From NCBI GenBank assembly GCA_037447605.1, contig CM074819.1, positions 2,221,580 to 2,285,579 of the forward strand: DNA of 64,000 bases, given 5' to 3'. Both the position numbers and the translations under genes were made by a program. Below, piece by piece: positions 1-64,000 of the stretch; positions within the stretch are counted from its first letter, which is position 1, and the number at the start of each line of letters is the position of its first letter. Source of the DNA: Zygnema circumcarinatum SAG 698-1b (lineage: Eukaryota > Plantae > Zygnematophyceae). The notes under the pieces were generated by a model. That model ran no database searches and had not been told where the DNA came from. It saw nothing but the letters and a program-made list of their open reading frames with translations.

Positions 1-480
1 CCTCCTTCCTCCTCTCGCTGCCTCCTTGAAGCGTTGTTGAGCCTAGAGCCTAGGCGTAGCTTAGCTTTATTCTATTATCCTTAGGTCCTTTGCGACCAGT
101 TCCTCGTGGTTCCCCACGCTGATTTTGTCAATGTACATCTGATAGCATCGCCATCGTGAGATCAATGTTACATCTTTTGCTTTTTTAAATTGAAAATGGA
201 TATGGAGTCCTCACAACCAGGGCTTTCTGAATATCAAAGGTGACCTTAATCGGAGCATGTTTGGTACAAACTTATGTAAAGTGCCAAAAAGGAAAGTTCT
301 ACCTTGTATGGGTAAACCCGGTGTTAATGCAACAAGCTTTGACAAAATATCAATACATTCATTAAGCATTCGACAAAAAAGTGCCAAGTTTATACGAGAG
401 CACTCTAATCGACCTCTCCGACTTGATAAATTTTTCCCCACACATGATAGGTAGTGAGCCAATCACAGCTCATCATCACC

Positions 481-1717
481 TCATTGCAGGTACAAAAACT
501 TTTGTAGCGATTGAAGAAGGCTTGGCGGCCAATGCCTCGTTTCTGAAACCCATTCTAAATTAGTATACCGCTTGTCGAGCAATGTGGCGAGCGTGAATTG
601 CTGCTCAGCAGGCCTCAAGGCGTGCTTGTCCGTGTACAGGGCTGCGGCCAATGCAGCATGAACCTCTGCAGGAGACGAACGAGAACCTCGACATCATTCT
701 GGTTGTGGAGTCAACCTTACACACATGACATGCTTCCTCTCGTCAAATGGCATAAGAACTGCACTGCCAATATGAGATGTCAAAGCATGAATGTGATAAA
801 CAACCGCCTTCGATGCTGGTGAAACTTGAACTTATCTGCTCACCTGGATAACCCTTCAAGTCAAGGCTCATGTCCTCCATCTCGAGGATTGCCTGTGTCC
901 GGTCTCCGACCTCATAGAGCATCACTGCTCGGCCCACGCGAGCATATGCGGCAAGAGCGAGGTCCCCATTCTGTTCGACTACCTGAAAGGGAGGGAGGAG
1001 GAGGGAAAGGAGAGAGTGCGTTTGCTTAATGTAGTCCCTTGAAGAAAGCATCGCCCTGCTCTCCTCTCCTGTTCTTTCTCCTGAGCATAACATTCGCATC
1101 TGTAATCTATTCACCATAATCACCACCATAATCTTCAAGTAAACTTACTCCTTTTTCCATTATAGAAGCCTGTAAAATTATTTCAGCTCAGGTACCTGAG
1201 AGAAGAGATCCAACGCTTGAGCATATTTCCCTTCTGCTTGCGCTTCCTTCCCTCTCTCCAACGTTTCAATAGCCCTTGAAACTCTTGATGCGAACGCTTC
1301 ACTGTACGCCCTCTCATCCTCTGAAACCGGATCATATGCATATGCTCTCCTGACAACTTCTGCCCTTTCTCGCATTTCTCCAAACGCAGGAGCTGCAGAA
1401 GAAGCTAACAATGCTGCTCCCACGCAGAGAATAAGAAAGGCAGGTTTTACAGGGCCCTGAGAATCCTCTGAATGCCAACGAGCAGAAGGTACTCGTACTG
1501 AACTTCCAGGCACATTGCTGGCAAGGCAGCCTTTCCCTAAATGCTGCACTCCTGCAGAGAAGAGATTTTTTCTACTGTTTGACAACGGCATGTTTGCTTC
1601 GCGATGTCTAAATTGCAAGGAGGAGCTCATGTTAGGGTGGAGTAAGAGCTTCTTGCTGTGACTAAGTGAAAGAGGCTGGAGTGGTTTCGAGCTTGATATG
1701 GCTGACATTGTTGCCAT
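481..1717 (-). CDS. Plastid/thylakoid-targeted TPR-like protein (resembles Arabidopsis At3g05625-type proteins)
   Basis: Exons 1717-1196, 982-844 and 665-481 have GT-AG borders and total 846 nt, in frame. Ser-rich transit peptide, hydrophobic segment ending AAPAFG, then YARVGRAVMLYEVGDRTQAILEMEDMSLDLKGYPEVHAALAAALYTDKHA...TLLDKRY...HWPPSL, matching my recollection of a conserved plant TPR family. Confidence 0.85.
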
Positions 1718-2282
1718 ACTGCGAAGCAGAAAGAGGTGGAGAGAACGGTCAAGCCGACTGCAGGGCCTGCTTCAAAGCAGTCTCTCGTCCTCTCTAGACA
1801 GCATTTAAAAAAAAATAATAACAAAAAAAATCGAGAGCTGCAGGATAATTTCAATAGAATTGCACGCCAGCGAGATATCACATTTGAGCTCAAAAAATAA
1901 ATAAATTAAGCAACCAGCAGAAGAACTTGGTGAGCCCCTTGCAGGGGCAGAGCACAGGCCTGCAAATTGCAGGAGCTGGTCACAAGTGTTCTCAACATAG
2001 ATCGGCAGTTTGCTGTTAAACGTCCATGTGCATGGATCGGCATTTTCCTGTTATTATTTCTAGCAGGACGCGAATTTCGAGCATGGATTCTACTGAACTT
2101 TATTGCTAGCATGGAACTGTTCATCCGTAAATTTCCAGCGATAGAAAGTTTTTATACTTTACCGTAGCCAATGACAACGCGTCGGGCAGGTAAAATATAT
2201 TTTTTCCCTCTGCCCGTTTTCCTGGCAGCCATTGCCCCTCTCCTCCCCGCCTGCAGCGGCGGAGGGCGGGGCCGCCTCCGCC

Positions 2283-2378
2283 ATGCCACGTGTCAGCACG
2301 GCCGCATCTCCCGGCTGCCCTCCCCTGCGAGTGCTCACGGGAGACGAGCTCGGCCTCATTAAAGGTGAGAGAGAGGGA

Positions 2379-2409
<31 letters not shown>

Positions 2410-5400
2410 TGAGAGTGAGGGAGAGAGAAAGGGAGAGAGATAGAGTGAGAGAGAGAGAGTGAGGAAGAGAGAGAGTGAGGGGGAGAGAGAGAGTGCGAGA
2501 GAGAGTGAGAGAGTGCGCGAGAGAAAGAGTGAGAGAGAGAGAGAGAGGGAGAGGCAGAGGGAGCTCAGGCTGGGAGGGAGCTAAAGTCGTGGTTTGCTGA
2601 ATTGACTGCTAAAACCCTAACGCTTGGTATCGAGAATTTAATTTGGCTTATAATCCAAACCTTTTGAATCGCTGAAAAGTTCTCAAAACCTCATGTTTTT
2701 GTCAGAATGGAGGAAGATGACAGCTGTCAGCTGTCAGCCATGCTGAGGTTTTCAAAACCCTAATTGCTTCTTAAGGAATGTTTTTTCTGGCTCCTTAAGT
2801 TTTCTATGCAGTTCTCCGTGGTGCGACGGATGCAAAGGGCATGATTTTGCATAATGCATTTCTCTAGCTCCAGTTGCATCCTCGTGTTCTAGAGTTTGGC
2901 CGACAGCAGGCTTCAATTGTCATCAGAGCTAAGCGTAAAGAATTGTGCACTGTTTAGAGGGGTTCAAATCGCCCCATTTGTCTTCTTTTTCTCTCATTAC
3001 CTCCTTTAACTCCTTTCTCCTCCTCCCTCTCTCTCTCTCAAACTCACTCTCACACAAACTATCGTACTCTCTCCTCTGTCTCTCGCATTGAGTCTCCCTC
3101 CCTTCTCCCTCACTCTGTCTCTTTCACTAACTCGCCCTCTCTCATCTCTCCCTCTCTCTAGCTCTCACTTTTTCTCCCTCCCTCTTTTCTCCCACTGTCC
3201 CCCACTGTCTCTCTCTCTCCCCTCTCTTCCCCTCTCTTCTCTCTCACTGTCTCTCCCTCTCCCTCTCCCTCTCTCTCACACACACAAACTGTCTCTCCCA
3301 CTCTATCAATCTCTCGCTCTCTCTCTTCCCCCCCCCCTCTCTCCTCCCCCTCTCTCTCGTTCCGCTCTCTCAGTATAAGGATTTTCGCTTATGCCTCATG
3401 AAGCTGGACCACGTGGGGCCTTGCAGTGGTGGAGGTGCAAACCAACGGCTCATCCCTTCAGCAGTCGGCGAAATGGGGCGAACCCGAGCGCAGGAGAAGC
3501 ATTCAGAGCATGAGCATATCTGATGGGGCAAGCCCTGTAAGTAATGCAGGCCCTGCCATCTGTTTCATATAAAAAAGCCGGGATTTTGGGTTTAACAGGC
3601 ATGATACATACCCAAAGCCAAAGCTTGGCTGTGGTGGTTCTTGTTTAAGGTGTATTGAATTTCTCAAAACCAACGAGATAGGGTAATGAAAAAGTTTAAT
3701 AGAATTTTGCTTCATTCCACGAAGGACGTTGGATTGTACCACTTCCTACCACTTGACGTGTGTTGACTATGTGGATAGAAACACACTCTTGCGAATTACA
3801 TGTCTCACTGAAACCGGCGAGTTTATGCGCTCAAGCTTTGAAGTCTTGTAGACTCGTGAACCAACTTCTCTGTTTATCGTCAATGTAGGAAAGCGCAGAT
3901 TGTGGTTTAGGGTTCAGATTATAAAAGTTCGCGGGTTGTGGTGCAGATCTTAGCGGCAGCGAGGAGAGATGGCACGGTGAGTGAATGAAGTGGTGGCTCA
4001 GCTTCGTTGTTTCCCGCAAACGCGAAAGGTTCATGAATGTTGAAGATTTTTTGCACCGCTTGTGAAATTTAACAGTAAGCTTCAATTGTAACCAAACAAA
4101 GGAAAGCTGTTCCCGAATTGGGTGGAGATTTAAACTGCATGAAAGTGACATATCTCTTCTTAGATTGGTTGCAGGTTGACTTGCTCGATCCTTCAACGGG
4201 AGAAGCTCTCCTGCACTTTAATGCTCATGAAGGAACAGCAGCTGCCAAAGGGAGTTCAGCTGCTATTGCTGCACGGCAAGAAGGGGCCACCGTTTGCGGA
4301 CTGCAAACATTTCAAGCGTCTGAGTCGAGGTAAAGAGTAGATCATATCGTTCCTTTTTGCAAGTTATGAATAATGAGGGCTCAAATAAGTTGCCCGTAAA
4401 GTATTTCTAGCACTGCAGTCTTGAAAAAAAGTGCCTAATTACAGACTGTTTTTATAGTTTTTGTTTGCCTTGAAACTTCCAGTCTTTTTCTCCTCTCGTG
4501 TCACTCACCTCTCTCTGTGAGATGAAACTCAGTCTGCCTCATCATCTCCCTTTTCCCTTTCGGTCGCTCTCACCTCTCCCATCTTGCCCACTCTCCCTCG
4601 CCTCTATCCTTGCCTCCCTGTGTTTCCTTTATCTGACACACGCACTCTTTTTCTGCCCCTGTCCCTCCCTGCCCCCCCACCGTCTCTCTCTCCCCTCACA
4701 GATTGTCATTAGTCACATGCACAGAAGCAGGAGCAATCTGTGTGCGCCACGTGGACAGCAATGCGACCCAACTTGCATCAGATGGAAGCCAATCCTCTGT
4801 AGGGCAGACCCCCCCCATTGTTGCAGAATGGGGAGTTCTGAAGTCAACCAATAGCATCGTCACATGTATGCAAATGGACGGACTGCAGAAAGCCCTTGCA
4901 GTGGGAGGGTGAGTGAACGTGCCTTTTGGAGCCCCCCCCATGTCACAAGGACTCAGCGTGAAGCAAGCAGTCTTTCATCAGTCTTTCATCAGTCATTCAT
5001 CTGTCATTCATCAGTCTTTCATCAGTCTTTCATCAGTCTTTCATCAGTCTTTGATCAGTCATTCATCAGTCTTTCATCAGTCGTTCATCAGTCTTTCATC
5101 AGTCTTTCATCAGTCTTTCATCAGTCTTTCATCAGTCTTTCATCAGTCTTTCATCAGTCTTTCATCAGTCTTTCATCAGTCTTTCATCAGTCTTTCATCA
5201 GTCTTTCATCAGTCTTTCATCAGTCTGCTTTTGTTCATCACTACTGCTATCTAAGAGTGGCTTTAAGCATTCCCTTACTACATTTGCTTGGGTAATGGCA
5301 GGAAGGGTGCGGAGCTGAGCACGTGGGATTTGGAGACTAAAACGCAGCAATGGGCAGCTAAAGCTGTAAGCATCTCCCTGCACTCACTGCAAACTTCTTA

Positions 5401-7695
5401 AATTGAGGAGTGCCTGTCTGTGCCAAGAGGTGCAGTGTTTCTCTCCTCCCGCATAAAGGAGTAAGGGGGCAATGTTGTGGTTTGACTTGTTGCAGCCAAA
5501 ACCGGACAACTTAGGATTGCTCCCTCCGCCATGGGTGACAGCAGTGACCTTCATGAGCAGACAGGATTCAAGAAGGGTGGCTATAGGCACAGGGCGGCAT
5601 TCAATCCGATTGTACGATGTGGCAGCACAGAGACGGCCAGTCATGATGATTAATTTTGGGGAGTCTCCAATTAAGTCTATAGCAGCTGGCGAGGATGAGA
5701 ACCTTATATATGTTGGCAACGGTGTAGGAGAGCTTGCAGAGTTTGACTTTCGGATAGGTGAGCGGTACAAGACCTGGTTGTGCGATGTTGCTTGTCACTG
5801 GATGATGTATGCCCCATCTATAATCGGCCCATTTTCTGTAAGTCGTATGTTCTATGATCAGTGTGACTGTACTGTTGCTGGCCTTGTTTTGGGTTTGGAA
5901 TCCTAAAAACCCTAAAACCCTAAAACCCTAACAACCCTAACAACCCTTAAACCCTAACAACCCTAACAACCCTAAAACCCTAACAACCCTAAAACCCTAA
6001 CAACCCTAACAACCCTAACAACTCTAACAGCCCTAAAAACCCTAAAAACCCTAAAAACTCTAAAACCTTAAAATCTCTACGTAGTTGTTCCGCCCTGATG
6101 CAAGGGCGAGCCATGGTGGGTTGGGGAACAATGGTATCAGGGAAGCTGGTCGGAGCATTCAAAGGAGCGCAGGCAGGGAGTGTTCGAAGCATGGCGAAGC
6201 ATCCCTCTCAGCCTCTGCTGGCCTCCTGCGGTGTGCACCTACCTCCCTTTCAATTTGACTTTTTGACAGGAAAGCAGGGAAGTTTTGGGAAGGAGGAGCC
6301 GCTTAGGGGCTCTGAGGGTCTAGGGTTTATCACAGCATGCATTTATGCAGGGTTTAGTGGTGAAATGTAGACGTCCATCAGTGCTTAGGAAGACCTGGTA
6401 AAGGAATTCTATTTGTAAGTTTGAGAATCTGGCGCTGAGATTTGAGCTTACTGTCTTTGCATTTCATCACTGAGCAATCGAGCAATTGGTATAGGGTTAA
6501 GAAGCCAAGGCACTGCGGTCATTTTTTTTTTTTTTTTTTCCAGAGATGCATTGTACGTGGCATGCATGATTTCAGGCAGGCAGCTTGCTGTTCAGTTTGC
6601 TCAACCCGGAACGTGTAATGCATGGATGCTTAAAGTCTTCATTCCCTTGATCTGACTTGAATTTTGTCAATGTTGAGCAGGTCTGGACAGATTCCTGCGG
6701 ATTCACAACACCTCCACACGCACGCTCCTTGGAAAGGTTTGCAGTGCCTTTTCAGGAATATCAAAATCAATCAAGATCTATTCAATAGATGCTTTGCGAG
6801 GGAAGGGGCAAGGGGCCTCTCCCTTTCCCTCTCCTTCTCACTCTCAACTTCCCCCTTCCCTCTCCTTCTTTGCATCTGCTTCTCTCTCTCCTCCTCCTTC
6901 ACTATCTTCCATATTTAGGCCGAACATCGACCAGGATGAAGCCCCCTTCTTCCCTGAACGCATTTGAAACTTGGTGCCTTTGTGCTACTGTAAAGACATT
7001 ATTAGATGCTTTAATTTGGTGCACTCACATTCGATTTATCCGCTTGCTCCCTTTTGACTTTCATCTAACCACTATGGAAGATGGACTGTTCGGCTGCTTT
7101 GGGTTTTCAGGTTTTCTTGAAGCAGCCATTGATGGCAGTCTTATTCAACGACTCAGCTGCTGACAAACAAACATCAGCTACTGGTAACTTGTCTCGTTGC
7201 CCTGTTCCCCCCATTCCTTTCCTTCACTCTCTTCTCTCCGGTCCCCTCCTCTCCTCCTATTCTTTCCCATCACACTCTATCCCTCCATTCCTACCGCTTG
7301 TCCATTCATTCATTGTCCCTCTCTATCAAGTCATGTAATATCTCCGTTAAGCTACAGAGGATCCTTTTGCTGTTGACTACGCAGATAAACCGGAGGGAAT
7401 GGAGGAAGAGCAGCTTGCTTTAGAAGCAGAAAACGAGAGAGGAAATGGGGGAGAGGTAGGGGGCGAGGTAGGGGTAGACAGAGAGGCAGAGGAAAAGCGA
7501 GTGGGAGACAGAAAGCGAAAGAAAAGGAAAGGTAAGAAGGATGCATTGCTGAATGGAGATGTGGAGATTCACGTGAAGAGCCATGTTACAGCGGATGAGG
7601 AAGGCCAGAGTGAACCTGACGTCGTCAAGAAGAAGAAGAAGAGGAAGAAGAAGAAAGAAGATGGGAGAAGTCTGAACAGCGAGACTTCAAAATAG
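2283..7695 (+). CDS. WDR74: WD40 60S ribosome biogenesis protein WDR74/Nsa1
   Basis: Exon 1 (2283-2364) encodes MPRVSTAASPGCPPLRVLTGDELGLIK. Further exons: 3427-3536, about 4175-4329, about 4702-4909, about 5301-5364, about 5495-5757 (PKPDNLGLLPPPWVTAVTF...IRLYDVAAQRRPV), about 6141-6230 (GSVRSMAKHP), about 6682-6736 (GLDRFLRIH), about 7111-7183 (VFLKQPL) and a last Lys-rich exon ending 7695. One small exon may be unplaced. Confidence 0.9.
2365..2552. repeat. (GA)n-rich microsatellite in WDR74 intron 1
   Basis: Run of gagagaga/gagagtga directly after the GT donor. A CT-rich counterpart lies at about 3010-3372. Similar GA/CT/GGAG tracts occur in many introns, e.g. 19980-20128, 33000-33160, 48268-48404. 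Confidence 0.95.
4968..5226. repeat. 11-bp tandem minisatellite (TTTCATCAGTC)n, about 23 copies, intronic
   Basis: Head-to-tail units with no spacers; a few variant units near the 5' end. Confidence 0.95.
5902..6070. repeat. Interstitial telomere-like array (CCCTAAAA / CCCTAACAA units) in a WDR74 intron
   Basis: About 19 units such as ccctaaaa, ccctaacaa and ccctaaaaa, degenerating at the 3' end. Confidence 0.9.
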
Positions 7696-8256
7696 GGTTC
7701 AGAACATCCATGACAAAAGAGAATTTTGAAAATAAAAAATCGTTTTATCCAAGCGATGTTTTGAGGTACCTACTTTCGAATGATGGGTGCCTGATATCGA
7801 TGGTTTTGGATGCTGACTTCAAGCTGAAGCCACCAAATTTACATCCACATTTATTTTGTATTCTGTGCTGCCCTCCACTCTATTGTGAAGTAAACTAAAC
7901 ATGACAAATTGTAGCAAACCCTAAATCCCTAAATAATTTATAAACCTTAAACCCTCAAAGCCGCTGCCTACAGAAAATCGCCATTATTGCCTAAGCATCC
8001 TGAGAGACCTGCGCCTTTGGCACTTGCACTAATAGTTAACTAATCTTAGCTGACTTTGGTCAGCTTGATCTAAGCAACCGGTCGACTCGTAATTACAGTG
8101 AAATGTGTGAATGTAAACTTATTGAAATGGAGAGCTCAGCCTTAATAAGTTTCATGCGTATGAAATGCGAATTCTGCACTGGTTTCCCCTCAAATCAGTA
8201 GCAAACCGGAAGCAAAAGTTACGCTTTCATAAGAATGGAAGCGGAAATACCACTGC

Positions 8257-11200
8257 TCAAGTCCCCCCGTCAAAGGTAGACACTCTTCTTGCAGCCCACT
8301 CCGCTGGGCGGACGGAGGGAGGCTCCGACCTCGCCCTCTGCACTCGCCCAGCCGGCGCACTCCCTCCCTCTCCTTCCTCTACGCTCAGATCGATAATGCT
8401 ATGCTCTCCCTCTCGCTTAGGAGTTACCCCTCCCGTCTTCCAAGGCTCGGAGAATGGAGAGGACAGAACAGCCGCTTTCTCCTGATCAAGGCAATGGCTG
8501 CCTGAATCTCTCGACCATGGGGAGACGTTGGGGAGAGAGACGGCCTCTGGTCTAACGGAACTGCGGCTGCGAACGCTGAAACTGCGCGAAAGGGGTCTAT
8601 TGGACTGCAGACTTCTCAGCCGGTTCTCTGCGAGCTGCAGCTCTGAAATGCTTGTGGAGAATTGGGGGGAGGGGACACTCCCGTCACCTTCTAAAGGAGA
8701 TGGAGAGGGCGGAATGGACCCTTCTTGAAACTTGAGTTGGGAGAGCTGCTCTGCTGCTAAAGCTGAGGGGAGTGGAGTCTGAGGTGCTGGGTTATGCCAA
8801 AAGAGGTTGGATTTTCCAGAGAGCCACTTTGCCACTGTATCTTCGGGTGCTCCGCTTGCTTTAGCTTCTCCTGCAGAGCGGCGGACTGACGAGGTGGAGA
8901 CTTTGTAAGGAGCAGAAGTCTGCTGCAGAGGGTTGTCCACCAATGAGATGTCTGCTGAATGTCGTACAGGGCTGCCCAAGGAAAGGGGACGGAACTGCTC
9001 AGGTGAGGAATCCCGTGTAGGGGTCCTCAACTCTGCCAATATAGGAGCTACACTTTGATATGAAGAGTGTCTCTCCTGTGCAGAAGGGTCCTCCAGACCA
9101 GCAATAGAATCCACCCCACCAAGGGGTGATGCCTTGCCGGGAGTTACGAGTTCAAGCAGAATATCTGAAGCAGAACTGTTGGAGTATTCTGATAACTGTT
9201 GTTCAGTGTTGATGCCTTCTCTTCCAGATGAACTGGGAGCTGATATGGAGATGCAAGGGATGCGTTCTGAACTGTTTGCGAGCCCTACAGGAGCAACATT
9301 GGCGAGTGACTGCTCGCTGACTGAGCCGCTCATTTCCGTGAACTCTCCCACCCGGTTCAATGTGGAGCCAACCAGAGAAAGTCGTTCGTTCGGAGAAGCT
9401 GTAGGATTGTCTTCGTCAGAATTGGAGAAGCCTTGCTCTGAAGATTGGGAAACAGTTTGATGCGCTGCCTTATACGACTTCTGAGGGACTGTTTGGAAGA
9501 TAGATGCGTGAATGGGATAGTGTGATGCACTAGCTGCCGGCGTTGGCATTGAAAAAGACAAGCTGGACTCCCTCGAGCTTTGCGATGATCCTCCTGAAAC
9601 ATCGCTCACCACTTGCTCTGCAAAATTCCCCCCTCTGAACACATTTCAACGACTAATTCTGTTTTGATGTAGTGATGCTTTCTATACGCACCCCCCTCGC
9701 CTCATCAATCTCTCAACGCAACTCGAAGATTTGAGCATGTGTGCAGAGTGAAAGTGAGACACTCTTTATACGTGAAATCCTTCTTCTTTTGAGCGTTTTG
9801 AAACTACTTTGAAACTACTTTCTCATCCTCTATTTTGCACATACCTCCACTTCTGGTGAGGTGCCGTGAGATGCGCCGGCTTCCTGTGAAGACAATGATG
9901 GGTTCATCGGGTTCATGGAGCCATGGCACAACATCCGGCAGCACCATATCCCTCTGGTCATGCACTCTATGAAGGCCCCCCCTGAAGCGGCCGCGAAAGA
10001 AGCCCATACAGCAGTTGATGCGTGCTCCCCGCTCGTGGGGAAGAGGAAGCATCTGCTTTTCAGTTTCACTAGCGGTCCGTCGTTCTGTTAGAGTTTGATG
10101 ATGAAGACGTTCAGCGATGTTAGAAACTATAAGCAAAGCATGAATATAGCATTGATATGATATGATCTTGATATGTTTGAGTCAAGGCATAGGAACATGC
10201 TGGTATGCGGCATATGTGTACGGTGGGATTGTGTCGATGGTATCTGAATGAATGTGAATATGTTTCACCAAAGACGTGACAAGGCAGCAATGTTGAGCTT
10301 TAACCGGAAAGGGTCATGGGAACCAAACGCTGCGAAAATTTTGTTGCTGTGGAGGTGGAAAGAGATGCACTTACCTCTATGAAGTTTCCAAAAGAAGATC
10401 AATACGCAAACCGCCAGTGATAGGAAGGCTATCAAAGTGACCAGCAGGATTATTGCCATCACTAGCCATCCCTTCCTTTCTAAAAATGATTTCCTTTGCG
10501 GCAGAGGTGGGGGGCTGCTAAAATCCGTCAGTGTGCCGATCACTGCTTCATTTGAAAGAAGAATGCGTGTGAGATCTCCATAGAATGTGTCCTGTGAAAA
10601 GTTACAAGGAGAAGCCATTGAGCATGTTCCCGCTGCCATCTGAGCTAACCTTGCCGCCCACAGACCCTGTGCTACAGCTGCCACTGCAAATACCTTTCCC
10701 AGAAATTGGATTCCGGTGAGGTTGGCGGCTTCCTCTCTGTTATCTAATGGAGAAGAAAGTTGAGAGTTCACCAAGGATATGGCCCCTGCAGCTACATGCA
10801 AAATCTCCTGCATCCTTTTGTCTGCCGTGGTTGCAGCAGAAGCAGGTGGTCCAGCAAGTCTAAAGGAGGAATTGTTGGTAGGGTTTTGGGAGAAGGGCGG
10901 ACTGCGAGATAGATTTGACTGCACTGGAGGTGGAGAAGTAGAAGGGAGAGACTGGCAATAACCTCGCGATGCATTGAGGAGGCAGGAGGCTTGGGAGAGA
11001 ATTGACTCGATGATAGCTGTATCACCCAAGTCCACTTTGGTTGGAGATAGCTGGGCATTGACATCGAAGGCTGCCCACATTGCCGACCCAATTGCTGAAT
11101 ACATTGACTCTGTTGCAGACAGTGTCTGATTCTCATCCTCTACTCCAAAGAGAGCTGCTCCCATGGAAGCTGTATTTTGGACACGAACCTGCTCAACAAT

Positions 11201-14200
11201 GATTACGGCTGCTGTAAGCTCTGCAGGGGTTGCACTACCCAGAGAATCGCTCCTTGCAACAGCAAGAATCGGATCAACATTCCCAACTTGCACTGATGTG
11301 AGGTTGAGCCCCCTCGTGACAATAGTGTTAGCCTGGTCAAGACTAGACGAGAGAAGGTTGATGATGTGCCAAACGATCGTCGTGAGAGGAGATATAGCAG
11401 TAGAGGCAGGAGGAGCCATGAGAGGGCCGGAAGGACGGAGACCCGTGTTCAAGTCGTGACAAGAGGCTGAGTGAGGATAGAGAACAAGGGCCCCTCCACT
11501 GTAATTGCTTAACAAGAAAGTTCCCATTTTATCAGTGATTGTAGTGGCTTCGCCGTCATCCCAATTGCCATTAGAGTTCGTATCAGCGAAGACTTGACAG
11601 CTGATGAGATATCCATCGTAAGCAACACCTGCTAAGGTGGATGCCGCAGCGGAGGGGGGGGCTGCTGACGGAGGAGTAAGGAGGGTGGCTTCAGGGGGCG
11701 GAGGCAATATGGGGCTTGAATAAGGAGGTGGAGGAGGGGTGCGAGGGATAGGGGAGGGAGGAGAAGAGGGACGAGGAAGTAGAGGGGAAGGAGGAGAAGA
11801 AGCGTGAGGAAGAGGAGGCAAGGAAGGACGAGGAGGAGGAGGGGATGACGGACGAGGGGGATAAGGATGTTTTGGCGGCGGCGGAGGAGAAGTAGGGAGA
11901 GGCGGGGGGGGCGGCACAGGAGGAGAAGGAGAAGGAGGAGGGAGAGGAGGAGCAAGACGAGGTGGTGAAGGAGGAGAGTAAGGCTGAGGAGGAAATAGAG
12001 GAGAAAGACGAGGGAGAAGAGGACGCGGAGGGGGCGGAGGAAGAGGAGGGGAAGAAGGATGAGGAGAAGGAGGACGAGGATACGGCTCAGGAGGGAGAAG
12101 GTTTGAAGGATGAAGACGAGGAGGAGGGGAAGAAGACGGAGGAGGACGAGAATGGGATGGAGCCGCAGCAGCAGCAGGATGAGGAGGAGGAGGCGGAGGC
12201 GGACGAGCAAGTAGACGCGGAGAAAGAGGAGGAAGGGGAGGAGGACGAGGTGACGGAGGAGGCGGAGGGGGAGGAGAAGGAGGAGGAGGAAGAGGATGAA
12301 GAGGACGGGGAGAAGGGGGAGCGAGGGGGGGAGGAAGAGGACGAGGCTGAGACGGAGCAGCTGCAACAGGAGGAGGAAGAGGATCAGCGAAAGGAGGACG
12401 AGGAGGAGGAAGAGAAGGCGAAAGCGGGGGAGAGGGAGGGGGAGGGGGAGGGGGAGTNNNNNNNNNNGGGAGGAGAAGTTGGAGGAGATAGAGAGAGAGG
12501 AGGAGAAGATAGAAGAGAGCCTGGGGCTAAAGGAGGGAAGGGAGGAGGAGAAATTGTAGGAACGGGAAATGGAGGTGGAGAAGGAGAAGGTGAGACAGTA
12601 AGAGAGGGAGGACGGCGACGAGAAGGAGAGGGGAAAGGTAAGGGAGGAGGGGGAGGGGGAGAGGGCGATAGAACGGAAGGAGAAGAGAAGGGAGGGGACA
12701 GAGGAGGATTGGGAGAAGGGATAAGAGGAGGTGGAGAACGGAAGGAAGGATTTGGGGGAGGAAAAGAGAGGGGACGGTGGGAGAGAGATGGTAAGGCTGG
12801 AGGAGAGGGAGGAGGAGGAACGAGGAACGTGGGAGGGACAAGCGGAGGAGAGGCAGGGAGAAGAGGAGGAGGGGGAGGAGGGAGAGGGGAGGAAGGCAAG
12901 GAAGGGGAAGAGAGAAGGGTTGGAGAATCGAGAGGGGATGGCGGAAACAGACCGTGAGAGAGAGGAGGAGATAGTCGCGGAAAGGAAGCATGAGGAGAGA
13001 GAGCGGACAGAGTGGGAGAACGAGGAAAAGGCGGAGGAGGGATAGGCGGCAGAGGAGAGGAGAGAGGAGGAATTGTGTTGGGAGAAGGACCGGGAAAAGG
13101 TGGGAGGAAGGTAGGCGAAGGAGAAGCAGAGGACGGAGGAAATTCAAGACGAGGATGAGGGAAACGAGGTGGTAGCGGGGGAGAAGTGGAAAGGGAAACT
13201 GGAGGAAATGAAGGAGGAACAGGCGAAAAGGAAAGGAAGGGATGAGGAGGAGAATTTGGGAATTTTGGATGTAAGGACGGTGAGGGAGAGATAAACTGGC
13301 TGTGTGGAGGTGGGAGAGAACTAATGTGAGGGGGCGACGGTAAAAGTCTGCGAGGAGGAGACATAGGGGGGGGACGCTCTTGTGGCAAAGATGGTGGACA
13401 GGAAGGAGCAGGCGTATCAGTGGGAGGAGGAAAAGACTTCTTTGGTACATCAAGCTGGCCGGAAAGGTCGGGTGCTTCAGTCGAAGGATCAAAACGAGAT
13501 TTTGCCGTTGATTCAGCTAGTGAGGGAGATCGCCCTATTGGCGGCTTATTTACGGGGGCAGGAGCCGTAGCGTCCACAGACGACAATGGGGGCGGACAAG
13601 GGCCTTTGGGAGTGGAAGGAGTCCGATGGCCTGAAGAAGGATGTTCAAGGGAAGGCTTTGGAGGGAATGGCGGCAGCAAAAGGAATGGAGGTACGTGAGG
13701 ACTTTCAAGGGGGCTGGTCGGGAGATATGGCGGTGGTGAAAAGTTTGATGTTCCGACGCCTACACATGACATGGTATTGGGAGCTGATCAGATACCTCTT
13801 GTCAGACACAGCAGAGCATACTTTACGTCCTTTCCATAAATGCAAATGTTAAATCTGACCTCAAAATGTCTAAGGAAGTGTGCAGCGGAAGTGAGAGGCC
13901 ACTGACCATCAGGAGGAGGGTGTAAGCAATTCTGCCAGATAGTAAGCGTATTGAGGCAGAATGCGACTCCATTTTCTCCGGTTGCGGCTATCGTTAGGAG
14001 AGTAGATGGGCTCATCAAAGTTATAAGTGATGACGGTATACCCGGTGCTAAGAACTGGCCATTGAGTGTGACATAGAAACTGTTTCCAGTCGCTTCAGCC
14101 GTAACTGTAATCTGCTTCACTTCCGAGGGAAGTTCGAGATTTTGGCTGTTTTCTCGACTTTGAAGAGCTTCGTCTATACGGATCCATATTTGAGCTCGTG

Positions 14201-16241
14201 TATTGTCCAGATCTATTATCATCAAGCAACAAGCAAACATGGAGAGAGAGGGGGGGGGGGGGGGGNNNNNNNNNNGAGGGGGGTTGATACATCGCAACGA
14301 AGTGAGATAGCTTAACTCTGACTCGGACTTGGACTATCGTCACTGTCATAGCTCCTATGTAGCAACTCGTCTCCTTCTCTTTTTCACTCTCCTCTCCCTT
14401 AACTACTTTCGCAGACAATACGTTCTGGAGACCACCTGCCACTTCTGTTCAAAGCTCAGAAACAAGTGGAGTCTTGTGAACTTGAAACAAACCTGATTGC
14501 TCCCACTTCAGTACCAACGCTGGCTCTGTTGAGGCGGCTCTGCCATTTCCAGGAGCTGACGCTTGAAGAGCCACGGCGGAATCTTGAGCACCATACTCCG
14601 CAGGCCATTTCTGAGTGGTTCTTTTGTGAACTTTTGCATACAGAGGCTCCTCTATCGCGCCCTCAAAGTCCCCTTCTCTCACATCTGCAGTAAGCACGAG
14701 GGAAGGAGGAAAGTAGTAGTTCTCAGCTATGAATGCTCGGAAGAGTTCGATATTAAAATAAGTAAATTTCTTCATCTCTTTTGTAGAGCAACAAAAAAAA
14801 ACACTGTGCTTTGGATGGAAATGACTAGGATAATCAGAGTCCTCTCACTATCCGTCACTTGTTCTTTTCAAATTTGCAAGAGAGTAGCCAGTGCATATGC
14901 AAGAATAAAGAGATGATCAGAGAAACTTTTTGCTGCACGAGAGAGAAGGAGGCTGCACCATTTGCCACCCCTGTGCAGCAGTGCGGCTCCACAAGTGAAA
15001 GCGATAGCAGTAGAAAGACCACCAGTTGGCGAAGACTTGCAGAGGATAGCTTTTTAAGTTGCAGGTTAAACATCTTATTTTAGGTGTAGAAGGCAGACAT
15101 GCCAAGCTGCGGGCATCTACTGCTCAAAGCGGTCTCCTGCGTGCCCACATAGGCCATGTCGCAGGGAAATGTCCTACAATCGTGCCTATCTGGAGTTCTC
15201 CTCGGCTTTCAATACATTTCGTTGTTGAATTCGTGTATGGTGTCTCTATCTACTGGAGATTCTCCTGCACGGATTTGTGATCCTTGAACGTGACTTACAA
15301 AGTTATGCAGAAGGAAAAGTGAAGTACAATGTTGAAGGGACAATTCTTTCATTCCAGCGGCTGACTCACGGTGATAAGATGTTTAATGCTTTACTGCCTA
15401 ACCGACATAGTTAGACATATAGGCTTCAGAAATGCCGGCAAGTTGCCGAAAGAAGGCGCTCGTTTAACTGACTTCCAGCTCAACTATTGCAGCAGAAACA
15501 GGATTCCTACGTCTCTAACTTGTTTCAACTTAGTTCAAATATGGAATAAGTATGCATATTGATCCGCTCTTGTCGAAGGAAAGTTGAAGTCGCTTGAATG
15601 CTATTTAACTGATTACAAGAGAAAGCCATGGTATTCCTGGGCACTCGCCCTCCGACAGGCAAATAACAAGCCATCTTCAAGAAACGCGGGCTAAATACCC
15701 CTCTGACAAGCCTTGCACGGCGCATGCAAAAGTAGCCATTCAACGAAGCCTGATGGAATGCTTGAATTTTTGTTTGTCCTGAAACAACGACCAAACGATG
15801 TCTGAAAGAGCCGTTTGAAGAAGCCGTGCAAGTGGAAGAGACGGCGCATTGTGGGCCAGCCATTATCGGCAGACAGAGCTCCCTTGGCGCTTGCCCCTTG
15901 CCGTCTGGCGCTTGCCAGGAGGGCCCTAATCCCCTTCCGGAAGCAGGCTTGGCTGCAAGCCTGGCCTTCAGCCGGCCCTGAACTCAAACTCAGGAGGGGG
16001 CTCCGTCCCTGCTGCCAAATGCGACCAGAATGCGCCATGAGCACACCCCTGCATACGTGGCGCGTCCGGAGTGTGTTAAGAACAACTTTTGTACACGTGG
16101 TGAGTTCACATTGCTGGAGAGCCTGCTGACGGGGACAAGCTCAACCGGACGATGTGCCGTTAGGGGAATGAACGCACAGCACAGTACGGTAAGGGCAGCG
16201 ACTCGCCTTGCAAGTTTGGTTACATGAGATGGACTGGACAT
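8257..16241 (-). CDS. Mosaic single-pass membrane protein: putative signal peptide, cadherin-like beta-sandwich, extensin-like Ser/Pro region, bacterial-type surface domain, TM helix, long Ser-rich tail
   Basis: Putative ATG at 16241 (MSSPSHVTKLARRVAALTVLCCAFIPLTA). Same-strand ORFs at 14775-14449, 14442-14095, 14297-13788, 13772-12468 and, after the N gap, an apparently open Pro-rich frame running into 11917-10265 (TM about 10471-10388, donor about 10375), then 10136-9804 and 9642-8257. The 5' exons, and whether the 9642-8257 block belongs to this gene, are not proven. Confidence 0.6.
12458..12467. other. Assembly gap (10 N); further gaps at 14266-14275, 16821-16830 and 19873-19882
   Basis: Runs of n flanked by G/C homopolymer or low-complexity sequence. 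Frames across these gaps are unreliable. Confidence 0.99.
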
Positions 16242-17483
16242 GGGTCTCGCGATGGTGTGGCGATGGATGCCATGAAAGGGCACATGGACGACAATGACAA
16301 CAACAACAACAACAACATGGAGAACCACGAGGAACGATATCCCAGCCCTATGTTGATCTGGAACTCGTCTCGCACTAGCACTAGCATTGTCGTTGTTGTT
16401 GTTGTTGTGCATGCAGGCAGGCGAGTTCATATCGCACAATGTTGGGAGGCCTTGCTCAAGATTGCTTCCAGACGATCCTGACCTCCTCATCCCCACGCGC
16501 TGACAGAAAGGAAGTCCCTTACTCCGTTTCTTTTAGCATCTTGTGCTCTGTTTTGTCAAGTATTCCACACTCCATTTTCCTTTCAGGTTTTCCTCCGCTG
16601 TTCTGCTGCCTTGCTCAGCCCACACCATAAACTCCATTGCACTGAAACATATCGTCACTTTCTCTTTCCCCCCCACCCCCCCTTCCCTTCCTGCTTCCCT
16701 TCCCTTTCCTTTCCTTTCCTCCCCGCTTCCCCCCCCCCCTCCATATCCCTCCCTCCCCCTTTCCTCGCCCTCGCCCTCTCTCCTCCCCCTCTAGCCCACC
16801 CCTCTCCCTCTCCCTCTCCCNNNNNNNNNNTCCCTCTCCCTCTCCCTCTCCCTCTCACACACACACGTCCCAATCCATTTCAAGCACCAAGAATTATGGG
16901 AAAATGTCAAATTCAATTACAATCCAATAAGAATGCCCCAAGAACAAACGCCACGGAATGCGCCCGAAGGCGTCTGTATAGACCGACCACTCACTACCCA
17001 GAAAGAGGGAAAGATGTCTACTCTCTTACCCCCCTTCTAAAATAAAAAAAGAAATAACAAACTCAGGTTTATCGTCAGTAAAGTGTCACCCGGACCCTAG
17101 GACTCTTCCTTTTGGAGCCAACAGGGGGACATGTGACCCAGCCCCTATATATATTTCCTGATAAACACCCCCTCGCCCATAGAACACCAACACTGAAAAG
17201 AGGCCTTTCCTCTGACCGCAGAAAGTAAGCGGGGACAAGAAATGACAGTTCTAACTAAGAGAGAAAAAGTGGCGCAGTTAAACTGCAGGCTCAGAACTCA
17301 GAGGATGGATTCTAAGCTCACATGACCTAGTCAAAGATTTCCTTCCAAGAGGCAACCCAAATCACAGATTGAAGGCTACTCATACCCCCCTAAAACCCCT
17401 CTCTTGCTGTGCACCATGCGATCAAACCTTCTCTTTTAAGTGATGTCATTTCAGGAAAGCCCTGATCTCTCCCGGCCTCCTAG

Positions 17484-19697
17484 TCATTCCTTCACTTTAG
17501 GCTGAAAGCAGCACATAAATCCAGACTTCTTCTTCCCCGATCTCTTCACAGGTCGTGACTGGGGCAAAAAAGACGAAGATTTCAAAACTAGTGCGTTGAT
17601 CTTTTTTGGATATTCAGGCACCACTTTTGATTGACTGAACGTTTCCTGCATCTCCAACTCGAACTTAGCAGCAGGGTCCGGCTCAGGAGATGCTGCTGCA
17701 CTATGTATCTTTGACAGGGAGTGAATCACAGGGGGGTGGTCAGGAGAAGCAGGTCTGCTTAGACGGAGTGAAGAAGGAGGTCTCCGTTCTGGAGAGGTCG
17801 CCCTACTGTTTGCCCTACTATGTCTCCTTGAAGAAGCAGCTGATGGTGAACCTGGAGGTTTTGGTAGAGGTAAGAGGAGGAGATGCTTATTGCGAACTGA
17901 AGATGGTGTGGAGGGCGATTGGGGCGGCCTTGATTCTGGTGAAGTTGCTCTGCTCTGTCTTGCTGAACCCATTCGGAAATGGGGTTCAGGGGACCCCGGC
18001 CGACTTCTCCGTTCAATTGTAAGCATAAGGGAAGATTGAGGGGGGGCTAAAACGGGGACAACCAAAATATCTGGATGAGGAGATGGGGGTGCTCGCCTTG
18101 GTGAAAATGGTATCCGAGGAGGGTATGAATTAGTCCGCTGTGAGCTTGCTATGCTCCTTATACTGTTGATGCTGACATGGCTTTCTAAGCTAAGTTCTCG
18201 AGTAAGAATCCGAGCTGGAAAATTGTTGTTGTTAGTAGAGGGCGGTTCTGGGACGCCTTCGAAGGCATCTTGAAAATAATCAATAAGTTCAGGATCAGGC
18301 TGCTCACCATCCTCCTCCTCCTCCTCCTCGTTTTGCTGAGCTTCGGCTAAGTCCATGGCTTCCTGGATTCTTGCATTCTGCAAACATTCCGCCATTTCTT
18401 CCTGCTTCAAGAGATCAAAGTAATCGAGCAGCTGCTCAGATAGCTTATCTACCTTAAACTTCCCAAATGCCTCTAGTAAAAAAGACGCCCCTGGGACGTC
18501 CAGTTTGTACAATTCCTTCACAACACGCTCTACCTCCTCCGGTCTGTCCAAAATGAAGTCCTCGAAGGGACTCTCCATAAACTCCTTTGCTTCCAAAGAT
18601 GCCTTATGATTGAACACCTCCAGAACCTGTACTTGAAAGTCTTTTGCATGATCGTCCAACTCGTCGTTCTCTAACATCTCTTTCACTTCTTTCCACTCTT
18701 CCTTCCACTTTTGAAGCTCATCATCAAGACCCACAAGTTCCTTAAAGAGCTGAGCTGCCAGTTTGCCATCCCGCTTCACTGAATCGGTTTCACTGCCCCC
18801 CTTCTGCCCTTTAGCAGTCCACGCAAGCTTCATAATAGCAGCAGTTTTGCTCGTCGCATTGTCGCCTTCACTACCCTCATCACCACCACTTTGTGGCGCC
18901 TCTTCTGCATCTGGGTCTTTTTGAAAAAGAGGCTCCGAAATATCCCCTATTTGGTGCTTTCGTGATTTTTTTTTCCTGATTTTTTTCTCATCACTTTCAT
19001 CTCCCTCCTCGTCATCTTCTCCATCGTCGTCACCATCCTCGCTCCCACTCTCGTCGTCGCTTTCTTCGTCTTCGTCTTCATCCTCATCTTCACTGTCATC
19101 GTCCTCTTCACTGTCATCGTCATCTGAATCTCCCTTAGTTTTGGAAGATTTCTTCTTCCTCCCATGTCCAGACTCCTCCTCTGACTCTTCCTCTTCCTCC
19201 TCCTCCTCGGACCCTTCTTCATCCTCTTCCTCGCTATTTTCGTCCTCTTCGTCCTCCTCTTCCGACGAATCTTCAACAGGTCCAATGCCGTCTAAATCTC
19301 CGACATCAAGCAGACCAAAATAGTCTACCAAAACATCCAGAATATTTCCCGTTACTTGCTTCGTGCACCCTTCTGACAACATACCAGCCCCTGGAATTTT
19401 CTTCCTAGCAAAAATGATTAAAATTTCCTCCAAATCATTCTCAATTCCAACTGCTAAATCCTCATCCGGGGAAAGCATAAATTTCTTCAAATGTCCAGAC
19501 GCCCTTTTGTATAACCGAACAACAGTTTCCTGATATGAGAGTCTCTCCTGCTTCAGCTGATTACTCAAACCCTCCTTTCCCCACGCCCATCTCTTCTTGA
19601 ATTCCTCCAAACTTTCGTCCAAACCGATCAAGTTTTTCAAGAAGGATGTAGCGACGCTTGCTGCTGAAGCAATAACATCATTTGGGTCCTTCGACAT
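17484..19697 (-). CDS. 737-aa intronless protein: two copies of an unrecognised ~115-aa helical domain, acidic tracts, RxxSP-rich region, C-terminal di-Cys motif
   Basis: Uninterrupted 2214-nt ORF with non-repetitive globular segments. A CAG acceptor lies just before the ATG, so there is a 5' UTR intron or a further upstream exon. It ends KKKSGFMCCFQPKVKE. Confidence 0.85.
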   Translation of the reverse strand: MSKDPNDVIASAASVATSFLKNLIGLDESLEEFKKRWAWGKEGLSNQLKQERLSYQETVVRLYKRASGHLKKFMLSPDEDLAVGIENDLEEILIIFARKKIPGAGMLSEGCTKQVTGNILDVLVDYFGLLDVGDLDGIGPVEDSSEEEDEEDENSEEEDEEGSEEEEEEEESEEESGHGRKKKSSKTKGDSDDDDSEEDDDSEDEDEDEDEESDDESGSEDGDDDGEDDEEGDESDEKKIRKKKSRKHQIGDISEPLFQKDPDAEEAPQSGGDEGSEGDNATSKTAAIMKLAWTAKGQKGGSETDSVKRDGKLAAQLFKELVGLDDELQKWKEEWKEVKEMLENDELDDHAKDFQVQVLEVFNHKASLEAKEFMESPFEDFILDRPEEVERVVKELYKLDVPGASFLLEAFGKFKVDKLSEQLLDYFDLLKQEEMAECLQNARIQEAMDLAEAQQNEEEEEEDGEQPDPELIDYFQDAFEGVPEPPSTNNNNFPARILTRELSLESHVSINSIRSIASSQRTNSYPPRIPFSPRRAPPSPHPDILVVPVLAPPQSSLMLTIERRSRPGSPEPHFRMGSARQSRATSPESRPPQSPSTPSSVRNKHLLLLPLPKPPGSPSAASSRRHSRANSRATSPERRPPSSLRLSRPASPDHPPVIHSLSKIHSAAASPEPDPAAKFELEMQETFSQSKVVPEYPKKINALVLKSSSFLPQSRPVKRSGKKKSGFMCCFQPKVKE

Positions 19698-20082
19698 CCT
19701 GCGTGCAGTTTGGAACGCCTAAGGGTTGGGGAAAAAGCTGCTTAAGTTTTTTTTTTGGGAGAATGCTGTCTGCTACCAGTCCCGCTGCATTGGGCCGGAG
19801 AGAGAGAAATAAGTTACTCCATGGGACGCGCGATACAATCGTTTGAGGAAGTGAACAAGCAAGAAAGGGGGGNNNNNNNNNNGGAGAGGGAGGGAGGGGA
19901 GGGGAGGGGAGGGAGGGGAGGAAAGAGAATGAGAAAGGAAAAGTGACAGAACAAAAACGAGAAAGAGAAATAAAAAGAGAAATAAAGAGAGAGTGTGAGA
20001 GAGACCGAGCGAGAGAGAGAGAGTGTGCGAGTGAGAGAGAGAGAGTGTGCGAGTGAGAGAGAGAGAGAGTGTGTATGTGTGC

Positions 20083-20132
<50 letters not shown>

Positions 20133-20210
20133 TGTCTGATAATGCCTGTTGACGATGGGAGTGCAGGACTAGAGGCGGCCCGGCCCCGCCGGGACAAACT
20201 TTTCCGAGCC

Positions 20211-20257
20211 GTACCGTACGGTTGTACGGCCCACTACATCCGTATAGCATGCCGTAC
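20211..20257. promoter_or_regulatory. Cluster of 4 GTAC cores (SBP/SPL-type sites), including CCGTACAA
   Basis: GTAC at 20211, 20216, 20224 and 20254, upstream of the 737-aa gene. Function is inferred only. Confidence 0.35.
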
Positions 20258-21089
20258 AAAAGTGCCAGGGACGTCAATTATGACGTCATCAAATGACTCA
20301 AAAGTTAGTCCGGAACGCAGTGGGGACTGTAGGTTGACGTCAGCCTGGCGTACGCGAATGGCCTTGGTTTATGGAAAATGAAAATAAAAACCTAAAAACT
20401 TGAGTCATGGTTTTAGCTACTCATCGGCTGCCACGTGGCGTGAGGCGGCTCTCTGATTGGTCGGTTGACCGGCGGTGGCCTTCGGGGCAACGCTGACGGT
20501 TGCTTTCGGTCGCTGTCGGTCGTGACAAATGGTGTCAGGCGACGCTAGGTTTGCTGTTATGACGTCACCCAAAAATCCTCACGTCACCCAAAAGGCATAA
20601 ATTTGTTTATTTTTACTTAGGGCCTATTTACATATTTTTTTGGCTAGATTCCCACCTTTATTCGCGGGTCAGATTTTACTTTAGGGTTTGTAGGGTTTCT
20701 AGAATTTTTGGTTTTTGCTTATTTATTTTATTTTGGATTTTTTGGTGGATAAAAATTTCAGTTTTTTGGCCGCGGCCAAAACTCTCCCACTGGTCACCGC
20801 GATTCGGGCTCCAGATCTGTCGCTTTCTGGCGCCGCTTTTGGCTTCATCTTCAAATTTGTCTGCTTGCGGTCCCCTAGCCGACAAAGCGGTCGCTCCGGC
20901 CCATGCACGGCAGCTCACCAGCGACAAATCCTGACCGGAGGTCGGTGGCTGATCGACGGCCGGATACGTGCCACGTGGCCAGTCGGCGATTCTGCTTCTA
21001 CGGACGGACGGTCACGCTCGGTTGACCGTTGGCGGTGCGCGCCACACGTGCGAACTCCTGTTTATGGGTTACTGTACAGTAAACCGTGT

Positions 21090-21205
21090 TTGGGGTTTTA
21101 GCGTTTGAGGGTTTCTAAGGTTTTGGGTTTTAGGGTCTTTAGGGTTTCTAAGGATTTAGGGTTTTAGCATTTTTTAGGGTCTCTAAGGTTTAGGATTTTA
21201 GGGTT
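21090..21205. repeat. Degenerate (T)nAGGG telomere-like array
   Basis: ttttaggg/tttaggg/tttctaagg units. Similar arrays at 26518-26548, 36590-36662, 43205-43340 and 50090-50160. Confidence 0.75.
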
Positions 21206-21691
21206 GGTAAACAAAAACTGTCACATTTCAATGGCAGCATTTGCTGCTTGCCCGGCCCTGCCCTGTTCCACATAACATTATGGCAATGCAAGCTCATGTG
21301 AGAGATCGGGTGGAAATTGCAGCTTTTACCAGAAGGAAGAAGAAACATGGAGCGGCAAAGTGCGAGCGTTGCAGCATCAGATGGCAACGACGGCATCCGT
21401 GTAAAAAATGTGCTGACTTCTTCTATAAACAAGCTTTTACATTTGCATCTCCCAACCCAACATCTCGACAACTTGCTCAGAAACAAACTCAGTTGACTGC
21501 AGATTTTAGCCTGCCTGCCTATCTGCCTGCTTTCCTGCCTGCCTCACTCCCTCTGTGCTTGCTTCCCTGCCTCCCTGCTTCTCTCTTTGCTTGCTTTCTT
21601 GCCTGCCTGCCTGCCATTGGAAGCTTTGCGTTGTGCCTTAGGCTTGGGCTTGGCCTTGTACTAGGCCCTCCCTGTATGGAGTCACGGCTGC

Positions 21692-24600
21692 TCAGTCCTT
21701 GACGGCGACGATGTCGACCATGACCGGCTGCCCCAAAGCAGTCCTCAGCGCCTTAGAGAGGTGCTTGGAGTGGTCGTCCTTTCGGAACACATCCACAAAC
21801 TTTGCCGCCGTTCCTATGCGCACGAAATAGCCCTCCCCGGTAGAGCTGACTGACAGGAGGGAGCCCTATAAATGGAGAGGAGACAGCAGGAGGAGGGCAC
21901 GCCGAGGTCAGGAATGCGCATGAAATCGTACAACCACTCTTCACCAGTTGGGTCTTAGTCTCTGCCAAAACCAACAGGCACAATCTCCTCCTCTCATCAT
22001 AGAAATAGTGAAGCTTTAAGAGGAGTTATAGAGAGAGTTCCATTCATACCTTCTGGCGAGTAAGAGCTTGAGTCGTTCGGCTCTCCAACATAGCACATGT
22101 TTCCTCCCAGATGTCCTTCAACTGCTCCTCTTTCCTGTCATTCTCTGAAGGGGGCAGCCCAGACTCGCCGGCGTTGCAGCCGCCATCACCACCCCCTTCC
22201 CTCCCACTCGAATTTCCGCTTCCCAAGCTTGGTAAGCCACTTTCCAGCTCCCCCCTGGCAAGATCTGCCATCCTTTCTTGGACCCACTTCGGAAGCGAGG
22301 CTATGTCCTCGGAGCTGAGAATCTCCCTAGTATGCGAACGCTTTCCTAACTTCAATTCATAGTCGAGCTCGGAGACCCAATCTGACGTGAGTTCTTGTGG
22401 CCCAAAGTGGCAATAAATCATATTTGCCCAGTTTTTGGAGTCAGATACAAGGTGGTGTAAAAGGGGAGAACGGGAGGCTGCCAACGTAAGGGGACGATTC
22501 AAACTGACAATGTAATCAAGAGTCGCGGAAAGAGCTGCCTTCGTTTGAAGTCCCTCGGGCACCTCAAGGTCGTCTAGAAGCACCAATGACCTCCCAGTAG
22601 CGTCCTTTGCTATGTCTGATAACTGCTGCAACTGTTCTTTGAAAGAGATTCCGCTAGAAAAAGGTTTGCCAGAGGTCTTCGGACTCACCATGATGGAGTC
22701 TGCAATACCCACTGATGCCCAATAAGCAGGGACGAAGGACCCCATTTGCGCCATCACTTGAATTTGGCCGATTTGGGAAAGGTAACAGGTTTTTCCGCTA
22801 TGACGAGGTCCCACTAGAAGCAGCGTACTTGACAACGGCCATTTTCTTCTTTCATCTTCGACTTTCCTGACAACCTTCCTCTCCGCTTCTGCTTCTCCTG
22901 CTGCCTCCACTCGCTCCGTTGGGGCTATGCTGCAACTACCGCTCTCCACTCTCTCCTCTCCCTGCAAAACTTCCTCCTCCGTTTTTGAATCAATCTTCGT
23001 GTCACTCTTAGGCTTCTTCAAGACCTCGACTCCGGGCAACCGTTCGTCATTACTCCGAGTACTTAGAAAAATTGAGTTGTGGACAAAAGGTTGACCTTCT
23101 GGCAGCGCTGCCTCGACAGATGGATGCCATCCAAGGAACACAGAAAGGCTGTAATCTTCCGTTATACGGGGCCGCACGTACCCTCTCTCTGCTGCTACTT
23201 CTGCTTCGTTTCACAACCCACGCGAAGAGAAATGAGCCGTTTCACTTACACTTCCATTACACTTCGGAGAATCATCGGAGTTCTTATGAATGAGTTCTAA
23301 TGGACATTGGAGATCCTTGGAACCTTGAATACTTCAAGAATTCCAGTAATTGACAGGGTGAAATATACTGTCGGAAAAGCCTTCGGAAGAGTGGCTCCTA
23401 ACACATAGAAACCTTTCCAACATCTAGAAGCTTTTAAAAGACAAGAGAAAAACATACGGAACTTTGGGAACTGCAGAAACTGCAAAAAACTTGCCAACCT
23501 TCGAAATTAGACAAACTTAAAACAACCCAAAACCAAAAGTCGGTTTCAGGATTGCAGGCTTACCTGCAAAACTTGCCAGTACGTCTATCTCTGCCAGAGC
23601 CTCTCCCATCTCCCAGAGCAGCTCCACCTTCTCTCCCAAAACCACTTTAAGCTTCAGTGCAGCATCTGTGGCTTTGAAATTTCCACTCCCATTTAGTTCT
23701 TCCACTTGTCTATGGTAGCCATAAGTGTCCGACTCATTCGCTCGAAATCCTTCACTCTTCTGCACATGCCAAGAAAGAATGTATTGGGATTCTACACTCT
23801 TCTTAACTATGCAGAAACATCAAATGCATTCGACAGGCTCGTCCTCCCCCTCCCGGTAGATGACGATTGTTCGGGGTACAGTACAAAAGTTCTATGGCTT
23901 CGCAATTTTGAATATTCTACCGTTTGAGCCTATTCATGGTTACGAGGTCCCCTTTCCTAGAAGAATAACAATTACCAGCTGCCCTTCAAGAAGCGACGAT
24001 AGTAGTATGCTTTTGGAGAGAAGTCCTTCTGGCAAAATTCCTTTTTGTGCGGCCTCCAGTAATACTCCCGAGCCTTCAGAATGGCCCGACCCTCTTCCGA
24101 CTACAGTCGCCACACTGCTTGCGAGGGCAATAAGCTCTCTGTACCCTCCTCTGAATGAATGATCAGGACTGAGAAACGTGGAGGGAAGTGGGAGAGAATT
24201 GAGAGGAGGTCGTGGAGGGCGAAGAGAATGAAAAGAACGAGAAAGAGAGAAGGGGGAGTGAGGGGGAAAAGGAGGAGGAAGAAAGGAGAGGAGGAATTGG
24301 GAGGAGAAACGGGTAGGAGAAAATTGGGAAAGAGGAGAGCAGGGGAGACGGAGGAATTCCAGGAAAGAGCAGGGAGCAGACGATGAGAGGGGAATGAAGA
24401 CGAGGTAGTTTTCAGCAATTCACATTCTTAACTTATATTCAACGGTCTACAATGTAAACCTATGTGACGGGCGCACTGCAACCTACCCAGCATCCGCCAT
24501 ATTCCAAGCGAGCCGAGAGGTGAGCTTCTGTATGTCTGCCAAGCGGCTGAGCTGCTCTCTGATCGATTCACGCAGACTGTGGGCAACGGTCAGAGCCTGC

Positions 24601-27600
24601 AATAGAGGTAGCAGCTCAGTAAATTTTGTCAAAACAAGGTCATTCGGGGTTTTAAGATTGAAGGAGACGATGTTTGATGTTTTCAGCTCACAATGATCTG
24701 CAATGTTATCAGCGAAGGCATGGAGGGTGGGATCGGGGATGAATCGGGTCACGAATGGCGCTAGGTACAGCTAAAGCTAGAATTGAAACAAACTCAAGTT
24801 CTGAAACCAAACGTAGATTTCAAAACTGAAATCGAGCAAGAGAATTTTCGAGTGTAGCATTTAGCATTTGCGACCCTGTTGTTGCCCTTTCTTAGATCCA
24901 TTTTTTCACAGATTTACAATTTTAGAATTTTGACTTCCGGACTCTTAAGCTTCTGACGGAGCTCCTTTGTACTACGGCACTGATCTGACGAGAGGAGAGG
25001 CGAAAGGCGACCTCTACTGCATCATGGCGGCGCAGCAAAGTCTGCATATCGCAGGAGGGTTGGAGCAGCCATTGCCGCAGTTTGCGCGTTCCCATTGTGG
25101 TCATTGTGCGGTTCAAAGCGGTCTGCAGGCTGGAGGATGGGCCGCGAGGAAACTCCACCAACTGCCATAAAGGAAGAAGGGGTATAAAGCAAGATGGGAT
25201 TGGAGGATGGTAGAGGTTTTTTTCGTTTCAGGAGTTGGGGTTTAATAATTGTAATTGTTTTGGGGTACGAAAAAGAAGGGTCGATAGGAGAGCTTACGGT
25301 CGCTTTATGCAGTTCTGTAAATCCACACTTTCAGATTGACAGTATTTGTGGTTTTTTGTACGACTGACGGGTGGAATGCTCCTCGGAACAACCTATAGGC
25401 CACAATAAAATAATAATACTAATACGGGTTCAATAACTTTTGTAGCAGGACGCATACCTCAAGGAAGGACACAGTGTCAGGGTTCAACTGAAGGGCAGAC
25501 TTCGCGTCATAAAACCGCGGTCGTTGTAGAAGGGCTCGACTTGATGCTTGCACATTCTTATCTTGAACATAACTGCATAGGAGGGAGACAGAAAGGGTAA
25601 GAGCGAGAGAGTGAGAGAAGAGAGAGAAGGAAGAAAAGGAACAATAGGGAAGGGGCGGGACTGGGAGGGAGGGAGGGAGGGAGGGAGGGAGGGAGGGAGG
25701 GGGGGAGGGAGGAAGAGACAGGGGAAAAAGGTATATCTTAACATGGCAAGTGCAGTGGAAACCTGGAAAGCCTGGACTCAGTGAGCAAATACTCAAAAAC
25801 CCCAAAACGGTGATGCCCCAAACTTCCACCCCCCTCCATGGAAGCAGAAAGAAACGCACACCAAGAGGGTGGCGGCTCCTCTCGCAGAGAGATGTCCTCC
25901 CTTTGGACCTCCCCAGAAAGGTTGCTGCGTGTCCGCCGGAGACCCCTGCTCCATAGAGCAGCTAATCACCCATTCAGGAGACCGGTAATGAAAAAGGAAA
26001 AGGCTAGTGAAAAAGGCACATGGCCTATATAAGGTTCGGAAGTTCATAGTTTTTTAAGCTTCGAGATTCTCCTTAATGGTAGAGGCCCACATGCGCCTCT
26101 CGAATCTTCATGATTAGGTATCATCAGGCATCCATGAACACCGACGCAAAGTTCAGTTATTTCTCTCGTAAGGATGACTTTAAGGTAGAAAGCGTGTTTT
26201 TTAGAGCTTTCGAGACTTTCTTACTTGAAATTTATTGGGTTTTTGAAGTTTTGACCGTACCTCAGAAACAAGTGAAACTCTGCGTTGGACATCGTTTTGC
26301 TGATTTATACTCCTCCACAAAGAAACAGCTTCAGTAGTTGCCATTTCCTGCACATTGAACCAATGTGCAGAGCTTCCCGTCACCACTAGACAGTGCCTTT
26401 CTCTCCCCTTGTGGGTGTTTCATTAGTAAGGTGAACACTCAGGAATATCCCACTTTCATATAACTAAGATTAGTATGGGGCTCTCGAATAGTGCTATTTA
26501 GGCTAATAGAGTCGTCCAAAAACCCTAAAAACCCTAAAAACCCTAAAATGTACCTGAGAGACTAGTAACAGCTCCGCCGGATTCAGTCGAAGAATCTCAT
26601 CGCGCAAGGCCTCCTCCCCCTCCACTTCAGTCGCCCAAAACTCACCTGCTCCACCATGCAAATATCGTTCCCAAGCCATTCACTCATTCCACTCATTACT
26701 GTCTCATCCAAATTCACTGAATTCATTCCCTCCCACCGCCCCCCCCTCTCTCTCTCGCTCTCACTCTCCACCCCACACCCCGCCCTACACCACCCCGGCG
26801 ATCAAGTCAAGGCTCTCGATCTCGCCAATCCCCTTCTCATCTCTCTTTCCTGCCTCCTCCTCCGTCGTCTCCTTCTGCATCTCCCTCTCTCTGCTCTTCT
26901 CTTCCCCAATCTCGCCCGCGACTACATCCTTTCTCCTCTCCTTTGCACCTCTCCTCCCAGAGTCCGGCCTATCCCAACATCTCTCACAATCATCCGCGTT
27001 GATCCGCCAGAGGGCCAAATACTGAAGGAGCTGATCTCAGTGGGCAAGAAAAAAAAGTTAAATCTTCTAAAATCGTGAAGCAAAGATAAGTATTTTTCTT
27101 AGAAAATATACGGTTTCGCTAGTTCAGTGCTACTCTGCCTCTTTCTGGATGCCGCCTCTGAACCACTCACCTGTTGACACGTCAGCATAGGCGAGTCCGT
27201 ACTTGTCGCAGCCCTCTTCTGACTTCACAATACTGACCAAGAAGTTGTTTGACCCTGAAGGCAACGTTATGGGGTCCAGCGTGGTGCCAGGTGTCAGCAC
27301 GCTAGTGGCCTGCCATCTTGACTCTCCATGACCAGTCCCTACATCCATCTGCAAGTCACAACGAAGGATAGGGTCAACTACAGAAGGGACACTTGTCAGC
27401 CTTAGCCCCAAACTAGCTTTGACAAAATAAGATGAAAATAGAGAAAATAGAAAAGAAAAAAAGGAAAAGGATTTAAAACCCTCGGGTTACGCTAGTTACT
27501 TCTTTAAAGAGGCCAATTGAAAACCCTTGCCCCAACAGGAAGGGAATTGACCGCTCGATTTCGCTGCAGGGAGCCGCTGCTATAGGAGCCACCTTGGCTG

Positions 27601-30600
27601 CCTGAAGGGATAGCCATGGCGAAGATGAATGGTAAAAAACAGGCCATGTAGACCAGGGCCACATTCGAACCCAGAAACCCGCAAAGCATGAAAACAAGGG
27701 AAAAAAAAGGGACTCTACGCGCAACCGACTTACCTCCCCACCAATTCTTCTTGTGAACTGCTCTGCACTTATCCCGGTTGCTAGAACGTCTGCGTCCTCA
27801 AAGTATGCCTGCAGGGAAAGAGAACTTTGCATGTGTGACAGACTATTCACAAACAGTAACATTCTTCATTTCTTAGAGTTTTGATGTGCCAGATTCACAA
27901 AACAGCAAACGTAAGGCGATGAGAATTCTACCTTAGTTTAGGCCTGAGAATATGTACCTCGTAGGAGTCCCCATTCTGAAAAAGCAGCAGGTAGTCCGGC
28001 CGCTCCTTTTTCGCAGTTAGCCATGCCCTGAACTCTGGTCTGAGGCCAACTGCCTCCTCCTCCACATATGCGCTATCTGCCATCTCCTCCAACTCTCTCG
28101 CTCCGCTCTCATCTTCACGTCCCACTTCTTCGCTTGCTCTCTCCCCCACAGTCCGAGCAGCGGGAGATACGGCCGCTTCTCTTCTTCTCCTGCCTGCTTC
28201 TACGCTTACCTGCTCGGTTGCCAGAGGATTCCATCCCCTGTCTGCTGCATCCTCATCAAACATCCATTTTTCAACATCATTTGACTCGTCCCGTCTGGGC
28301 AATTCATCTTGACTGGAAAATGCTTCCCTTAGATCTCTTCCAGTTAAGGTATCCTTCACATTGAAAACCGGGAAACCAGTCTCTCCATAATGAAGGCCAA
28401 GTGAGCCTTCGATAGCGTCGTCTGCAACCTTTCCTCCTCGTGACGAACCATTTACCGTTTCCTTATTGGCTAGCTCATTTTCTTCACTGAGAACGAAACC
28501 TCTAGTTGTACCCTCAATTGCCCCTGCATGCCTTCCCCTACCCGCAGATTCTTCCGCTTCTCGGGTTTCTTGCAGGTCTTGGAAAAGAGGCATTTCAAAT
28601 CGCTTCGTTCTTTGGGCATCTCTCGCTAATTCTTGGTGGCTCGGAGGCCTCTTCTTCGATTCGGGATTCCCATCAGCACCAAATGTGTAGCGACATAACG
28701 ACTCTAAAGGAAGCTTCGAATTTTCCAGCCAGAAGTTTATAACGTCAAGCAGCATAAGGACATCCGGGCCTGCTCGATGCGCAGCCGGACGAGACGGAAG
28801 GCCATAGTGGCTATGTAGAGTGGCGAGCTTGAGGTTCTTTGGACCTGCCAAATGAGCTGCAGCACAGGGAATACATAGATATGGTTCACAGCCACGCTGA
28901 CTGTCTTAACGTATCTTGCTCAAAGGAGAATCTTAAAATCCTACAGGAAATGACAATTTATTAACACGATGTCCGAACTGTTGTGGGTTCACGACCAGGG
29001 GGCTTGAGGAAGGAAAAGAGCTATGAATGTGAATTGGGAAGAAACGCAAAGGATAGAGGAGGGAGAGGAAAGGGGAAGAAAGAAAGAAAAGATAAGCACC
29101 TAGAGACTTCGGATGCAGTACCCTGCCCAGCACAAGCGTATCCAAGAACAGCCAATTGGAGGGCATGATGATCTTGTAGCGTTCAAACTCGCGTTTCAAA
29201 ACCGGGACATCAAACGTTTGTCCGTTGTGCGCAGCCAATACAATTGGAACATCGCTCTGTCGTCGGCTTTCCACAAAGTCTATGAAGGCCCGCCCCACCA
29301 CCGCCCAGCTGACACCCAAATCGACGGTCAAGCGTCTCCAATAGAGGTGCGGAAAGCCTTTCAAACAGAAAGGAAACAACACAAGGCCTGGCATAGTGGG
29401 ACAGCATATAAAAGCTTTCGTATTCGACTCTGATCCTAGTTTTCATGACGTCGGGTGCGTATTTTACAAGTTTATTGTACCTCAGGTCATGCATTTATAT
29501 GCCTAATGCTTCAAGAAGACAAGGATGATAAGTCGTTGAGGGGTTCAACAACAATTCAAGAAGATCCTATGTAGGTAACTCCATATTGTCTCCCTAGTGG
29601 ACTTCAATCAAATTGGATGTTCATTGTCACTAAACAGCATGCATTGCCACAGAAAGGTTGCGAATCCGTTAGTACTTATACTTCCTCCCCTTTCTACTAT
29701 TCCCATAGTGCACACAACCTCCCCAACCCCATACCAGCCAATACACCCTCACCCTCACGCTCAACGTGCAGTTTTCGCGCGGCTTGTGTCTCCAGCACAT
29801 GGGCTGCTACATGAACTCACGAAGTGGCCCTTGTCGCGTACAGACGAAACCACTCATGGCAGTTTGGCGTGTCTTCTCATGAAGCATATGCTGACCTTTT
29901 TTAATGCAATCACGGCTTCTGCACTGCATTCATGCGCATAGCACTCACTCGGGAACGTCGGGCCGACAGACATCGTTGGTGTAGATATTGTTCGATCTTG
30001 ACGCCCCGAGAGGAACAGGCACTCTCGGATTAACAAGCGACTCCATGCTGCTGAACGGCCCCCCCGTTCTATCTCTTGCCGCCACCTCGATAATGCGGTC
30101 GCTCGAGCCGAGTCCCGTGGTTTCCAAATCAAACCCTATCAACACCAATGGGGGCTTGTCTCCACCTGTCAACGATTCAACTCCGGAGTGCAGTGAAGCA
30201 TTCAAGCCTGACTTCCAATGTTTCCCCCTTCCTGCATGGCCATAGGCATGGGGTATTCGGTCATCTGAAATTCGCCAGGATGGCGGAGCTGCCAGTTGGC
30301 TACATCGCCATTCCCGCCGTTGACTTCTCAAATGCTCCGAAATCGATAAGTTCGGCGTTCCAAAAATCATTTTTTTTTCAGGTTCTCTGACGCAATGTTG
30401 AAAATAGGAGGCGTTGTTTGTGGAAATTGTGGGAGAATATGGATAGAATGTCGGCATGAGAGAAGTGGTGGGCAAGGCAGGAGAGTAAGCTGAGAGCAGC
30501 AACCGCCTATCAACTGTTGTCATTTGGCTATATCTTTGTACCCTCCGCATTTTATTCAACTTCAGCGTATACCTGCTCTTCGAAGCGCAATACAAACTCC

Positions 30601-30790
30601 AAATCCCAATACTAGAGCACGCCGTGGAATATACATGAGGCATTTGCAGGGGCAAGACACCACCCCTTTTGACAAGCTTCTTCTGACTGGAGAGAGTAGA
30701 ATTCCGTAGCACAGCAGGTGCTGTGCCACAGTGACATCCATGGCGTCCATACGAGGCCAACATACCCTCCCTTCCCCCACAATTCCACAT
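21692..30790 (-). CDS. Fusion of a DPD1-like DEDDh 3'-5' exonuclease, a bacterial-type MutS (domains I, II, III, V; degenerate) and a DnaX/STICHEL-like C-terminal domain; probably organelle-targeted
   Basis: Exons: start (ATG 30790 or 30550) to 29949 (ExoI FDLETTG); 29308-29100 (ExoII AHNGQTFD, NWLFLDTL); 28844-27958 (ExoIII HRAGPD plus MutS-I KKERPDYLLLFQNGDSYE); 27808-27734; 27601-27500; 27348-about 27171 (VLTPGT...YGLAYADVSTG); 1-3 unresolved exons at 27.1-25.9 kb; 25572-25458; 25161-25012 (LNRTMTTMGTRKLRQWLLQP); 24596-24487; 24138-23976; 23759-23564 (LAEIDVLASFA); 23188-22050 (GPRHSGKT, MAQMGSFVPA, LVLLDD); 21865-21692. All resolved junctions are GT-AG and phase-consistent. Confidence 0.88.
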
Positions 30791-31093
30791 AAGCAATGTG
30801 ATGCGGAGCCAGCCTGCAGCAGCTCATGCCTCCTGCAAGCGCCTCTGCAGGGCCCTGCAGGAGATGGCCGCGTTCCCCCCCGAGGGACAAGGCTGAGCAG
30901 GTGTCGGTGCCGTACGGCACTACCACTTACGCCGGTTTCAGTTCCACAAACTCAGTTTTTGACGTGTGAACTTTCCTTGTTGTCAACGGTAGACGCACAT
31001 ACAAACCAGGATGGAGGAAGGCGCACATACAAACCAGGCTGGAGGTTTTTCTTTTTGTAGGGTTTTAAGAAAGGTTTTTTGAAAATTAGGGTC

Positions 31094-31211
31094 AATTTAG
31101 ACACCTTTTGGATAGATACACACCTTTGTGCGCACATCAGATTTCATTTCAGGGTTTTTGAAGTTTTGCATTGTTTAAAGGTGTGTATCTAGCCAAAAAG
31201 GTGTGTAAATT
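31094..31211. mobile_element. Short inverted-repeat element (MITE-like hairpin) with ~34-bp arms
   Basis: 31094-31127 aatttagacaccttttggatagatacacaccttt is near-complementary to 31177-31211. A related arm-like sequence lies at 20626-20659. Confidence 0.55.
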
Positions 31212-31451
31212 ACAAATTTCTTTTGGAAGTAGAGAATTGCGGAATTTTAATAAAATTTGATAAATGCTGTATAAATTTTCTACAACCACATACCAAAACT
31301 GTACGGCGCACATAACAAAGTGCGCTGGTTAGTAGCGCAGGGCTGACGTGCGATTTCTGAACCCAGAACCTCTCGTGCTCAATCTCCGCCGTCCCTTGTC
31401 GCTCGTGCGGCAATCGACGCCGTTGCTTACACGTGCGGCGGCCGACCCTGC

Positions 31452-31719
31452 TGGGCCCCCCTACATTGGCGCGGCGGAGCCCTGCGCGGCCCTCTTTCTC
31501 GCCGCCGCGATTAGGGTTCGCCCTCGCCCTCCCTCCCCCCTTCCCCGCCTCCTCCAGGAGGGCGGCCGCCATGGTGTCCGGGTCGGGAGTCCAGGCCAAG
31601 GTGGTGGTCGTGGACGCGCGCCACCATATGCTGGGCCGGCTGTCGTCCATCATCGCCAAGGAGCTTCTTAATGGCCAGAGAGTGGTGAGCATGCGTCCTC
31701 AGCGTTTTTAGGGTTAGGG
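31452..31719. promoter_or_regulatory. Site II (TGGGCC) and telo-box motifs around the RPL13A start
   Basis: TGGGCC at 31452, ATTAGGGTT at 31510-31518 and TTTTAGGGTTAGGG in intron 1 (about 31706-31719). This motif pair is established for plant ribosomal-protein promoters. Confidence 0.55.
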
Positions 31720-34235
31720 ATTGATGTTTTTTTTTCGCCTCTCTTCTCCTCCCTTCTCTTCCCTTCGCTTCTCTGTCGCTCTCCGCCGCTAGTTTTCCTC
31801 TCGTCGTACCTCTCATCTTTTTTTGTACAACTGCACAATTGTCGGTTTCTCGTGTCCATTGCCTGGCCTACTTCCTTTCCCTCCTTCCCCTGCCTTTGCC
31901 TCTCTTTTTCGTTGTTTTACCCCTATTTCAGCTCTGGCTGTCCTCTCCTCTCCCTGTCTTCCGCATTGCCCGCCCCTATCTCGCCCTCCTCCCCGTCCTC
32001 TCCTTCACCTGTCTTTCTCCTCCCCTTTTCTCTCCGTTCTCCTTCTCCCATTTTTCTCTACTGCCTCCGTTACTCCCTCTCCCTCTCCGTCCTCTCTTCT
32101 GTCCCTTCCCGGTAGAGCGCAATTTTCTCTCACGCATTCCTCACCTCCTTGGAAGGCATGCGTGCTCCGTGCGTATGAATTCCTTCCAGGTGGTTGTTCG
32201 ATGTGAGGAAATCTGCCTATCAGGAGGATTGGTTCGCCAAAAGATGAAGTACCTCCGATTCTTGCGAAAGCGCATGAACACAAAGCCTAGCAAGGGGCCC
32301 ATTCACTTTCGGGCACCCTCCAGAATATTGTGGAGGACTATCCGTGGGTGAGTTTGACTTCTCACGCTTCATTAATTTGTGAGGTGGAAGCTTGGCTTTT
32401 GAACAGTTCAGCAGAGTTCATTTCCTGCTGTAATTGGATAGGGATAGTATGCCTTTGGATGTTTTGTTTCCATGCACTCAGAGTCGCCTTTTTGTGGGGA
32501 TAGAAGCTTGGCCCCAATCAAGGAAGTTGTACGTATAAGTTGTGGAACGAAAGTTCTCTCAGCGCGGGGTTTATCTTATTTCGGGCTACATTTAGCTTCC
32601 GCATAACCTATTTTTGGATACGTGACTTTAGAAGCTAAACTGCTCATTTTGTAATACATACTCTATATATTTTGAAAATGTCTAGACAAAAACACTTTTT
32701 CAGATGAAAGATTCCTGGTAGAAAATGAGTCGGATATGCAACTCATTTCGCGGGTTATCAGATGGTTATCAGAGACGTTGTCGGTTCTTGTGTTTCTCCA
32801 TGCTCTCCCTCTCCCAATTCACCTTGTGGTCATTCCCTCACTCTCACATGCTCCCTTCCCCTTCTCCTTCTCGCACCTCGTCCACTTCCCCCCCGCTTCT
32901 CTCTTCCTCTTTATCTTCTCTTCGCCACTTGCCACCTTACTCCCACGTTTGCTCCTCGTTCCCTCCTACCTTCTCCCTAAAACCACCCTCCCTTCCTACA
33001 ACCTTCCTCCCTCCCTCCCTCCCTCCCTCCCTCCCTCCCTTCCTCCCTTCCTCCCTCCCTCCCTCCCTCCCTTCCTCCCTCCCTCCCTTCCTCCCTCCCT
33101 CCCTCCCGTCCTCCCTCCCGTCCTCCCTCTCTTTCTCACTCCCTCCCCTCCCTCCCTGTAGAAAGTAGTGGAGAAGCTCAGTTGCTGAGGGGATGGAAGT
33201 GCAGAATGATTCCCCACAAGACCAAGAGAGGCGCAGCTGCATTGGAGCGTTTGAAGGCCTTTGAGGGAATTCCCGCCCCGTACGACAAAACAAAGCGTGT
33301 TGTCGTCCCTGATGCTCTCAAGTAAGTGAAGAATGCACTGCCGATCCTAATTCTCACCTGTATTGTGTTTAACTTATTTTTTCTGGTTTATTAAATGATA
33401 CCTTGAACAACAAACTCCAGTCCTCACAAGTAGGGGCACTACATGGAATTGCTATGAGTTGATCTGTGTGTTCGGATTGGTTTGGGATTAGGGTTTTGCG
33501 CCTTCAACCCGGCCACAAATACTGTTTGTTGGGTCGCCTTTCGCACGAAGTGGGTTGGCATCACCTGGAGACCATTAATGTAAGTAACTTTTCCGGATTC
33601 CAAAGAATTAGCTTATCGGAAAATAGTTAGGCTTATGATGGGAAGGACAAGGTTCTAAGTTAATACGTGATATGGACTATGTGAGCACAAAACCGGACAA
33701 CATCCAAGTAGGTTTAGAAGGCTTTCGGTTACCCGCATCCATGGACAGAGAGTTCATGAACACAGTAATCAAGTAATTACGCTTTCATACCTCTACATGA
33801 ATAACCTCACACAGCGATTGCAGCATCCATTGACTGATGCAGTGATAAGGTCAGGGATTAACCAAAGAGATGCGATGATCATTCTCTGCAGCTATAGGCG
33901 CTCGGGCTTTTGATTCGTCAAAGTTGTTTTGCAGGTTGTCGTGTATGAGCTACTCATAATGGGCTGTTGTCTCTTCCCCTCCGTCGTTCGTTTCCTCCCC
34001 GCTCGTCTCCCGTCTCTCTTCTTGAGATCACTGATGATCACTGATGGGGCCTGTGGATATGTTACGATGGGTGCAGGAGCTGGAGGCGAAGCGGAAGGAA
34101 CTGTCGGCCGAGTTCTACAAGAAGAAGAAGGCGGCTTTGCAGAGGCGACTCAAGGCAACAGTGGCTGCCACCGAGAAGCTGGCGGAGGAGCACAAGGCCG
34201 TGCTGGAGCCGTTGTCCTACAAGGCGTCGGAGTAG
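31571..34235 (+). CDS. RPL13A: 60S ribosomal protein L13a (uL13)
   Basis: Exons 31571-31684, 32190-32347, 33205-33321, 33492-33579 and 34077-34235 (636 nt, 211 aa). Sequence [24 protein letters not shown]...[27 protein letters not shown]...[17 protein letters not shown]. Confidence 0.98.
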
Positions 34236-35145
34236 AGCACTAGGCGCTGCAAGAGCGAAAGCTTTCTATCTTGCCACTGTGCGGAAGCCTGTTTTGGAGC
34301 AGAATTGAAGGGAGTCGTCATTGAAAGAGAAGCTCTGTCCTTCTTTTCCAATCGAACGGAGATTGCCTATCGTGTGCAGCTGTGAGGCTTGTCTGTGGGG
34401 AAGTGTGTGCAGACCATGCATATGCGGTACCCTAAAGGCTATGCGGCCACTCAGCTTTGGGTGAGTGTGCATGGGATCGGTGGGCACCAGTCTTGTGGTG
34501 ATTCACTTCCTGAGGGGGGCATCGTAGGTGATTGAATGATAAGTCCAACACTGTGGCCACACGAATGTACATGTCGCGCCTCTCTTGTTCAATCTCGTGA
34601 GGGTATGGAACTGAGTTGTCGTTTTGAGTTACGTCAGCTGGAAATATCCAGCATGGAAACGACAGGCTGTTTAACTGGTATATAGCATAGAGCGCCGTTG
34701 CCCTTAGCGGTACGACACTGTCATGTCACAATACAGTCTTGAAACCGCGATACGATATGTCCAGAGCGGTACGATATATCGCGTGAACCATGTCCGCCGG
34801 AAATATAGCCAAGTCTACCGCGCCCCCGCACTATAGAAGTCCAGAGCCGAGTATCGATATGATACGGAAATATCGCGATACTCGGTTTGACGTGCGCCAA
34901 ACGGGGGCGGTTTCTGCAGCGCGTATCGTATCGTATCGTATTGCGGCGAAAGGCGAATTCCAGTAAATGTGGGTTTGTTGTTGTCGCGCCAGGCCATGGA
35001 TGGATGGATGGATGGATGGATGGTTCGCGCTCTGGCTGTTGGTGTTGTTGTTGGTAAGAAGCTAGAGAGAGCGAGGCGTGGCCGTTCCTTAGCGAAGGAA
35101 GGAAGGTCTGCCAAGTCTGACCTCCCCTATTGTTGTATTATGTAG

Positions 35146-35349
35146 TAGGGGGGGTCAGACATTTACCATGGCCTTACTAAATTCCCGAATTTAGTATACT
35201 AAAAGTCAAAGTTTTGCGTACGAATTCCGGGTCGGGATCCGCGGCTCCACCGTACCCAGCCACACCGAAATGCGTACCTAGCCAATGCTTAGTTCGCCCG
35301 ACAGGCTTACTAAATTGATTTGGCCATGGCGAATGTCTGACCCGCCCTA
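35146..35349. mobile_element. MITE-like element, 204 bp, with 28-bp terminal inverted repeats
   Basis: Left TIR 35146-35173 tagggggggtcagacatttaccatggcc; right TIR 35322-35349 ggccatggcgaatgtctgacccgcccta (25/28 complementary). No coding capacity. Confidence 0.6.
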
Positions 35350-37122
35350 TTGTTGTACTATGTATTGTATTGTATTCAAAGCGCTGCGTTTGATTGTTGA
35401 TGGGCGGTTCGACAACTGGTCGGTCGCCCAACGGAAGAAATGAAGAATTCGAAGAAGAAGAAGAAGACGAAGCCCGTCACTTTGAAATCATCAATCCTGC
35501 TACCTAGAGTGACACCTACCAATAACACTGTCGCGTAGCGGAACTGAAAGGAGAAGAGCGAAACGTGGCATCGTTACGGCGCGCCATGTGGACCTAAAAG
35601 CTACCACGTGTCATAAAGTGGTCCCAGGAGGGCAGGGATGGCGAAAGCTGATTGGCCAATCTCAGGGCTTCTTTAATGACATTTTGTCGTTAGCGAAAGC
35701 GCGCTTGGAGTGTATCTGGACTGTCCGGACCGACAAACATAGTTGATAGCTTTATAGAATACGTAATATGTATATATTTTTTCATATAATTAACGTCGTG
35801 TGCATAGTACGGGTTCTTGAAAAAACTCATTGCCGTCCCTCGTTTTGACAAGGATAAGGGCACCTCGCGAGACATTTGGCGGAGGCCGAGGACGTTAAAC
35901 ATCGTCAGATCAGAAAATTCGACGGCGGGCAGCGGGCAGACGGGCAGCGACCGAAATATTTGCAGCGGGTAGCCAGCGGTGAACGCATCGAAGCCGTCCG
36001 TCAAGCGATGCGGAGCGTCCGTACAGCAATGTTTGGCGCTTGGGAACATTTTGAGCTGCCCGAACTTGGCGGACGAAACGAAACGGCTCAAAAGCTGCGC
36101 ACGTTTTGATAATCTTTCGTTAGCAGGGCAAAGGAGTGTACTTCAACAAAAAGATTCAGAGTGGTCCTTGGAAGGATGGAACTCGAAAGTTTGAGGCGAG
36201 GATATGGATCTCGTTTTTATGCTTCGAAGGCGGAAATGTATGGCGGTGTACGAATCGGAGACAGAAATTGGACTGAAGGAAGGATTGAAGAATTGAAGGA
36301 CTGTATCTTGCTTTTTAGGTTATGCGTTGGTTGACTTTTCTTCTTCTGGGAGGTGTTCAGAGTTGCAGCAATGGCTGAAGGTTTGTTGGTGCAACTTTGA
36401 ATGGAATGCTGCTGATGTTAGATCCTGTGGTCCGTGTTTGACATTTGGTCTAAAAAAAAAAAAAAAATGGAAGTGGAGGCCTTAGAAAGAGAGAGGAGGA
36501 AAGATCTGTTGATAATGAAACAGTATTGGTAGAGGGATTATTTTTTAGGCTGTAAGGTGTAGGCTCTAGAGTTTAGAATGCACGGTGTTGGGTTTCAGGT
36601 CTAGGGTGTTAAGGTTTAGGATCAGGGGTTTAGGTTTTAGGGTTTATGGTTTGGGATTTAGGAGAAAGCTGCATGCATGCAGTGGCTCTCATGGCTTGAG
36701 CACATGATGATGGCCATGGCTCACTCATGTCATCGTCATATTGAGGAGCAAAGCAAACTTATAGGGTTTGAGGGTTGTGTGCATCAAAATGCTCAGGTTG
36801 AAAGTGAACTTTGGAAGAGGACTATTTAGAATGGAAGGTCCTCACAATGTGGGGTCCTAGGACCTGCAAGGCGAGGAACAAAACAACAAAAAATGGCTCC
36901 TTGCCTTGAGGCTCATGAAAGGCCAATCCAGAGCCGTACAAACTCATCTTAGCAAACTAGAATCCGGTTTTTGTCCGTATAGTTTTTTTCGTACAGTACT
37001 TTGTAATTCGTGACGCGTGTGATGGCGTCATACAGTGTATCGCGAACCTGCTTGCACTATCAGCTGGCGTCACCTTACAGTTCTATGTAAAGTCACGCAA
37101 GCCCATGTAGTCGCTGTAATTT

Positions 37123-37422
37123 CCACGTGGTTTTTCACCCCTTTGTTCATGAACCCCAGCACTTGCCCACGCCGGAGGGCTCCCTCCCTTTTGCAGCAGC
37201 AGCCAACTGAGTCCCTATGTGAAGTCGAACACGGTATTTTCCAAATATTTTTGACCACCGTCAAACGAATCCACAAACTGTTACAGCGACATAGAGCACG
37301 TAGTTGTAATCGCCCTCCACGTGGCCCTTGAAACGTGGCACCTCCACCGACCAAATCTGCGACGTGGCGCCTCAAGAATCGCCAACGACATTCTCCCTTG
37401 CTTTGAAATGCCGCCACGTGTC
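37123..37422. promoter_or_regulatory. Cluster of five G-box/ABRE-like motifs
   Basis: CCACGTGG 37123, CCACGTGGC 37317, ACGTGGC 37333, GACGTGGC 37361 and CCACGTGTC 37414, 200-500 bp upstream of the ATG at 37624. Confidence 0.5.
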
Positions 37423-37623
37423 GAACAGTACGGCACTCTCCCTCTCCCTCTCCTCTTCCACTTCCTCTCCCACTCCGACTCCTCCCACTCACTCCCGTTC
37501 TGTTTCCCTCTCCCGCTTCCCACCTCTCTCACATACTCTGATCGCCTCTCTCTCCGCCTCTCTCTCTCCGCCTCTCCCTCTTCACCTCTCTCAGCCTGAA
37601 CCCTAATCCCTTCCACCACAACG

Positions 37624-39000
37624 ATGACTATCTTCAAATCCGCCGACCTTCGCGCCTTCCGCCGACTCCGCGAGTTCACGAGGGAGTGGGACGTTCAGAG
37701 ACCCGAGATAGAGGCAGCCATGGCTACCGCGGCTTCATGGACCTCTGAAGGAACCGCCACCCGGACCGCCATATCGGAAGTTTATAAGAAGTCGTCCGAC
37801 GCCCAAAGAGCGTACCTTCTCGTCCCGACGCCGATCACCTCGCGAGCGCAGGAAAGGACAGTTCAGTCATTGCTGGACCTTCTGGACGAGCACGGAGTGC
37901 CAGGAGGCAGTCTCCTGGCACCCAACGTGTCTAAGTTTGGGCCCTCAGCGTCTCACAGAATTCTCACTGCATATTTCAGTACATTAAAGTTGGCGGCTAT
38001 CTCGGTTGTGAATGATATTGAAGGGGGAGGCTCCTTGAAAACACAAAGCGACCCATCAAGAGCAGGGATTTGTGATTCTAACGGTCGGTCGGAATCAAAT
38101 GAAGGGTCTTCCTATGGTGAGGAAGCAAGAGCTGTCGCAGAGGGGAACTCCGACATCAAGAAGTTGCCAGATGGAAGCTTCATCGTGCCTTCCATGGCGA
38201 TAGACTACGAGAAGCTTCAGTCTTTGGAAGCTACTGGTAGGAATGTAGGAGAGGGAGTTCCAGCGCAGTTCGTCGCCATCCCCCCGGAAGCTCCAGGGCA
38301 GCCATGGAAACTGGCCCGGCAGACAGAGAGTGAGAGAGGCGGAGAAATGGAGGGAAAGCGAGAGGATGAGGGCAATGAGAGTACTCCAAACGCTGGTGGC
38401 GTGGCAGCAACAGCCAGCGCTGAAGTTTCGGAGGGGGGAATGGCGTTAAGCTCTCCTAGATCACCTTCGGCTGTGGAGGGATTAGCCATGGCAGGGGGAG
38501 CGTTGATTGCAGGAGGGCTGGCGGCAGCGGGGGGCGGAGCGCTGATGGCGACCAGCGGAGCTGCCATTGCTGGGGGGCTTGCAGCTGCAACAATCGCCTC
38601 CGGATTTGGAGCAAAGGAGAAAGTTAGCGGAGAACCGGGTGAGGCCATTAGCAGTTCGGATGAGGTCAATAGTGATAGAAATGCGGTTCTAGAAAACGGA
38701 GACGCTTTCGACGAAGCAGGTAAGAGTATGGGAAATTTGAATGGAGGAGAGGAGGGAGTGGAGGGAGAGAAGGCCGTTGGAGGGGTGGATGGCGCGAGTG
38801 CGGGGGAAATTGGACCGGTTGTACAGGATAAGGCGGGCTGCGAGGAGGAGGGGGAAGGAAGAGGGAAGGAGAGAGACGTGGAGAAGATGGGGAAGCCGAC
38901 GGGCTCTCGAGTAGCAGATGAGAAGAATGGAGGAGGGGCAACGACGAGCCGGAGAAGGAGATGGGCATGTTGCACGAGTGTGGGTCGTGATGAGTGGTGA
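37624..39000 (+). CDS. 458-aa intronless protein: one copy of the same unrecognised helical domain, a Gly/Ala/Glu-rich linker and a C-terminal di-Cys motif
   Basis: Open 1377-nt ORF. The N-terminal ~120 aa aligns by eye with both repeats of the 737-aa protein. It ends RRRRWACCTSVGRDEW. Confidence 0.85.
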   Translation: MTIFKSADLRAFRRLREFTREWDVQRPEIEAAMATAASWTSEGTATRTAISEVYKKSSDAQRAYLLVPTPITSRAQERTVQSLLDLLDEHGVPGGSLLAPNVSKFGPSASHRILTAYFSTLKLAAISVVNDIEGGGSLKTQSDPSRAGICDSNGRSESNEGSSYGEEARAVAEGNSDIKKLPDGSFIVPSMAIDYEKLQSLEATGRNVGEGVPAQFVAIPPEAPGQPWKLARQTESERGGEMEGKREDEGNESTPNAGGVAATASAEVSEGGMALSSPRSPSAVEGLAMAGGALIAGGLAAAGGGALMATSGAAIAGGLAAATIASGFGAKEKVSGEPGEAISSSDEVNSDRNAVLENGDAFDEAGKSMGNLNGGEEGVEGEKAVGGVDGASAGEIGPVVQDKAGCEEEGEGRGKERDVEKMGKPTGSRVADEKNGGGATTSRRRRWACCTSVGRDEW

Positions 39001-40236
39001 GGGGATGTTGGGAGTAAGGTCGGAGAGGGAGGGCAAAGGAATGGGTAGGAAGGTGGGATTGGGGGGAAAGTGTGAGAAAGTCAGTGAGAGGGAGGAAGAG
39101 AGAGAAAGGGAGCGAGAGAGAGGGGGAGTGAGAGTGAACATATTCCAATAATTCGCAAGCCGTTCGGCTTGTCCTTTTCCACATACCAAACCCGAGAGAC
39201 ATGCCGAGGAGAGAGAAAAACACAGAGAAAATTTGGGGAGTAGAGACGCTGGTGGTTGGGGTGAGACAGAAGAAGCGTGCAGGATGGATTGAGCGAGGGA
39301 GTCGGAGAGAGAATGCCGTAACGCAGCGGGAGAGACGTTTTCTGAAGGCTCCGGCCTGTATATTACGAGGCATCAGGTGTTGGAAGCTCCTAGTGTGGGA
39401 CGGGTTTGGGTTTATAGGGTTCTTAGGGCTTTTAGTGTACTCATGCATAAGGTTGGATAATACGGAGGCTAAAGAGGTTTGTAAAGATTACCCGCTCTGT
39501 GGTTGAAATGGGAAGGGCATACATGGTGGGAACGGTAAATGTATCATAACTTGAGGAGATTACTCGTGGAGTGAAAAGTTTGTCCAATCATTCCAATGCT
39601 TGACTCACAAGTCCCCGTGCCACTGCTTTGAAGAGTCATACGAGTACATGCGGAAGTTGTTGCCTCATTCTTTGACGACTCTCCCCTCTCTCTACTGACA
39701 TGCCCAAAGCCAACTGCCTACAGGTCGAAGTGCAGAACGATGACTTTCGAATGCCAGCGCAAGTTCAAGTCTTGCCATTACAAGACGTGAAAACTCCAGA
39801 TCTGTTTATCTGCAAAAAATGTTCACATGCATACACACTGCAAGGAGCTGAGCTGCGCATAGCGGATGCGCACGTTTGAGGGTATATCGGCAGAGTAGCA
39901 ACAATCCATGCTTTCATTACCGAAACCAAAGCTACAAAATAAAGAGTTTATTTTCTGAGAAATCTCTACCGATCAAAATAGTCACCAAAAGTTTTTGGCA
40001 GTGCAGGAGCCTAAATCCTTCTCTTTACTTACTGTACAGCAAAAGCTACTTCCTTACCACCAGGAAGCCTCAAACTCTGAATCGAATCTCATGCGTGTTG
40101 GAGACAGAATCGAGAAAAGAAACCACATAAAGTACAGAGTGCTCACAGGTTTGGCCCCACTTCATCGCAACACGGCCTTGTACACTCTGCCAGCCATTCT
40201 TGCAGACATGATAATAGGGCATTCCGGTTTCTAAAC

Positions 40237-41835
40237 TCACGCCACCTCTTTAGGGGCCGCGGTTATGTAGAGCGGACTTCCCTTGGCAGACTTTGAACTC
40301 TCCTCCGCTTTCAGCATTTCGAGGTCGCTCCCATTGGCTAAGCTGTTGAACTCGACGGATTTTGACGGCAAAGCGGGATAGTTCCTTTGGCAGAGAGTCA
40401 TGAGCCGCTTCACCGACTGCAGATACTTTCGAGTCGTCTCGTCATTCATGATGTGCGCCACACTGTTTGTGTGAATCTTCTCCCGAGCGCTACGCTCGTG
40501 AATACCCACCATGGTAACACCGATGGGCCATGGGGCATTCCCAATTGCAAGCTTGATGTATTTGTCCATGGCTGCCAGGTAATTCCTGTCTAAGCAAGCC
40601 TTCACTATGAACAGAAGAGCCTCCTTGATATCGTCATACAATTGCTGCAAGAAACACAAAACATCCAAAGTCATTATTCTGGAAAACTTGTTTCCACCCG
40701 ACGAGCCTCCTGCTGAAAACGTCCAAAAACTGTAAAGTCGAGAAAGCCTATCAATTCGTAAGTATTGGAAGGCCCTAACCCCTCCAAAGGATGCCCCGTT
40801 GAAACTAGACCACGAACCTTAGACCCTGAAGGTCCTGAAACGAACTAAACCTCCAATGCCGGAAACAGCAAGAAAGTCGTGAAAACTGAAGTACCCACAC
40901 GAGGAAAATAAATTATCGGACTCCGGGATAACACTCAAATCGTAAGCCCTTCAAAATCCTAAACACATGCCTTAAATCCAACGCACCTTCCGCCGGCACA
41001 TTTTAAAAAGCGGTTCCAAATATCGAGCGCACTGCCGGTAGGTCGCCAGCACAGCTCTCCCTTGCTGTGTCCTCGTCTCTGCATCTGGCCTCTCGTCCAA
41101 CTCCTTCTCCCATTCCTGCAAGATGCGCTTAAAGAACACCAAAATCTTGTCCTCATCACATAGTTCTTCAAAATCTGCACGCATCCTTTTGCTATCTATG
41201 TCGTTTTCCTCTCTCCCTCTCTTTCCTTCCCCCTCACCATCCCTATTCCCCTCTCCGTCTCCCCCTCCCTCTTGCCCCTCCCTCTCCCCCCCTCCACCCC
41301 TCTCCTTCTCCTTTTGCTTCTCCTTTCTATGCTCTCCTATGCCCCCCTTCAAGTTCCGCATATCTCGCAGAAAATCGTTCTGCTGTCCCTCTGTAATTTC
41401 TCCGTCAGCGTCAACTTCTCCTGTCTTCATGTGCACCTTCAAGCGAGCCAGCCGCGCATCATCGTCCTCCCCAAAGAGCGTCACGGGCTGCTTCAGCAGC
41501 CGCAGCCTGCGCATCACTTCTGCCTTTGGCAGAACGAGCTTGTCGATGATGTCCTCACTGTCGTTAGTCGATGCCTTCGCTGTCGCTGCAGCCTTCAGAA
41601 GCTTTGCAGCGGCTTCCTGGGCAGAAGGCGCCTCTCCCTCTCCCTCCTCTCCTCCGCCTCCCGCAGGCGCCTTCAGGCCAAGACCCTTCTTCTTCTCTCG
41701 CTCCCGTTTCTCCTCCTCCCGGAGATGTTCAAGTGTCCTCTGCTCAAGCTCCCCCCTCCGAATCGACTTTTTCCCTCCGCCAGCTTCTTCCAGCGCCTTC
41801 CGCTTCTTCTCCAGCTCGCGCTTCAAGAAATCCAT
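40237..41835 (-). CDS. PRP18: Pre-mRNA splicing factor Prp18
   Basis: Exons 41835-40987 and 40644-40237 (418 aa). PRP4-like motif [22 protein letters not shown] and Prp18 core [29 protein letters not shown]...[24 protein letters not shown]. Confidence 0.97.
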
Positions 41836-42725
41836 GGCGGCAGACACACTCTATCTTAGTCCGGAGCCGCTCTCTCTCCCACAAACCGGCAATCCTAATG
41901 CTTCCAGCAGCAGCCTGGCCCAAGAGATGAAGAGGTTCCCAACCCTAACGCCCTTTTCCCAGCATGGAACGCGCCATTTCCAGTTACAGTCCCGTTGCAG
42001 CGCACAGCACAGCCGTACAGGGGAAGCCACCTATCATAGTGCGACTTCGTGCGACTAAATGTGAATCGCACGAAGCGAAGGCGACCATTTTCTGACCTCT
42101 TACGTGCCGCCATTTGTCCTGCGACCCCTAAATGCCATTATGCGACAAACTGCGAAGTCGCAGGTAGTCGCCAAGCGTGTGAAGGTACAGTAATGGGATC
42201 ATGCCGCCATGTGATGGCCCATGGGCCCATGGGCCCATGGGGCCATGGGGCCATGGTCATGGTGGGGGATGCTGGATGGGGGGGACGGCCATGGCCATGG
42301 GGTGGGGGGGGAGGATGATGTCGCCAATGCAGCATCAGCGGAGAGGGCGCTCTGACGTCACCGCCGGAGGGCTGTAGGGAAAGCACTCCGCCATGGCGCA
42401 CATGTGAGTCACTGCAGCTTTAGAGTTCAGGGGGAGGGCTGTGGGAGAAACGATGAATGTTCAGAGGTTTTGCTGACTTCCAATGTTCCCTTTCTGCCCA
42501 CTCTTTCATAATTTAAGAGGGTGAAATTGCCATGACACGGACCTGCTTAGAAGCTCATGCTGCAATGTACCATTGGCTGCCTCCACTCGTAAAGTCAAAA
42601 AATAATTGGGAAAAACAAGCATCTTTGAAACTTGGTATCACTGAAAAATTAGAAATAGAAGCGTAACAAAAGATTTTCCTCGAGCCACTGTGAAGCTGAA
42701 ATCCGTCCCTTCACCGCCAAGCCTA

Positions 42726-43050
42726 ACCAAAGACTGTCCGGGACCTTGCTCTTTACTATAATCTTGAAGCTCGCCCACCTTACTTTTTACTTTCTAAATA
42801 AGGATAATTATGATCGGCTTTAAAAAGCACGTTAAAGCGCGAGCGCTGTTTTTTAATAAGACTTTGCTCTAATATCAAGGCTTCTCTGGCGTTATTGATC
42901 ATAATAAAGTTAAAAAAATCTAATTTTCTCTTTTCACAAGGCAAGCGGAGCTTTAGGCTGTCAGTAACTTTGCAAACGCTGTTAAAGAGTTTGGGCCATA
43001 CCAACGTAAACGAGCTTTCCTTTTTCGTCAGAAATAAAAAATTGAGGCTG
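42726..43050 (-). pseudogene. uvrC: Decayed fragment of a bacterial uvrC/cho-type GIY-YIG nuclease gene
   Basis: One frame reads DEKGKLVYVGMAQTL*QRLQSY*; after a frameshift near 42915 another reads DFFNFIMINNAREALILEQSLIKKQRSRFNVLFKADHNYPYL. Both match the UvrC N-terminal consensus. AT-rich, intronless, intergenic. Confidence 0.8.
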
Positions 43051-43386
43051 GGGTTAATTCTCACTAAACCCAACCTCCTCAACCCCAAATGTTAACAGAG
43101 TGGAACGAAAGCTAGAAACTCTGAATCCTTCTCGCCCTAAGGAGCTCTGAAACTTCAACGACCCCCCTGACCTTGCTACGAAACTCTAAAAATTCACTCT
43201 TAACCCACCTACGCTACCCCTGTTGTATCCTTAATCCTAATCCAAATCATAACCTTAATCTTAACCCTCTAAATCTCAACCATAACCCTATTCTTAATTC
43301 TGACATCCTAACGCGAACTTTAACCCTGACCCTCACAATAACTGTTGCCCTTACCTTGAATCTCTGTCAGGCCGACGGAGGCGGAG

Positions 43387-46300
43387 ATGCTGCAGCGGTA
43401 CAGGAGGGACAGGAAGGAGCTGCTGGAGTTTGTCTTGACTTCCAATGCCCTCAAGAAGGTGGTGCTTCCACCCGGAGCTGTATCCATCGACGATGTGGAC
43501 CTGCACGAGGTCAGCGTCGACTATGTGCTGCACTCGTGCCGCAAAGGTGAGCACAATATTAAACCTTTGGTGGCCCAAACATTTAACCAGCAAAATAAGC
43601 ATAAGAACAATGAATCAACCGGACAACTTAAATGGGGTTTATAAGAAGCTTAAGCAATGGTCGAGTTTGGCAAGTCCAATAACTCCAGTACTTCTTGGAC
43701 GCTCTCACTATGCATGACAACAAAGTTACTTTAAGTCAGTCTTCGGAATGGACGCGTTTACCCACTGAAGGCTGGTTGGTGCCTTTTAGCGCCCTGATGT
43801 CCTGCTCTATGAAGCTTGCAAGTTCCTTGCAACTGAACAGTGAGCGGAGTCCACCTAGTTAAGCGAAGTCAAGTCAAGTCAAGTCAAGCACTGAAAAGTC
43901 AGTCAAGAGTATTCATCTGACCTAGTGCGCACCTTGCAGGCATTCCGCTGGACCTCGCGGAAGCCATCAGGCTTCACCACGAAGACATTGCCCTGCCTGC
44001 TGCTGTAATCCATCTCTTCTGCCCCTTACCCTCCCTCGCCCCCTCCCTCGCACTCTTCCATTCGACCTCTCTTTGTAATCGTTGTCTCCTGTTCTCGTCT
44101 GCCTGCTGCCTCCCCTAACTTTCCGTCTCATGTTTGCAAGTTGGTCATTAAGAAGACATATGGAATTTGGGTGTTTGATGGGAGGCTGTGCAGGGGAGCA
44201 ACGGTCTTTCAGATGTGTACTACCTCGTGACCGACCCCTCCCTGTCGGGACCCGCTCCGAACAGGAAGCCCCCCCCTCAGTTGACCCACATTCCCACAGT
44301 GTCATTCAAATCCTTGACGAGTCCCCAAACCCCTCAACCCTATTTCTCAGCGCAGTCTTTTGAGGGTCCAAGGGCCGACCTCGAAACAAGCGTCAGTGAA
44401 GAGGAGGTGGAGGAACCCTCGGAGGAGGAGGAAGCTTCCAGTGAGAAGAAACCCGATGAATCTTCGTTTCTCTTGCCGTCGTTCACATCGGGTATGTGCA
44501 AAACGCTGTGTATTTGTGCAGTCTGATGCTTTCGTCTGTGGGAATTGCTCTGATTTTTGGAAAGCGGATGGAAATTTTTGTGGGTGACAGGTCTTTGTGA
44601 GGACGATTTGAGGGCCTGTGCGTATGAGCTGCTCTTGGCATGTGTGGCGGCTGCCGGGTAGGAGTCTCCCCCTGCTTTCCCTTACATTCTCATTCTCGTG
44701 CTCATTTTGAAGCGATTGCTTCAATTCTTGCTGTTGAAGTTATACGTAAGAGTGGACGTGTTAATGCTTGAACAACAGTGATTCATGGATATTTTGGGGG
44801 GGTTGAGGAAGTAGAGGCCAGCTAGTGCCGACAGTGGAGGAAGAGGAGGAGAAGGAGAAGGAGAGGGAGAGAGATCAGGAGAGGGAGAAAGAAAAGGAGA
44901 AAGAGAAGGAGAAAGCGAAGGAAAAGGAGAAGACGAGGAACACCCTTAGTCTGTTCTCTAAAAAGGAGAGGGAGAGAGTGAAGGAGAGGGAGAGGGAGAA
45001 AGAAAGAGAGAGGGACATGGCGAGAGAGAGGGAGCGCAAGAGCAGGCCTGCTCCGGAGCAGCGACCATTGGGCCTCTCGGGACTCCTTCAAGTTCTGCGT
45101 ATCCAGCTCAATGTGAGTGTACCCTCGTCCTCCCTCTCCGCCACTCTCAACCACAGACTCAAACCTCCCTCGTCTTCCCCACTCCCTCTCCTACTCCTCT
45201 CTCAGGCACTCTGTTTCCCGCATCCCAGACCTCCCTCCGCCTTCCTCTACCTTTGCCTGTCTCGCGCACTCTCATAGTCCACGTCTCTCTCGCATCCACT
45301 TTCTTCATCCTACCATTGATGAAAGCCTCAAAACCAGAACGGAGAGGAACGTCAATTTAAAGAAGATGCTTCTCGCTCACTTTGTCATCGGACGAGGGAG
45401 GAAAGACTCCCACCAACATGAACTCCTTGTCTCGTCTAATTTCCCTGCCATTTCATACTGAAACTGACTGCTATGATGATGCAGGTGCCGGAAGCTCTGA
45501 ACAAGGTGATGTGGGAGGTCCTTTTCCGGGTGAATGCAGAGCAGGGCCATGCTCTGCTTGTCCCCTTGGAGCTGCTTTGCAGCATCTCGCCAACCCACTT
45601 CACTGACAGGAAGACCTACACACGATGGTGCAAGCGGCAAGTATGCAGCCAGGAAAACTTGTAGATATGTAGAATTTCGCCCTGTTGTACATTACCGTCT
45701 CCCTCCCCCGTCCCTTCCTCTCGTTTCCCTCGCTCTCCCTCCCCACTCCTCGTCCTGAGATGCGAACCTGGTGGGGAGAGGCACAGCTGAACCTGCTGCG
45801 GGAGGGGTTGCTCCACCACCCTTTCGTGCCACTCGACGACTCCACCCGCCTTGCAGCAGACCTCGAAGTTTGTATTTCCAACTTCGAATTTGCGGAGGTG
45901 AGCGAGTTCGAATCTTAAACCAGTTAAACCATTAGAAGCTTGGCCCACCCTCTAAGCACATTTCTGAGCCTTTTGCTCGGAGAGGTGCAGAGTGGCGGGC
46001 AGAGGGTGGAGGCATTGCGAGGTCTGCGGGAGGCAGCCATGGCGGTGGCATGTCGGGGAGGAGGAGGAGGAGGAGGAGGGGCCCTCCATTGGGCGGACGG
46101 CTACCATCTGAACGTGTCCCTCTACAGCGAGCTTGCACAGGCCTGCTGCGAGAGAGGCCCTCTGCGGGAGGTTCTGCCCCTCCTCCTTCTCCTGCTTGGA
46201 GGGAGGGCATATGCTGTGTTGGAGGTTTGTATAGGGAATTGCTTGTTTCGCCTTGTGGTGAAGCAGAAGAACTCAGAGGGAGTTGAAAGGGGCCTGTGGA

Positions 46301-48267
46301 TGGCCAATCGTGCGCTGACAGGTGTCCGGGAGTGGCTGTAGGAGGGGGAGGGCGTGCAGGAGCTGCTGAAGGCCACGTGGCACACGCTTGGAATAACCCC
46401 GGCCGTGCACGCTGTGGTCTACGCAGGAGTCCTCTTCCGTCAGGTGTGTGTGTATATGTGTGTCTGCGTCTGCGTGAGTGTGTGTGAGAGAGTGAGAGGG
46501 AGGGAGAGAGAAAGGGAAAAGGGGAGGGAGGGAAGAGAGAGGAGGGAGGAGAGAGAGAGAGAGGGGGGAGGAAGGGTGAGAGGGGAGGAGGAAGTGAGAG
46601 GAGCACGATCTGACATGTGTTCGTGCCTGCATGCCTGAACACGGGGCTGGCAGTTCACCATATCTGGCGAGGAGAGACTTCTGCAGGAGGCAGCAGAGCA
46701 GGTGCAGCTCATCCCTTCAGAGGGGCAGCCATGGGGCCTTACCACCCTCGTTTCCTCCCTGGAGGGGCAGCGGAGACTCTCCCTCCTCCGCTCCTTCCTT
46801 GGGCCCGCCAAGCAATGGGCCGACTGCAGGCTTAGGGACTACCACCGCTTCTTCCCGCAGGTGAAGGGCTGCAGAGAAGCCCTTGCCTTTGAACCCTTAG
46901 TTTAAGGCTCAGTGGGGCTGGACCATGGCTCCATGGCTTGAACTGACTGAGGGGAGGGGCTGATCTCTCTCGCAGGGCGCTACGGGGAGGATGGAACAGC
47001 TGCTTCTTGCAGCCATGGCCATAGACTGCTTGTTCGCAGCGGAGGATGAGCAAAGTCAGGTAAGTTCGGCATTCTCACAGCTGCAAGCTCGTTGTTTCTT
47101 GTTATGCAGTTGATCAGAGGGAGCTGCTTTCTCTTGGTTAAGGAAATTTGGCAATTGTTTGGAACTTTAGATGCGCAGGGTGAGCAGTGGACTGTGGGAG
47201 GTGTGGCAGCAGAGCCGCAGTGAGGACAGGGAAGAGGGCAGCTGCGTGCCATATATTCAGAGCTCAATTTCTGCAGCTTTTGAACGGGTGGAGACTACCC
47301 TCTCTCTCTCTCCCTCTCCCCCTCGCCCGCGCACATTCTTGCTGAAGTCTCATTGTTTACTTGAAGGATTCTTCCCCCCATTAAAACATGAGAGCTGGAT
47401 GCATGGCATTATGGCCCATGTTGGAGGGTTCCCAAGGCAGGTTTCCCTTCTACTGCACCGATGTTCAAAGGAAGGCAATTTCATTACGATTGGCATGCTT
47501 CATGTTCGCTAGATTAGAAAACCAACAAAAAACTGAGCTTGTACTGACCTGCCAGTTCCATGCGAGCTCAGTGTGCGCAGAGCGCAGAGGAGCGGTCGGA
47601 GGCGCAGCAGAGCCACCCACTGGCTTTGCTGGCGGCTGACGTCACGGAGCTCATGCGGAAGGAGGTGGATCTATATTCGCCCCTTCTGCTGACGTATAAT
47701 AAGCTGTCTCTCGAGATCGCTGCCTCCCTTGTTCACCGACTGTACGGCCAGCGCCTCGTATGTCCTGCACACTCACCTCCCCCTCTCTCTCTCTCCCTCT
47801 CCCCCTCGCCCGCGCACATTCTTGCTGAAGTCTCATTGTTTACTTGAAGGATTCTTCCCCCCATTAAAACATGAGAGCTGGATGCATGGCATTATGGCCC
47901 ATGTTGGAGGGTTCCCAAGGCAGGTTTCCCTTCTACTGCACCGATGTTCAAAGGAAGGCAATTTCATTACGATTGGCATGCTTCATGTTCGCTAGATTAG
48001 AAAACCAACAAAAAACTGAGCTTGTACTGACCTGCCAGTTCCATGCGAGCTCAGTGTGCGCAGAGCGCAGAGGAGCGGTCGGAGGCGCAGCAGAGCCACC
48101 CACTGGCTTTGCTGGCGGCTGACGTCACGGAGCTCATGCGGAAGGAGGTGGATCTATATTCGCCCCTTCTGCTGACGTATAATAAGCTGTCTCTCGAGAT
48201 CGCTGCCTCCCTTGTTCACCGACTGTACGGCCAGCGCCTCGTATGTCCTGCACACTCACCTCCCCCC

Positions 48268-48344
<77 letters not shown>

Positions 48345-48350
48345 CCCTCC

Positions 48351-48381
<31 letters not shown>

Positions 48382-51300
48382 GCTCTCTCTCTCTCTCTCT
48401 CTCTAACCCCCAGGCTTTGTTTTGTAAAGAACCTTCTGGCCTTTTTGCTTTTGAGACATCTTATTGTTGAGGATTCGTACGGTTTTGAGGTGTAACATTG
48501 CCGGTAAGGGTGTGCGCGGAGCGCAGAGGCCCTTCCTGGGCGGCCTGGCGGTCCTGACGGAGGAGGCGAGGGCCGCGCTGGCCGCGGGCGGGCGCCTCGA
48601 GGCGCTGCTCCTCCGCCTCGCGGGGGACCCCCCCGAGGGCGACCTCCCCCGCTACCAGGTACAGGGGTACGGGCACAGGCACAGGGTACAGGCACAGCCC
48701 GCACTACTGCATGGAGCGCCCGGGGTGGGTGGCGGGCGTTCCACGGAACTGAACACAGAACTGAGGGTGGAACAGGAGGCGACAGGGAACTGAGAACAGA
48801 ACTGTGGGTGGAACAGGTGGCGGAGGCGACAGGGAACATCGCGATGCGGTGGGTGAGCAGTCAGGTGGCGGTGATGGGGGAGTGGATCGACCGCTCCTTC
48901 ACGGCCGAGGTGCTGTGGGCTCCACCTCTCTGCTCGTTGAGTCAACTATACCATTGGTTAGGAGATGATTTGATTGTCCTTTTGAAGGGTTGACCTGTGT
49001 AGTTAAGAATGCCAAAGAAGGTTTGTAATTGCGGCAGGGGTTAAGGAACGTAGGAGACGTGACGATGAAGGAATCGGAAGGCAAGGCGACCTATGGAGAA
49101 TCTTTGTACTTGCTGATGTTAAGCTTTATGAATGGAGGTCGATCTAATGCGTTGGGGGAAGTGGGAAGAGATGGATTGGAAGCAGAAGTGGGAGGTGGTG
49201 TCACAGACACATCGGTACGGCCATTCTGTGGTGGATACGTTTCGAATCATCGAAGATGTCAGTTCCGTAAAATCCCTTCCAAATCCAAATCATGTGTCTG
49301 CTGTACTTACTTGCTTGCAGTATGGATTTTATGGACGTAAAGACTTCAGATTGTGGGATTTAGGAATTTAGGATGAAAGGGAATTTGTATGGGAGGTGAG
49401 GTGCGAGTCCGACAGAGGAGAGGGTTTGTCGAGTTGACCCTCAATGTTCTGTTGGAAATTCTGAAGGCTTTAGCGCTGATCGAAGCCTGAAATTTAAAAA
49501 ATTCAGCATCTTATCTCATAGTTGATGACATTGCATGAAAGTCACTCTCTGCGACTTTTGGAAACCTCAATGTTTGACAAATATGGCGCTTTGTCTAAAG
49601 CCCATAAGCCATTTTTCTTGGACTGAGGCAGATCTGACTAACTTTTCCATTGAACTTCTCTCGTCCTGCATTGACAAATTCCCAGGCCACGAAGCTAAGT
49701 TGGTTTTCCTTTTAGGTTTTTCCATCACATTCACTACTTCCCACCCACTTCAATGTTCGCTTCTTTCAAAATCGATTGAAGCACACGTGGTTTCTCTGTT
49801 GTGCATATGTTCAGACATTGGAGCATTTCTTTGACTTGGGCGTTCCGATCCGCTTGACCCTCATGAAGGCTCTCGCGACTGGAATCGACTCCTGCTTGCA
49901 TCACTATGTGACACGACTCATGAACCAGCTCGGTATGCCCCCCTTCCTCATAGACCCTATGCCACGTGTCCCTCCTGACAGAAGTCCCTTTAATAGAAAG
50001 AAAAGTAAACGAACTTCAACAGCAAACAGTAGACTCTCCAAAACTCTCCAAAACTCCCCAAAATTCTCCAAAACTAGTTTTTGCAGAGTCTACAGGGTTT
50101 TAGGGTGTTTTCTGTAGTTTTTTGCAGAGTTTACAGGGTTTTAGGGAGAAACCCTAAAAACTCTACTGAACTGTCCAAAACTCTCCAAAACTCTTCTTAA
50201 GTTTCAGTTTAACAGTAACTACTTTACTTTAACAGAAGAGTACCAAGTTCAACCGACGTGTGCGGAGAATCATAGTCGGCAAGGTGACTTGGTTTGACTT
50301 GACTCGACTTTACTTGAGTTGACTTGAGTTGACTTGAGTTGACCATGCATGCATGCGCAAAGGCGGGCGGGCGAGCAGGCCCGAAGGCCGAGCTGACGCC
50401 CCCCGCGCCCCCGCTGACGCGCTTCAAGGTCGACGTGGCGCAGCGCGCGGCCGCCAGGGCCCGGAACCCCGCGCGCCCATTGGTCGAGGCCCGCACCGCT
50501 GACGTCAGCGCCCTCACCACCAGGGGCCTCTGCGTGCGCCTGAACACCCTCCAGGTGCGACCGACCATGGACCGACCTGCCGCTGATATCGAGGAATATC
50601 GACTATTGTTTTGTTTCAAACGAGGAGGACTCTGAGATTGTGTGCGTTTTTGGAGGGTGTTGAAGGTCGGATATGCCGATGGCTGACGGAGAGAATGGGG
50701 CTGTTCCGGCTGTTGTGCAGTTCATGGCGGAGCAGATGGCGGCTTTGGAGGATGGCATTCGAGAACGTTGGCAAGGTAAGTGCAAGAAAGGAGACATGTC
50801 ATCGCACGGTTTCAGTTTCACGCGAACCTTATAGATGCACATGGCGAACTTCAGGCTTCGCAATTGGATCATCCTTTCCCATTTCTTGTGACTCCGGACT
50901 GTCTCCGTCACTCTTGTTCAACCTCTCGCTCACATTCTTGTCACTCTCGTTTGCTTTTGGACACGGTCTCTCTCTCGCTCACACACACACACACTCTCTC
51001 TCCCTCCCTGTCTCTCTCCTGCAGCGAAGCGTGCTGTGGAGGAGACCCTCCAGCGGCGCAGCGTGAAGGGAGACGAGCTGGCGGGGGCGTTGGACCTCTC
51101 GAGGAGGGCGGTCAGCGCAGCGATCGACAAGGCCTGCGACTTTACAGGTGGGGTAGAACCGCTGCTTCACCCCCGATTCGCATATCTTGTATTCAAATCC
51201 GCATTTTGAAAAGAAGCGTAGTGCATCTCTCAGTTCCGAATTCCGTTGAGAATAATCACTGCAGAACCGTTCTATGCTGCAATGATTGGGCTTTGTTCTT

Positions 51301-52569
51301 GATACAGTTATCAGCTGTTTCAGTTATTTGGGTGCAAATGGGGTTTCCAGGAACCAAGATTGTTTTTTGGGACTTGCGAGAGCCATTCTTGGAGAAACTT
51401 TACAGCGTGAATGTTGCCTCCGCTAGGATTGGTCCAGTGCTGGACAGGCTTGACCCGGTAGGCCCCTTTACTGCCAATATTGGCATGGAAAAGGGCTTAA
51501 GCTTTTGGGTATATTATTCAGAGGTGTTTGCACAGCTACTGGTTTTACATACTTCAGCTGTGCTAATTCTAGGATGATTTTACGGTTTCTATATGTTTGG
51601 AGGTTTTTGTTGGGCGGTTTCTGTAATCCATCGATCTAATGATCAGTAACTTTTTATGAGTTCCCGTTCTCTTTGAGCAGGTCCTGGGGGAGCTGTGTGA
51701 AGTCATCACAGAGCATCTACGTGACAGGGTCGTCCTCGGCCTCCTTCAAGCGTGCCTTGTCAGTTTTTCCTTTTCCCGTTATGTTCCTCGTCGATGTTCC
51801 TATTTCCTTGTCTCGTTTGTGGAAAGAGATAGGGCACTGGGAGGTGGGAAGGGGGAGGGCCCTTATTTTTGAGGTTGGGGTCCATGGGATTGCGGGCGGG
51901 TCTGAACAGGACGGCCTTCATCGAGTGCTTTTGGACGGAGGCCCTGCTCGAGCCTTTGCGAAGGATGATGCGGAGATGCTGGAAGATGATGTGCACGCTC
52001 TCAAGGTGCGGCTGGGAGTGAAGTGATGCAGAGATGTTCCTGGGAAGATATCATGCAGCAAAGTTCAGTCTTGTTGGTATAGAGAGCTCCTGGAATCTGA
52101 GCTCTGCCCTCCCCTTTTTCCTGCAGGATTTCTTCATAGCAGGAGGAGACGGCCTCCCCAGAACAGTGGTGGAGAACACAGCGGCTCCCGTGCAGCAAAT
52201 CCTCAACCTCTATTCTCTGGAAGTGGGTCCTCGCTCCCCCTCTCTAACAGTTTCCCCCCCCCCCTCTCCCCTCTCTCCTACATCAGGATGTTGACGTAAC
52301 GAGGTTCATCTTGCCCGTTCTGCCTCTCCCAAACCTCTTCGTATGTTTGCAAGGTACTCCCTCTGACTGCCCTGCCCTGTAAGTCGCAGACTTCCACCTT
52401 GATCGACTGCTTCAACCAGGCGAGCGGAGTGAGTGCGGGCCCGACCGCTGCCAGGCCGCGAATGGCGACCGACTCGGAGACGCTCTTGAGAGTGCTCTGC
52501 CACCGCGCAGACCGCGACGCCTCCAAGTTTTTGAAGAAGCACTTCAGACTGCCCAAAGTGGTGACATGA
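43387..52569 (+). CDS. PATROL1: Munc13-like DUF810 protein, PATROL1 homolog
   Basis: More than 20 exons with GT-AG borders. Motifs include MLQRYRRDRKELLEFV...KKVVLPPGAVSIDDVDL, EDDLRACAYELLLAC, LLVPLELL, HWADGYHLN, WADCRLRDYH, TKIVFWDLREPF, RVLLDGGPARAF and TLLRVLCHRADRDASKFLKKHFRLPK. Stop at 52567-52569. Confidence 0.93.
47298..48266. repeat. Tandem duplication with a 483-bp period, containing one PATROL1 exon per copy
   Basis: ORFs 47388-47639 and 47871-48122 are identical. The duplicated exons are 47581-47757 and 48064-48240. Units are bounded by CT tracts. Confidence 0.95.
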
Positions 52570-53441
52570 CGTAGTTGGCAGACGGACCTCTTTATCTCGC
52601 TCTCTCTCTCTCTCTCACTCTGTGTCGGTCCCGTAGTGAATAATACGGTTTGGGAGTTCGCCTACGATGAAAAAGTCATCATCTCTGTATACATGACGGT
52701 GTGTGTATAGCTCACGCAGACTCTCAAAATGATTATTGAACGCAAATGAGGTAAATAACTAATAACAAAGGCGATCGTTTTGTGAATGTGAATGGGTGAA
52801 TGTGAATGTGGAATGAATGTGGGTGAATGTTTTTCATTTCAACTTCATATTTGAAGCTTGCTCCGTTGAAAACGACCGTGAGAATTCTGTTTGCAGAATC
52901 TCCAAGTAGCGATTTTGAACACGTTGGAATGTGTACCGCAGGGGGGGCAGCCAAGCGGAAATAATTGGCGTCATAACGTGTGGAATGTATCGACACGTGG
53001 CAGTTTACAAATGGTTGTGCAAACCACGTGCATGCCTCGCAAAACAGAAGCAGCTTCGAAACTCCAAACCTCAAAAACACACCTTTTTGAGTCCGTCAGC
53101 TAATTTTCTCTCTTCCCAGGCAGCCCGGGAGTCTGCAAGCCGAGGGGAGGCACATGCGCCTGCACCCGCTAATATAATAAAATCAAGATGTGGTGTGCAC
53201 CACAATGACATTTCTATGAATTCTCTTCTCTCCGTCGTCAGCGCCGAACAGGCGACACCTGAAGTCCTGCTGTCAGAAAATGGGCTCCCAGCCATCCGGG
53301 TAGTATCCAGAAGAGAGACAACTTTGGAGCCCTGCCCGGATGGCTTGAGCATAGAGTGAACAGGGAAGGGAAGACATAAGGAAGCAACAACTGCTTGTAA
53401 CGGAACGGAGGAAGGGAAAGAGAATGGAGCCGTTTCCGTGC

Positions 53442-56380
53442 TCACGGACCCGCATAAATCCGCCGCTGGTTGAGCTCCTGCACAGGTCTCTGCAGGCGGG
53501 GGGTCACACAGAACACTCGGTGCAGATTAGCATTTACATGATGCATGTATCCGAAAGGTGAGTGAAGTGTCTGCGGAGATATGATAAAGGCAGACGCTAC
53601 GAACGGGATATGCCAAAAGTATTAGAACAGAACAGAATTCAACCCCCAGAAGCTACATAACCTGAAAAGGTAATCAAAGTCAGGGAACAATGTGAAGGGC
53701 TTTACTGAGTTCATGGCGAGGGTAACGCCGTCGCCAACATAGTTCATGAATTCCACCACCTGCTCTCCGGGCACTCGGATGGGAGTGGCTGTAACAGCAT
53801 TGGTGAACTTATAGGTATGTCAGAAATTACTTCAAGAGAGACAAGTGAAGAATGAGGGCACGGAGCGACAGAAAGACCGGGAAGAGGGGGAGAGAGAGAG
53901 AGAGGAGAGGGGGGAAGTGGTAAGAGTGTTCTAGACAGAATATATCATGATGTACGCCACAAAAGATTTTGACTGCAATTAGAAAAGTGTGAAAAAAACA
54001 GAGGTCGGTGGAGAACCTACTCATGAGAAACCAGGCAACCCCTTCAGAGCAGGGTGGCGTGGTCAGTGATCCCGAGTAATGGACATAGGACCGCTCGCCA
54101 TTCTGGACGAAATGCAGTCAAGCACCCATTAGCTAACCCTCTATGGCTCAAACCGTAATAAACCCATTCCAGCAGGAATTTTTCTTGTAGAATGATGGGA
54201 CAGGAGAGGAGAGAGTTCAATAGATAGCTAAGGTTCCACGTTTCAGATCATCTTGAGTTGAGGTCTGAATTTCTTTTGGTTTGAGATAGGAAGGAGCGAA
54301 AGGGAAGGTTAATCTGGAGAAATCAAGAAGTGGAGCATACGTACCTCTTGGTCCGGCTTTGGCAGCAATACAGTCGGGTTGATCTCCAAAGTAAAGCAGA
54401 CTTGGCGTTCTCCGGTGGCACCGCTTCCATTAGGGAAACACTCGGTTGGAGCCGGACTGAGGCCAACCTCCACACTGTATGTGTTAGTCACCGTACAATT
54501 GACGATGGGATTTTCTATGGGACAGCAAGGTTCACAGATAGGCAGCCCTATATAGGAGCAGCAAGAAAGAGCTGCCAGAGACAGACAATTTGAAAGTGCT
54601 GCACTCATCAAAAGCTGATAGGAAGTAAGGTAAACGTTTGTGGTTCGTGTGTCCCTCACACCTCTTGGCTCCTCGTTCATCCGGAGCGAAGTCGAGGGCT
54701 GCTTGCAGACACAAGTTACGGGGTGCCGTGGGCTGTGCTTCTATCATCACTCTGCGTCAGCCATGGCAGGCTCTTCCTGTTTAGCTTTTTAAGCAAAAAC
54801 CGAGTCCACTGAAACCCAATGTGCAAACTCCTCCACTGCCGAATTTCATGTAATAGTGATTCTGCAGCATGTACAGTAGCCATGTATCTAACAACTACTC
54901 TTGCACTCATCACTATCTCTTGCAGCTTTAGGGTTCAATTCGCAACCCTTGCATGCATCGGGCTGCTCGAAGGCATGGCTTACCCAACGACTGCCAGGCC
55001 CTTTTCGTCTCCTGCAGCAACCCCAACAAATGAAGTGCTTATTAATAAAACCATCTCAACTGCTCCCTTAAGCTCAGATTAAGGGACCACTTTCACATAG
55101 TACGCCTCTCCTTTAATCAGTTGCACTTGCCTTTACCTTTAGTTTTATCCTTTACTTTACATTGAACATCACGTCACCTCATATGCTCCTAACATTTTCA
55201 GCCTAGCACATCTTGCATGCGCATTATTGCCCCGATTAGAGGAGAATGTGAAGCGAAAAGCTGGGCGGGAAACAAGCTCACTGTGCACAAGGTGAACCTC
55301 CATGGCAGTCCGCATTCCGTTAAACGAATGTTCGCTTGGTGCATGGAAATGATACTGAAGAAGCTCCAGCTTCCGATCTCCCACTAGCATGTAGTTCGCT
55401 CCGGCAGGATAGTCCACCTGCTTGGAATATCCCATATTCAGCCACAGCTTCCAAACTCTGCCTTAACTCCGTCCTAAAGAAAATGGAGACCTATGAAGCT
55501 GATCTCTCTCCCCATCATCACCGGCGAGTAAACTCACATTATAGACGCATGCATACGCATTACCACCCTTTAGAACCGCTGTCTGATGTGAGCTAGTCAT
55601 GCCCCACAATCTGAAGCCTACATCGTCTTCACATACTCCTTTATATAGCCAATCATTGTCGGCCCCATCATCACACTATTTGGCATCACTGTCCTCAGCA
55701 TCATCCCTCGATCGTCATAACCGCACACCATCACCACCACCACAACCACCACCACTAGCATCACCATGAAGAAGTTCGAGGACTGCAGATCTGAACCAGG
55801 CACTGCGGAGTGGAAGCAATGCAGCATTGCCGGGGGGAAGGGAGGGGAGGGGAACCTGCATGGTGCCATGGCCTGTGTTCAAGAAGCTGGGAGGCGACCG
55901 ATTGTAGTTAAACTGAATCCCGCCAAGGTAGGCATTGGTGACGAGGGAGGGAGAGCCAACTGGAATGTCAATAGGAGACTGCGTGGTTCCTGCGGCGCAC
56001 AAGCTGTTCCATTGAGGAGGTCCAGAGAGACTTCCGTAGCTCCACTCATTCGCCATGGCGATCGATCCCTTCTCCCGACACACCGGGCAGGCAGCCATGG
56101 CCATTCCTGTAGCTCCACCAATCAGAAGCTTCCTCCTTGAGCCAGAGGGATTCACCAATGGCTGCCGCCTCTGTTCCCTCTCCTTCTCCTGTTCAGCAGG
56201 AGGGACGCTGCTGTCAGCTCGGGGAGCAACCATGCCCACGATAGCCCGACTCGAGCGGCCATTTCTGGGGAGCTTCATGTTGGGAGTGAGAGAGGACCCA
56301 TGGCTTCCCAAAGGCTTTCCAGAAGCCTCCCGTGTCCAGCATGCCCGCAGATGCGCTGCATTGCTGCTGCAGGCCGCCAT
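53442..56380 (-). CDS. CAH3: Alpha-carbonic anhydrase, thylakoid-lumen type (Chlamydomonas CAH3-like)
   Basis: Exons 56380-55856, 55417-55282, 55011-54984, 54751-54662, 54456-54345, 54102-54021, 53788-53706 and 53489-53442 (1104 nt, 367 aa). Transit peptide plus twin-Arg SRRKLL. Motifs WSYG..GPPQW, QSPIDIP, LNTGHGTMQV, Zn ligands YHFHAPSEH and EVHLVH, GSLTTPPCSEGV, and NSRPVQELN. Confidence 0.93.
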
Positions 56381-56466
56381 GGCGGAAGCCCCCCTCCTTC
56401 CTTCTCCCCTCGCTTCCCTCTCTCCCCCTCTGTGACGGGAAGGGCGGCCCATAGCCTTCCTGATCC

Positions 56467-56559
56467 GTACAGTGTGTACGGAGATATTCGTACAGCCGAT
56501 TCTGTTCTGTCGGCCGAACCTATCGTACACCTTCGGTTGAAAAAGTACTGGTTTCGTAC
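56467..56559. promoter_or_regulatory. Cluster of six GTAC cores upstream of the carbonic anhydrase
   Basis: GTAC at 56467, 56476, 56490, 56525, 56545 and 56556, 87-179 bp upstream of the ATG at 56380. Confidence 0.45.
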
Positions 56560-57838
56560 GAATATCGAATTCACATACGGACGGAAGAGCTGCCATGCTG
56601 GAAAGTTAAAGCTGACGTGGCACGCTCTGAAGCCGTCAATTTCGGATTGGGCGGACGGGCGGTAAAGTGAGCGGGCAGAAAAAAATCCAGTCCGGGCAGG
56701 AGGGTCGGAGAAGCCAAGACACTGCATTATCGGACGAAGGCGAATGAGGCAGTGTCACGTGGACGCATCTTGCGTCGGATTGGCGCGATTGTTTTTTGAG
56801 CCTGCCCAAGAAAGTCGTTCCGAAGTGCGTCAGCCATTGGGAGCGCGGCACGTTGGCATTATCCTGATCGCGTGCGCCAGTCAGCAAACACTAACTGGAA
56901 CTATGCGCAGGGAGCGGCGTGCCGACCGCGACCCTGAACGGTCGTCAGTGGCCCTTCACGAGTCGGTGGTGATGGTGTTGGTGTTGTTATTGATGTTGTT
57001 GTTGATGCTGTTGTTGAACAACATCAAGACTAACTACCCCTTGTTGATGTTGTTAATGTTGTTCGATTCTTAGTGGTTTGCTGCTGTAGCTTTGTCAAGG
57101 GACTCAAGCGGCTCTAGCCCTCCACAGGTCCAAGGCCTGGTTGTGCAACAACTCACACATGACATGATCCATGTTGTGTGGAGACTTGGGCCCATCAAGA
57201 ACAAGAGCTGCTGTTTGGCTGCGAGGACGGCTCCGCCCTCCGCCCCAACAACGAGCCATTCACCGCCGACAGACTCAGAGACAGAGGACGAGGGCGAGCA
57301 AGCGGAGGGATTGCGCGACGCTAGAACGTTATCAATCAATCTTGTTAAAAGCAAAATTGCACTCACTCCCTAAATTCACAAGTCGTCCTATCATCACTTC
57401 GAGCGTATACCAACAATAATACTACTACTACTGCTGCTGCAGCACTACTCCTCCCTCCCCTGCCATGCCACCAGTCCGACACCCCCCGCTCCGGCCCCTC
57501 CCCCCCCTAACTTTTGAGGGCACATAGCCTTGTGCAGCATACCCCTTTCCCCTCCCTCCCTTCCTACGCCTGCCTGCCCCAGACCCTACCACCCAAACTC
57601 TACCGCCAGCTCATTGTGTACAAGAGGAGAGAGCTACGGCAGCTCCGCTTCGGAACTCGAACTGCTCACACAGGCTGTGGGTTCATTCTGCATTCATTTA
57701 CATGAGCAGCAGTGGCAAGCAGTGTGATGATGATGATGATGGGCCGACCGACCGTTGCAGCAGCTTGCACCGCCGCATGTCGCAGCCCCCCCTCGCTAAA
57801 TAGATGATGATGATGATGATGCCCCTCCTCTCCCCTCT

Positions 57839-60800
57839 CTACTCCGCCATGGCGGCCGCCTCCAGCAGGGTGTTGCAGAACTTGTCCGTTCTGGCGGAGC
57901 GCAGGCCCGAGGGCACGGTCTGGCAGAACTCCTCCGGGGAGGTGCCCTTCACTATGGGCCCCGCCAGCAGCTCCTCCACTGCGGGGCCGCCCGCGTCCTG
58001 CTCCGTCAGGGTTTGGCCCGCCTGTCCCTGACTCATAGCGCCAATCTGCAGGGAAGGGAAAGGGAGGGAAGGGAAGGGAGGGAGGGAGGGAGGGAGGGAG
58101 GGAGGGAGAGAGTAAGGCGAAGGGTTGGAGAACATAACTTATACCTCAAGCAGAGGTGGCGAGAGGGGTGTTAAGGGAGTGAGGGAAAGAGAGGTAGCAG
58201 GTAGTAGTAGTGTGCATGCATACCACATTAGGGTTTCCTGCCCCGCCGGTGGAGAAGAGCGACATGAGCGTGAAGGGCACGGCCGCAGCGCCGAGCGCCC
58301 CGAGGACCAAGTTCTGAAGGAAGGCCGTCTGCGCGTCCGCCTCCCCTGAAACGGCGACGGCGGTCCCCGATGCGGTCATGGACTGGGTCATGGAGGTCAT
58401 CTGCGACTTCATTTGCGTCTCCATCTCCTGCACGCCCCCGCCCTTCTACACACGTACAGGCGCCTGTCAGGACCACTTCTTCCAACTCCTCGCAGTGCTT
58501 TGGAGGGTCCGTGAGGTCTGGACATGCAAGTGTTCAGAGGTCACAAATTCCCATGTCAATGAAGCAGGCGAAGCGTGTGATATCACGCATCTAATAAAAT
58601 GCACTCACCGCAACAAACATGCTCTTCTCGATGTCGTTCCAATGGCGCGGCTTCTTCCCTGCCGCCTGCAGGGCCTGCTCGAGCTCAGAAGCCAAACGGT
58701 CGGCTCTGATCTGTGTGTCCTTCAGCTCTGCTGCCATCTTCACTGCCTCCTTCCTACAAATCGCAGCACATAATCAATCAATCAATCAGACAAGCCTAAA
58801 ACTTTTAAGATTCTCACAAAAGCTAAACATTCAGTTCAGCTGCCTGTCATCTCAAGTTTCTTCCTCTCTTCTTACCTGAGCTTCTTGGTGGTTTCATCTG
58901 CTTCCATTGCGATCTTCAGCACTCCCGAACCGTCTTCGAGCGCCGCCATAAGCTTCCCCTCCCTCTCCTTCACCATCTGCAGCTCCTCCTCCAACTCCAT
59001 GGATGACAACTCGAACGCCGCCACCTTCTCGCGATACTTGCTTGCCTGCGCATAAGCGACCTCCTCCTTCCTCTCCAGGGCCTCCACCTTCTTCTGCAGC
59101 AGCTTCACCTGCTCCTGTGCATCCGCCGCCGCCTGCTTCGCCGCCGCTTCCTTCTCCTTCAAACTCTCAATGTGGCGATAGAAGAAGTGCACTCGCTCGC
59201 CTGCACAGCCCCATTCCTCCCCTCCTGCCAACCATCAGTCCCCCACCACAAAGAGACATGCATGGAACTGTCGCAGGCCACGGAGATCACAGTTATCGCA
59301 CGCACACGGGAGGGGGGGCACACATACGCACGCACACTCGGACACACTCGCGGGGGCAGATATCTGGCTGAAACCAATATTTCATTTCTTGGGTGAGATC
59401 TGTACATTTATACACCTTCCATATAGGTTACTTCCCCGTCCCTAGAAACCCTATCCCTGCTCCTTAAACGCGAACATATACAATAAGGGGGCTCTACCGC
59501 AGCAGGCGCGGGGCTGCTACCACCAGAGTCCTCCCTAGAACACTTCCCAACACAGCCTTCGCCATCTGAACCTGCATTTGCCGAATGGCTGCTGTCCAAT
59601 AGGGAGCCATCTGCTTCTCAGCTTTACGCTTCAGATCATTCTTAATCTTTGTGAAATTGGGAGCACCTGCAGCCTTTGCAGCTTCGATGGCTGCCATCTC
59701 CTTCACCTCCAGCTTTGCCACCTGACTCGACAGGTTCGTTATCTTCTGATCTGCCTCCGCCGCTGCCTTGTCTGCTGCCGCCAACTTCTCCCGCAGCTCC
59801 GAAACCTGCAGAGTGAAGGTGCGGATGCGTGCATCTGTGGCCACCTTCGACTTCTCCTCCCTCTCCTTCAGCATCTCCATGCGTCGCTGGAAAAACTGCA
59901 CCTGCTCCTTGGCGGTAGAGGCCTGCTCGAGGGACTTGGAGGAAATCTTCTTCGCTGCCTCCACCTCTGCACTCATCTCCTTCACCACTGCCGCAGTGCG
60001 TTCCGCAATCTCCCTCTGTGCCTTTCCTACCACCCTAGCTTCGAAGGCCGCCATTCTCTCCTCCGCCTGCTTCGTCGCCTTCTCCTCCTTCTCCTTCAGC
60101 AGCTCTATGCGGCGAAGGAAAAACTGCACCTGGTCTTGTGCATATGTTGCCGCATCCGTGGCCTTGCTCGCCTTCTTCTGAGCTGCTTCCAGCTCTGCCA
60201 GCAGCCGCTGCACCTCCGCAGTCTGCACCTTCCCTCCCTCTCAAAATAAGCATTCCAGATTGCCAAATATCACGAGTGCAAATTTTTAACAATAATAGAG
60301 ATAGGCAGCCTCTCACCTGGTCAGTGCTGGCAGTGCCTGTTGACGCAGCTGCAGTCGCAGTGTTTCCTTGCATCTGCAGCGACTGCAGCTGCTTAGAAAG
60401 CTGAGCTACCTCCGTCTTCAACAGAGCAACCTGCTCCTTCGCAGAAGCTTCCCTCCGAGCTGTCATTTCAAGCTCCTCTCCGAGCTTGGACACCTTTGCA
60501 AGTGCCTCCTGCGCCAACTCCTTTGTGGCATCCTCCCTCTCCTTCAAAGCAATAACTTGCCTGAAAAATCAGCAAGAAAACGGAGAAAACTGCTCACTCA
60601 CAAGCTCTCCGCAACTACACACTCCAACAAGCTGATTCATTGCGGAAAGGTTCGAACCTCTGGAAGAATTCAACTCGCTCTTTTGCGATTGATGCTGCGG
60701 CTGACGCGGCAGTTTCCATGCTGGATAGTTCTGTGATCTTCGATGCCAAAGTTTTCGCATCCGAAGGAGACGTGGATGCACTGGTGATCTGCAGTCAACC

Positions 60801-63724
60801 GCATCATCCAAAAATAAGCAACTTCTCTCCACACAACAAATCCATAAAACGACCACTACAAACATCACAGAAACCCACTCCTCACATTCTTCAGAAGCTC
60901 CTTCACGCGATCATTCGCAGCATCCTTCGCCCTCTGCGCCTCCTTCAAGCTCGCCTCCATGGAACTCAGCTTCGTTGCCACGAAGTCAGCCTTCGCCTTC
61001 GCCCCGTGCAACTCCTTCCTTGCCACTGCCTCTGCGTGACGGAGTTTTTCCACTTGCAGTGCGAGATCCCTTGCTTTAGAAGTTGCAGATTCCGCCGCTG
61101 CTCTCGCCTCCGCTTCCCTCTGTTCGAGCCCTCTCACTCTCTCAGTGGCGGCAGCGAGAGCCTCTCTCGCTTCGGCCGCGGACTTAGTCGCAGAGCCTTC
61201 TGAGAGTTTCAGAGTCTGCACCTGCCGGGCAAGCCCCTCTTTATCCTTCACCGCTGCATTCATAGCAAGGCGAGCCTCAGCCTCCTTGTCTTTCAGAGAT
61301 TGGAGTTGGCGGTTGAAGAATTCGAGCCGGTCCCTTGATGAGTTTGCAGCCTCCATGGCCTTCTCTGCATTCGCCTGTGGTGATTGCGGAGGATGATAGT
61401 GTGAGGAGGAGAAAGTTTGCAACCTTTGAATGAGTAAGAGGAGCAATCTTCGTAAGTGAAACTACGGTTAAAGGATGCTGTGAATCACCTTGAATGCGGC
61501 TAACTCCTCAAGCGCGCGATTCGCCTCTAGCCTTGTAACCTGTAACAGTCGAAATTAACATCACAGAACCGAACGAGTCGAAATTAGGACCTTAAATGTG
61601 ATCATTTTGAATGTTCGAATGCTTTGCTCTTTCTTTTTACTTTAAGTAGTTCTTTTAGTCCTCACTCACCCTGCTAATGGCCTCCGTGAGAGTGACATCT
61701 GTCGCCACCCCGCGATCGAAGGCTTCCGCCACAAGGAGCTGCTGGGCAGTCTGCACAGTTCAACACAGAAACATATCTCAGTAACACAGTTCGCTCCTGT
61801 GATCAGCAGCAATAGAAAGGGTCCCCCCAAAAAAATGCAGGAAATCTGACCAGCCAATCGTCTGCTGGCGTTCCTGGCTGCTTCGCTGCAACCCGATGTT
61901 GAGCAACTTCATGAGCAAGCGCGGAAACTCTCTTCAGATCTCCGGCAGCCATGCGGGTCTTGGCCTGCATTGTGGACAACAAGGGAAAAGGGTCAGAAAG
62001 ACTTTGGGGGATGATTATGGAAGTGCAGATGATGTGTGGATCAATGTGAGGAGGATACAACAGCAACAGGAGTGAAATTCACAATCAGAATCGCAATACT
62101 GTAGCATGTGAATTGATATCCCACCTCTTCCCACGATTCAAAGTGGGGCTGAGCAGCCTGATTGTTGGCACTGATGATTTCGACAGCGTCAGTGAACTCC
62201 ATCCCCTTCACAAAGGTCAGGTACCTGGAAAAAATAGAAGCACACGTTAGCCGAGATAAGGAAGAGAGAAGAGAGATGGAAAGGGGCAGAGAGCGAGAGA
62301 GGGAGAGAGAGAGAGCGAGAGAGAAGGGGGGGGGGGGCTCACCCTAGAGCCACCAATGGACTGCGGTCCACCCCCGAGGTGCAGCACACGTGCACTTTAT
62401 AGCCTAATGCCACGAGCGATGCGACAGCTCTCACAGCCTCCGGCAAAGCAGCAGCCTGTACAAAAAAAATCGCACTTTACACGTAAGGAAATGTTATCCA
62501 TAAAGCTACCAGCAGCAGCAGTTCAATCAGTCTGCCATGATCTATGTGCCAATCTGGCCCAACCGCACCTGGTCCTGGTAGTCCCCGTCCCTCATGGAGA
62601 TTCTGACGGCCATCAAACCCTTCTGGCTGGCCCTTTCCCGGAACTTTCCCCAGTCGAGGCCGAGTTTGTCACAGCCGTCTTCCGTCTGCAGACCATCAAA
62701 AGCAATTGATCAGTTTTCACTAACAGGAGTTGTTAAAAAACGGCCTCCAATGATATTCTTAACTATGTTGCAAGTACGCAGAAGTAGTCAGCGGACGACT
62801 GACCTCAAGGAAAAGGAGTGCGGTGGTCTTGGTGTTGGCGAGAAGGACATCGAGATCGCGAGGAGAGCGCGGGCACGGCCCCATGGACAGCTCCTCAGAG
62901 AGCACGCTCCATGCAGGGGGCACCGCCTGCGAAGTACCTGAACACTCCAAATGCACTCCAATTCAGAGCCTTCCCCCCGTTTCGCATATCCTTTCTAATA
63001 TCTAACCACCAAAACTCCTCTTTCTCACTTTCAGCCCCCTCCCTTTCCCTACTGTTCCAGCCTTCACCATCTCCTCTCCCTCCCTCTCGAATTCCCATTT
63101 CGTTAGCTTATCTTTCCGACACTGGCCCCCCAATCAATTTTTCCATTCCAATCCATCAACTAATTTCCCTCACAGATATTCTTCTCTCTCAGTTTCTCAG
63201 CCATTTCTTCCTTTTTAAGTCCTTCTCCCTACCACTTCCCCAACCTGTTCCATTTCCCATTCCCCTTTCCCTCCTCCCTCATTCTCTGCTCCCTTTCCCT
63301 TTCCTCTCCTCTGCATTGCCCTCCCTTGCTCCTGTGGAAGTCTCCATTGAAATTTCTACAAGTTCCCCTGCCTGTCCCTCTCCCTCCCCTTCCCCTCCCC
63401 CCTCGCACACACTCTCACTCCCCTCCCCCTTCCGAAAGCGGACAGCTGGACCGCACCCGAAGAGCGCCACGTGGCGACCCCCGTGGACGGCGCCGTGGCA
63501 ACAGCATTGGTCCTGATTGGCGCGCCTCTGCGGGCGGGCGCCTTCCCCGCGCTCCCGCGCACAAGCAGCGGTCGCTGCCGCCCGTGGGCGTGTCGCCTGC
63601 CTAGCACGGGCAGGCCCTGGATGCTGCTGCTGCTGCAGGAGGAGGAGGAGGAGGGCACACCCTTCGCCGCAGCTGTGCTTTTCTCCAGAAGCGCTACCGA
63701 CGAGCTTAGGTTTACTGCCGCCAT
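57839..63724 (-). CDS. Plastid-targeted glucan-phosphatase-like (SEX4/LSF family) DSP domain, long coiled coil and C-terminal hydrophobic anchor, about 1,100 aa
   Basis: Exons 63724-63457 (transit peptide), 62937-62804, 62685-62569, 62455-62343 (KVHVCCTSGVDRSP), 62224-62125, 61964-61851, 61750-61670, 61539-61489 and 61374-60886 are all GT-AG and phase-consistent. Further coiled-coil exons run to about 58610, then an exon with LVLGALGAAAVPFTLMSLF (about 58415-58225) and a last exon about 58045-57839. Confidence 0.85.
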
Positions 63725-64000
63725 GCTCTCTATCTTGATGAGCCGAGAAAAGCAGTACAGAGAGAGAGGGGAGGGAGGAAGAGAGAGGGGAGGGAGGGAG
63801 AGGGAGGGGAGGGAGGGGAGGGAGGGAGAGGGAGGGGAGGGAGGGAGGGAGGGAGGGAAAGAGGGAGGAAGGAGGGGGGCGAGGGGCCCGTGCGGCAGTG
63901 GCAGAGCGAGGAGGGCGCTAAGAGGGCCGGACGCAGCGCAGCCGCACGCAGGGCGGGGCCCTGCACGGGCTCCACGTGGCGCGGGTGGATAAGGGGCACG

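Follow-up and report, generated by a model that had tools for sequence, protein, structure and literature searches.

The two uninterrupted open reading frames ORF1 and ORF2 of the window (the whole stretch analysed: 64,000 nt of Zygnema circumcarinatum SAG 698-1b, contig CM074819.1, positions 2,221,580–2,285,579) are best explained as genes of divergent streptophyte-algal members of the DREPP superfamily (PF05558; PCaP1/MDP25), the products of which would be held by their tails at the plasma membrane via S-acylation; to this reading a probability of about 0.7 is given. The positions of the features are collected in Table 1.

Table 1. Features of the two genes and their surroundings (window coordinates).
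Feature	Position	Strand	Description
ORF1	17484-19697	-	uninterrupted 737-aa coding sequence: two DREPP-like cores, disordered regions (acidic; basic), Cys-Cys tail
D1, DREPP-like core copy 1	19305-19679	-	ORF1 aa 7-131
Acidic linker of ORF1	18798-19304	-	aa 132-300; Asp+Glu 45%, net charge -57
D2, DREPP-like core copy 2	18405-18785	-	ORF1 aa 305-431; Pfam DREPP above cut-off; AlphaFold2 model
Second acidic stretch of ORF1	18258-18404	-	aa 432-480; Asp+Glu 39%
Basic Ser/Pro-rich disordered region of ORF1	17598-18257	-	aa 481-700, net +15
C-terminal tail of ORF1	17487-17597	-	aa 701-737; basic cluster KRSGKKK, motif GFMCCFQP; Cys-Cys codons 17508-17513
Assembly gap	19873-19882	.	upstream of ORF1, outside coding sequence
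Pyrimidine-rich tract	19883-20128	-	(CT)n on coding strand, upstream of ORF1; assembly gap at edge of the purine/(AG)n tract
ORF2	37624-39000	+	uninterrupted 458-aa coding sequence: one DREPP-like core, disordered remainder, Cys-Cys tail
D3, DREPP-like core copy 3	37624-38019	+	aa 1-132 by model; alignment covers aa 1-123 (37624-37992)
Gly/Ala-rich hydrophobic stretch of ORF2	38464-38613	+	aa 281-330; Kyte-Doolittle maximum 1.55 (borderline); predicted disordered
C-terminal tail of ORF2	38944-38997	+	RRRR-W-A-C-C; Cys-Cys codons 38968-38973
CT-rich tract	37436-37592	+	upstream of ORF2

Domain copies and predicted fold

The three alignable copies proposed by a sequence-only reading of this DNA were recovered at their places in the two ORFs, and the shared sequence blocks quoted by it were all found there; BLASTP: D1/D2, E 4e-17, 30% identity across 126 aa; D1/D3, E 6e-7; D2/D3, E 5e-4, with only 43 aa aligned. 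A six-frame HMM scan of the full window returned D1, D2 and D3 and no further copy. The AlphaFold2 model of D2 was all-helical (pLDDT 86, pTM 0.74); the core of ORF2 was modelled at pLDDT 88–98 with the same order of helices as in D2, and the remainder of ORF2 at pLDDT <50. The conserved unit, the DREPP core, is predicted to fold at the N-terminus into a compact bundle of seven or eight helices; ORF1 has two such units and ORF2 has one. The check by AlphaFold and Foldseek thus gave the helical model, but no structural relative: Foldseek of the model against the PDB returned nothing below E 1, and the best Z of VIA-align in wide mode (5.8) did not rise above the noise stated for helical bundles, so that the fold cannot be assigned to a solved one. 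When PDB sequences were searched with the three-copy profile, the only matches were weak ones (E ~0.01) to Dpo4 polymerase, all of them variants of one protein, which were treated as chance; the protein atlas queried with D3 gave no usable match.

Identity of the domain

The domain, described beforehand as unrecognised, is the DREPP core (PF05558), as found by Pfam, profile retrieval, profile–profile alignment and a plant-only HMM. The Pfam DREPP score was 25.5 bits for ORF1 (match starting at profile position 34) and 24.4 bits for D2 alone, at a gathering cut-off of 23.2. The profile built from the three copies, searched against 1.84 billion proteins, gave 15 matches: 9 canonical land-plant-type DREPPs, 5 alga-type proteins and 1 TPR false positive; hhalign of the window copies against nine land-plant DREPPs gave a probability of 98.3% (E 2.5e-14, 99 columns). 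The HMM made of plant DREPPs only scored D1 at 15.6, D2 at 34.1 and D3 at 23.6 bits; among 1,600 shuffles the highest score was 8.2.

The prior view of a new domain family unrelated to any described one is refuted by these four results, D2 passing the Pfam cut-off, plant DREPPs being retrieved from the whole library, hhalign reaching its 98.3% and every copy outscoring all shuffles. In its favour stood the failure of D1 and D3, searched singly in Pfam, to reach the threshold, the empty result of the protein atlas for D3, the model that resembles no solved structure, and two blank word-based searches (D2 alone; ORF1 residues 295-440), although the length filter and the divergence make these blanks uninformative. 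The identity of the copies to plant DREPPs is only ~16–24% (alignment A3), and a word-based search with the mixed alignment A3 added seed-plant DREPPs only. Of the earlier picture of an old, lineage-restricted and membrane-tethered family, the age and the restriction to streptophytes hold as far as HMMER sees, and the tethering role would fit plant DREPPs.

Algal homologues and gene structure

The proteins ME000048S07949 of Mesotaenium endlicherianum (P0003; 1024 aa) and SM000379S14406 of Spirogloea muscicola (P0004; 1439 aa), each with a single core, are built on the same plan as ORF1 and ORF2: a DREPP-like core stands at the N-terminus, a disordered region of great length follows, and a cysteine pair lies near the end. 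Neither protein carries a functional name in its source. D3 matched the N-terminus of P0003 with 35% identity in the core (E 5e-18), and ORF2 paired with the Mesotaenium protein in the tree (support 97/91), where the plant DREPPs formed a separate clade (99/98) apart from every alga-type sequence. Pfam DREPP scores were: the homologue P0015, 29.3 bits, over the cut-off; Spirogloea protein, 21.4 bits, just below it; Mesotaenium protein, no match. The source accession of P0002 and P0015 is SRR9302961. For the L002 gene the first ORF and the last-exon ORF were examined separately.

ORF1 starts with MSK and ORF2 with MTI, in-frame stops lying 8–9 codons upstream; between the ATG of ORF1 and the assembly gap there are 176 nt with two in-frame stops, and the coding sequence is untouched by the gap. 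The tract beyond the gap is probably the 5' UTR or promoter of ORF1. The claim that both genes lack coding introns is consistent with the data and plausible, since both ORFs stay open from the homologue-aligned N-terminus through the conserved tail motif. The homologues bear introns: in L002 the frame changes with GT..AG boundaries, and the Spirogloea locus takes 8.5 kb for a coding sequence of 4.3 kb. This difference, together with the absence of the exact proteins from a collection of 15 billion, would suit decaying retrocopies or chance open frames in place of functional genes. That explanation is very improbable: the frames are open over 2.2 kb and 1.4 kb, each gene opens directly with the conserved domain and closes with the conserved motif, CT-rich tracts precede both ORFs, and a poly(A) remnant is not visible downstream of ORF1.

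C-terminal tail and proposed membrane anchoring

Both ORFs end, as had been claimed, in a basic cluster and Cys-Cys, but the C-termini quoted by the sequence-only reading are not terminal; 4 and 5 residues more follow, the proteins ending in ...GFMCCFQPKVKE and ...RWACCTSVGRDEW before the stop. Counted from the C-terminus, the cysteines occupy positions -9/-8 in ORF1 and -10/-9 in ORF2, their flanking residues being Gly-Phe/Trp and Phe; in ORF1 seven residues follow CC, and as this spacing equals that of two homologues the stop codon is taken as the true end. Tails: GFMCCFQP (ORF1), VFSCCFRP (Spirogloea P0004), FFACCFTP (last exon of L002), WACC (ORF2), GFCGCG (Mesotaenium P0003; C-terminus KRKKGFCGCGKK...). 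CC or CxC stood 8–11 residues from the end in 5/5 proteins or exons, cysteine being scarce in these proteins (2–4 per 458–1439 aa). A basic cluster lies beside the cysteines in ORF1 (KRSGKKK), ORF2 (RRRR) and Mesotaenium, and is weak in the other two of the five tails (Spirogloea, L002). The Cys-pair tail recurs in homologues of at least three further organisms, and this conservation strengthens the proposal that the tail cysteines are S-acylated, which is drawn from sequence.

The same tails might belong to DREPP homologues with no lipid anchor, the Cys-Cys end serving for metal binding, redox sensing, as a partner-binding peptide or as a degradation signal, and the protein being cytosolic or cytoskeleton-bound. 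This is unlikely. S-acylation is itself inferred, basic residues are few in 2/5 tails, and the basic Ser/Pro-rich region of ORF1 is compositionally like the disordered regions of microtubule-binding proteins; however, the Cys pair is flanked by hydrophobic or aromatic residues with a basic cluster near in 3 tails, which is the usual setting of S-acylated anchors (PMC13132179), the plant relatives are plasma-membrane proteins (PMC8457133), and the N-terminal anchor is lost while the tail is conserved, which suggests that the tail anchor substitutes for the N-terminal one. The Gly/Ala-rich stretch of ORF2 could be another means of membrane contact, which counts against the best explanation. Two other modes of attachment were rejected: prenylation is excluded, the cysteines lying 8–10 residues from the end of ORF1 and ORF2 with neither a CaaX nor a Rab-type terminus, and for a transmembrane anchor the top 19-residue hydropathy was 1.47–1.55, located in a core helix or in the predicted-disordered Gly/Ala-rich stretch.

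In plant type-II ROPs a polybasic region and C-terminal S-acylated cysteines provide plasma-membrane attachment (PMC13132179). Their tail and that of ORF1 and ORF2 are alike in having a C-terminal polybasic stretch adjoining Gly-flanked cysteines and no CaaX box; the cysteines of the ROP GC-CG box are 5–6 aliphatic residues apart, whereas those of the algal tails are adjacent (CC) or one apart (CGC). The ROP GTPase is unrelated to ORF1 and ORF2, and the likeness would be one of mechanism, not of ancestry or membership.

Proposed mode of action

On the preferred reading, that of tail-held DREPP proteins, the folded core or cores would lie in the cell cortex, tethered by a long and flexible chain. 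The plant N-terminal anchor (myristoylated Gly2 plus lysine cluster) is absent, and the conserved Gly-aromatic-x-Cys-Cys end, usually after a basic cluster, would take its place: the two tail cysteines, presumably S-acylated, would together with the basic residues pin the tail to the plasma membrane on its inner side. Low-affinity binding of Ca2+ and other cations is probable for the strongly acidic disordered region of ORF1, as judged from its linker, which in composition is like the Glu-rich tail by which plant PCaP1 binds cations; the acidity of ORF2, by composition, is no more than mild. The basic Ser/Pro-rich region of ORF1, which holds ten Ser/Thr-Pro sites and the repeat SR-x-x-SP-[ED] four times, is a probable target of phosphorylation. 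The analysis shows the homology, the predicted fold, the absence of the N-terminal anchor and the conserved tail; S-acylation, membrane location and cation binding of the two proteins, and any cytoskeletal role, are what we infer.

Evolutionary meaning

ORF1, ORF2 and their Zygnematophyte relatives place the DREPP core domain in streptophyte algae. The family review of Vosolsobe et al. (2017) reportedly puts the origin of DREPP in ferns. DREPP/PCaP proteins are labelled "plant-specific" in the literature (PMC8457133, PMC11817996), and the DREPP phylogeny of 10.1101/794008 comprises gymnosperms and angiosperms only. The comparison suggests that the mode of reaching the membrane was exchanged in evolution and the helical core retained. 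As to direction, it is a tentative and rather doubtful proposal that the ancestral streptophyte DREPP was a long disordered protein with a C-terminal S-acylated anchor, the short land-plant form having lost the tail and gained the N-terminal lysine/myristoyl anchor. If so, the membrane anchor changed ends within the protein, and the helical core, as the sole ancient module, would therefore be essential. The proteins offer a natural experiment on the role of the helical core and on the interchangeability of lipid and electrostatic anchors; they make a useful footnote on the evolution of a plant family that has been moderately studied, and no novel type of system.

Comparison with plant DREPP/PCaP proteins

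DREPP (PF05558) comprises Arabidopsis PCaP1/MDP25 and PCaP2/MAP18, Medicago DREPP, and tobacco and rice DREPP2, normally of ~200–350 aa with a single core; N-myristoylation of Gly2 is not universal across the family. The activities that have been mapped in plant DREPPs (binding of PIP, calmodulin, microtubules and actin) all fall within the N-terminal 23 residues, a segment that ORF1 and ORF2 do not have. Membrane binding of the plant proteins resides in these first 23 residues, in Gly2 plus K7/K11/K14/K18 (10.1101/794008; PMC8457133).

ORF1 and ORF2 share with them the homologous helical core (~profile positions 28–158), with its landmarks V-x-E-V-Y-K..S block, invariant Pro and [FV]-P-G-A motif, and both kinds of protein are hydrophilic and devoid of a transmembrane helix. 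An acidic disordered region after the core is common to plant DREPP and ORF1 (Asp+Glu 45%/169 aa after D1, 39%/49 aa after D2). Plant members are peripheral at the plasma membrane, where the algal proteins would be placed likewise. Unlike in the plant anchor, Gly2 is absent from ORF1 and ORF2, and so is the N-terminal lysine cluster (first ~23 residues) that serves PIP and membrane binding in plants; in alignment A3 the residues of D1 and D2 that stand opposite the plant W-K-x-K-x-x-P-K-x-K-K segment are neutral or acidic, and D3 has no counterpart of this segment. Proteins of the ORF1/ORF2 type are two to seven times as long as plant DREPPs, and there are two cores in ORF1 (737 aa) and one in ORF2 (458 aa), against the single core of plants; the C-terminal Gly-aromatic-x-Cys-Cys tail is found in the algal proteins, the plant DREPPs being without it. 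The architecture of N-terminal core, no N-terminal anchor, long disordered region and Cys-Cys tail is new for the DREPP family.

Open frames and their ends

The domain copies D1 and D2 lie in one uninterrupted frame (ORF1) and the copy D3 in another (ORF2).

Coordinates of the frames, domain copies and neighbouring tracts in the window
Feature	Position	Strand	Detail
ORF1	17484-19697	minus	uninterrupted frame, 737 aa
D1	19305-19679	minus	ORF1 aa 7-131
D2	18405-18785	minus	ORF1 aa 305-431
Basic Ser/Pro-rich region of ORF1	17598-18257	minus	220 aa, net +15
Assembly gap	19873-19882		176 nt upstream of ORF1 ATG
CT-rich tract before ORF1	19883-20128		~70 CT dinucleotides on coding strand
CT-rich tract before ORF2	37436-37592		CTCTCC-type repeats on coding strand
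ORF2	37624-39000	plus	uninterrupted frame, 458 aa
D3	37624-37992	plus	ORF2 aa 1-123
Gly/Ala-rich stretch of ORF2	38464-38613	plus	residues 281-330, 62% Gly+Ala

All sequence blocks quoted in the sequence-only reading were present in the two frames; the C-termini quoted there were also found, but 4 and 5 further residues precede the stops, the true ends being ...CCFQPKVKE-stop (ORF1) and ...CCTSVGRDEW-stop (ORF2). The ORF1 stop was taken as the true end since the CC is followed by 7 residues, a spacing also seen in two homologues. The N-termini of homologues aligned with those of both ORF1 and ORF2; a stop codon stands nine codons upstream of the ORF2 ATG, and two in-frame stops separate the assembly gap from the ORF1 ATG. 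The gap, at the edge of the first CT tract, adjoins a purine-rich/(AG)70 tract that is probably its cause; the ORF1 coding sequence is unaffected. The exact sequences of both proteins were absent from a 15-billion-protein collection.

Very strong strand asymmetry was observed at 10001-14000 of the window (at 12-14 kb, GC skew up to 0.63 and AT skew 0.47); the stretch is probably a satellite or a repetitive, purine-rich coding region. Further assembly gaps are present at 12458-12467 and 14266-14275.

Identity of the domain

Pairwise BLASTP of the copies: D1 and D2 – 30% identity, E 4e-17; D1 and D3 – E 6e-7; D2 and D3 – E 5e-4, over a short stretch. A six-frame profile scan of the whole window gave nothing above noise beyond D1, D2 and D3, and with the pairwise matches it bore out the proposal of three alignable copies.

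In Pfam, ORF1 residues 336-458 matched DREPP (PF05558) with 25.5 bits at a cut-off of 23.2; D2 by itself gave 24.4 bits, and D1 alone and D3 alone gave no Pfam match. Because this score was marginal, three further homology tests were run. A profile built from the three window copies only (A2) was searched exhaustively against 1.84 billion representative proteins and retrieved 15 matches: nine canonical land-plant-type DREPPs (E 1e-7 to 3e-4, starting M-[SGT]-Y-W-K; two of them named proteins of the lycophyte Diphasiastrum, and five confirmed by Pfam with 78-183 bits), five alga-type proteins and one TPR-repeat protein, rejected as an obvious false positive. When the three copies were aligned with nine land-plant DREPPs by hhalign, a probability of 98.3% was obtained (E 2.5e-14, 99 columns); all eight alga-type cores gave 98.5% (E 2.9e-15). 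An HMM built solely from 26 land-plant DREPPs gave D1, D2 and D3 scores of 15.6, 34.1 and 23.6 bits; among 1,600 shuffled control sequences the highest score was 8.2 bits. On these three tests, beside Pfam, the domain is by sequence homology very probably (about 0.93) the DREPP core. The earlier view of the domain as unrecognised is thereby refuted, all four approaches placing it in DREPP, a described Pfam family.

Relatives and paralogue history

The alga-type relatives included Mesotaenium endlicherianum ME000048S07949 (P0003, 1024 aa) and Spirogloea muscicola SM000379S14406 (P0004, 1439 aa), both Zygnematophyceae; P0002 and P0015, both from sequencing run SRR9302961, the latter with 29.3 bits, above the Pfam DREPP cut-off; and P0001, a partial sequence from a metagenome contig of 581 nt, which may be an internal copy resembling D2 because its frame is open up to the contig start. 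The protein closest to ORF2 was that of Mesotaenium (core 35% identity, E 5e-18, with a second match at the tails).

In the maximum-likelihood tree ORF2 paired with the Mesotaenium protein (support 97/91), and the land-plant DREPPs formed a separate clade (99/98); D1, D2, P0001 and P0002 clustered with moderate support. With so short a domain and such long branches, nothing further was read from the tree. ORF1 and ORF2 are paralogues with ~20% core identity, only 18 kb apart and oriented away from each other; their split is older in the tree than the divergence from Zygnematophyceae. This suggests an old duplication with retained linkage.

At a locus of another organism (L001:91-1869, plus strand, Logan SRR9302961) a DREPP-like core, P0002 residues 1-135, continues in-frame into an F-box-like segment. 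Next comes an ORF of 386 aa in which a Kelch motif is weakly matched (E 6e-4, below cut-off); the locus may hold two adjacent genes or a single DREPP-core/F-box/Kelch fusion.

ORF1 and ORF2 are continuous from conserved start to conserved end. The homologue at locus L002, read as separate pieces, showed GT..AG-bounded gaps and frame changes, and at the Spirogloea locus a coding sequence of 4.3 kb is spread over 8.5 kb. As homologues are interrupted and ORF1 and ORF2 are continuous, intron loss or retroposition in their lineage is possible.

DREPP is described as "plant-specific" (PMC8457133, PMC11817996), and one phylogeny spans only gymnosperms to angiosperms (10.1101/794008). No relevant paper turned up when the literature was searched for DREPP together with terms for algae or streptophytes. 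Two proteins of the lycophyte Diphasiastrum complanatum (P0005, P0009) were observed to be canonical DREPPs with a lysine-rich N-terminus. Reviewing the family, Vosolsobe et al. (2017, BBA Biomembranes) reportedly dated the origin of DREPP to ferns and found myristoylation to be neither conserved nor ancestral in it; the lycophyte proteins would be earlier than that fern origin.

Predicted structure

AlphaFold2 with a 25-row alignment gave for D2 an all-helical model (pLDDT 86, pTM 0.74) of one long helix, then six or seven shorter ones. In full-length ORF2, residues 11-130 had pLDDT 88-98 and the helix order of D2, an agreement that is not independent evidence because the two models share one alignment; past residue 135 nearly all residues, Gly/Ala-rich stretch and tail included, had pLDDT <50. 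Foldseek with the DREPP-core model against solved structures gave no match below E 1, and a wide VIA-align search gave a top Z of 5.8, inside the noise range that the tool gives for proteins made of helices; judged from the models, no solved structure resembles the DREPP core.

Disordered regions

ORF1: D1 is followed by a 169-aa linker (45% Asp+Glu, net charge -57) and D2 by a second acidic stretch; these parts resemble in composition the Glu-rich region after the plant DREPP core. In the basic Ser/Pro-rich region Ser/Thr-Pro occurs at ten sites and SR-x-x-SP-[ED] is repeated four times (as SR-[PA]-x-SP-[ED], at residues 565, 582, 631 and 647); the four repeats are candidate phosphorylation or docking sites. 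ORF2: the Gly/Ala-rich stretch is almost uncharged (hydropathy maximum 1.55; AlphaFold2 confidence low) and has similar stretches in the Mesotaenium homologue; it may touch the membrane in the manner of a glycine zipper, or it may be simple low-complexity sequence.

C-terminal tail and comparison with known anchors

The basic-CC ends noticed in both frames are present, and the Cys pair is also kept in the tails of homologues: ORF1, KKKSGFMCCFQP...; Spirogloea, GRGVFSCCFRP...; L002 last-exon ORF (7488-7970), SRGFFACCFTP...; ORF2, RRRRWACC...; Mesotaenium, KRKKGFCGCGKK... The pair lies 8-11 residues from the C-terminus in all alga-type proteins with a known end; cysteine is very rare elsewhere in them, the tail pair being the sole cysteines of the Mesotaenium protein with its 1024 aa. 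What stays constant is Gly followed by one aromatic or hydrophobic residue and by the Cys pair; three tails have a strong basic cluster beside it, the other two a weak one. No convincing transmembrane segment was found in these proteins. CaaX and Rab-type prenylation were excluded by the position of the pair.

Membrane anchoring by an S-acylated Cys pair with basic residues is somewhat favoured. The acylated pair and the adjacent basic residues would attach the C-terminal end to the plasma membrane at its inner leaflet; the disordered region would be a long charge-patterned tether, probably phospho-regulated and perhaps cation-binding, and the DREPP core or cores at the free end would be accessible to a partner. 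The earlier proposal that the family is membrane-tethered and lineage-restricted is plausible, with somewhat more support than before.

In plants, type-II ROPs are anchored to the plasma membrane by a polybasic stretch and C-terminal S-acylated cysteines (PMC13132179); the Cys spacing differs, so the likeness is one of mechanism only. Plant DREPPs bind the membrane, PIPs, microtubules and actin through their first ~23 residues, with myristoyl-Gly2 and a lysine cluster (K7, K11, K14 and K18 in Medicago) as the membrane-binding elements (10.1101/794008; PMC8457133). In an alignment of the window copies with plant DREPPs (A3), D1 and D2 have neutral or acidic residues opposite the lysine-rich segment and D3 lacks the segment; Gly2 occurs in neither ORF1 nor ORF2. 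Both differ from plant DREPPs in carrying the C-terminal Cys pair instead of an N-terminal anchor of Gly2 and lysine cluster, and represent a known family in a new architecture.

Follow-up and report, generated by a model that had tools for sequence, protein, structure and literature searches.

A fusion of a DPD1-type exonuclease with a MutS protein is known from plants as DPD1-MutS1, and it is reportedly the protein that Hofstatter and Lahr named "chloroplastic MSH1" in 2021. Sloan et al. (2024, Plant Cell koae277, PMC12292046) described DPD1-MutS1 in liverworts, mosses, lycophytes, ferns and some green algae, assigned a cyanobacterial-like ancestry to its MutS part, and already put forward both an organellar role and the hypothesis that the MutS body positions the exonuclease. 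In seed plants, DPD1 is instead a free protein of about 300 aa, without MutS body or tail. [quoted passage not shown] Finally, the chlorophytes Micromonas, Ostreococcus and Volvox harbor DPD1-RecG fusions, in which, according to their description in the same paper (PMC12292046), the same exonuclease module sits on a DNA-binding organellar repair protein, the carrier being a RecG helicase and not MutS.

The window analyzed in this work, a stretch of 64,000 nucleotides from Zygnema circumcarinatum SAG 698-1b, contains a gene that an earlier note, made from the letters alone, had described as an exonuclease-MutS-DnaX chimera of possibly new architecture. Since the same fusion has been published under the name DPD1-MutS1 across Viridiplantae (PMC12292046), the claim of novelty falls, the existence of the gene being unaffected. 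Judged by its sequence, the gene belongs to a known family rather than to a new protein class, and its main value here lies in its correct annotation as a streptophyte-algal DPD1-MutS1. The order of its parts (N-terminal extension, DPD1-type DEDDh exonuclease, long linker, MutS domains I-V) is that of the family, and the model can be aligned colinearly with the proteins of Riccia, Adiantum and Ceratopteris as well as with single-ORF transcript contigs. However, the Zygnema copy is far more divergent, the best identity being 36% in domain V; an exhaustive search with the domain V ORF returned no match above this value and no protein of Zygnema itself, and a word search that started from the exonuclease region of a fern missed the Zygnema protein as well. 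The best matches of the exhaustive search were Riccia sorocarpa KAL3686956.1 (1864 aa) and a single ORF of 1761 aa on a 6.6-kb Logan contig, both of which contain RNase_T, MutS_I-V and PF23007; other members were found in Adiantum, Ceratopteris and Diphasiastrum and in one EukProt transcript.

The gene and its junction exon

The hand-built gene model comprises 16 exons on the minus strand (30790-21695), with GT-AG introns throughout and zero stops, and encodes a product of 1538 aa. The model and its splice sites were predicted from genomic DNA alone, and they are less firm at the start codon, at the donor of exon 8 and at the acceptors of exons 9, 14 and 15. Exons 1-4 lie at 30790-29949, 29308-29100, 28856-27958 and 27808-27734, exons 5-8 at 27601-27500, 27309-27171, 26645-26554 and 26347-26261, exons 9-12 at 25945-25860, 25572-25458, 25161-25012 and 24596-24487, and exons 13-16 at 24168-23976, 23759-23564, 23200-22050 and 21865-21695, the stop codon occupying 21697-21695. 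An open frame of 4.6 kb over 16 exons is far beyond chance expectation. A profile built from eight land-plant DPD1-MutS1 proteins matched the model with an E-value of 1.8e-186, colinearly from the exonuclease to the C-terminus, and the match is unbroken over aa 215-968. Bacterial contamination or horizontal transfer is ruled out by the 15 spliceosomal introns and by the plant orthologues, and a pseudogene by the 1538 open codons.

The junction between the two main parts of the protein falls within exon 3 (27958..28856, minus strand), which was read directly (ORF 27928-28851). Its single open frame holds the ExoIII motif, then an acidic linker of about 220 aa (28707-28045), and lastly the opening 28 aa of MutS domain I, whose start (RPEFRAWL...GDSYE, 28041-27958, minus strand) is in frame with ExoIII; positions 2-30 of the MutS_I profile were matched at the end of the same ORF. 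Because the two motifs share one uninterrupted frame, the exonuclease-MutS fusion is independent of any splice guess, as the earlier note had maintained from the HRAGPD motif and the beginning of MutS domain I. Of the boundaries proposed there (28844-27958), the donor stands (GAG/GTACAT at 27958), whereas the acceptor is only an alternative one, located 12 nt downstream of the acceptor used in the model (28856) and leaving the frame unchanged. An intron inside exon 3, starting from a strong-looking donor near 28210, was considered and rejected, since it has no usable acceptor. As a side observation, five sequencing runs of unknown kind contain the complete exon 3.

It might be argued that the locus mainly gives rise to separate exonuclease-only and MutS-only products, via alternative starts, polyadenylation or splicing, the full fusion accounting for only a small share of what Zygnema makes from it. 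Such an idea finds some ground in the Ceratopteris locus KP509_29G036200, which is annotated with nine protein isoforms; besides the full form of 1592 aa, there is an "Exonuclease domain-containing protein" of 875 aa, and other isoforms (1265, 1033 and 1003 aa) are truncated at the N-terminus but retain the C-terminal part. Nevertheless, the frame of exon 3 runs open through the junction, the linker stays open for about 220 codons, and in relatives the complete fusion is encoded as a single ORF on contigs of 5.3-6.7 kb (1761, 1625, 1593 and 2027 aa; EukProt orf 49-4944). We regard this alternative as very unlikely.

The N-terminal extension and the exonuclease

The first 214 aa of the predicted protein (30149..30790, minus strand) form a basic extension rich in Ser/Thr and with few acidic residues. 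Indeed, its first 60 aa comprise one D/E against seven K/R and ten S/T, which bears out the acid-poor N-terminus reported in the earlier note. The orthologues also carry an extension, of 190-330 aa, ahead of the exonuclease. On the basis of amino-acid composition and of the literature, the Zygnema extension can be considered a candidate organelle transit peptide.

It is followed by a DPD1-type DEDDh 3'-5' exonuclease domain (aa 215-400; 28708..30148, minus strand), which is distributed over exons 1-3. The three motifs that had been called intact, ExoI (FDLETTG, 30133-30113), ExoII (AHNGQTFD, 29232-29209) and ExoIII (HRAGPD, 28779-28762), are all in frame on the minus strand and make up the DEDDh signature (ExoI Asp and Glu, ExoII Asp, ExoIII His-x4-Asp). 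All five residues of the catalytic pentad (D221, E223, D314, H377 and D382) are kept and align with those of the orthologues. The ExoI piece matched positions 1-63 of the Pfam RNase_T profile (PF00929) with 20.9 bits; that this score falls short of the cut-off, 24, is due to the division of the domain among three exons, and the orthologues score 76-89 bits.

The analysis of the exonuclease tree placed the Zygnema domain, which is 40-47% identical to the domains of the land-plant fusions, within the plant DPD1 clade (support 100/100), alongside the seed-plant proteins named "exonuclease DPD1, chloroplastic/mitochondrial", so that its DPD1-type identity, previously proposed from the flanks of the motifs, holds. 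The domain is orthologous to that of Arabidopsis DPD1 (AT5G26940) and has the same motifs. The free DPD1 proteins are monophyletic in this tree (90/92), and those of seed plants are 55-59% identical to the exonuclease domain of the fern fusions. The branch leading to the Zygnema domain is very long (1.52 changes per site), and given this length it is conceivable that its activity may be altered or lost despite the intact motifs.

The MutS body and its motif losses

The Pfam search of the minus-strand ORFs recovered pieces of MutS_I, MutS_II, MutS_III and MutS_V, the last with an E-value of 4e-17, in agreement with the MutS body claimed in the earlier note. Domains I, II, III and V follow the exonuclease in colinear order in the same predicted polypeptide. 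Domains I and II, delimited by alignment and by the Pfam MutS_II pieces, cover aa 622-882 (25458..28044, minus strand, exons 3-10). The mismatch motif F-x-E reads here S-Y-E (GDSYE, 27972-27958), with Ser in the Phe36 column and the Glu kept. That Zygnema and ferns lack the mismatch Phe/Glu has already been reported, together with the statement that the replacement of either Phe36 or Glu38 by Ala abolishes mismatch recognition by E. coli MutS (PMC12292046).

Domain III and an apparently shrunken clamp (domain IV) span aa 883-1098 (23565..25161, minus strand, exons 11-14). Positions 18-59, 65-91 and 171-194 of the MutS_III profile were matched in the Zygnema pieces, and no Pfam match to MutS_IV was obtained in the minus-strand pieces. 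Between the flanking landmarks, the clamp region has 164 residues versus 229-234 in 14 other aligned MutS proteins, that is, it is about 66-70 residues short, a difference that depends in part on the choice of exons (+/-16 aa at exon 14), whose boundaries are predicted from DNA. The introns of this region are too short for a hidden exon of 70 aa.

The ATPase, domain V, is encoded by exon 15 (22050..23200, minus strand; Pfam MutS_V), which also includes the start of the C-terminal domain. On the minus strand, Walker A (GPRHSGKT, 22811-22788) is intact, Walker B (LVLLDD, 22586-22569) has Asp in the place of Glu, and the "ATH" motif reads ASR (22484-22467), with His replaced by Arg. The alignment to MSH3 and to bacterial MutS revealed that the GRGTST.DG loop has been lost and that STF has become ISF. 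The MutS_V match has an E-value of 4.1e-17 (63 bits); in two full-length homologues from land plants (P0004, P0007) the values range from 1e-42 to 1e-67. The identity of the Zygnema core does not exceed 28-32% with any homologue, against 51% between the liverwort core and a bacterial MutS. Plant MutS1 proteins are said to retain the ATPase elements (PMC12292046). Among the members examined here, the Walker B Glu is also lost in those of ferns, the Walker B DE is kept in the bryophyte- and lycophyte-type ones, and both F-x-E and the His motif are kept in two full-length bryophyte-type proteins. The decay of ATPase and mismatch motifs probably occurred independently in ferns and in Zygnema.

On this sequence, the MutS core of Zygnema is degraded, Phe36, the Walker B Glu, the His motif, the GRGTST.DG loop and, apparently, about 70 aa of the clamp being gone. 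Of the motifs by which a functional mismatch-repair MutS1 is recognized, it retains Walker A, but Phe-x-Glu, the Asp-Glu pair of Walker B, the GRGTST.DG loop and the ATH His are not found in it. The losses of the Phe, of the Walker B Glu and of the His and the apparent shortening of the clamp make a canonical mismatch recognition and an ATP-driven sliding clamp cycle unlikely. The protein may still bind ATP and keep part of a nucleotide-switch function, since its Walker A Lys is unaltered, and an Asp in the place of the Walker B Glu may still permit slow hydrolysis.

These data bear directly on the idea of a working organellar mismatch repair, in which MutS1 senses the errors and the built-in exonuclease excises them, standing in for the MutL/ExoI lost by Viridiplantae. 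This is among the hypotheses proposed for the family (PMC12292046), and it could draw on the four recognizable MutS domains and the intact Walker A of Zygnema, as well as on the motifs kept in the bryophyte- and lycophyte-type members. It is opposed by the motif losses and by the apparently short clamp of the Zygnema protein, one of the altered positions being Phe36, at which a replacement by Ala abolishes mismatch recognition by the E. coli protein; as an explanation of this gene, we consider it quite unlikely. In Zygnema, the processing or degradation of DNA ends, or the surveillance of recombination, appears more likely from the sequence than a true mismatch repair.

The C-terminal domain and the possible role of the protein

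The last part of the protein, aa 1452-1538 (21698..22142, minus strand), corresponds to a STICHEL-type DnaA_N-like domain (PF23007), split by the intron 22049-21866. Of its two pieces, 22142-22050 scored 15.6 bits against PF23007 over profile positions 5-32, and 21865-21698 scored 13.2 bits over positions 34-84; the spliced model matched a tail profile built from orthologues only with an E-value of 3.6e-16, the identity to the orthologue tails being 28-37%. PF23007 was matched in ten of ten family members (29.2 bits for the isolated Riccia domain, cut-off 27), thus including all the full-length ones examined, and the domain is kept from Zygnema to ferns. It was not found in the approximately 140 other, mostly bacterial, MutS matches of the searches, and when the tail alignment was run against genomes of bacteria and archaea, none of the 47 stretches that it matched was confirmed as a relative. 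A literature search for STICHEL-type domains linked to MutS yielded no report among the matches listed. The tail, which is not mentioned in PMC12292046, is a third module of the protein.

In the AF2 model of an orthologue tail (pLDDT 80.8), the domain adopts a KH-like alpha-alpha-beta-beta-alpha-alpha-beta fold, which resembles those of DnaA domain I, of DciA and of tau domain V from E. coli. The best match among solved structures was DnaA domain I (4tps_D), with a Z of 10.6 and an rmsd of 2.2 over 80 residues; DciA gave a Z of 7.5 and E. coli tau in the Pol III complex (5fku_E) one of 6.6, and ESM Atlas models of DnaA and DnaX_C gave TM values of 0.74-0.81. The KH domains of ribosomal S3 and Era also reach a Z of about 7; plain Foldseek put those of ribosomal S3 first, and it took VIA-align and the ESM Atlas search to set DnaA domain I and DnaX apart from them. 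The comparison of the tail profile with PDB sequences gave only a weak DnaA match (E 0.33). By sequence, the tail belongs to the same family (PF23007, DnaA_N-like_STI) as the C-terminus of STICHEL, akin to that of DnaX (PF20964, DnaX_C). However, it rides on MutS, with neither an AAA+ clamp loader nor an initiator module attached, and no Pfam match to a clamp-loader AAA+ module was obtained in the Zygnema pieces or in the full-length orthologues. Hence the label of "DnaX chimera" was overstated: a C-terminal DnaA_N-like domain of about 85 aa is present, and a full DnaX fusion is rejected because the AAA+ module is missing.

DnaA domain I and DciA dock on the DnaB helicase, and tau domain V docks on the alpha subunit of Pol III. 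By analogy, the tail would anchor the protein to some partner in replication or recombination, and it offers a testable handle on which organellar machine DPD1-MutS1 joins; the fold match of a small KH-like domain points to no particular partner. A more specific proposal is that the family combines an epsilon-like exonuclease, a MutS body and a tau/DnaA-domain-I docking domain, the tail tethering the exonuclease to the organellar replisome (polymerase or helicase) and the MutS body being a scaffold, so that the whole would act as a replication-coupled editor of 3' ends. We regard this proposal as rather improbable.

The best explanation, to which we assign a probability of roughly 0.75, is that the gene encodes a DPD1-MutS1 orthologue with an added tail module, whose MutS part serves chiefly as a scaffold placing the exonuclease in organelles. 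According to this explanation, the gene is nuclear and rich in introns and codes for a MutS1 of cyanobacterial type, to whose N-terminus a Mg-dependent DEDDh 3'-5' exonuclease would have been added, the module that seed plants still possess on its own as DPD1. The protein would be imported into plastids and/or mitochondria and would probably dimerize through its MutS body, which would act mainly as a DNA-binding scaffold placing the exonuclease on 3' ends; nicks, invading strands and linear organelle DNA are candidates for such ends. Organelle targeting and a role in proofreading, repair or degradation, both put forward in the earlier note, are what we infer as well. The decay of the motifs, with the exonuclease pentad and the tail being kept, suggests that what the family has conserved is the delivery of a nuclease and not the sensing of mismatches. 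This reading agrees with the fact that DPD1 later survived as a free protein in seed plants. The suggestion that the fusion reflects an ancestral state of DPD1 is compatible with the occurrence of fused forms in earlier-branching lineages, the free seed-plant DPD1 being in this case a remnant after the loss of MutS1.

One might go further and imagine that the MutS part is a decaying relic, with selection acting on the exonuclease alone and the remainder heading for loss as in seed plants, which ended up with a free DPD1. The loss of the MutS catalytic motifs would fit, as would the fact that the ATPase core, usually the best conserved part of MutS, is the least conserved here (28-32%). This scenario seems to us scarcely credible, given that about 1100 codons past the exonuclease are open across 13 introns with intact splice sites and that the domain at the extreme C-terminus is conserved (E 3.6e-16, 28-37% identity), a conservation that is not expected if all the sequence past the exonuclease had drifted.

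The gene model and the fusion junction

The gene carries in one ORF an intact exonuclease pentad, a motif-poor MutS body and a conserved docking-type tail. On the minus strand, a chain of open pieces (30790-21695) translates into every motif listed in the earlier note, which had read the region as an exonuclease-MutS-DnaX chimera: ExoI (FDLETTG, 30133-30113), ExoII (AHNGQTFD, 29232-29209), ExoIII (HRAGPD, 28779-28762) and the opening residues of MutS domain I, up to GDSYE (28041-27958). A single open frame, from an acceptor at 28856 to a donor at 27958 (the in-frame alternative acceptor at 28844 had been chosen previously), holds both HRAGPD and the MutS I start; since they share one exon, the fusion is indeed independent of any splice guess. 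The MutS assignment is borne out by Pfam, which recognised MutS_I, II, III and V fragments in the minus-strand pieces (MutS_V, 4e-17).

A family profile built from eight full-length homologues was matched to all stop-free minus-strand fragments, and its matches were strictly colinear from the exonuclease through the last 56 codons. Joining the fragments at frame-keeping GT-AG sites gave a stop-free model of 1538 aa with 16 exons and 15 introns, all of them GT-AG. Its start (an ATG at either 30790 or 30760), the exon 8 donor and the acceptors used for exons 9, 14 and 15 are provisional; the spliced product matches the family profile with an E value of 1.8e-186. The donor of intron 6 (27171) and its acceptor sequence (26646) have in common the minus-strand 9-mer CAGGTGAGT, so that exon 7 starts with a donor-like GTGAGT. 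CT-rich low-complexity runs in the introns (25600-25745, 24170-24420 and 29040-29095, minus strand) translate as long proline/serine/leucine “ORFs”; those at 29057-29092 lie within the intron following exon 2.

A published plant family

The architecture is not novel: it belongs to a published and widespread plant family, the same fusion being covered in “Expansion of the MutS gene family in plants” (Sloan et al. 2024, Plant Cell 37:koae277, PMC12292046). According to these authors, a cyanobacterial-like MutS1 was acquired via plastid gene transfer, occurs in liverworts, mosses, lycophytes, ferns, Cymbomonas and Zygnema, and was lost in seed plants; in many Viridiplantae a DPD1-orthologous region with a conserved catalytic pentad is joined to its N-terminus, and the fusion is proposed to act as a mismatch-repair excision exonuclease or on invading 3' ends in recombination. 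A literature search found no functional study of DPD1-MutS1, and a 2026 preprint on MSH1 names DPD1 solely as a free exonuclease. The earlier observation was correct and its biological reading largely right; the points still of interest are the tail domain, which is unreported, and the pattern of motif decay.

Queried exhaustively against 1.84 billion representative proteins, the domain V ORF had no close relative (best identity 36%), and its top matches were long plant proteins. Two of these, Riccia sorocarpa KAL3686956.1 (1864 aa) and a Logan protein (1761 aa, a single ORF on a 6.6-kb contig), display the full layout RNase_T, MutS_I, II, III, IV, V and C-terminal PF23007. Further members were found in Adiantum, Ceratopteris, Diphasiastrum, a EukProt transcript and other Logan contigs (5.3-6.7 kb). 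For a fern or bryophyte, the simplest reading of a 5-kb ORF on such a contig is a spliced transcript, and thus the fusion is probably expressed as one mRNA in these relatives. The Ceratopteris richardii locus KP509_29G036200 (our P0005 and P0155-P0161) has nine annotated protein isoforms that include, besides the 1592-aa fusion, an 875-aa form named as an exonuclease and N-terminally truncated forms retaining the C-terminal part; DPD1-MutS1 loci may genuinely yield alternative products.

An intact exonuclease on a decayed MutS body

The DEDDh pentad is complete (D221, E223, D314, H377 and D382, aligned with the residues of the homologues), and seed-plant proteins named “exonuclease DPD1, chloroplastic/mitochondrial” were retrieved with 55-59% identity when a fern fusion domain served as query. 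When the tree is rooted on bacterial epsilon/PolC-type domains, the plant exonucleases form one clade (100/100), within which free seed-plant DPD1 is monophyletic (90/92) and adjoins the fern fusions and a group comprising the liverwort sequence, another long fusion and the Zygnema sequence, whose exact placement is unsafe because of its very long branch (1.52 changes per site). The tree is compatible with the earlier suggestion of an older fused state, free DPD1 then being a seed-plant remnant, but it does not fix the deep order.

Set against bacterial MutS and the liverwort protein, the Zygnema product keeps Walker A (GPRHSGKT) and carries Ser in place of the mismatch-wedge Phe (GDSYE). Its Walker B Asp-Glu is Asp-Asp, the GRGTST.DG loop that follows is replaced, STF reads ISF and the “ATH” motif has Arg for His. 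In the model, landmarks flanking domains III and IV are 164 residues apart, versus 229-234 in 14 other aligned MutS, and Pfam found no MutS_IV signal; the two introns there (318 and 216 nt) are too short for a hidden 70-aa exon. Identity to homologues is 40-47% in the exonuclease, 28-37% in the tail and 28-32% in the ATPase core; the liverwort core shares 51% identity with one bacterial MutS. The per-domain pattern is inverted in this alga, and its MutS body, still recognisable, is degraded.

The decay extends to fern-type members, in which the Walker B Glu is Gly or Asp (DG or DD in P0007, P0173, P0174, P0028, P0166 and P0156) and the His is replaced in most. Both residues are kept in Riccia and in a Logan protein of 2027 aa, the two full-length bryophyte-type members; in the lycophyte Diphasiastrum the Glu is kept and Tyr stands at the His position. 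Sloan et al. reported only that Zygnema and ferns have lost the F-x-E motif, and stated that plant MutS1 proteins keep their ATPase elements (PMC12292046); the Walker B and His decay is therefore a small addition to their account. Having lost Phe36, the Walker B Glu, the His and probably much of the clamp, the protein of this alga is unlikely to carry out canonical mismatch repair.

The C-terminal domain, a possible role and the neighbouring gene

As to the “DnaX” part, a C-terminal domain of about 85 aa (PF23007; STICHEL, DnaA_N-like) is real, but no clamp-loader module accompanies it and a full DnaX fusion is rejected. The last intron splits this tail into two minus-strand pieces, 22142-22050 and 21865-21698, whose matches to successive PF23007 positions (5-32 and 34-84) support the splice. 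A profile made solely from orthologue tails matches the spliced model (E 3.6e-16) and none of about 140 other, mostly bacterial, MutS sequences compared. PF23007 was matched by all ten tails tested, the isolated Riccia tail scoring 29.2 bits against a curated cut-off of 27. The AlphaFold2 model of this tail (pLDDT 80.8; order alpha-alpha-beta-beta-alpha-alpha-beta) resembles DnaA domain I (4tps_D; Z 10.6, rmsd 2.2 over 80/84 residues), H. pylori DnaA domain I (Z 7.8), the helicase loader DciA (Z 7.5), the E. coli DnaA N-terminal domain (Z 6.9), E. coli tau in the Pol III alpha-beta-epsilon-tau complex (5fku_E; Z 6.6), and ESM Atlas DnaA and DnaX_C models (TM 0.74-0.81). Scores like those of the weaker matches are also reached by KH-type domains from ribosomal protein S3 and Era, so the fold alone proves no partner. 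PMC12292046 mentions neither STICHEL, tau nor any C-terminal domain for Viridiplantae MutS1, and a literature search for STICHEL and MutS gave nothing relevant. Tailed phages (Uroviricota) and bacteria have small stand-alone PF23007 proteins of about 81 aa (ESM Atlas clusters), hence the domain is not plant-specific.

The basic, acid-poor N-terminus and the DPD1 literature suggest import into plastids and/or mitochondria, where the MutS body might mediate dimerisation and DNA binding, the DPD1 module would trim or degrade DNA ends 3'-5', and the tail might recruit the protein to a replication or recombination partner. A replisome-tethered, epsilon-like role is worth testing.

A ribosomal-protein-L13a-like ORF (31433-31711, plus strand, and upstream to ~30800) starts about 640 bp from the DPD1-MutS1 ATG; the two genes stand head to head, and a bidirectional promoter region may serve both. 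Elsewhere in the window, 10001-14000 is a purine-rich coding or repeat tract whose strands are extremely asymmetric (12001-14000: GC skew +0.63, AT skew +0.47).

What the first reader, a model, noticed from the sequence alone, without database searches (positions are those of the whole stretch)
21692..22160. Hidden last exon encodes a DnaX(tau)/STICHEL-like C-terminal domain
Seen: a phase-0 donor (AAG|GTATGA at 22050) and a pyrimidine-rich acceptor (TTTATAG|GGC at 21865) join LKDIWEETCAMLESRTTQALTRQK to GSLLSVSSTGEGYFVRIGTAAKFVDVFRKDDHSKHLSKALRTALGQPVMVDIVAVKD*. This frame is absent from the ORF track. From memory, the pattern L..IW......L....TQAL.RQ.G.LLS...RIG......AL...LG.PV.V matches the C-terminal domain of cyanobacterial DnaX and of plant STICHEL. 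Inference: a replisome-type docking module, so the protein may carry epsilon-like and tau-like parts of a bacterial Pol III holoenzyme around MutS.
Basis: partly seen in the sequence, partly recalled or inferred. Interest (0 to 1): 0.75.

Follow-up and report, generated by a model that had tools for sequence, protein, structure and literature searches.

The report
Hidden tau-like tail on algal MutS1
The last small exon of an algal organelle DNA-repair gene (exonuclease fused to MutS1) is really spliced on, and it completes a small domain of the kind found at the end of bacterial DnaX/tau and plant STICHEL. Published descriptions of this gene family that I could search do not mention this tail.

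Summary
Observation confirmed. Transcript contigs from four public runs (two studies) join 22050 to 21865 on the minus strand. They remove a 184-nt GT..AG phase-0 intron, and no contig retains it.

The two coding pieces were searched separately. Both hit one Pfam family, PF23007 (STICHEL DnaA_N-like domain), collinearly: profile positions 3-32 and 34-84.

The gene is an ortholog of the Viridiplantae DPD1-exonuclease-MutS1 fusion described by Sloan et al. 2024 (PMC12292046). That paper does not mention this tail.

Orthologs carry the same about 85-residue C-terminal domain. They come from Riccia, Marchantia, Diphasiastrum, Ceratopteris, Adiantum and unnamed samples. Scanned alone, all six tested domains hit only PF23007, and the best exceeds Pfam's cut-off.

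An AlphaFold model (pLDDT 85.5) matches:
- a streptophyte STICHEL-like cluster best (TM 0.85);
- cyanobacterial and Bacillota DnaX clusters (TM 0.79-0.80);

Two ORF-style gene calls elsewhere stop at the same intron.

A docking or oligomerisation role is inferred, not shown. The joined exons were not searched. The same reader also noted the whole gene on this window (s1-404109).

The parts
21692..21865 (-). Last coding exon: 57 codons plus TGA (21694-21692). It encodes the beta-beta-alpha-alpha-beta half of the C-terminal domain.
   Evidence: Translation. Pfam PF23007 profile 34-84, 13.1 bits. Ortholog-profile hit 28.5 bits, E 1.8e-7. AF2 model of this exon alone has pLDDT 89.2 with E-E-H-H-E order. 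Covered by spliced contigs.
21866..22049 (-). Last intron: 184 nt, GT..AG, phase 0. It holds the in-frame read-through Val-TGA (22049-22044).
   Evidence: Joint 'skips 184, CT..AC (cut +1)' in four runs, with no intron-covering contig. Same intron position in L001, and P0041 ends at the same place.
22050..22142 (-). End of the penultimate exon: the two N-terminal helices of the domain (L..IW...L...TQAL.RQK).
   Evidence: Pfam PF23007 profile 3-32, 16.1 bits, E 0.012. Ortholog profile 3-32, 15.7 bits. Occupies alignment A3 columns 9-40, abutting the last exon at columns 41-97.
22143..22280 (-). Gly/Ser/acidic low-complexity linker between MutS domain V and the terminal domain.
   Evidence: Translation. 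No family hit between MutS_V (ends at residue 299 of the 376-aa ORF) and PF23007.
22281..22820 (-). MutS domain V (ATPase), divergent.
   Evidence: Pfam MutS_V 4e-17, residues 120-299 of window:22050-23177.
22050..23200 (-). Penultimate exon as defined by transcript joints.
   Evidence: Joints 21864/22049 and 23200/23564. Open frame.
21330..21691 (-). 3' untranslated region. Contigs end between 21330 and 21516.
   Evidence: Contig pieces in table 8.
22224..30148 (-). Rest of the gene: DEDDh (DPD1/RNase_T-type) exonuclease and MutS domains I-III and V by family hits, collinear with land-plant DPD1-MutS1.
   Evidence: Pfam on ORF pieces (RNase_T, MutS_I, II, III). tblastn of P0021, P0169 and P0022 on the window.

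Best explanation
The window holds an algal ortholog of the Viridiplantae DPD1-exonuclease-MutS1 fusion, an organelle-type cyanobacterial-like MutS1. Its last two exons are joined across a conserved phase-0 intron. Together they encode an about 85-residue alpha-alpha-beta-beta-alpha-alpha-beta domain that hangs on a flexible low-complexity linker after MutS domain V. The domain belongs to Pfam PF23007 (DnaA_N-like_STI), the C-terminal domain of STICHEL/DnaX-like proteins. It has the fold of DnaA domain I, of DciA's N-terminal domain and of E. coli tau domain V. The splice, the homology, the fold and the conservation in land-plant orthologs are shown. Inferred: like its solved relatives, which all bind partner proteins at the replication machinery (DnaA-I with SirA/HobA, DciA with DnaB, tau-V with Pol III alpha), it most likely works as a tethered protein-docking or self-association module. 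It would bring the exonuclease-MutS1 enzyme to an organellar partner or assemble it. This could stand in for the clamp-binding/tetramerisation tail of bacterial MutS.
Against: No interaction, localisation or activity data exist for this domain in any MutS1. The window's joined domain was not scored or folded (operator rule). Each exon piece alone is below Pfam's cut-off. The window copy is the most divergent: it lacks the otherwise invariant Pro of the PAT motif and has 7 non-conservative changes at invariant columns. Plant organelles are not known to use a DnaX/Pol III-type replisome (established knowledge), so the partner cannot be the bacterial one. STICHEL's own C-terminal domain has no known function. 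The window's MutS ATPase motifs look degenerate, so the protein may not act as a canonical mismatch sensor.
Confidence: 0.8

Rival explanations
1. The domain is mainly a homo-oligomerisation module. It would replace the lost tetramerisation helix-loop-helix of bacterial MutS and would not be a link to other replication proteins.
For: The closest solved fold is DnaA domain I, which self-associates through its first helix (established knowledge for E. coli DnaA Trp6). An invariant Trp sits in the first helix of all orthologs and of the window. None of the about 130 bacterial MutS proteins among the nearest hits carries this domain.
Against: Nothing tested. Tau domain V and DciA use the same fold for hetero-contacts. 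This reading is not exclusive of the main one.
Confidence: 0.25
2. The domain is a KH-like nucleic-acid-binding module that gives the enzyme an extra grip on single-stranded DNA or RNA.
Confidence: 0.12
3. Chance or artefact: the protein ends at the in-intron TGA and the downstream frame is a chance open frame with a spurious weak profile hit.
For: Each Pfam hit alone is sub-threshold (E 0.012 and 0.11). The runs are not on record as RNA.
Against: Spliced contigs in four runs with ten canonical introns. Two collinear half-hits. Orthologs hold the uninterrupted domain. The same intron occurs in another genome, whose spliced form is on record as P0169.
Confidence: 0.02

Closest known systems
Viridiplantae DPD1-MutS1 (cyanobacterial-like plant MutS1; Sloan et al. 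2024, Plant Cell, PMC12292046)
   Same: N-terminal DEDDh exonuclease plus MutS domains, collinear with the Riccia, Marchantia, fern and lycophyte proteins. Those proteins are the best hits of the whole-library search.
   Different: The paper's domain maps and text do not mention a C-terminal DnaA_N-like/STICHEL-type domain (0 occurrences of DnaX, STICHEL, DnaA, tau). The precomputed Pfam lists of P0021 and P0186 lack it. The window copy is very divergent: 27.9-30.3% tblastn identity over the exon holding domain V, with altered ATPase motifs.
STICHEL / STICHEL-like proteins of plants (DnaX-like; Pfam PF13177 + PF23007)
   Same: Same terminal domain family by sequence (PF23007). Best structural neighbour, TM 0.85, rmsd 1.9 A over 91 residues. 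The domain sits at the C-terminal end in both.
   Different: STICHEL carries a clamp-loader-type AAA+ module. This protein carries an exonuclease and MutS instead. STICHEL is known as a trichome-branching regulator (own knowledge), not an organelle repair protein.
Bacterial DnaX (tau) C-terminal domains: cyanobacterial/Bacillota DnaX, Pfam DnaX_C PF20964, E. coli tau domain V (2AYA, 5FKU chain E)
   Different: No sequence-level hit to PF20964 or PF12170. No bacterial genome match with the ortholog patterns. Tau binds Pol III alpha, which plant organelles are not known to have.
DnaA domain I (4TPS, 2WP0, 2E0G) and DciA N-terminal domain (8A3V, 7YKM)
   Different: About 10% identity. No hit to Pfam DnaA_N. 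Sits at the C-terminus of a repair enzyme rather than the N-terminus of an initiator or loader.

Membership tests
Pfam PF23007 DnaA_N-like_STI | Profile score at or above the gathering cut-off (27 bits) | tested here: inconclusive
   Window exon pieces scored separately: 16.1 and 13.1 bits. The joined domain was not scored (operator rule). Ortholog domain P0021:1770-1864 scores 29.2 bits, and all six ortholog domains hit, best E 2.5e-7.
Pfam PF23007 DnaA_N-like_STI | Collinear coverage of nearly the whole 86-position profile | tested here: met
   Profile 3-32 on the penultimate exon and 34-84 on the last exon. Orthologs cover 6-85.
Pfam PF23007 DnaA_N-like_STI | DnaA domain I-like alpha/beta fold | tested here: met
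DnaX / tau clamp-loader subunit | AAA+ clamp-loader module (PF13177, PF12169, PF22608) | tested here: not met
   No such hit on any exon of the gene or on the orthologs. The core is MutS.
DnaX / tau clamp-loader subunit | C-terminal domain binds the replicative polymerase | not testable with these tools
   Only fold similarity to tau domain V.
Viridiplantae DPD1-MutS1 | N-terminal DEDDh (RNase_T/DPD1) exonuclease | tested here: met
   RNase_T hit on ORF 29948-30796. tblastn 43-50% identity to the ortholog exonuclease regions. DLETTG, AHNGQTFD and HRAGPD motifs visible.
Viridiplantae DPD1-MutS1 | MutS1 domains I, II, III and V in order, and best hits are plant MutS1 | tested here: met
DnaA domain I (Pfam DnaA_N) | Sequence match to the family profile | tested here: not met
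   No DnaA_N hit at E up to 10 for the exon pieces or the six ortholog domains. Fold-level match only.
Type II KH nucleic-acid-binding domain | GxxG loop between the paired helices | tested here: not met
   No Gly in that loop. The only invariant Gly is at the QKG junction.

The most novel reading that the evidence does not exclude
The tail was captured from the endosymbiont's DnaX/tau lineage, the same source as STICHEL. It physically couples the exonuclease-MutS1 enzyme to the organellar replicative polymerase or helicase. Green-lineage plastids or mitochondria would then run an 'epsilon-MutS-tau' hybrid that travels with the replication fork. This would be a way of linking mismatch sensing and 3'-5' excision to replication without a beta clamp or MutL.
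Probability: 0.15. Interest if true: 0.75.

Novelty: new variant of a known kind. Interest (0 to 1): 0.5.

Why it matters
Plant and algal cyanobacterial-like MutS1 has no known function. The 2024 description of the family lists only the DPD1 exonuclease and MutS domains. A conserved terminal domain of the DnaA-I/tau-V/STICHEL type gives a concrete, testable handle: find its partner, or delete one small exon in Physcomitrium or Marchantia. This could show how the enzyme is recruited in organelles that lack a beta clamp and MutL. It also shows that ORF-style and some automated gene models cut this domain in half at a conserved intron. In addition, full-length Pfam scans fall just under threshold. 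Together these explain why the domain has gone unannotated.

Tried and rejected
- Word-index protein searches were uninformative because of length limits and few shared words. The 383-aa exon gave only bacterial MutS fragments. P0018 region 650-742 found only itself. P0021 region 1770-1864 found itself and the Marchantia ortholog.
- NCBIfam gave no hit for either exon piece.
- Sequence searches of the PDB with the last exon and with the ortholog profile gave no hit.
- A scan of bacterial/archaeal genomes with patterns from the ortholog alignment found 223 pattern matches, none confirmed. A direct bacterial donor could therefore not be named.
- The protein-atlas feature search with the last exon gave PF23007 and DnaX_C only at 0.86. 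This is a lead, not evidence.
- A fold search with the last-exon half alone did not separate DnaA-I from other KH-like folds.
- Natural full-length orthologs were used instead.

Full report
**What is in the sequence**

On the minus strand the penultimate exon ends with AAG at 22052-22050 and is followed by GTATGA. Read through, this gives Val and then a TGA at 22046-22044. Downstream, TTTATAG ends at 21866 and GGC starts at 21865. The last exon has 57 codons plus TGA at 21694-21692. Its frame is closed immediately upstream by the TAG of the acceptor.

**Is the splice real?**

Eight public runs of one organism were listed, and five hold the stretch. I laid four of them, from two studies, on 21201-27200.

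- Each run has one contig, of depth 118-394, that skips exactly 21866-22049 with GT..AG on the gene's strand.
- Depth in the bin that holds the intron is exactly the exon share (0.32) in all four runs, so no laid contig retains this intron.
- All ten joints in the 6 kb are GT..AG on the minus strand. The contigs therefore come from spliced RNA, although the runs are not labelled as RNA.
- The joints define the penultimate exon as 23200-22050 and a 3' UTR running to about 21330-21516.
- Caveat: contigs cannot give isoform ratios.

**What the two pieces encode**

- Both pieces hit only Pfam PF23007, 'STICHEL, DnaA_N-like alpha-beta domain'. The end of the penultimate exon covers profile positions 3-32 (16.1 bits, E 0.012). 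The last exon covers positions 34-84 (13.1 bits, E 0.11).
- The same ORF carries MutS domain V (4e-17).
- Upstream ORF pieces hit RNase_T and MutS I, II and III.
- tblastn shows the gene is collinear with land-plant proteins from 30148 to 22224.

**Relatives**

The exhaustive library search with the 383-residue exon found no close relative (best 107 bits, 36% identity). Its top hits are long eukaryotic proteins. P0021 and P0022 have the architecture RNase_T exonuclease, then MutS I-V, then a C-terminal PF23007 hit; the truncated P0018 and P0020 show MutS domains plus the same C-terminal hit.

| Protein | Source |
|---|---|
| P0021 | Riccia sorocarpa |
| P0186 | Marchantia polymorpha |
| P0018 | Diphasiastrum complanatum |
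| P0023 | Ceratopteris richardii |
| P0078 | Adiantum capillus-veneris |
| several others | unnamed Logan assemblies |

This is the DPD1-MutS1 fusion of Viridiplantae described by Sloan et al. 2024 (PMC12292046). That paper annotates the exonuclease and MutS domains only. It contains no mention of DnaX, STICHEL, DnaA, tau or a C-terminal domain in the green-lineage proteins. A 2026 preprint on MSH1 does not mention one either. The precomputed Pfam lists of the Riccia and Marchantia proteins lack PF23007.

**The domain is conserved, and the window pieces fit it**

- Alignments A1 and A3 show one conserved block of about 85 residues in eight orthologs, with 26 invariant columns.
- The window's two pieces occupy columns 9-40 and 41-97, abutting at ...QK|G... 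without gap or overlap. The window keeps 15 of the 26 invariant residues and has 4 conservative changes.
- A profile built only from six ortholog domains, run over all 2,356 six-frame segments of the window, ranks the last exon first (28.5 bits, E 1.8e-7). The end of the penultimate exon ranks second (15.7 bits, E 0.0018). The next segment scores 8.8 bits.
- Run over all 185 proteins fetched, the profile hits only the plant MutS1 group and none of the roughly 130 bacterial MutS proteins.

**The intron is old, and it hides the exon elsewhere too**

P0019 and P0041 are ORF-style calls on genomic contigs. They stop at profile position 32 with ...KQKV and ...KRKVR, the same read-through as in the window. 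In locus L001 the missing exon lies 277 nt downstream, behind a TTGCAG acceptor. The 2,027-residue P0169 of the same cluster is the spliced form.

**Family membership and fold**

- Scanned alone, all six ortholog domains hit PF23007 and no related family. The best E is 2.5e-7, and the Riccia domain scores 29.2 bits against a cut-off of 27.
- An AlphaFold2 model of that domain with the six-sequence alignment has mean pLDDT 85.5 and the order H-H-E-E-H-H-E.

Nearest predicted structures in the ESM Atlas:

| Cluster | TM score |
|---|---|
| Streptophyte cluster with DNA_pol3_delta2 plus PF23007, i.e. STICHEL-like (rmsd 1.9 A over 91 residues) | 0.85 |
| Bacillota DnaX | 0.80 |
| Cyanobacterial DnaX | 0.79 |
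| DnaA | 0.76-0.79 |
| Cyanobacterial PF23007 protein | 0.76 |
| DnaX_C cluster | 0.75 |

Nearest solved structures:

|---|---|
| H. pylori DnaA domain I | 7.8 |
| DciA | 6.6-8.1 |
| E. coli DnaA N-terminal domain | 6.9 |
| E. coli tau C-terminal domain, 5fku_E | 6.9 |
| E. coli tau C-terminal domain, 2aya | 6.8 |
| Type II KH domains | about 7 |

The window's own last exon, folded alone with its ortholog alignment, gives E-E-H-H-E at pLDDT 89.2. As a half domain it does not discriminate among KH-like folds.

**How it probably works**

Shown:
- a small globular domain;
- tethered by a Gly/Ser-rich linker (22143-22280);
- conserved from an alga to ferns;
- of a fold whose solved members all dock proteins at the replication machinery.

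Inferred:
- It is a docking or self-association module for the exonuclease-MutS1 enzyme.
- It may substitute for the clamp-binding/tetramerisation tail of bacterial MutS.
- The partner cannot simply be Pol III alpha, which plant organelles are not known to have.

The KH-like nucleic-acid-binding reading is less likely. There is no GxxG loop, no KH profile hit, and the match to DnaA domain I is clearly better.

**Verdict**

The observation and the homology claim are confirmed. The protein family is known. The terminal domain on it is, as far as the searchable literature and precomputed annotations show, undescribed. The functional reading is a reasonable hypothesis only.

Noticed in passing
window 26519-26548: Three to four units of AAAACCCT (TTTTAGGG on the minus strand, the Chlamydomonas-type telomere unit) sit inside an intron next to exon 26553-26639. 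Contig depth spikes to 1,700-2,700 there with many loose ends, so the repeat is shared by many transcribed loci.
   Followed up: partly
window 22281-22820 (minus strand): MutS domain V keeps a Walker A (GPRHSGKT). It reads LLDDLEVPEG where the L001 ortholog has LLDEVGRGTS, and ASRS where that ortholog has STHY. The ATPase motifs look degenerate. This is the subject of another first-reader note (s1-404140).
   Followed up: partly
window 27928-30796 (minus strand): The DEDDh exonuclease motifs appear intact in the ORF pieces (DLETTG, AHNGQTFD, HRAGPD). The nuclease may therefore be active even if the MutS ATPase is not.
   Followed up: no
P0186 (Marchantia polymorpha ortholog): NCBI names this exonuclease-MutS1 protein 'DNA polymerase III subunit epsilon', a misleading label taken from the DEDDh domain.
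   Followed up: no
L001 2873-4928: A genomic contig of an unnamed organism (Logan assembly of SRR33208250) has the same phase-0 intron, 277 nt long, splitting the terminal domain. Prokaryote-style gene calling produced a truncated 508-residue product and a separate 111-residue call holding the last exon.
   Followed up: yes
window 21500-21640: The 3' UTR holds a long GCAGGCAGG / AAGCAAGC low-complexity tract.
   Followed up: no
window 23175-23593 and other introns: Low-depth contigs (about 4-45, against about 60-390 for the spliced contigs) cover several upstream introns. They point to pre-mRNA or DNA carry-over in the runs. None covers the last intron.
   Followed up: no

Follow-up and report, generated by a model that had tools for sequence, protein, structure and literature searches.

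A glucan-phosphatase-like head on a long coiled coil with a probable membrane anchor in Zygnema circumcarinatum: a candidate membrane-starch tether

The locus considered here lies within a 64,000-nucleotide stretch of DNA from the streptophyte alga Zygnema circumcarinatum (referred to below as the window) and comprises a 16-exon gene together with a carbonic anhydrase gene downstream of it (Table 1). The protein of interest is built, in order, of a transit-peptide-like leader, a phosphatase-like head, a coiled coil of ~645 residues, a hydrophobic anchor and a 78-residue tail.

Table 1. Features of the locus, with positions in the window
Feature	Residues	Position	Strand	Remarks
Whole coding span		57839..63724	(-)	16 exons, 1,098 aa
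Exons 1-8		63724-63457, 62937-62804, 62685-62569, 62455-62343, 62224-62125, 61964-61851, 61750-61670, 61539-61489	(-)	
Exons 9-16		61374-60886, 60788-60658, 60560-60317, 60222-59667, 59200-58876, 58753-58609, 58445-58224, 58045-57839	(-)	
Presequence	1-95	62921..63724	(-)	spans intron 1; from composition only
Dual-specificity phosphatase (DSP) domain	99-230	62167..62911	(-)	exons 2-5
Active-site loop	194-206	62357..62395	(-)	V-H-V-C-C-T-S-G-V-D-R-S-P
Family-specific helical extension	231-300	61697..62166	(-)	exons 5-7
Long coiled coil	~301-945	58642..61696	(-)	~95 nm if fully extended
Motif 1	340-358	61279..61335	(-)	D-R-L-E-F-F-N-R-Q..L-K-D-K-E
Motif 2	525-543	60530..60683	(-)	E-R-V-E-F-F-Q-R-Q..L-K-E-R-E; split by intron 10
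Motif 3	643-661	60082..60138	(-)	D-Q-V-Q-F-F-L-R-R..L-K-E-K-E
Motif 4	719-737	59854..59910	(-)	E-Q-V-Q-F-F-Q-R-R..L-K-E-R-E
Motif 5	800-818	59145..59667	(-)	E-R-V-H-F-F-Y-R-H..L-K-E-K-E; split by intron 12
Intron 12, partly retained		59201..59666	(-)	contigs in X2, X3, X6
Hydrophobic segment	995-1020	58254..58331	(-)	probable membrane span
C-terminal tail	1021-1098	57842..58253	(-)	Gly/Pro-rich, then helical-looking
CAH3-type alpha-carbonic anhydrase		53460..56380	(-)	next gene downstream; 3' end approximate
Cluster of six GTAC cores		56467..56616	unassigned	90-240 bp upstream of CAH3-type start codon

The gene is a real, expressed nuclear gene with one transcript. A single unbroken frame runs from the ATG at 63724 to the stop codon at 57839-57841, with GT-AG borders at 15/15 introns; the start codon is the first ATG in the transcript contig within the region examined. 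Of the 15 exon joints, 13 are listed directly by transcript contigs of three studies (runs X1, X2, X3 and X6). The two others, between exons 4 and 5 and between exons 15 and 16, sit at CCCT repeats, which were skipped in mapping. A 3,271-nt X1 contig that runs from exon 1 to exon 15/16 has 710 nt between its mapped pieces, exactly the length of exons 2-8, which fits the former joint, and three contigs stop at exactly 58224, which fits the latter. The contigs also place the exon 15 acceptor at 58445, not 58427, adding six in-frame codons for a total of 1,098 residues. Since spliced contigs from three studies join the DSP exons to those of the coiled coil within a single mRNA, the two parts do not belong to separate transcripts, and the fusion proposed in the first-pass annotation stands.

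Intron 12 is partly retained. Contigs over 59176-59695 occur in X2, X3 and X6, with none spanning the intron in X1, at ~15-23% of flanking exon depth; for comparison, coverage of intron 1 is merely 2-3%. Read-through (ORF 59494-60228) would truncate the protein after motif 4, leaving it without the anchor.

With 12 basic residues, one acidic residue and a Ser+Ala content of 36% (Ser 19%, Ala 17%), the 95-residue leader looks like a transit peptide, as judged by composition only. That basis, together with a start codon picked as described above, leaves some room for a protein that is not plastidial, with a leader that is no transit peptide and a place in another membrane system. Such a location is nevertheless very improbable: the leader is typical in being Ser/Ala/Arg-rich and acid-poor, an acid-poor leader of ~75 residues is also found on the Auxenochlorella relative, and the domain family, like the neighbours, is linked to plastids.

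The head was assigned to the DSP fold from several matches. Exon 4 alone matches Pfam DSPc (E 6.6e-4; atlas features 0.92 DSPc), the DSP exons are collinear with the family, and the spliced domain gives a gapless match of 50 bits to a local LSF1-DSP HMM. Across all exons, no CBM48 or other catalogued Pfam domain was found beyond DSPc and weak coiled-coil noise, in keeping with the reported absence of CBM48.

A kinship with SEX4, LSF1 and LSF2 had been proposed, and it holds in its broad form only. In phmmer comparisons, the head scores 119-133 bits against a separate clade (P0231, P0229 and P0240), versus 50-60 bits against LSF1 and 55 bits against a SEX4-like protein, and an identity as SEX4, LSF1 or LSF2 was rejected on these scores. 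The protein matches P0231 at 171 bits with 30% identity, in an alignment of 325 aa that takes in the DSP and the extension and reaches into the first part of the coiled coil, and in the tree the head branches with this unnamed clade with support of 97/87 and 100/99. P0231, the closest referenceable relative, in turn points to the glucan-phosphatase group by sequence (LSF2 65, SEX4 61, laforin 55 and LSF1 46 bits; others <=36) and by fold (LSF2 best, E 2.7e-14, then SEX4 and laforin). Its model aligns with LSF2 over ~210-219 columns, while DSP-only matches cover 148-170. The head thus groups with glucan phosphatases and not with other DSPs. One cluster member is automatically named 'Laforin'.

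Members of the clade are found in chlorophytes, where they carry short coiled-coil tails, and in bacteria that accumulate glycogen, with a concentration in Competibacter, Contendobacter and Defluviicoccus (glycogen accumulators: PMC9041414, PMC5406452). The extension that follows the DSP aligns with that of P0231, P0229 and the bacterial members and is part of the family's conserved unit. The AF2 model of P0231 (pLDDT 94.7) shows it as two helices, and the pTM of 0.90 suggests that they pack against the DSP core. From sequence and model together, the head is placed in a distinct clade of the glucan-phosphatase group that has an LSF2-like layout (DSP plus ~70-aa helical extension) and no CBM.

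The active-site loop departs from that of its relatives. The CX5R signature (C198-R204) lies at 62383-62363, exactly as first annotated, and the His before the catalytic-position Cys198 is indeed replaced by Cys197; Arg204 is kept and Asp203 occupies loop position X5. Relatives carry a canonical V-Y-V-H-C-T-[AST]-G-[ILF]-[NGS]-R-[AS]-[TSP] loop, and SEX4 and LSF2 read H-C-[TS]-A-G-[ML]-G-R-A-P. LSF1, correctly said to lack the His, reads V-T-C-T-T-G-[FLY]-D-R-S-P across ~100 LSF1s. Among nine proteins compared, the Zygnema copy alone combines a loop Asp with the lack of an aromatic residue (His; Tyr in one) before the Cys. Its LSF1-like loop is convergent. Overall, 22 of 30 family-invariant positions are kept and the losses fall at functional sites: the D loop keeps its Asp but has lost its Phe, and the 'RP' Arg is also gone. 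Conservation is likewise poor among the glucan-channel aromatics of SEX4 and LSF2 (the V loop has Leu in place of Phe/Trp, the D loop Gly in place of Phe), and the terminal branch measures 1.32 against a median of 0.22 (~six times).

The lost pre-Cys His, the loop Asp and the long branch make it probable that the head is a pseudoenzyme. Alternatively, it could be an active glucan phosphatase that dephosphorylates starch or soluble phosphoglucans, with coiled coil and anchor serving just to hold the enzyme in place, for instance where thylakoid and starch meet while the sheath is remodelled. In protein tyrosine phosphatases, substitution of the pre-Cys His reduces activity without abolishing it. 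Cys198, Arg204, the D-loop Asp and the 22 invariant positions speak for such an enzyme, as do the canonical loops of all relatives and the nearest relatives of solved structure, which are active glucan phosphatases. An Asp at X5 is, however, otherwise seen in non-catalytic LSF1 (PMC13666283); His, D-loop Phe and RP Arg are all lost, and the branch length suggests relaxed catalytic constraint. An active enzyme is therefore considered distinctly unlikely.

Pseudophosphatases often serve as protein adaptors. The head might accordingly bind phosphoproteins or some other protein in place of glucan, in a membrane scaffold that serves either signalling or protein complexes of the thylakoid; the unconserved channel aromatics, the lack of a CBM in any exon and a clade without any biochemically characterised member would all suit this role. 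It is the more doubtful of the two alternatives for the head, given that every one of the characterised proteins nearest to the clade is a glucan phosphatase and that its bacterial members cluster in glycogen-accumulating organisms. Moreover, LSF2 provides a precedent for starch binding without a CBM, through a DSP with a C-terminal extension (PMC12892837).

Beyond the extension, the several hundred residues of coiled coil previously described are borne out by a heptad score of 0.678 versus 0.460 +/- 0.013 in shuffles. A single Pro occurs between residues 277 and 943 (~665 residues), the composition is 65-80% A/E/K/L/Q/R/M, and Pfam returned merely weak coiled-coil noise for the region. The predicted hydrophobic segment was also found, with a best 19-aa Kyte-Doolittle mean of 2.0. 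As the sole such segment in the protein, it is probably a single membrane span. It contains a Pro, and neither Lys nor Arg occurs among the ~25 residues that flank it to each side. The short tail, which gave no Pfam match, has the two Cys residues noted earlier (Cys1071 and Cys1087). The architecture as a whole had been called new; DSP, extension and short coiled coil already co-occur in chlorophytes, and the novelty lies in the ~645-aa rod, the five motifs, the anchor and tail, and the degenerate loop.

The motifs in question are five copies of [E/D]xxxFFxR[R/Q/H] within the coiled coil. Five FF.R occurrences were reached in 0/20,000 shuffles, and the motif is conserved in P0001, the rod's only relative (8.3 bits versus a shuffle maximum of 4.8). 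In the Rubisco-binding helix of CsLinker from Chlorella, the key contacts are Glu169, Phe173, Leu174, Arg176 and Lys177 (PMC11570498). The Zygnema spacing equals that of these contacts, a likeness confined to a five-position pattern; given FF.R, the two extra CsLinker positions match with p ~0.04. The settings differ: the Zygnema motifs are embedded in a predicted coiled coil, while CsLinker has short helices with disordered flanks. The five motifs may dock a partner, for which the Rubisco large subunit is the leading candidate.

The neighbouring gene adds context. Its exon 1 matches PDB 4xiw (E 9.7e-13; human CA I, 2e-3), and exon 2 extends the match along that chain (E 8.4e-9) and retains the complete H-F-H-A-P-S-E-H site. 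The leader has S-R-R-K-L-L followed by a hydrophobic stretch (twin-arginine-like). Since 4XIW is Chlamydomonas CAH3 (PMC10814762), the product is, by homology, a CAH3-type lumenal carbonic anhydrase. No denser GTAC cluster than the upstream one occurs in the 64-kb window, where the background of 2.0 per kb would give 0.3 in 150 bp. On its other side, the carbonic anhydrase gene has the unrelated PATROL1 as its immediate neighbour.

Gene order in eukaryotes is usually non-functional, PATROL1 is an unrelated neighbour, and the position beside a gene of the carbon-concentrating mechanism (CCM) could be coincidental. The protein would then be a coiled-coil protein with a general role in organising the plastid's starch granules or its nucleoid/thylakoid architecture, comparable to MFP1, MRC and PTST2, with no specific CCM role. 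Anchor, long coiled coil and glucan-related module do resemble the logic of MFP1 and PTST2 (PMC13167743). Nevertheless, exon 9 retrieved a single environmental fragment and no known coiled-coil protein from 1.84 billion representatives; the gene is lineage-restricted like pyrenoid structural proteins, while MFP1 is widespread; and the five-fold motif and CAH3-type neighbour fit a CCM role better. A general organiser is thus unlikely, although it deserves more weight than the two alternatives for the head.

The reading favoured here, tentatively and at somewhat less than even chances, is that of a structural tether or organiser at the interface of membrane and starch, possibly also of the Rubisco matrix, serving the CCM. 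The head would no longer be mainly an enzyme but a binding module, most likely for alpha-glucan, like the non-catalytic scaffold LSF1. The hydrophobic segment would anchor the whole molecule in a membrane of the plastid, most likely the thylakoid, the rod would hold its ends up to ~95 nm apart, and the motifs would dock a partner, Rubisco large subunit foremost. Adjacency to the CAH3-type gene is what makes the protein a candidate pyrenoid/starch tether; that neighbour and the CsLinker-like motif favour the idea as context, not as proof. Several observations count against a tether: Cys198, Arg204 and the D-loop Asp are compatible with residual or full activity, the poorly kept channel aromatics tell against glucan binding as much as against catalysis, the Pro-containing hydrophobic segment lacks flanking basic residues, and adjacency in eukaryotes is a weak sign of shared function.

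If the tether reading is true, the protein would play the part in Zygnema that the lineage-specific tethers SAGA1/2 play in Chlamydomonas and PMST/PMTT in Chlorella. Analogous tethers in other algae have been predicted (PMC13167743), and LSF1 is a non-catalytic family member that acts as a scaffold (PMC13666283). Precedents for the design come from Chlorella, where PMTT combines a transmembrane segment, five Rubisco-binding motifs and an inactive enzyme-like domain, and PMST pairs a CBM20 with six motifs.

The gene under study and its architecture are real, and the family of its "head" (the DSP domain with its extension) is defined. GT...AG borders are found at every intron, and the exons, once joined, yield a single open frame. 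Spliced transcript contigs from four public runs belonging to three studies place 13 of the 15 exon joints at the predicted positions. The remaining two joints lie at CCCT repeats, where the contig arithmetic fits: 710 nt correspond exactly to exons 2–8, and the breaks of three contigs fall precisely at 58224. The acceptor of exon 15 was set by the contigs, which adds six in-frame codons and brings the protein to 1,098 residues. Since a single contig of 3,271 nt (run X1) runs from exon 1 across every DSP exon and on through the coiled-coil exons up to exon 15, both portions of the protein, DSP and coiled coil, belong to one transcript, and the separate transcripts that the first-pass annotation had named as a possible refutation are not what was found. 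The coding span and loop coordinates of that annotation proved exact.

Features of the gene under study, its protein, its surroundings and two bacterial loci (nucleotide positions of the Zygnema features are those of the window)
Feature	Position	Strand	Remarks
Gene under study	63724-57839	minus	16 exons
CX5R loop	62383-62363	minus	
Codon of Cys197	62384-62386	minus	
Codon of Cys198	62381-62383	minus	
Intron 12	59201-59666	minus	
Acceptor of exon 15	58445	minus	
Alpha-carbonic anhydrase gene, CAH3-type	53460-56380	minus	ATG 56380; directly downstream of the gene under study, same strand
GTAC cluster	56467-56616		
PATROL1-like exon	50780-51574	plus	TPR_PATROL1, E 3.4e-7; just beyond the carbonic anhydrase gene
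DSP domain	residues 99-230		
Helical extension	residues 231-300		
Coiled coil (rod)	residues ~301-945		Single Pro between 277 and 943
FF.R motifs 1-5	residues 340-358, 525-543, 643-661, 719-737, 800-818		
Hydrophobic stretch	residues 995-1020		Kyte-Doolittle 2.0; sole strongly hydrophobic stretch of the protein
Tail			78 residues; Cys1071, Cys1087
L032, Defluviicoccus vanus	NZ_CP053923 584106-600729		Bacterial DSP + extension locus
L055, Ca. Competibacter phosphatis			Bacterial DSP + extension locus

By its composition (1 acidic and 12 basic residues, 36% Ser+Ala), the stretch formed by residues 1–95 looks like a transit peptide. The coiled coil that follows the head, referred to here as the rod, has a heptad score of 0.678 compared with 0.460 ± 0.013 in shuffles, and its length if fully extended is ~95 nm. 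Lys and Arg are absent within ~25 residues on either side of the hydrophobic segment. Exon-by-exon Pfam searches returned DSPc in exon 4, with no match to CBM48, CBM20 or any other domain in any exon, in agreement with the initial remark that no CBM48 is evident. Intron 12 is retained in contigs of three runs at ~15–23% of exon depth and is absent from the fourth, while intron 1 is covered at 2–3%. Translated, the retained form would stop the protein after motif 4 of the rod, with a different 60-residue tail and no anchor; it could be a soluble isoform that varies with conditions.

Taken alone, exon 4 matches the Pfam family DSPc (PF00782, E 6.6e-4) and gives a 0.92 feature match to DSPc clusters. 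Single DSP exons are too short and gave no useful matches to solved structures. Over the whole catalytic domain, membership of the PTP/DSP superfamily is found in the exon 4 match, in the alignment of the spliced domain, and in the 119–133 bits scored against DSPc-bearing relatives, i.e., 133 bits for P0231 (a chlorophyte protein from a Logan transcript), 126 bits for P0229 (Auxenochlorella KAL6780698) and 119 bits for P0240 (a dinoflagellate transcriptome protein). The signature of this superfamily is HCX5R (PMC5779698). In the Zygnema protein the loop runs from C198 to R204 as CX5R, and an R-D-G-D aligns with the family R-D-F-D, containing the general-acid Asp, ~30 residues upstream. The His directly before the catalytic Cys is not present, its place being taken by Cys197. 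This loss weakens a claim of activity, but not one of fold membership.

A loop without His that reads x-C-T-[ST]-G-x-D-R-S-P is of the LSF1 type, as is the Zygnema loop, and ancestry from LSF1 was first suggested by a degenerate DNA pattern for V-x-V-x-C-T-[S/T]-G-x-D-R-S-P, searched in environmental data. This pattern yielded 21 environmental loci, all of them LSF1 genes, including two with full-length LSF1 ORFs (DSPc plus CBM48; relatives named LSF1). The spliced model aligns with these two ORFs without gaps over 129 residues, at 27–28% identity, and its residues 103–230 score 50 bits, also gapless, against an HMM of 113 LSF1 DSP domains. A profile search in the SEX4/LSF2 size range found closer relatives. 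For example, bacterial proteins of 200–225 aa score 78–107 bits against the Zygnema DSP, compared with 50–60 bits for LSF1 and 55 bits for the SEX4-like DSP+CBM48 protein P0150. In a maximum-likelihood tree of 50 DSP domains, which contained no LSF2 sequence, Zygnema forms a long branch that is sister to three algal proteins (97/87), inside a 100/99 clade with the bacterial proteins; the LSF1 sequences group by themselves (100/99), and the SEX4-like protein is likewise placed apart. Ranking against the wider set and the tree rule out LSF1 ancestry, and because both place the head in another clade, its loop likeness to LSF1 is convergent. Membership of LSF1 is also contradicted by the lack of a CBM48. 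SEX4 is rejected as well, given that no AMPK1_CBM occurs in any exon, the loop is different, and the score to P0150 is far below that to P0231.

Similarity to P0231 extends over 325 residues (30% identity, 171 bits), spanning the DSP, the ~70-residue extension and the start of the coiled coil, the last of which is also present in P0229. Against solved proteins, residues 1–215 of P0231 score 65 bits for LSF2, 61 for SEX4, 55 for laforin and 46 for LSF1, with all others at ≤36. The predicted model of P0231 (pLDDT 94.7, pTM 0.90) has two extension helices after the DSP core, and its best fold match is LSF2 (E 2.7e-14), over ~210–219 columns versus 148–170 for DSP-only matches. SEX4 and laforin rank next, followed by PTPMT1 and generic DSPs. 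By way of this modelled relative, with which the Zygnema head aligns through the extension, the LSF2 layout (a DSP with integral C-terminal helices and no CBM) is predicted for the head. In the atlas, the named cluster lying nearest is "phosphoglucan phosphatase chloroplastic-like"; the automatic name "Laforin" is given to one protein of the Auxenochlorella cluster, and the family itself seems to be represented by a chlorophyte cluster of 55 members (~331 aa). These comparisons place the head in a fifth branch of the glucan-phosphatase group with an LSF2-like layout, a branch hitherto uncharacterised and now defined. The first-pass view of a glucan-phosphatase-like head is upheld through the sequence and fold matches of the clade, but the head does not belong with SEX4 or LSF1 proper, and probably not with LSF2 proper either.

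Homology between Zygnema and the clade covers the DSP and extension, and in chlorophyte members the first ~100 residues of the coiled coil as well, at 30–35% identity and 113–171 bits. Common hallmarks are G-x-C-P-R-S-P-x-D-[ILV]-D, L-P-E-A-V-R, G-Y-L-T-F-V and D-W-x-x-A. In contrast, the Zygnema loop is degenerate (Cys for His, Asp at X5), its branch is much longer, and its coiled coil measures ~645 aa compared with ~130 in chlorophyte members. The five FF.R motifs, the hydrophobic anchor and the tail are present in Zygnema but not in P0231 or P0229.

Full-length bacterial members, looked for in 185,579 prokaryotic species genomes, cluster in Ca. Competibacter, Ca. Contendobacter, Competibacteraceae and Defluviicoccus, with further members in related Rhodospirillales and sulfur bacteria. 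Competibacter, Contendobacter and Defluviicoccus are standard glycogen-accumulating organisms (PMC9041414, PMC5406452), and a 2026 review describes prokaryotes as being without laforin and without known glucan-phosphorylation machinery (PMC13666283). The bacterial proteins of 200–225 aa (loci L026–L078) have an intact H-C-x-x-G-x-x-R loop, and their closest solved relatives are eukaryotic glucan phosphatases. No conserved operon context was found for them; a GlgC-type gene is present at 7 of 42 loci, and these 7 are from related Rhodospirillales. The bacterial DSP + extension protein is a candidate bacterial glucan phosphatase, and we know of no glucan phosphatase from glycogen-accumulating organisms.

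With respect to activity, eight relatives share 30 invariant positions, of which the Zygnema head keeps 22, among them the Cys at the catalytic position, the Arg of the loop and the Asp of the D-loop. Invariant residues that have been lost are the D-loop Phe (D-F-D to D-G-D), the Gln of "L-Q" and a V-loop Cys, and the near-invariant His before Cys and the Arg of "R-P" are missing too. Loop position X5 is Asp. Among the sequences compared, a non-aromatic residue before the Cys together with Asp at X5 is found elsewhere only in LSF1, which is a non-catalytic scaffold that brings beta-amylase to starch (PMC13666283). The terminal branch of the Zygnema head is 1.32, against a median of 0.22. An active enzyme is quite unlikely, even with the catalytic-position Cys, loop Arg and Asp in place; the probable reading is a pseudoenzyme or an enzyme of weak activity. 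Cys197 directly precedes Cys198 at the catalytic position. A vicinal Cys pair could form a disulfide, and a redox switch through these two residues is conceivable. By way of analogy, a disulfide in which the catalytic Cys takes part inactivates SEX4 (PMC12892837).

The rod carries a five-fold motif with the consensus A-x-[E/D]-[R/Q]-[V/L]-x-F-F-x-R-x-[ILMV]-x-x-[LM]-K-[ED]-[KR]-E. Its FF pairs hold 10 of the 16 Phe residues of the rod, and five FF.R were reached in none of 20,000 shuffles. An MFP1-type thylakoid coiled-coil protein was rejected as being without sequence homology, as exon 9, searched against 1.84 billion representatives, matches only P0001 and one unrelated repeat protein. P0001 is the sole detectable relative of the rod in that search and consists of a 208-aa ORF, 38% identical, on a 920-nt ENA metagenome scaffold. 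It reads E-R-F-E-F-L-L-R-Y at the matching place, where the five-repeat profile scores 8.3 bits, the best of 550 shuffles reaching 4.8. P0001 apparently keeps the intron position that follows exon 9, since similarity stops there and the ORF continues into unrelated residues, as read from the sequence and not from a DNA-level alignment. When JGI metagenomes were scanned with the exon 9/P0001 profile, no relatives of the rod came up. A word search with a 244-aa stop-free piece likewise gave no match, the full protein being outside the length range covered by that search. The motif is absent from the chlorophyte relatives P0231 and P0229, and derivation of the repeats from the last extension helix (R-E-T-F-Q-R-Q-I in P0231) is rejected, as the repeat HMM scores 0.4 and -1.0 bits, within shuffle noise.

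The linker of Chlorella, CsLinker, binds the Rubisco large subunit via a helix of ~10 residues, in which the hydrophobic contact is made chiefly by Phe173 with a contribution from Leu174 (or Met), Arg176 and Lys177 form two salt bridges, and Glu169 is positioned for a third with Lys94 of tobacco RbcL (PMC11570498). Compared with its spacing, E-x-x-x-F-[L/M]-x-R-K, the Zygnema pattern [E/D]-x-x-x-F-F-x-R-[R/Q/H] fits in all five repeats, or strictly (K/R at +4) in two of five; the position of Lys177 is occupied by Arg in two repeats, His in one and Gln in two. P0001 also fits (E-x-x-x-F-L-x-R-Y). The pattern is found nowhere else in six frames of the window and occurs 0.0055 times per shuffled rod; given FF.R, the two extra positions fit with p ~0.04 when the repeats are counted as one observation, a modest level of statistical support. 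The likeness to CsLinker (PDB 8Q05) is at the pattern level only, and phmmer gave no direct match between the motif window and the 8Q05 linker chain. Furthermore, the Zygnema motifs sit inside a long heptad-repeat helix, whereas that of CsLinker lies in disorder. CsLinker-like binding of the Rubisco large subunit by these motifs is a lead, not a demonstration.

The first two exons of the neighbouring carbonic anhydrase gene match PDB 4XIW far better than any other carbonic anhydrase (E 9.7e-13 and 8.4e-9), are contiguous in its chain, and have the zinc-site motif intact. 4XIW is the thylakoid-lumen CAH3 of Chlamydomonas (PMC10814762). The leader of the Zygnema enzyme resembles a twin-arginine signal, with S-R-R-K-L-L ahead of a hydrophobic stretch. 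Located 90–240 bp upstream of the CAH3-type start are six GTAC cores in 150 bp (0.3 expected), the densest such group in the window; one GTAC is found upstream of the ATG of the gene under study, in the 276 bp that lie within the window. On that side, the CCM-like gene group stops at the PATROL1-like gene.

Tether function is a well-motivated hypothesis. In one joint reading, which as a whole must be considered rather doubtful, the protein would be a streptophyte-algal counterpart of the pyrenoid tethers of Chlamydomonas and Chlorella, joining Rubisco, starch sheath and thylakoids. The Rubisco large subunit would be bound by the five [E/D]xxxFFxR helices, at the conserved site used by the Chlorella linker, and the starch sheath would be held by the inactivated glucan-phosphatase head. 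The anchor would fix the Rubisco- and starch-bound parts to pyrenoid-associated thylakoids, and the two-Cys tail would lie in the lumen beside the CAH3-type carbonic anhydrase of the neighbouring gene.

To our knowledge, the structural proteins of pyrenoids lack conservation across algal lineages, and streptophyte algae and hornworts, which stand nearest to crops, have yielded none so far. According to recent studies of SAGA1/2 and of the Chlorella pyrenoid, tethers should be particular to each lineage and composed of a glucan-binding module and copies of a lineage-specific Rubisco-binding motif. Because the gene fits this template, adjoins a carbon-delivery gene (CAH3-type) and is expressed, it supplies a definite protein and a definite 9-residue motif for testing. 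Should the tether reading be true, no structural component of a pyrenoid would have been identified earlier in the lineage leading to land plants, and the motif would be a second, independently evolved large-subunit-binding motif. Binding of the motif to the conserved large subunit would make it useful for engineering pyrenoids into plants.

Among known glucan phosphatases, LSF2 (PDB 4KYQ/4KYR) is the best sequence and structure match of the clade and has the same layout, in which C-terminal helices follow the DSP and a carbohydrate-binding module is lacking. Starch is bound via surface sites on the DSP of LSF2 (PMC12892837). LSF2 is ~23% identical to the Zygnema protein, as counted by eye on printed alignments, and differs in being active with a canonical H-C-S-A-G-L-G-R-A-P loop and in having neither coiled coil nor anchor. 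LSF1 (PDB 8J5D) shares the lack of His before Cys, Ser/Thr at X2, and Asp at X5 followed by R-S-P, but possesses a PDZ region and CBM48 that the Zygnema protein lacks. Absent from Zygnema are also the SEX4 features of a CBM48 directly after the DSP and an H-C-T-A-G-M-G-R-A-P loop.

Among pyrenoid proteins, SAGA1 and SAGA2 of Chlamydomonas have CBM20 domains, coiled-coil content and Rubisco-binding motifs. No copy of [D/N]-W-[R/K]-x-x-[LIVA], which we take to be the Chlamydomonas Rubisco-binding motif, was seen when the Zygnema protein was read by eye. In green-algal pyrenoid CCMs, the carbon-delivery parts BST, CAH3 and LCIB are conserved and structural parts are lineage-specific; Chlorella PMST combines CBM20 with six Rubisco-binding motifs, and PMTT a membrane anchor and five such motifs with an inactive rhodanese domain (preprint 10.64898/2026.07.17.739135). 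SAGA1/SAGA2 and PMST/PMTT have in common with the Zygnema design a glucan-binding or enzyme-like module, several short docking motifs (putative in Zygnema), a coiled coil and restriction to a lineage. PMTT is additionally similar in its membrane anchor and inactivated enzyme domain, both being probable for Zygnema. The four proteins differ from that of Zygnema in showing no sequence homology to it, in having CBM20 or rhodanese in place of a DSP, and in carrying their motifs in disordered regions; their binding and localisation were shown by experiment, whereas those of the Zygnema protein are hypotheses. The Zygnema protein, a member of none of these families, fits the SAGA/PMST/PMTT design with different parts.
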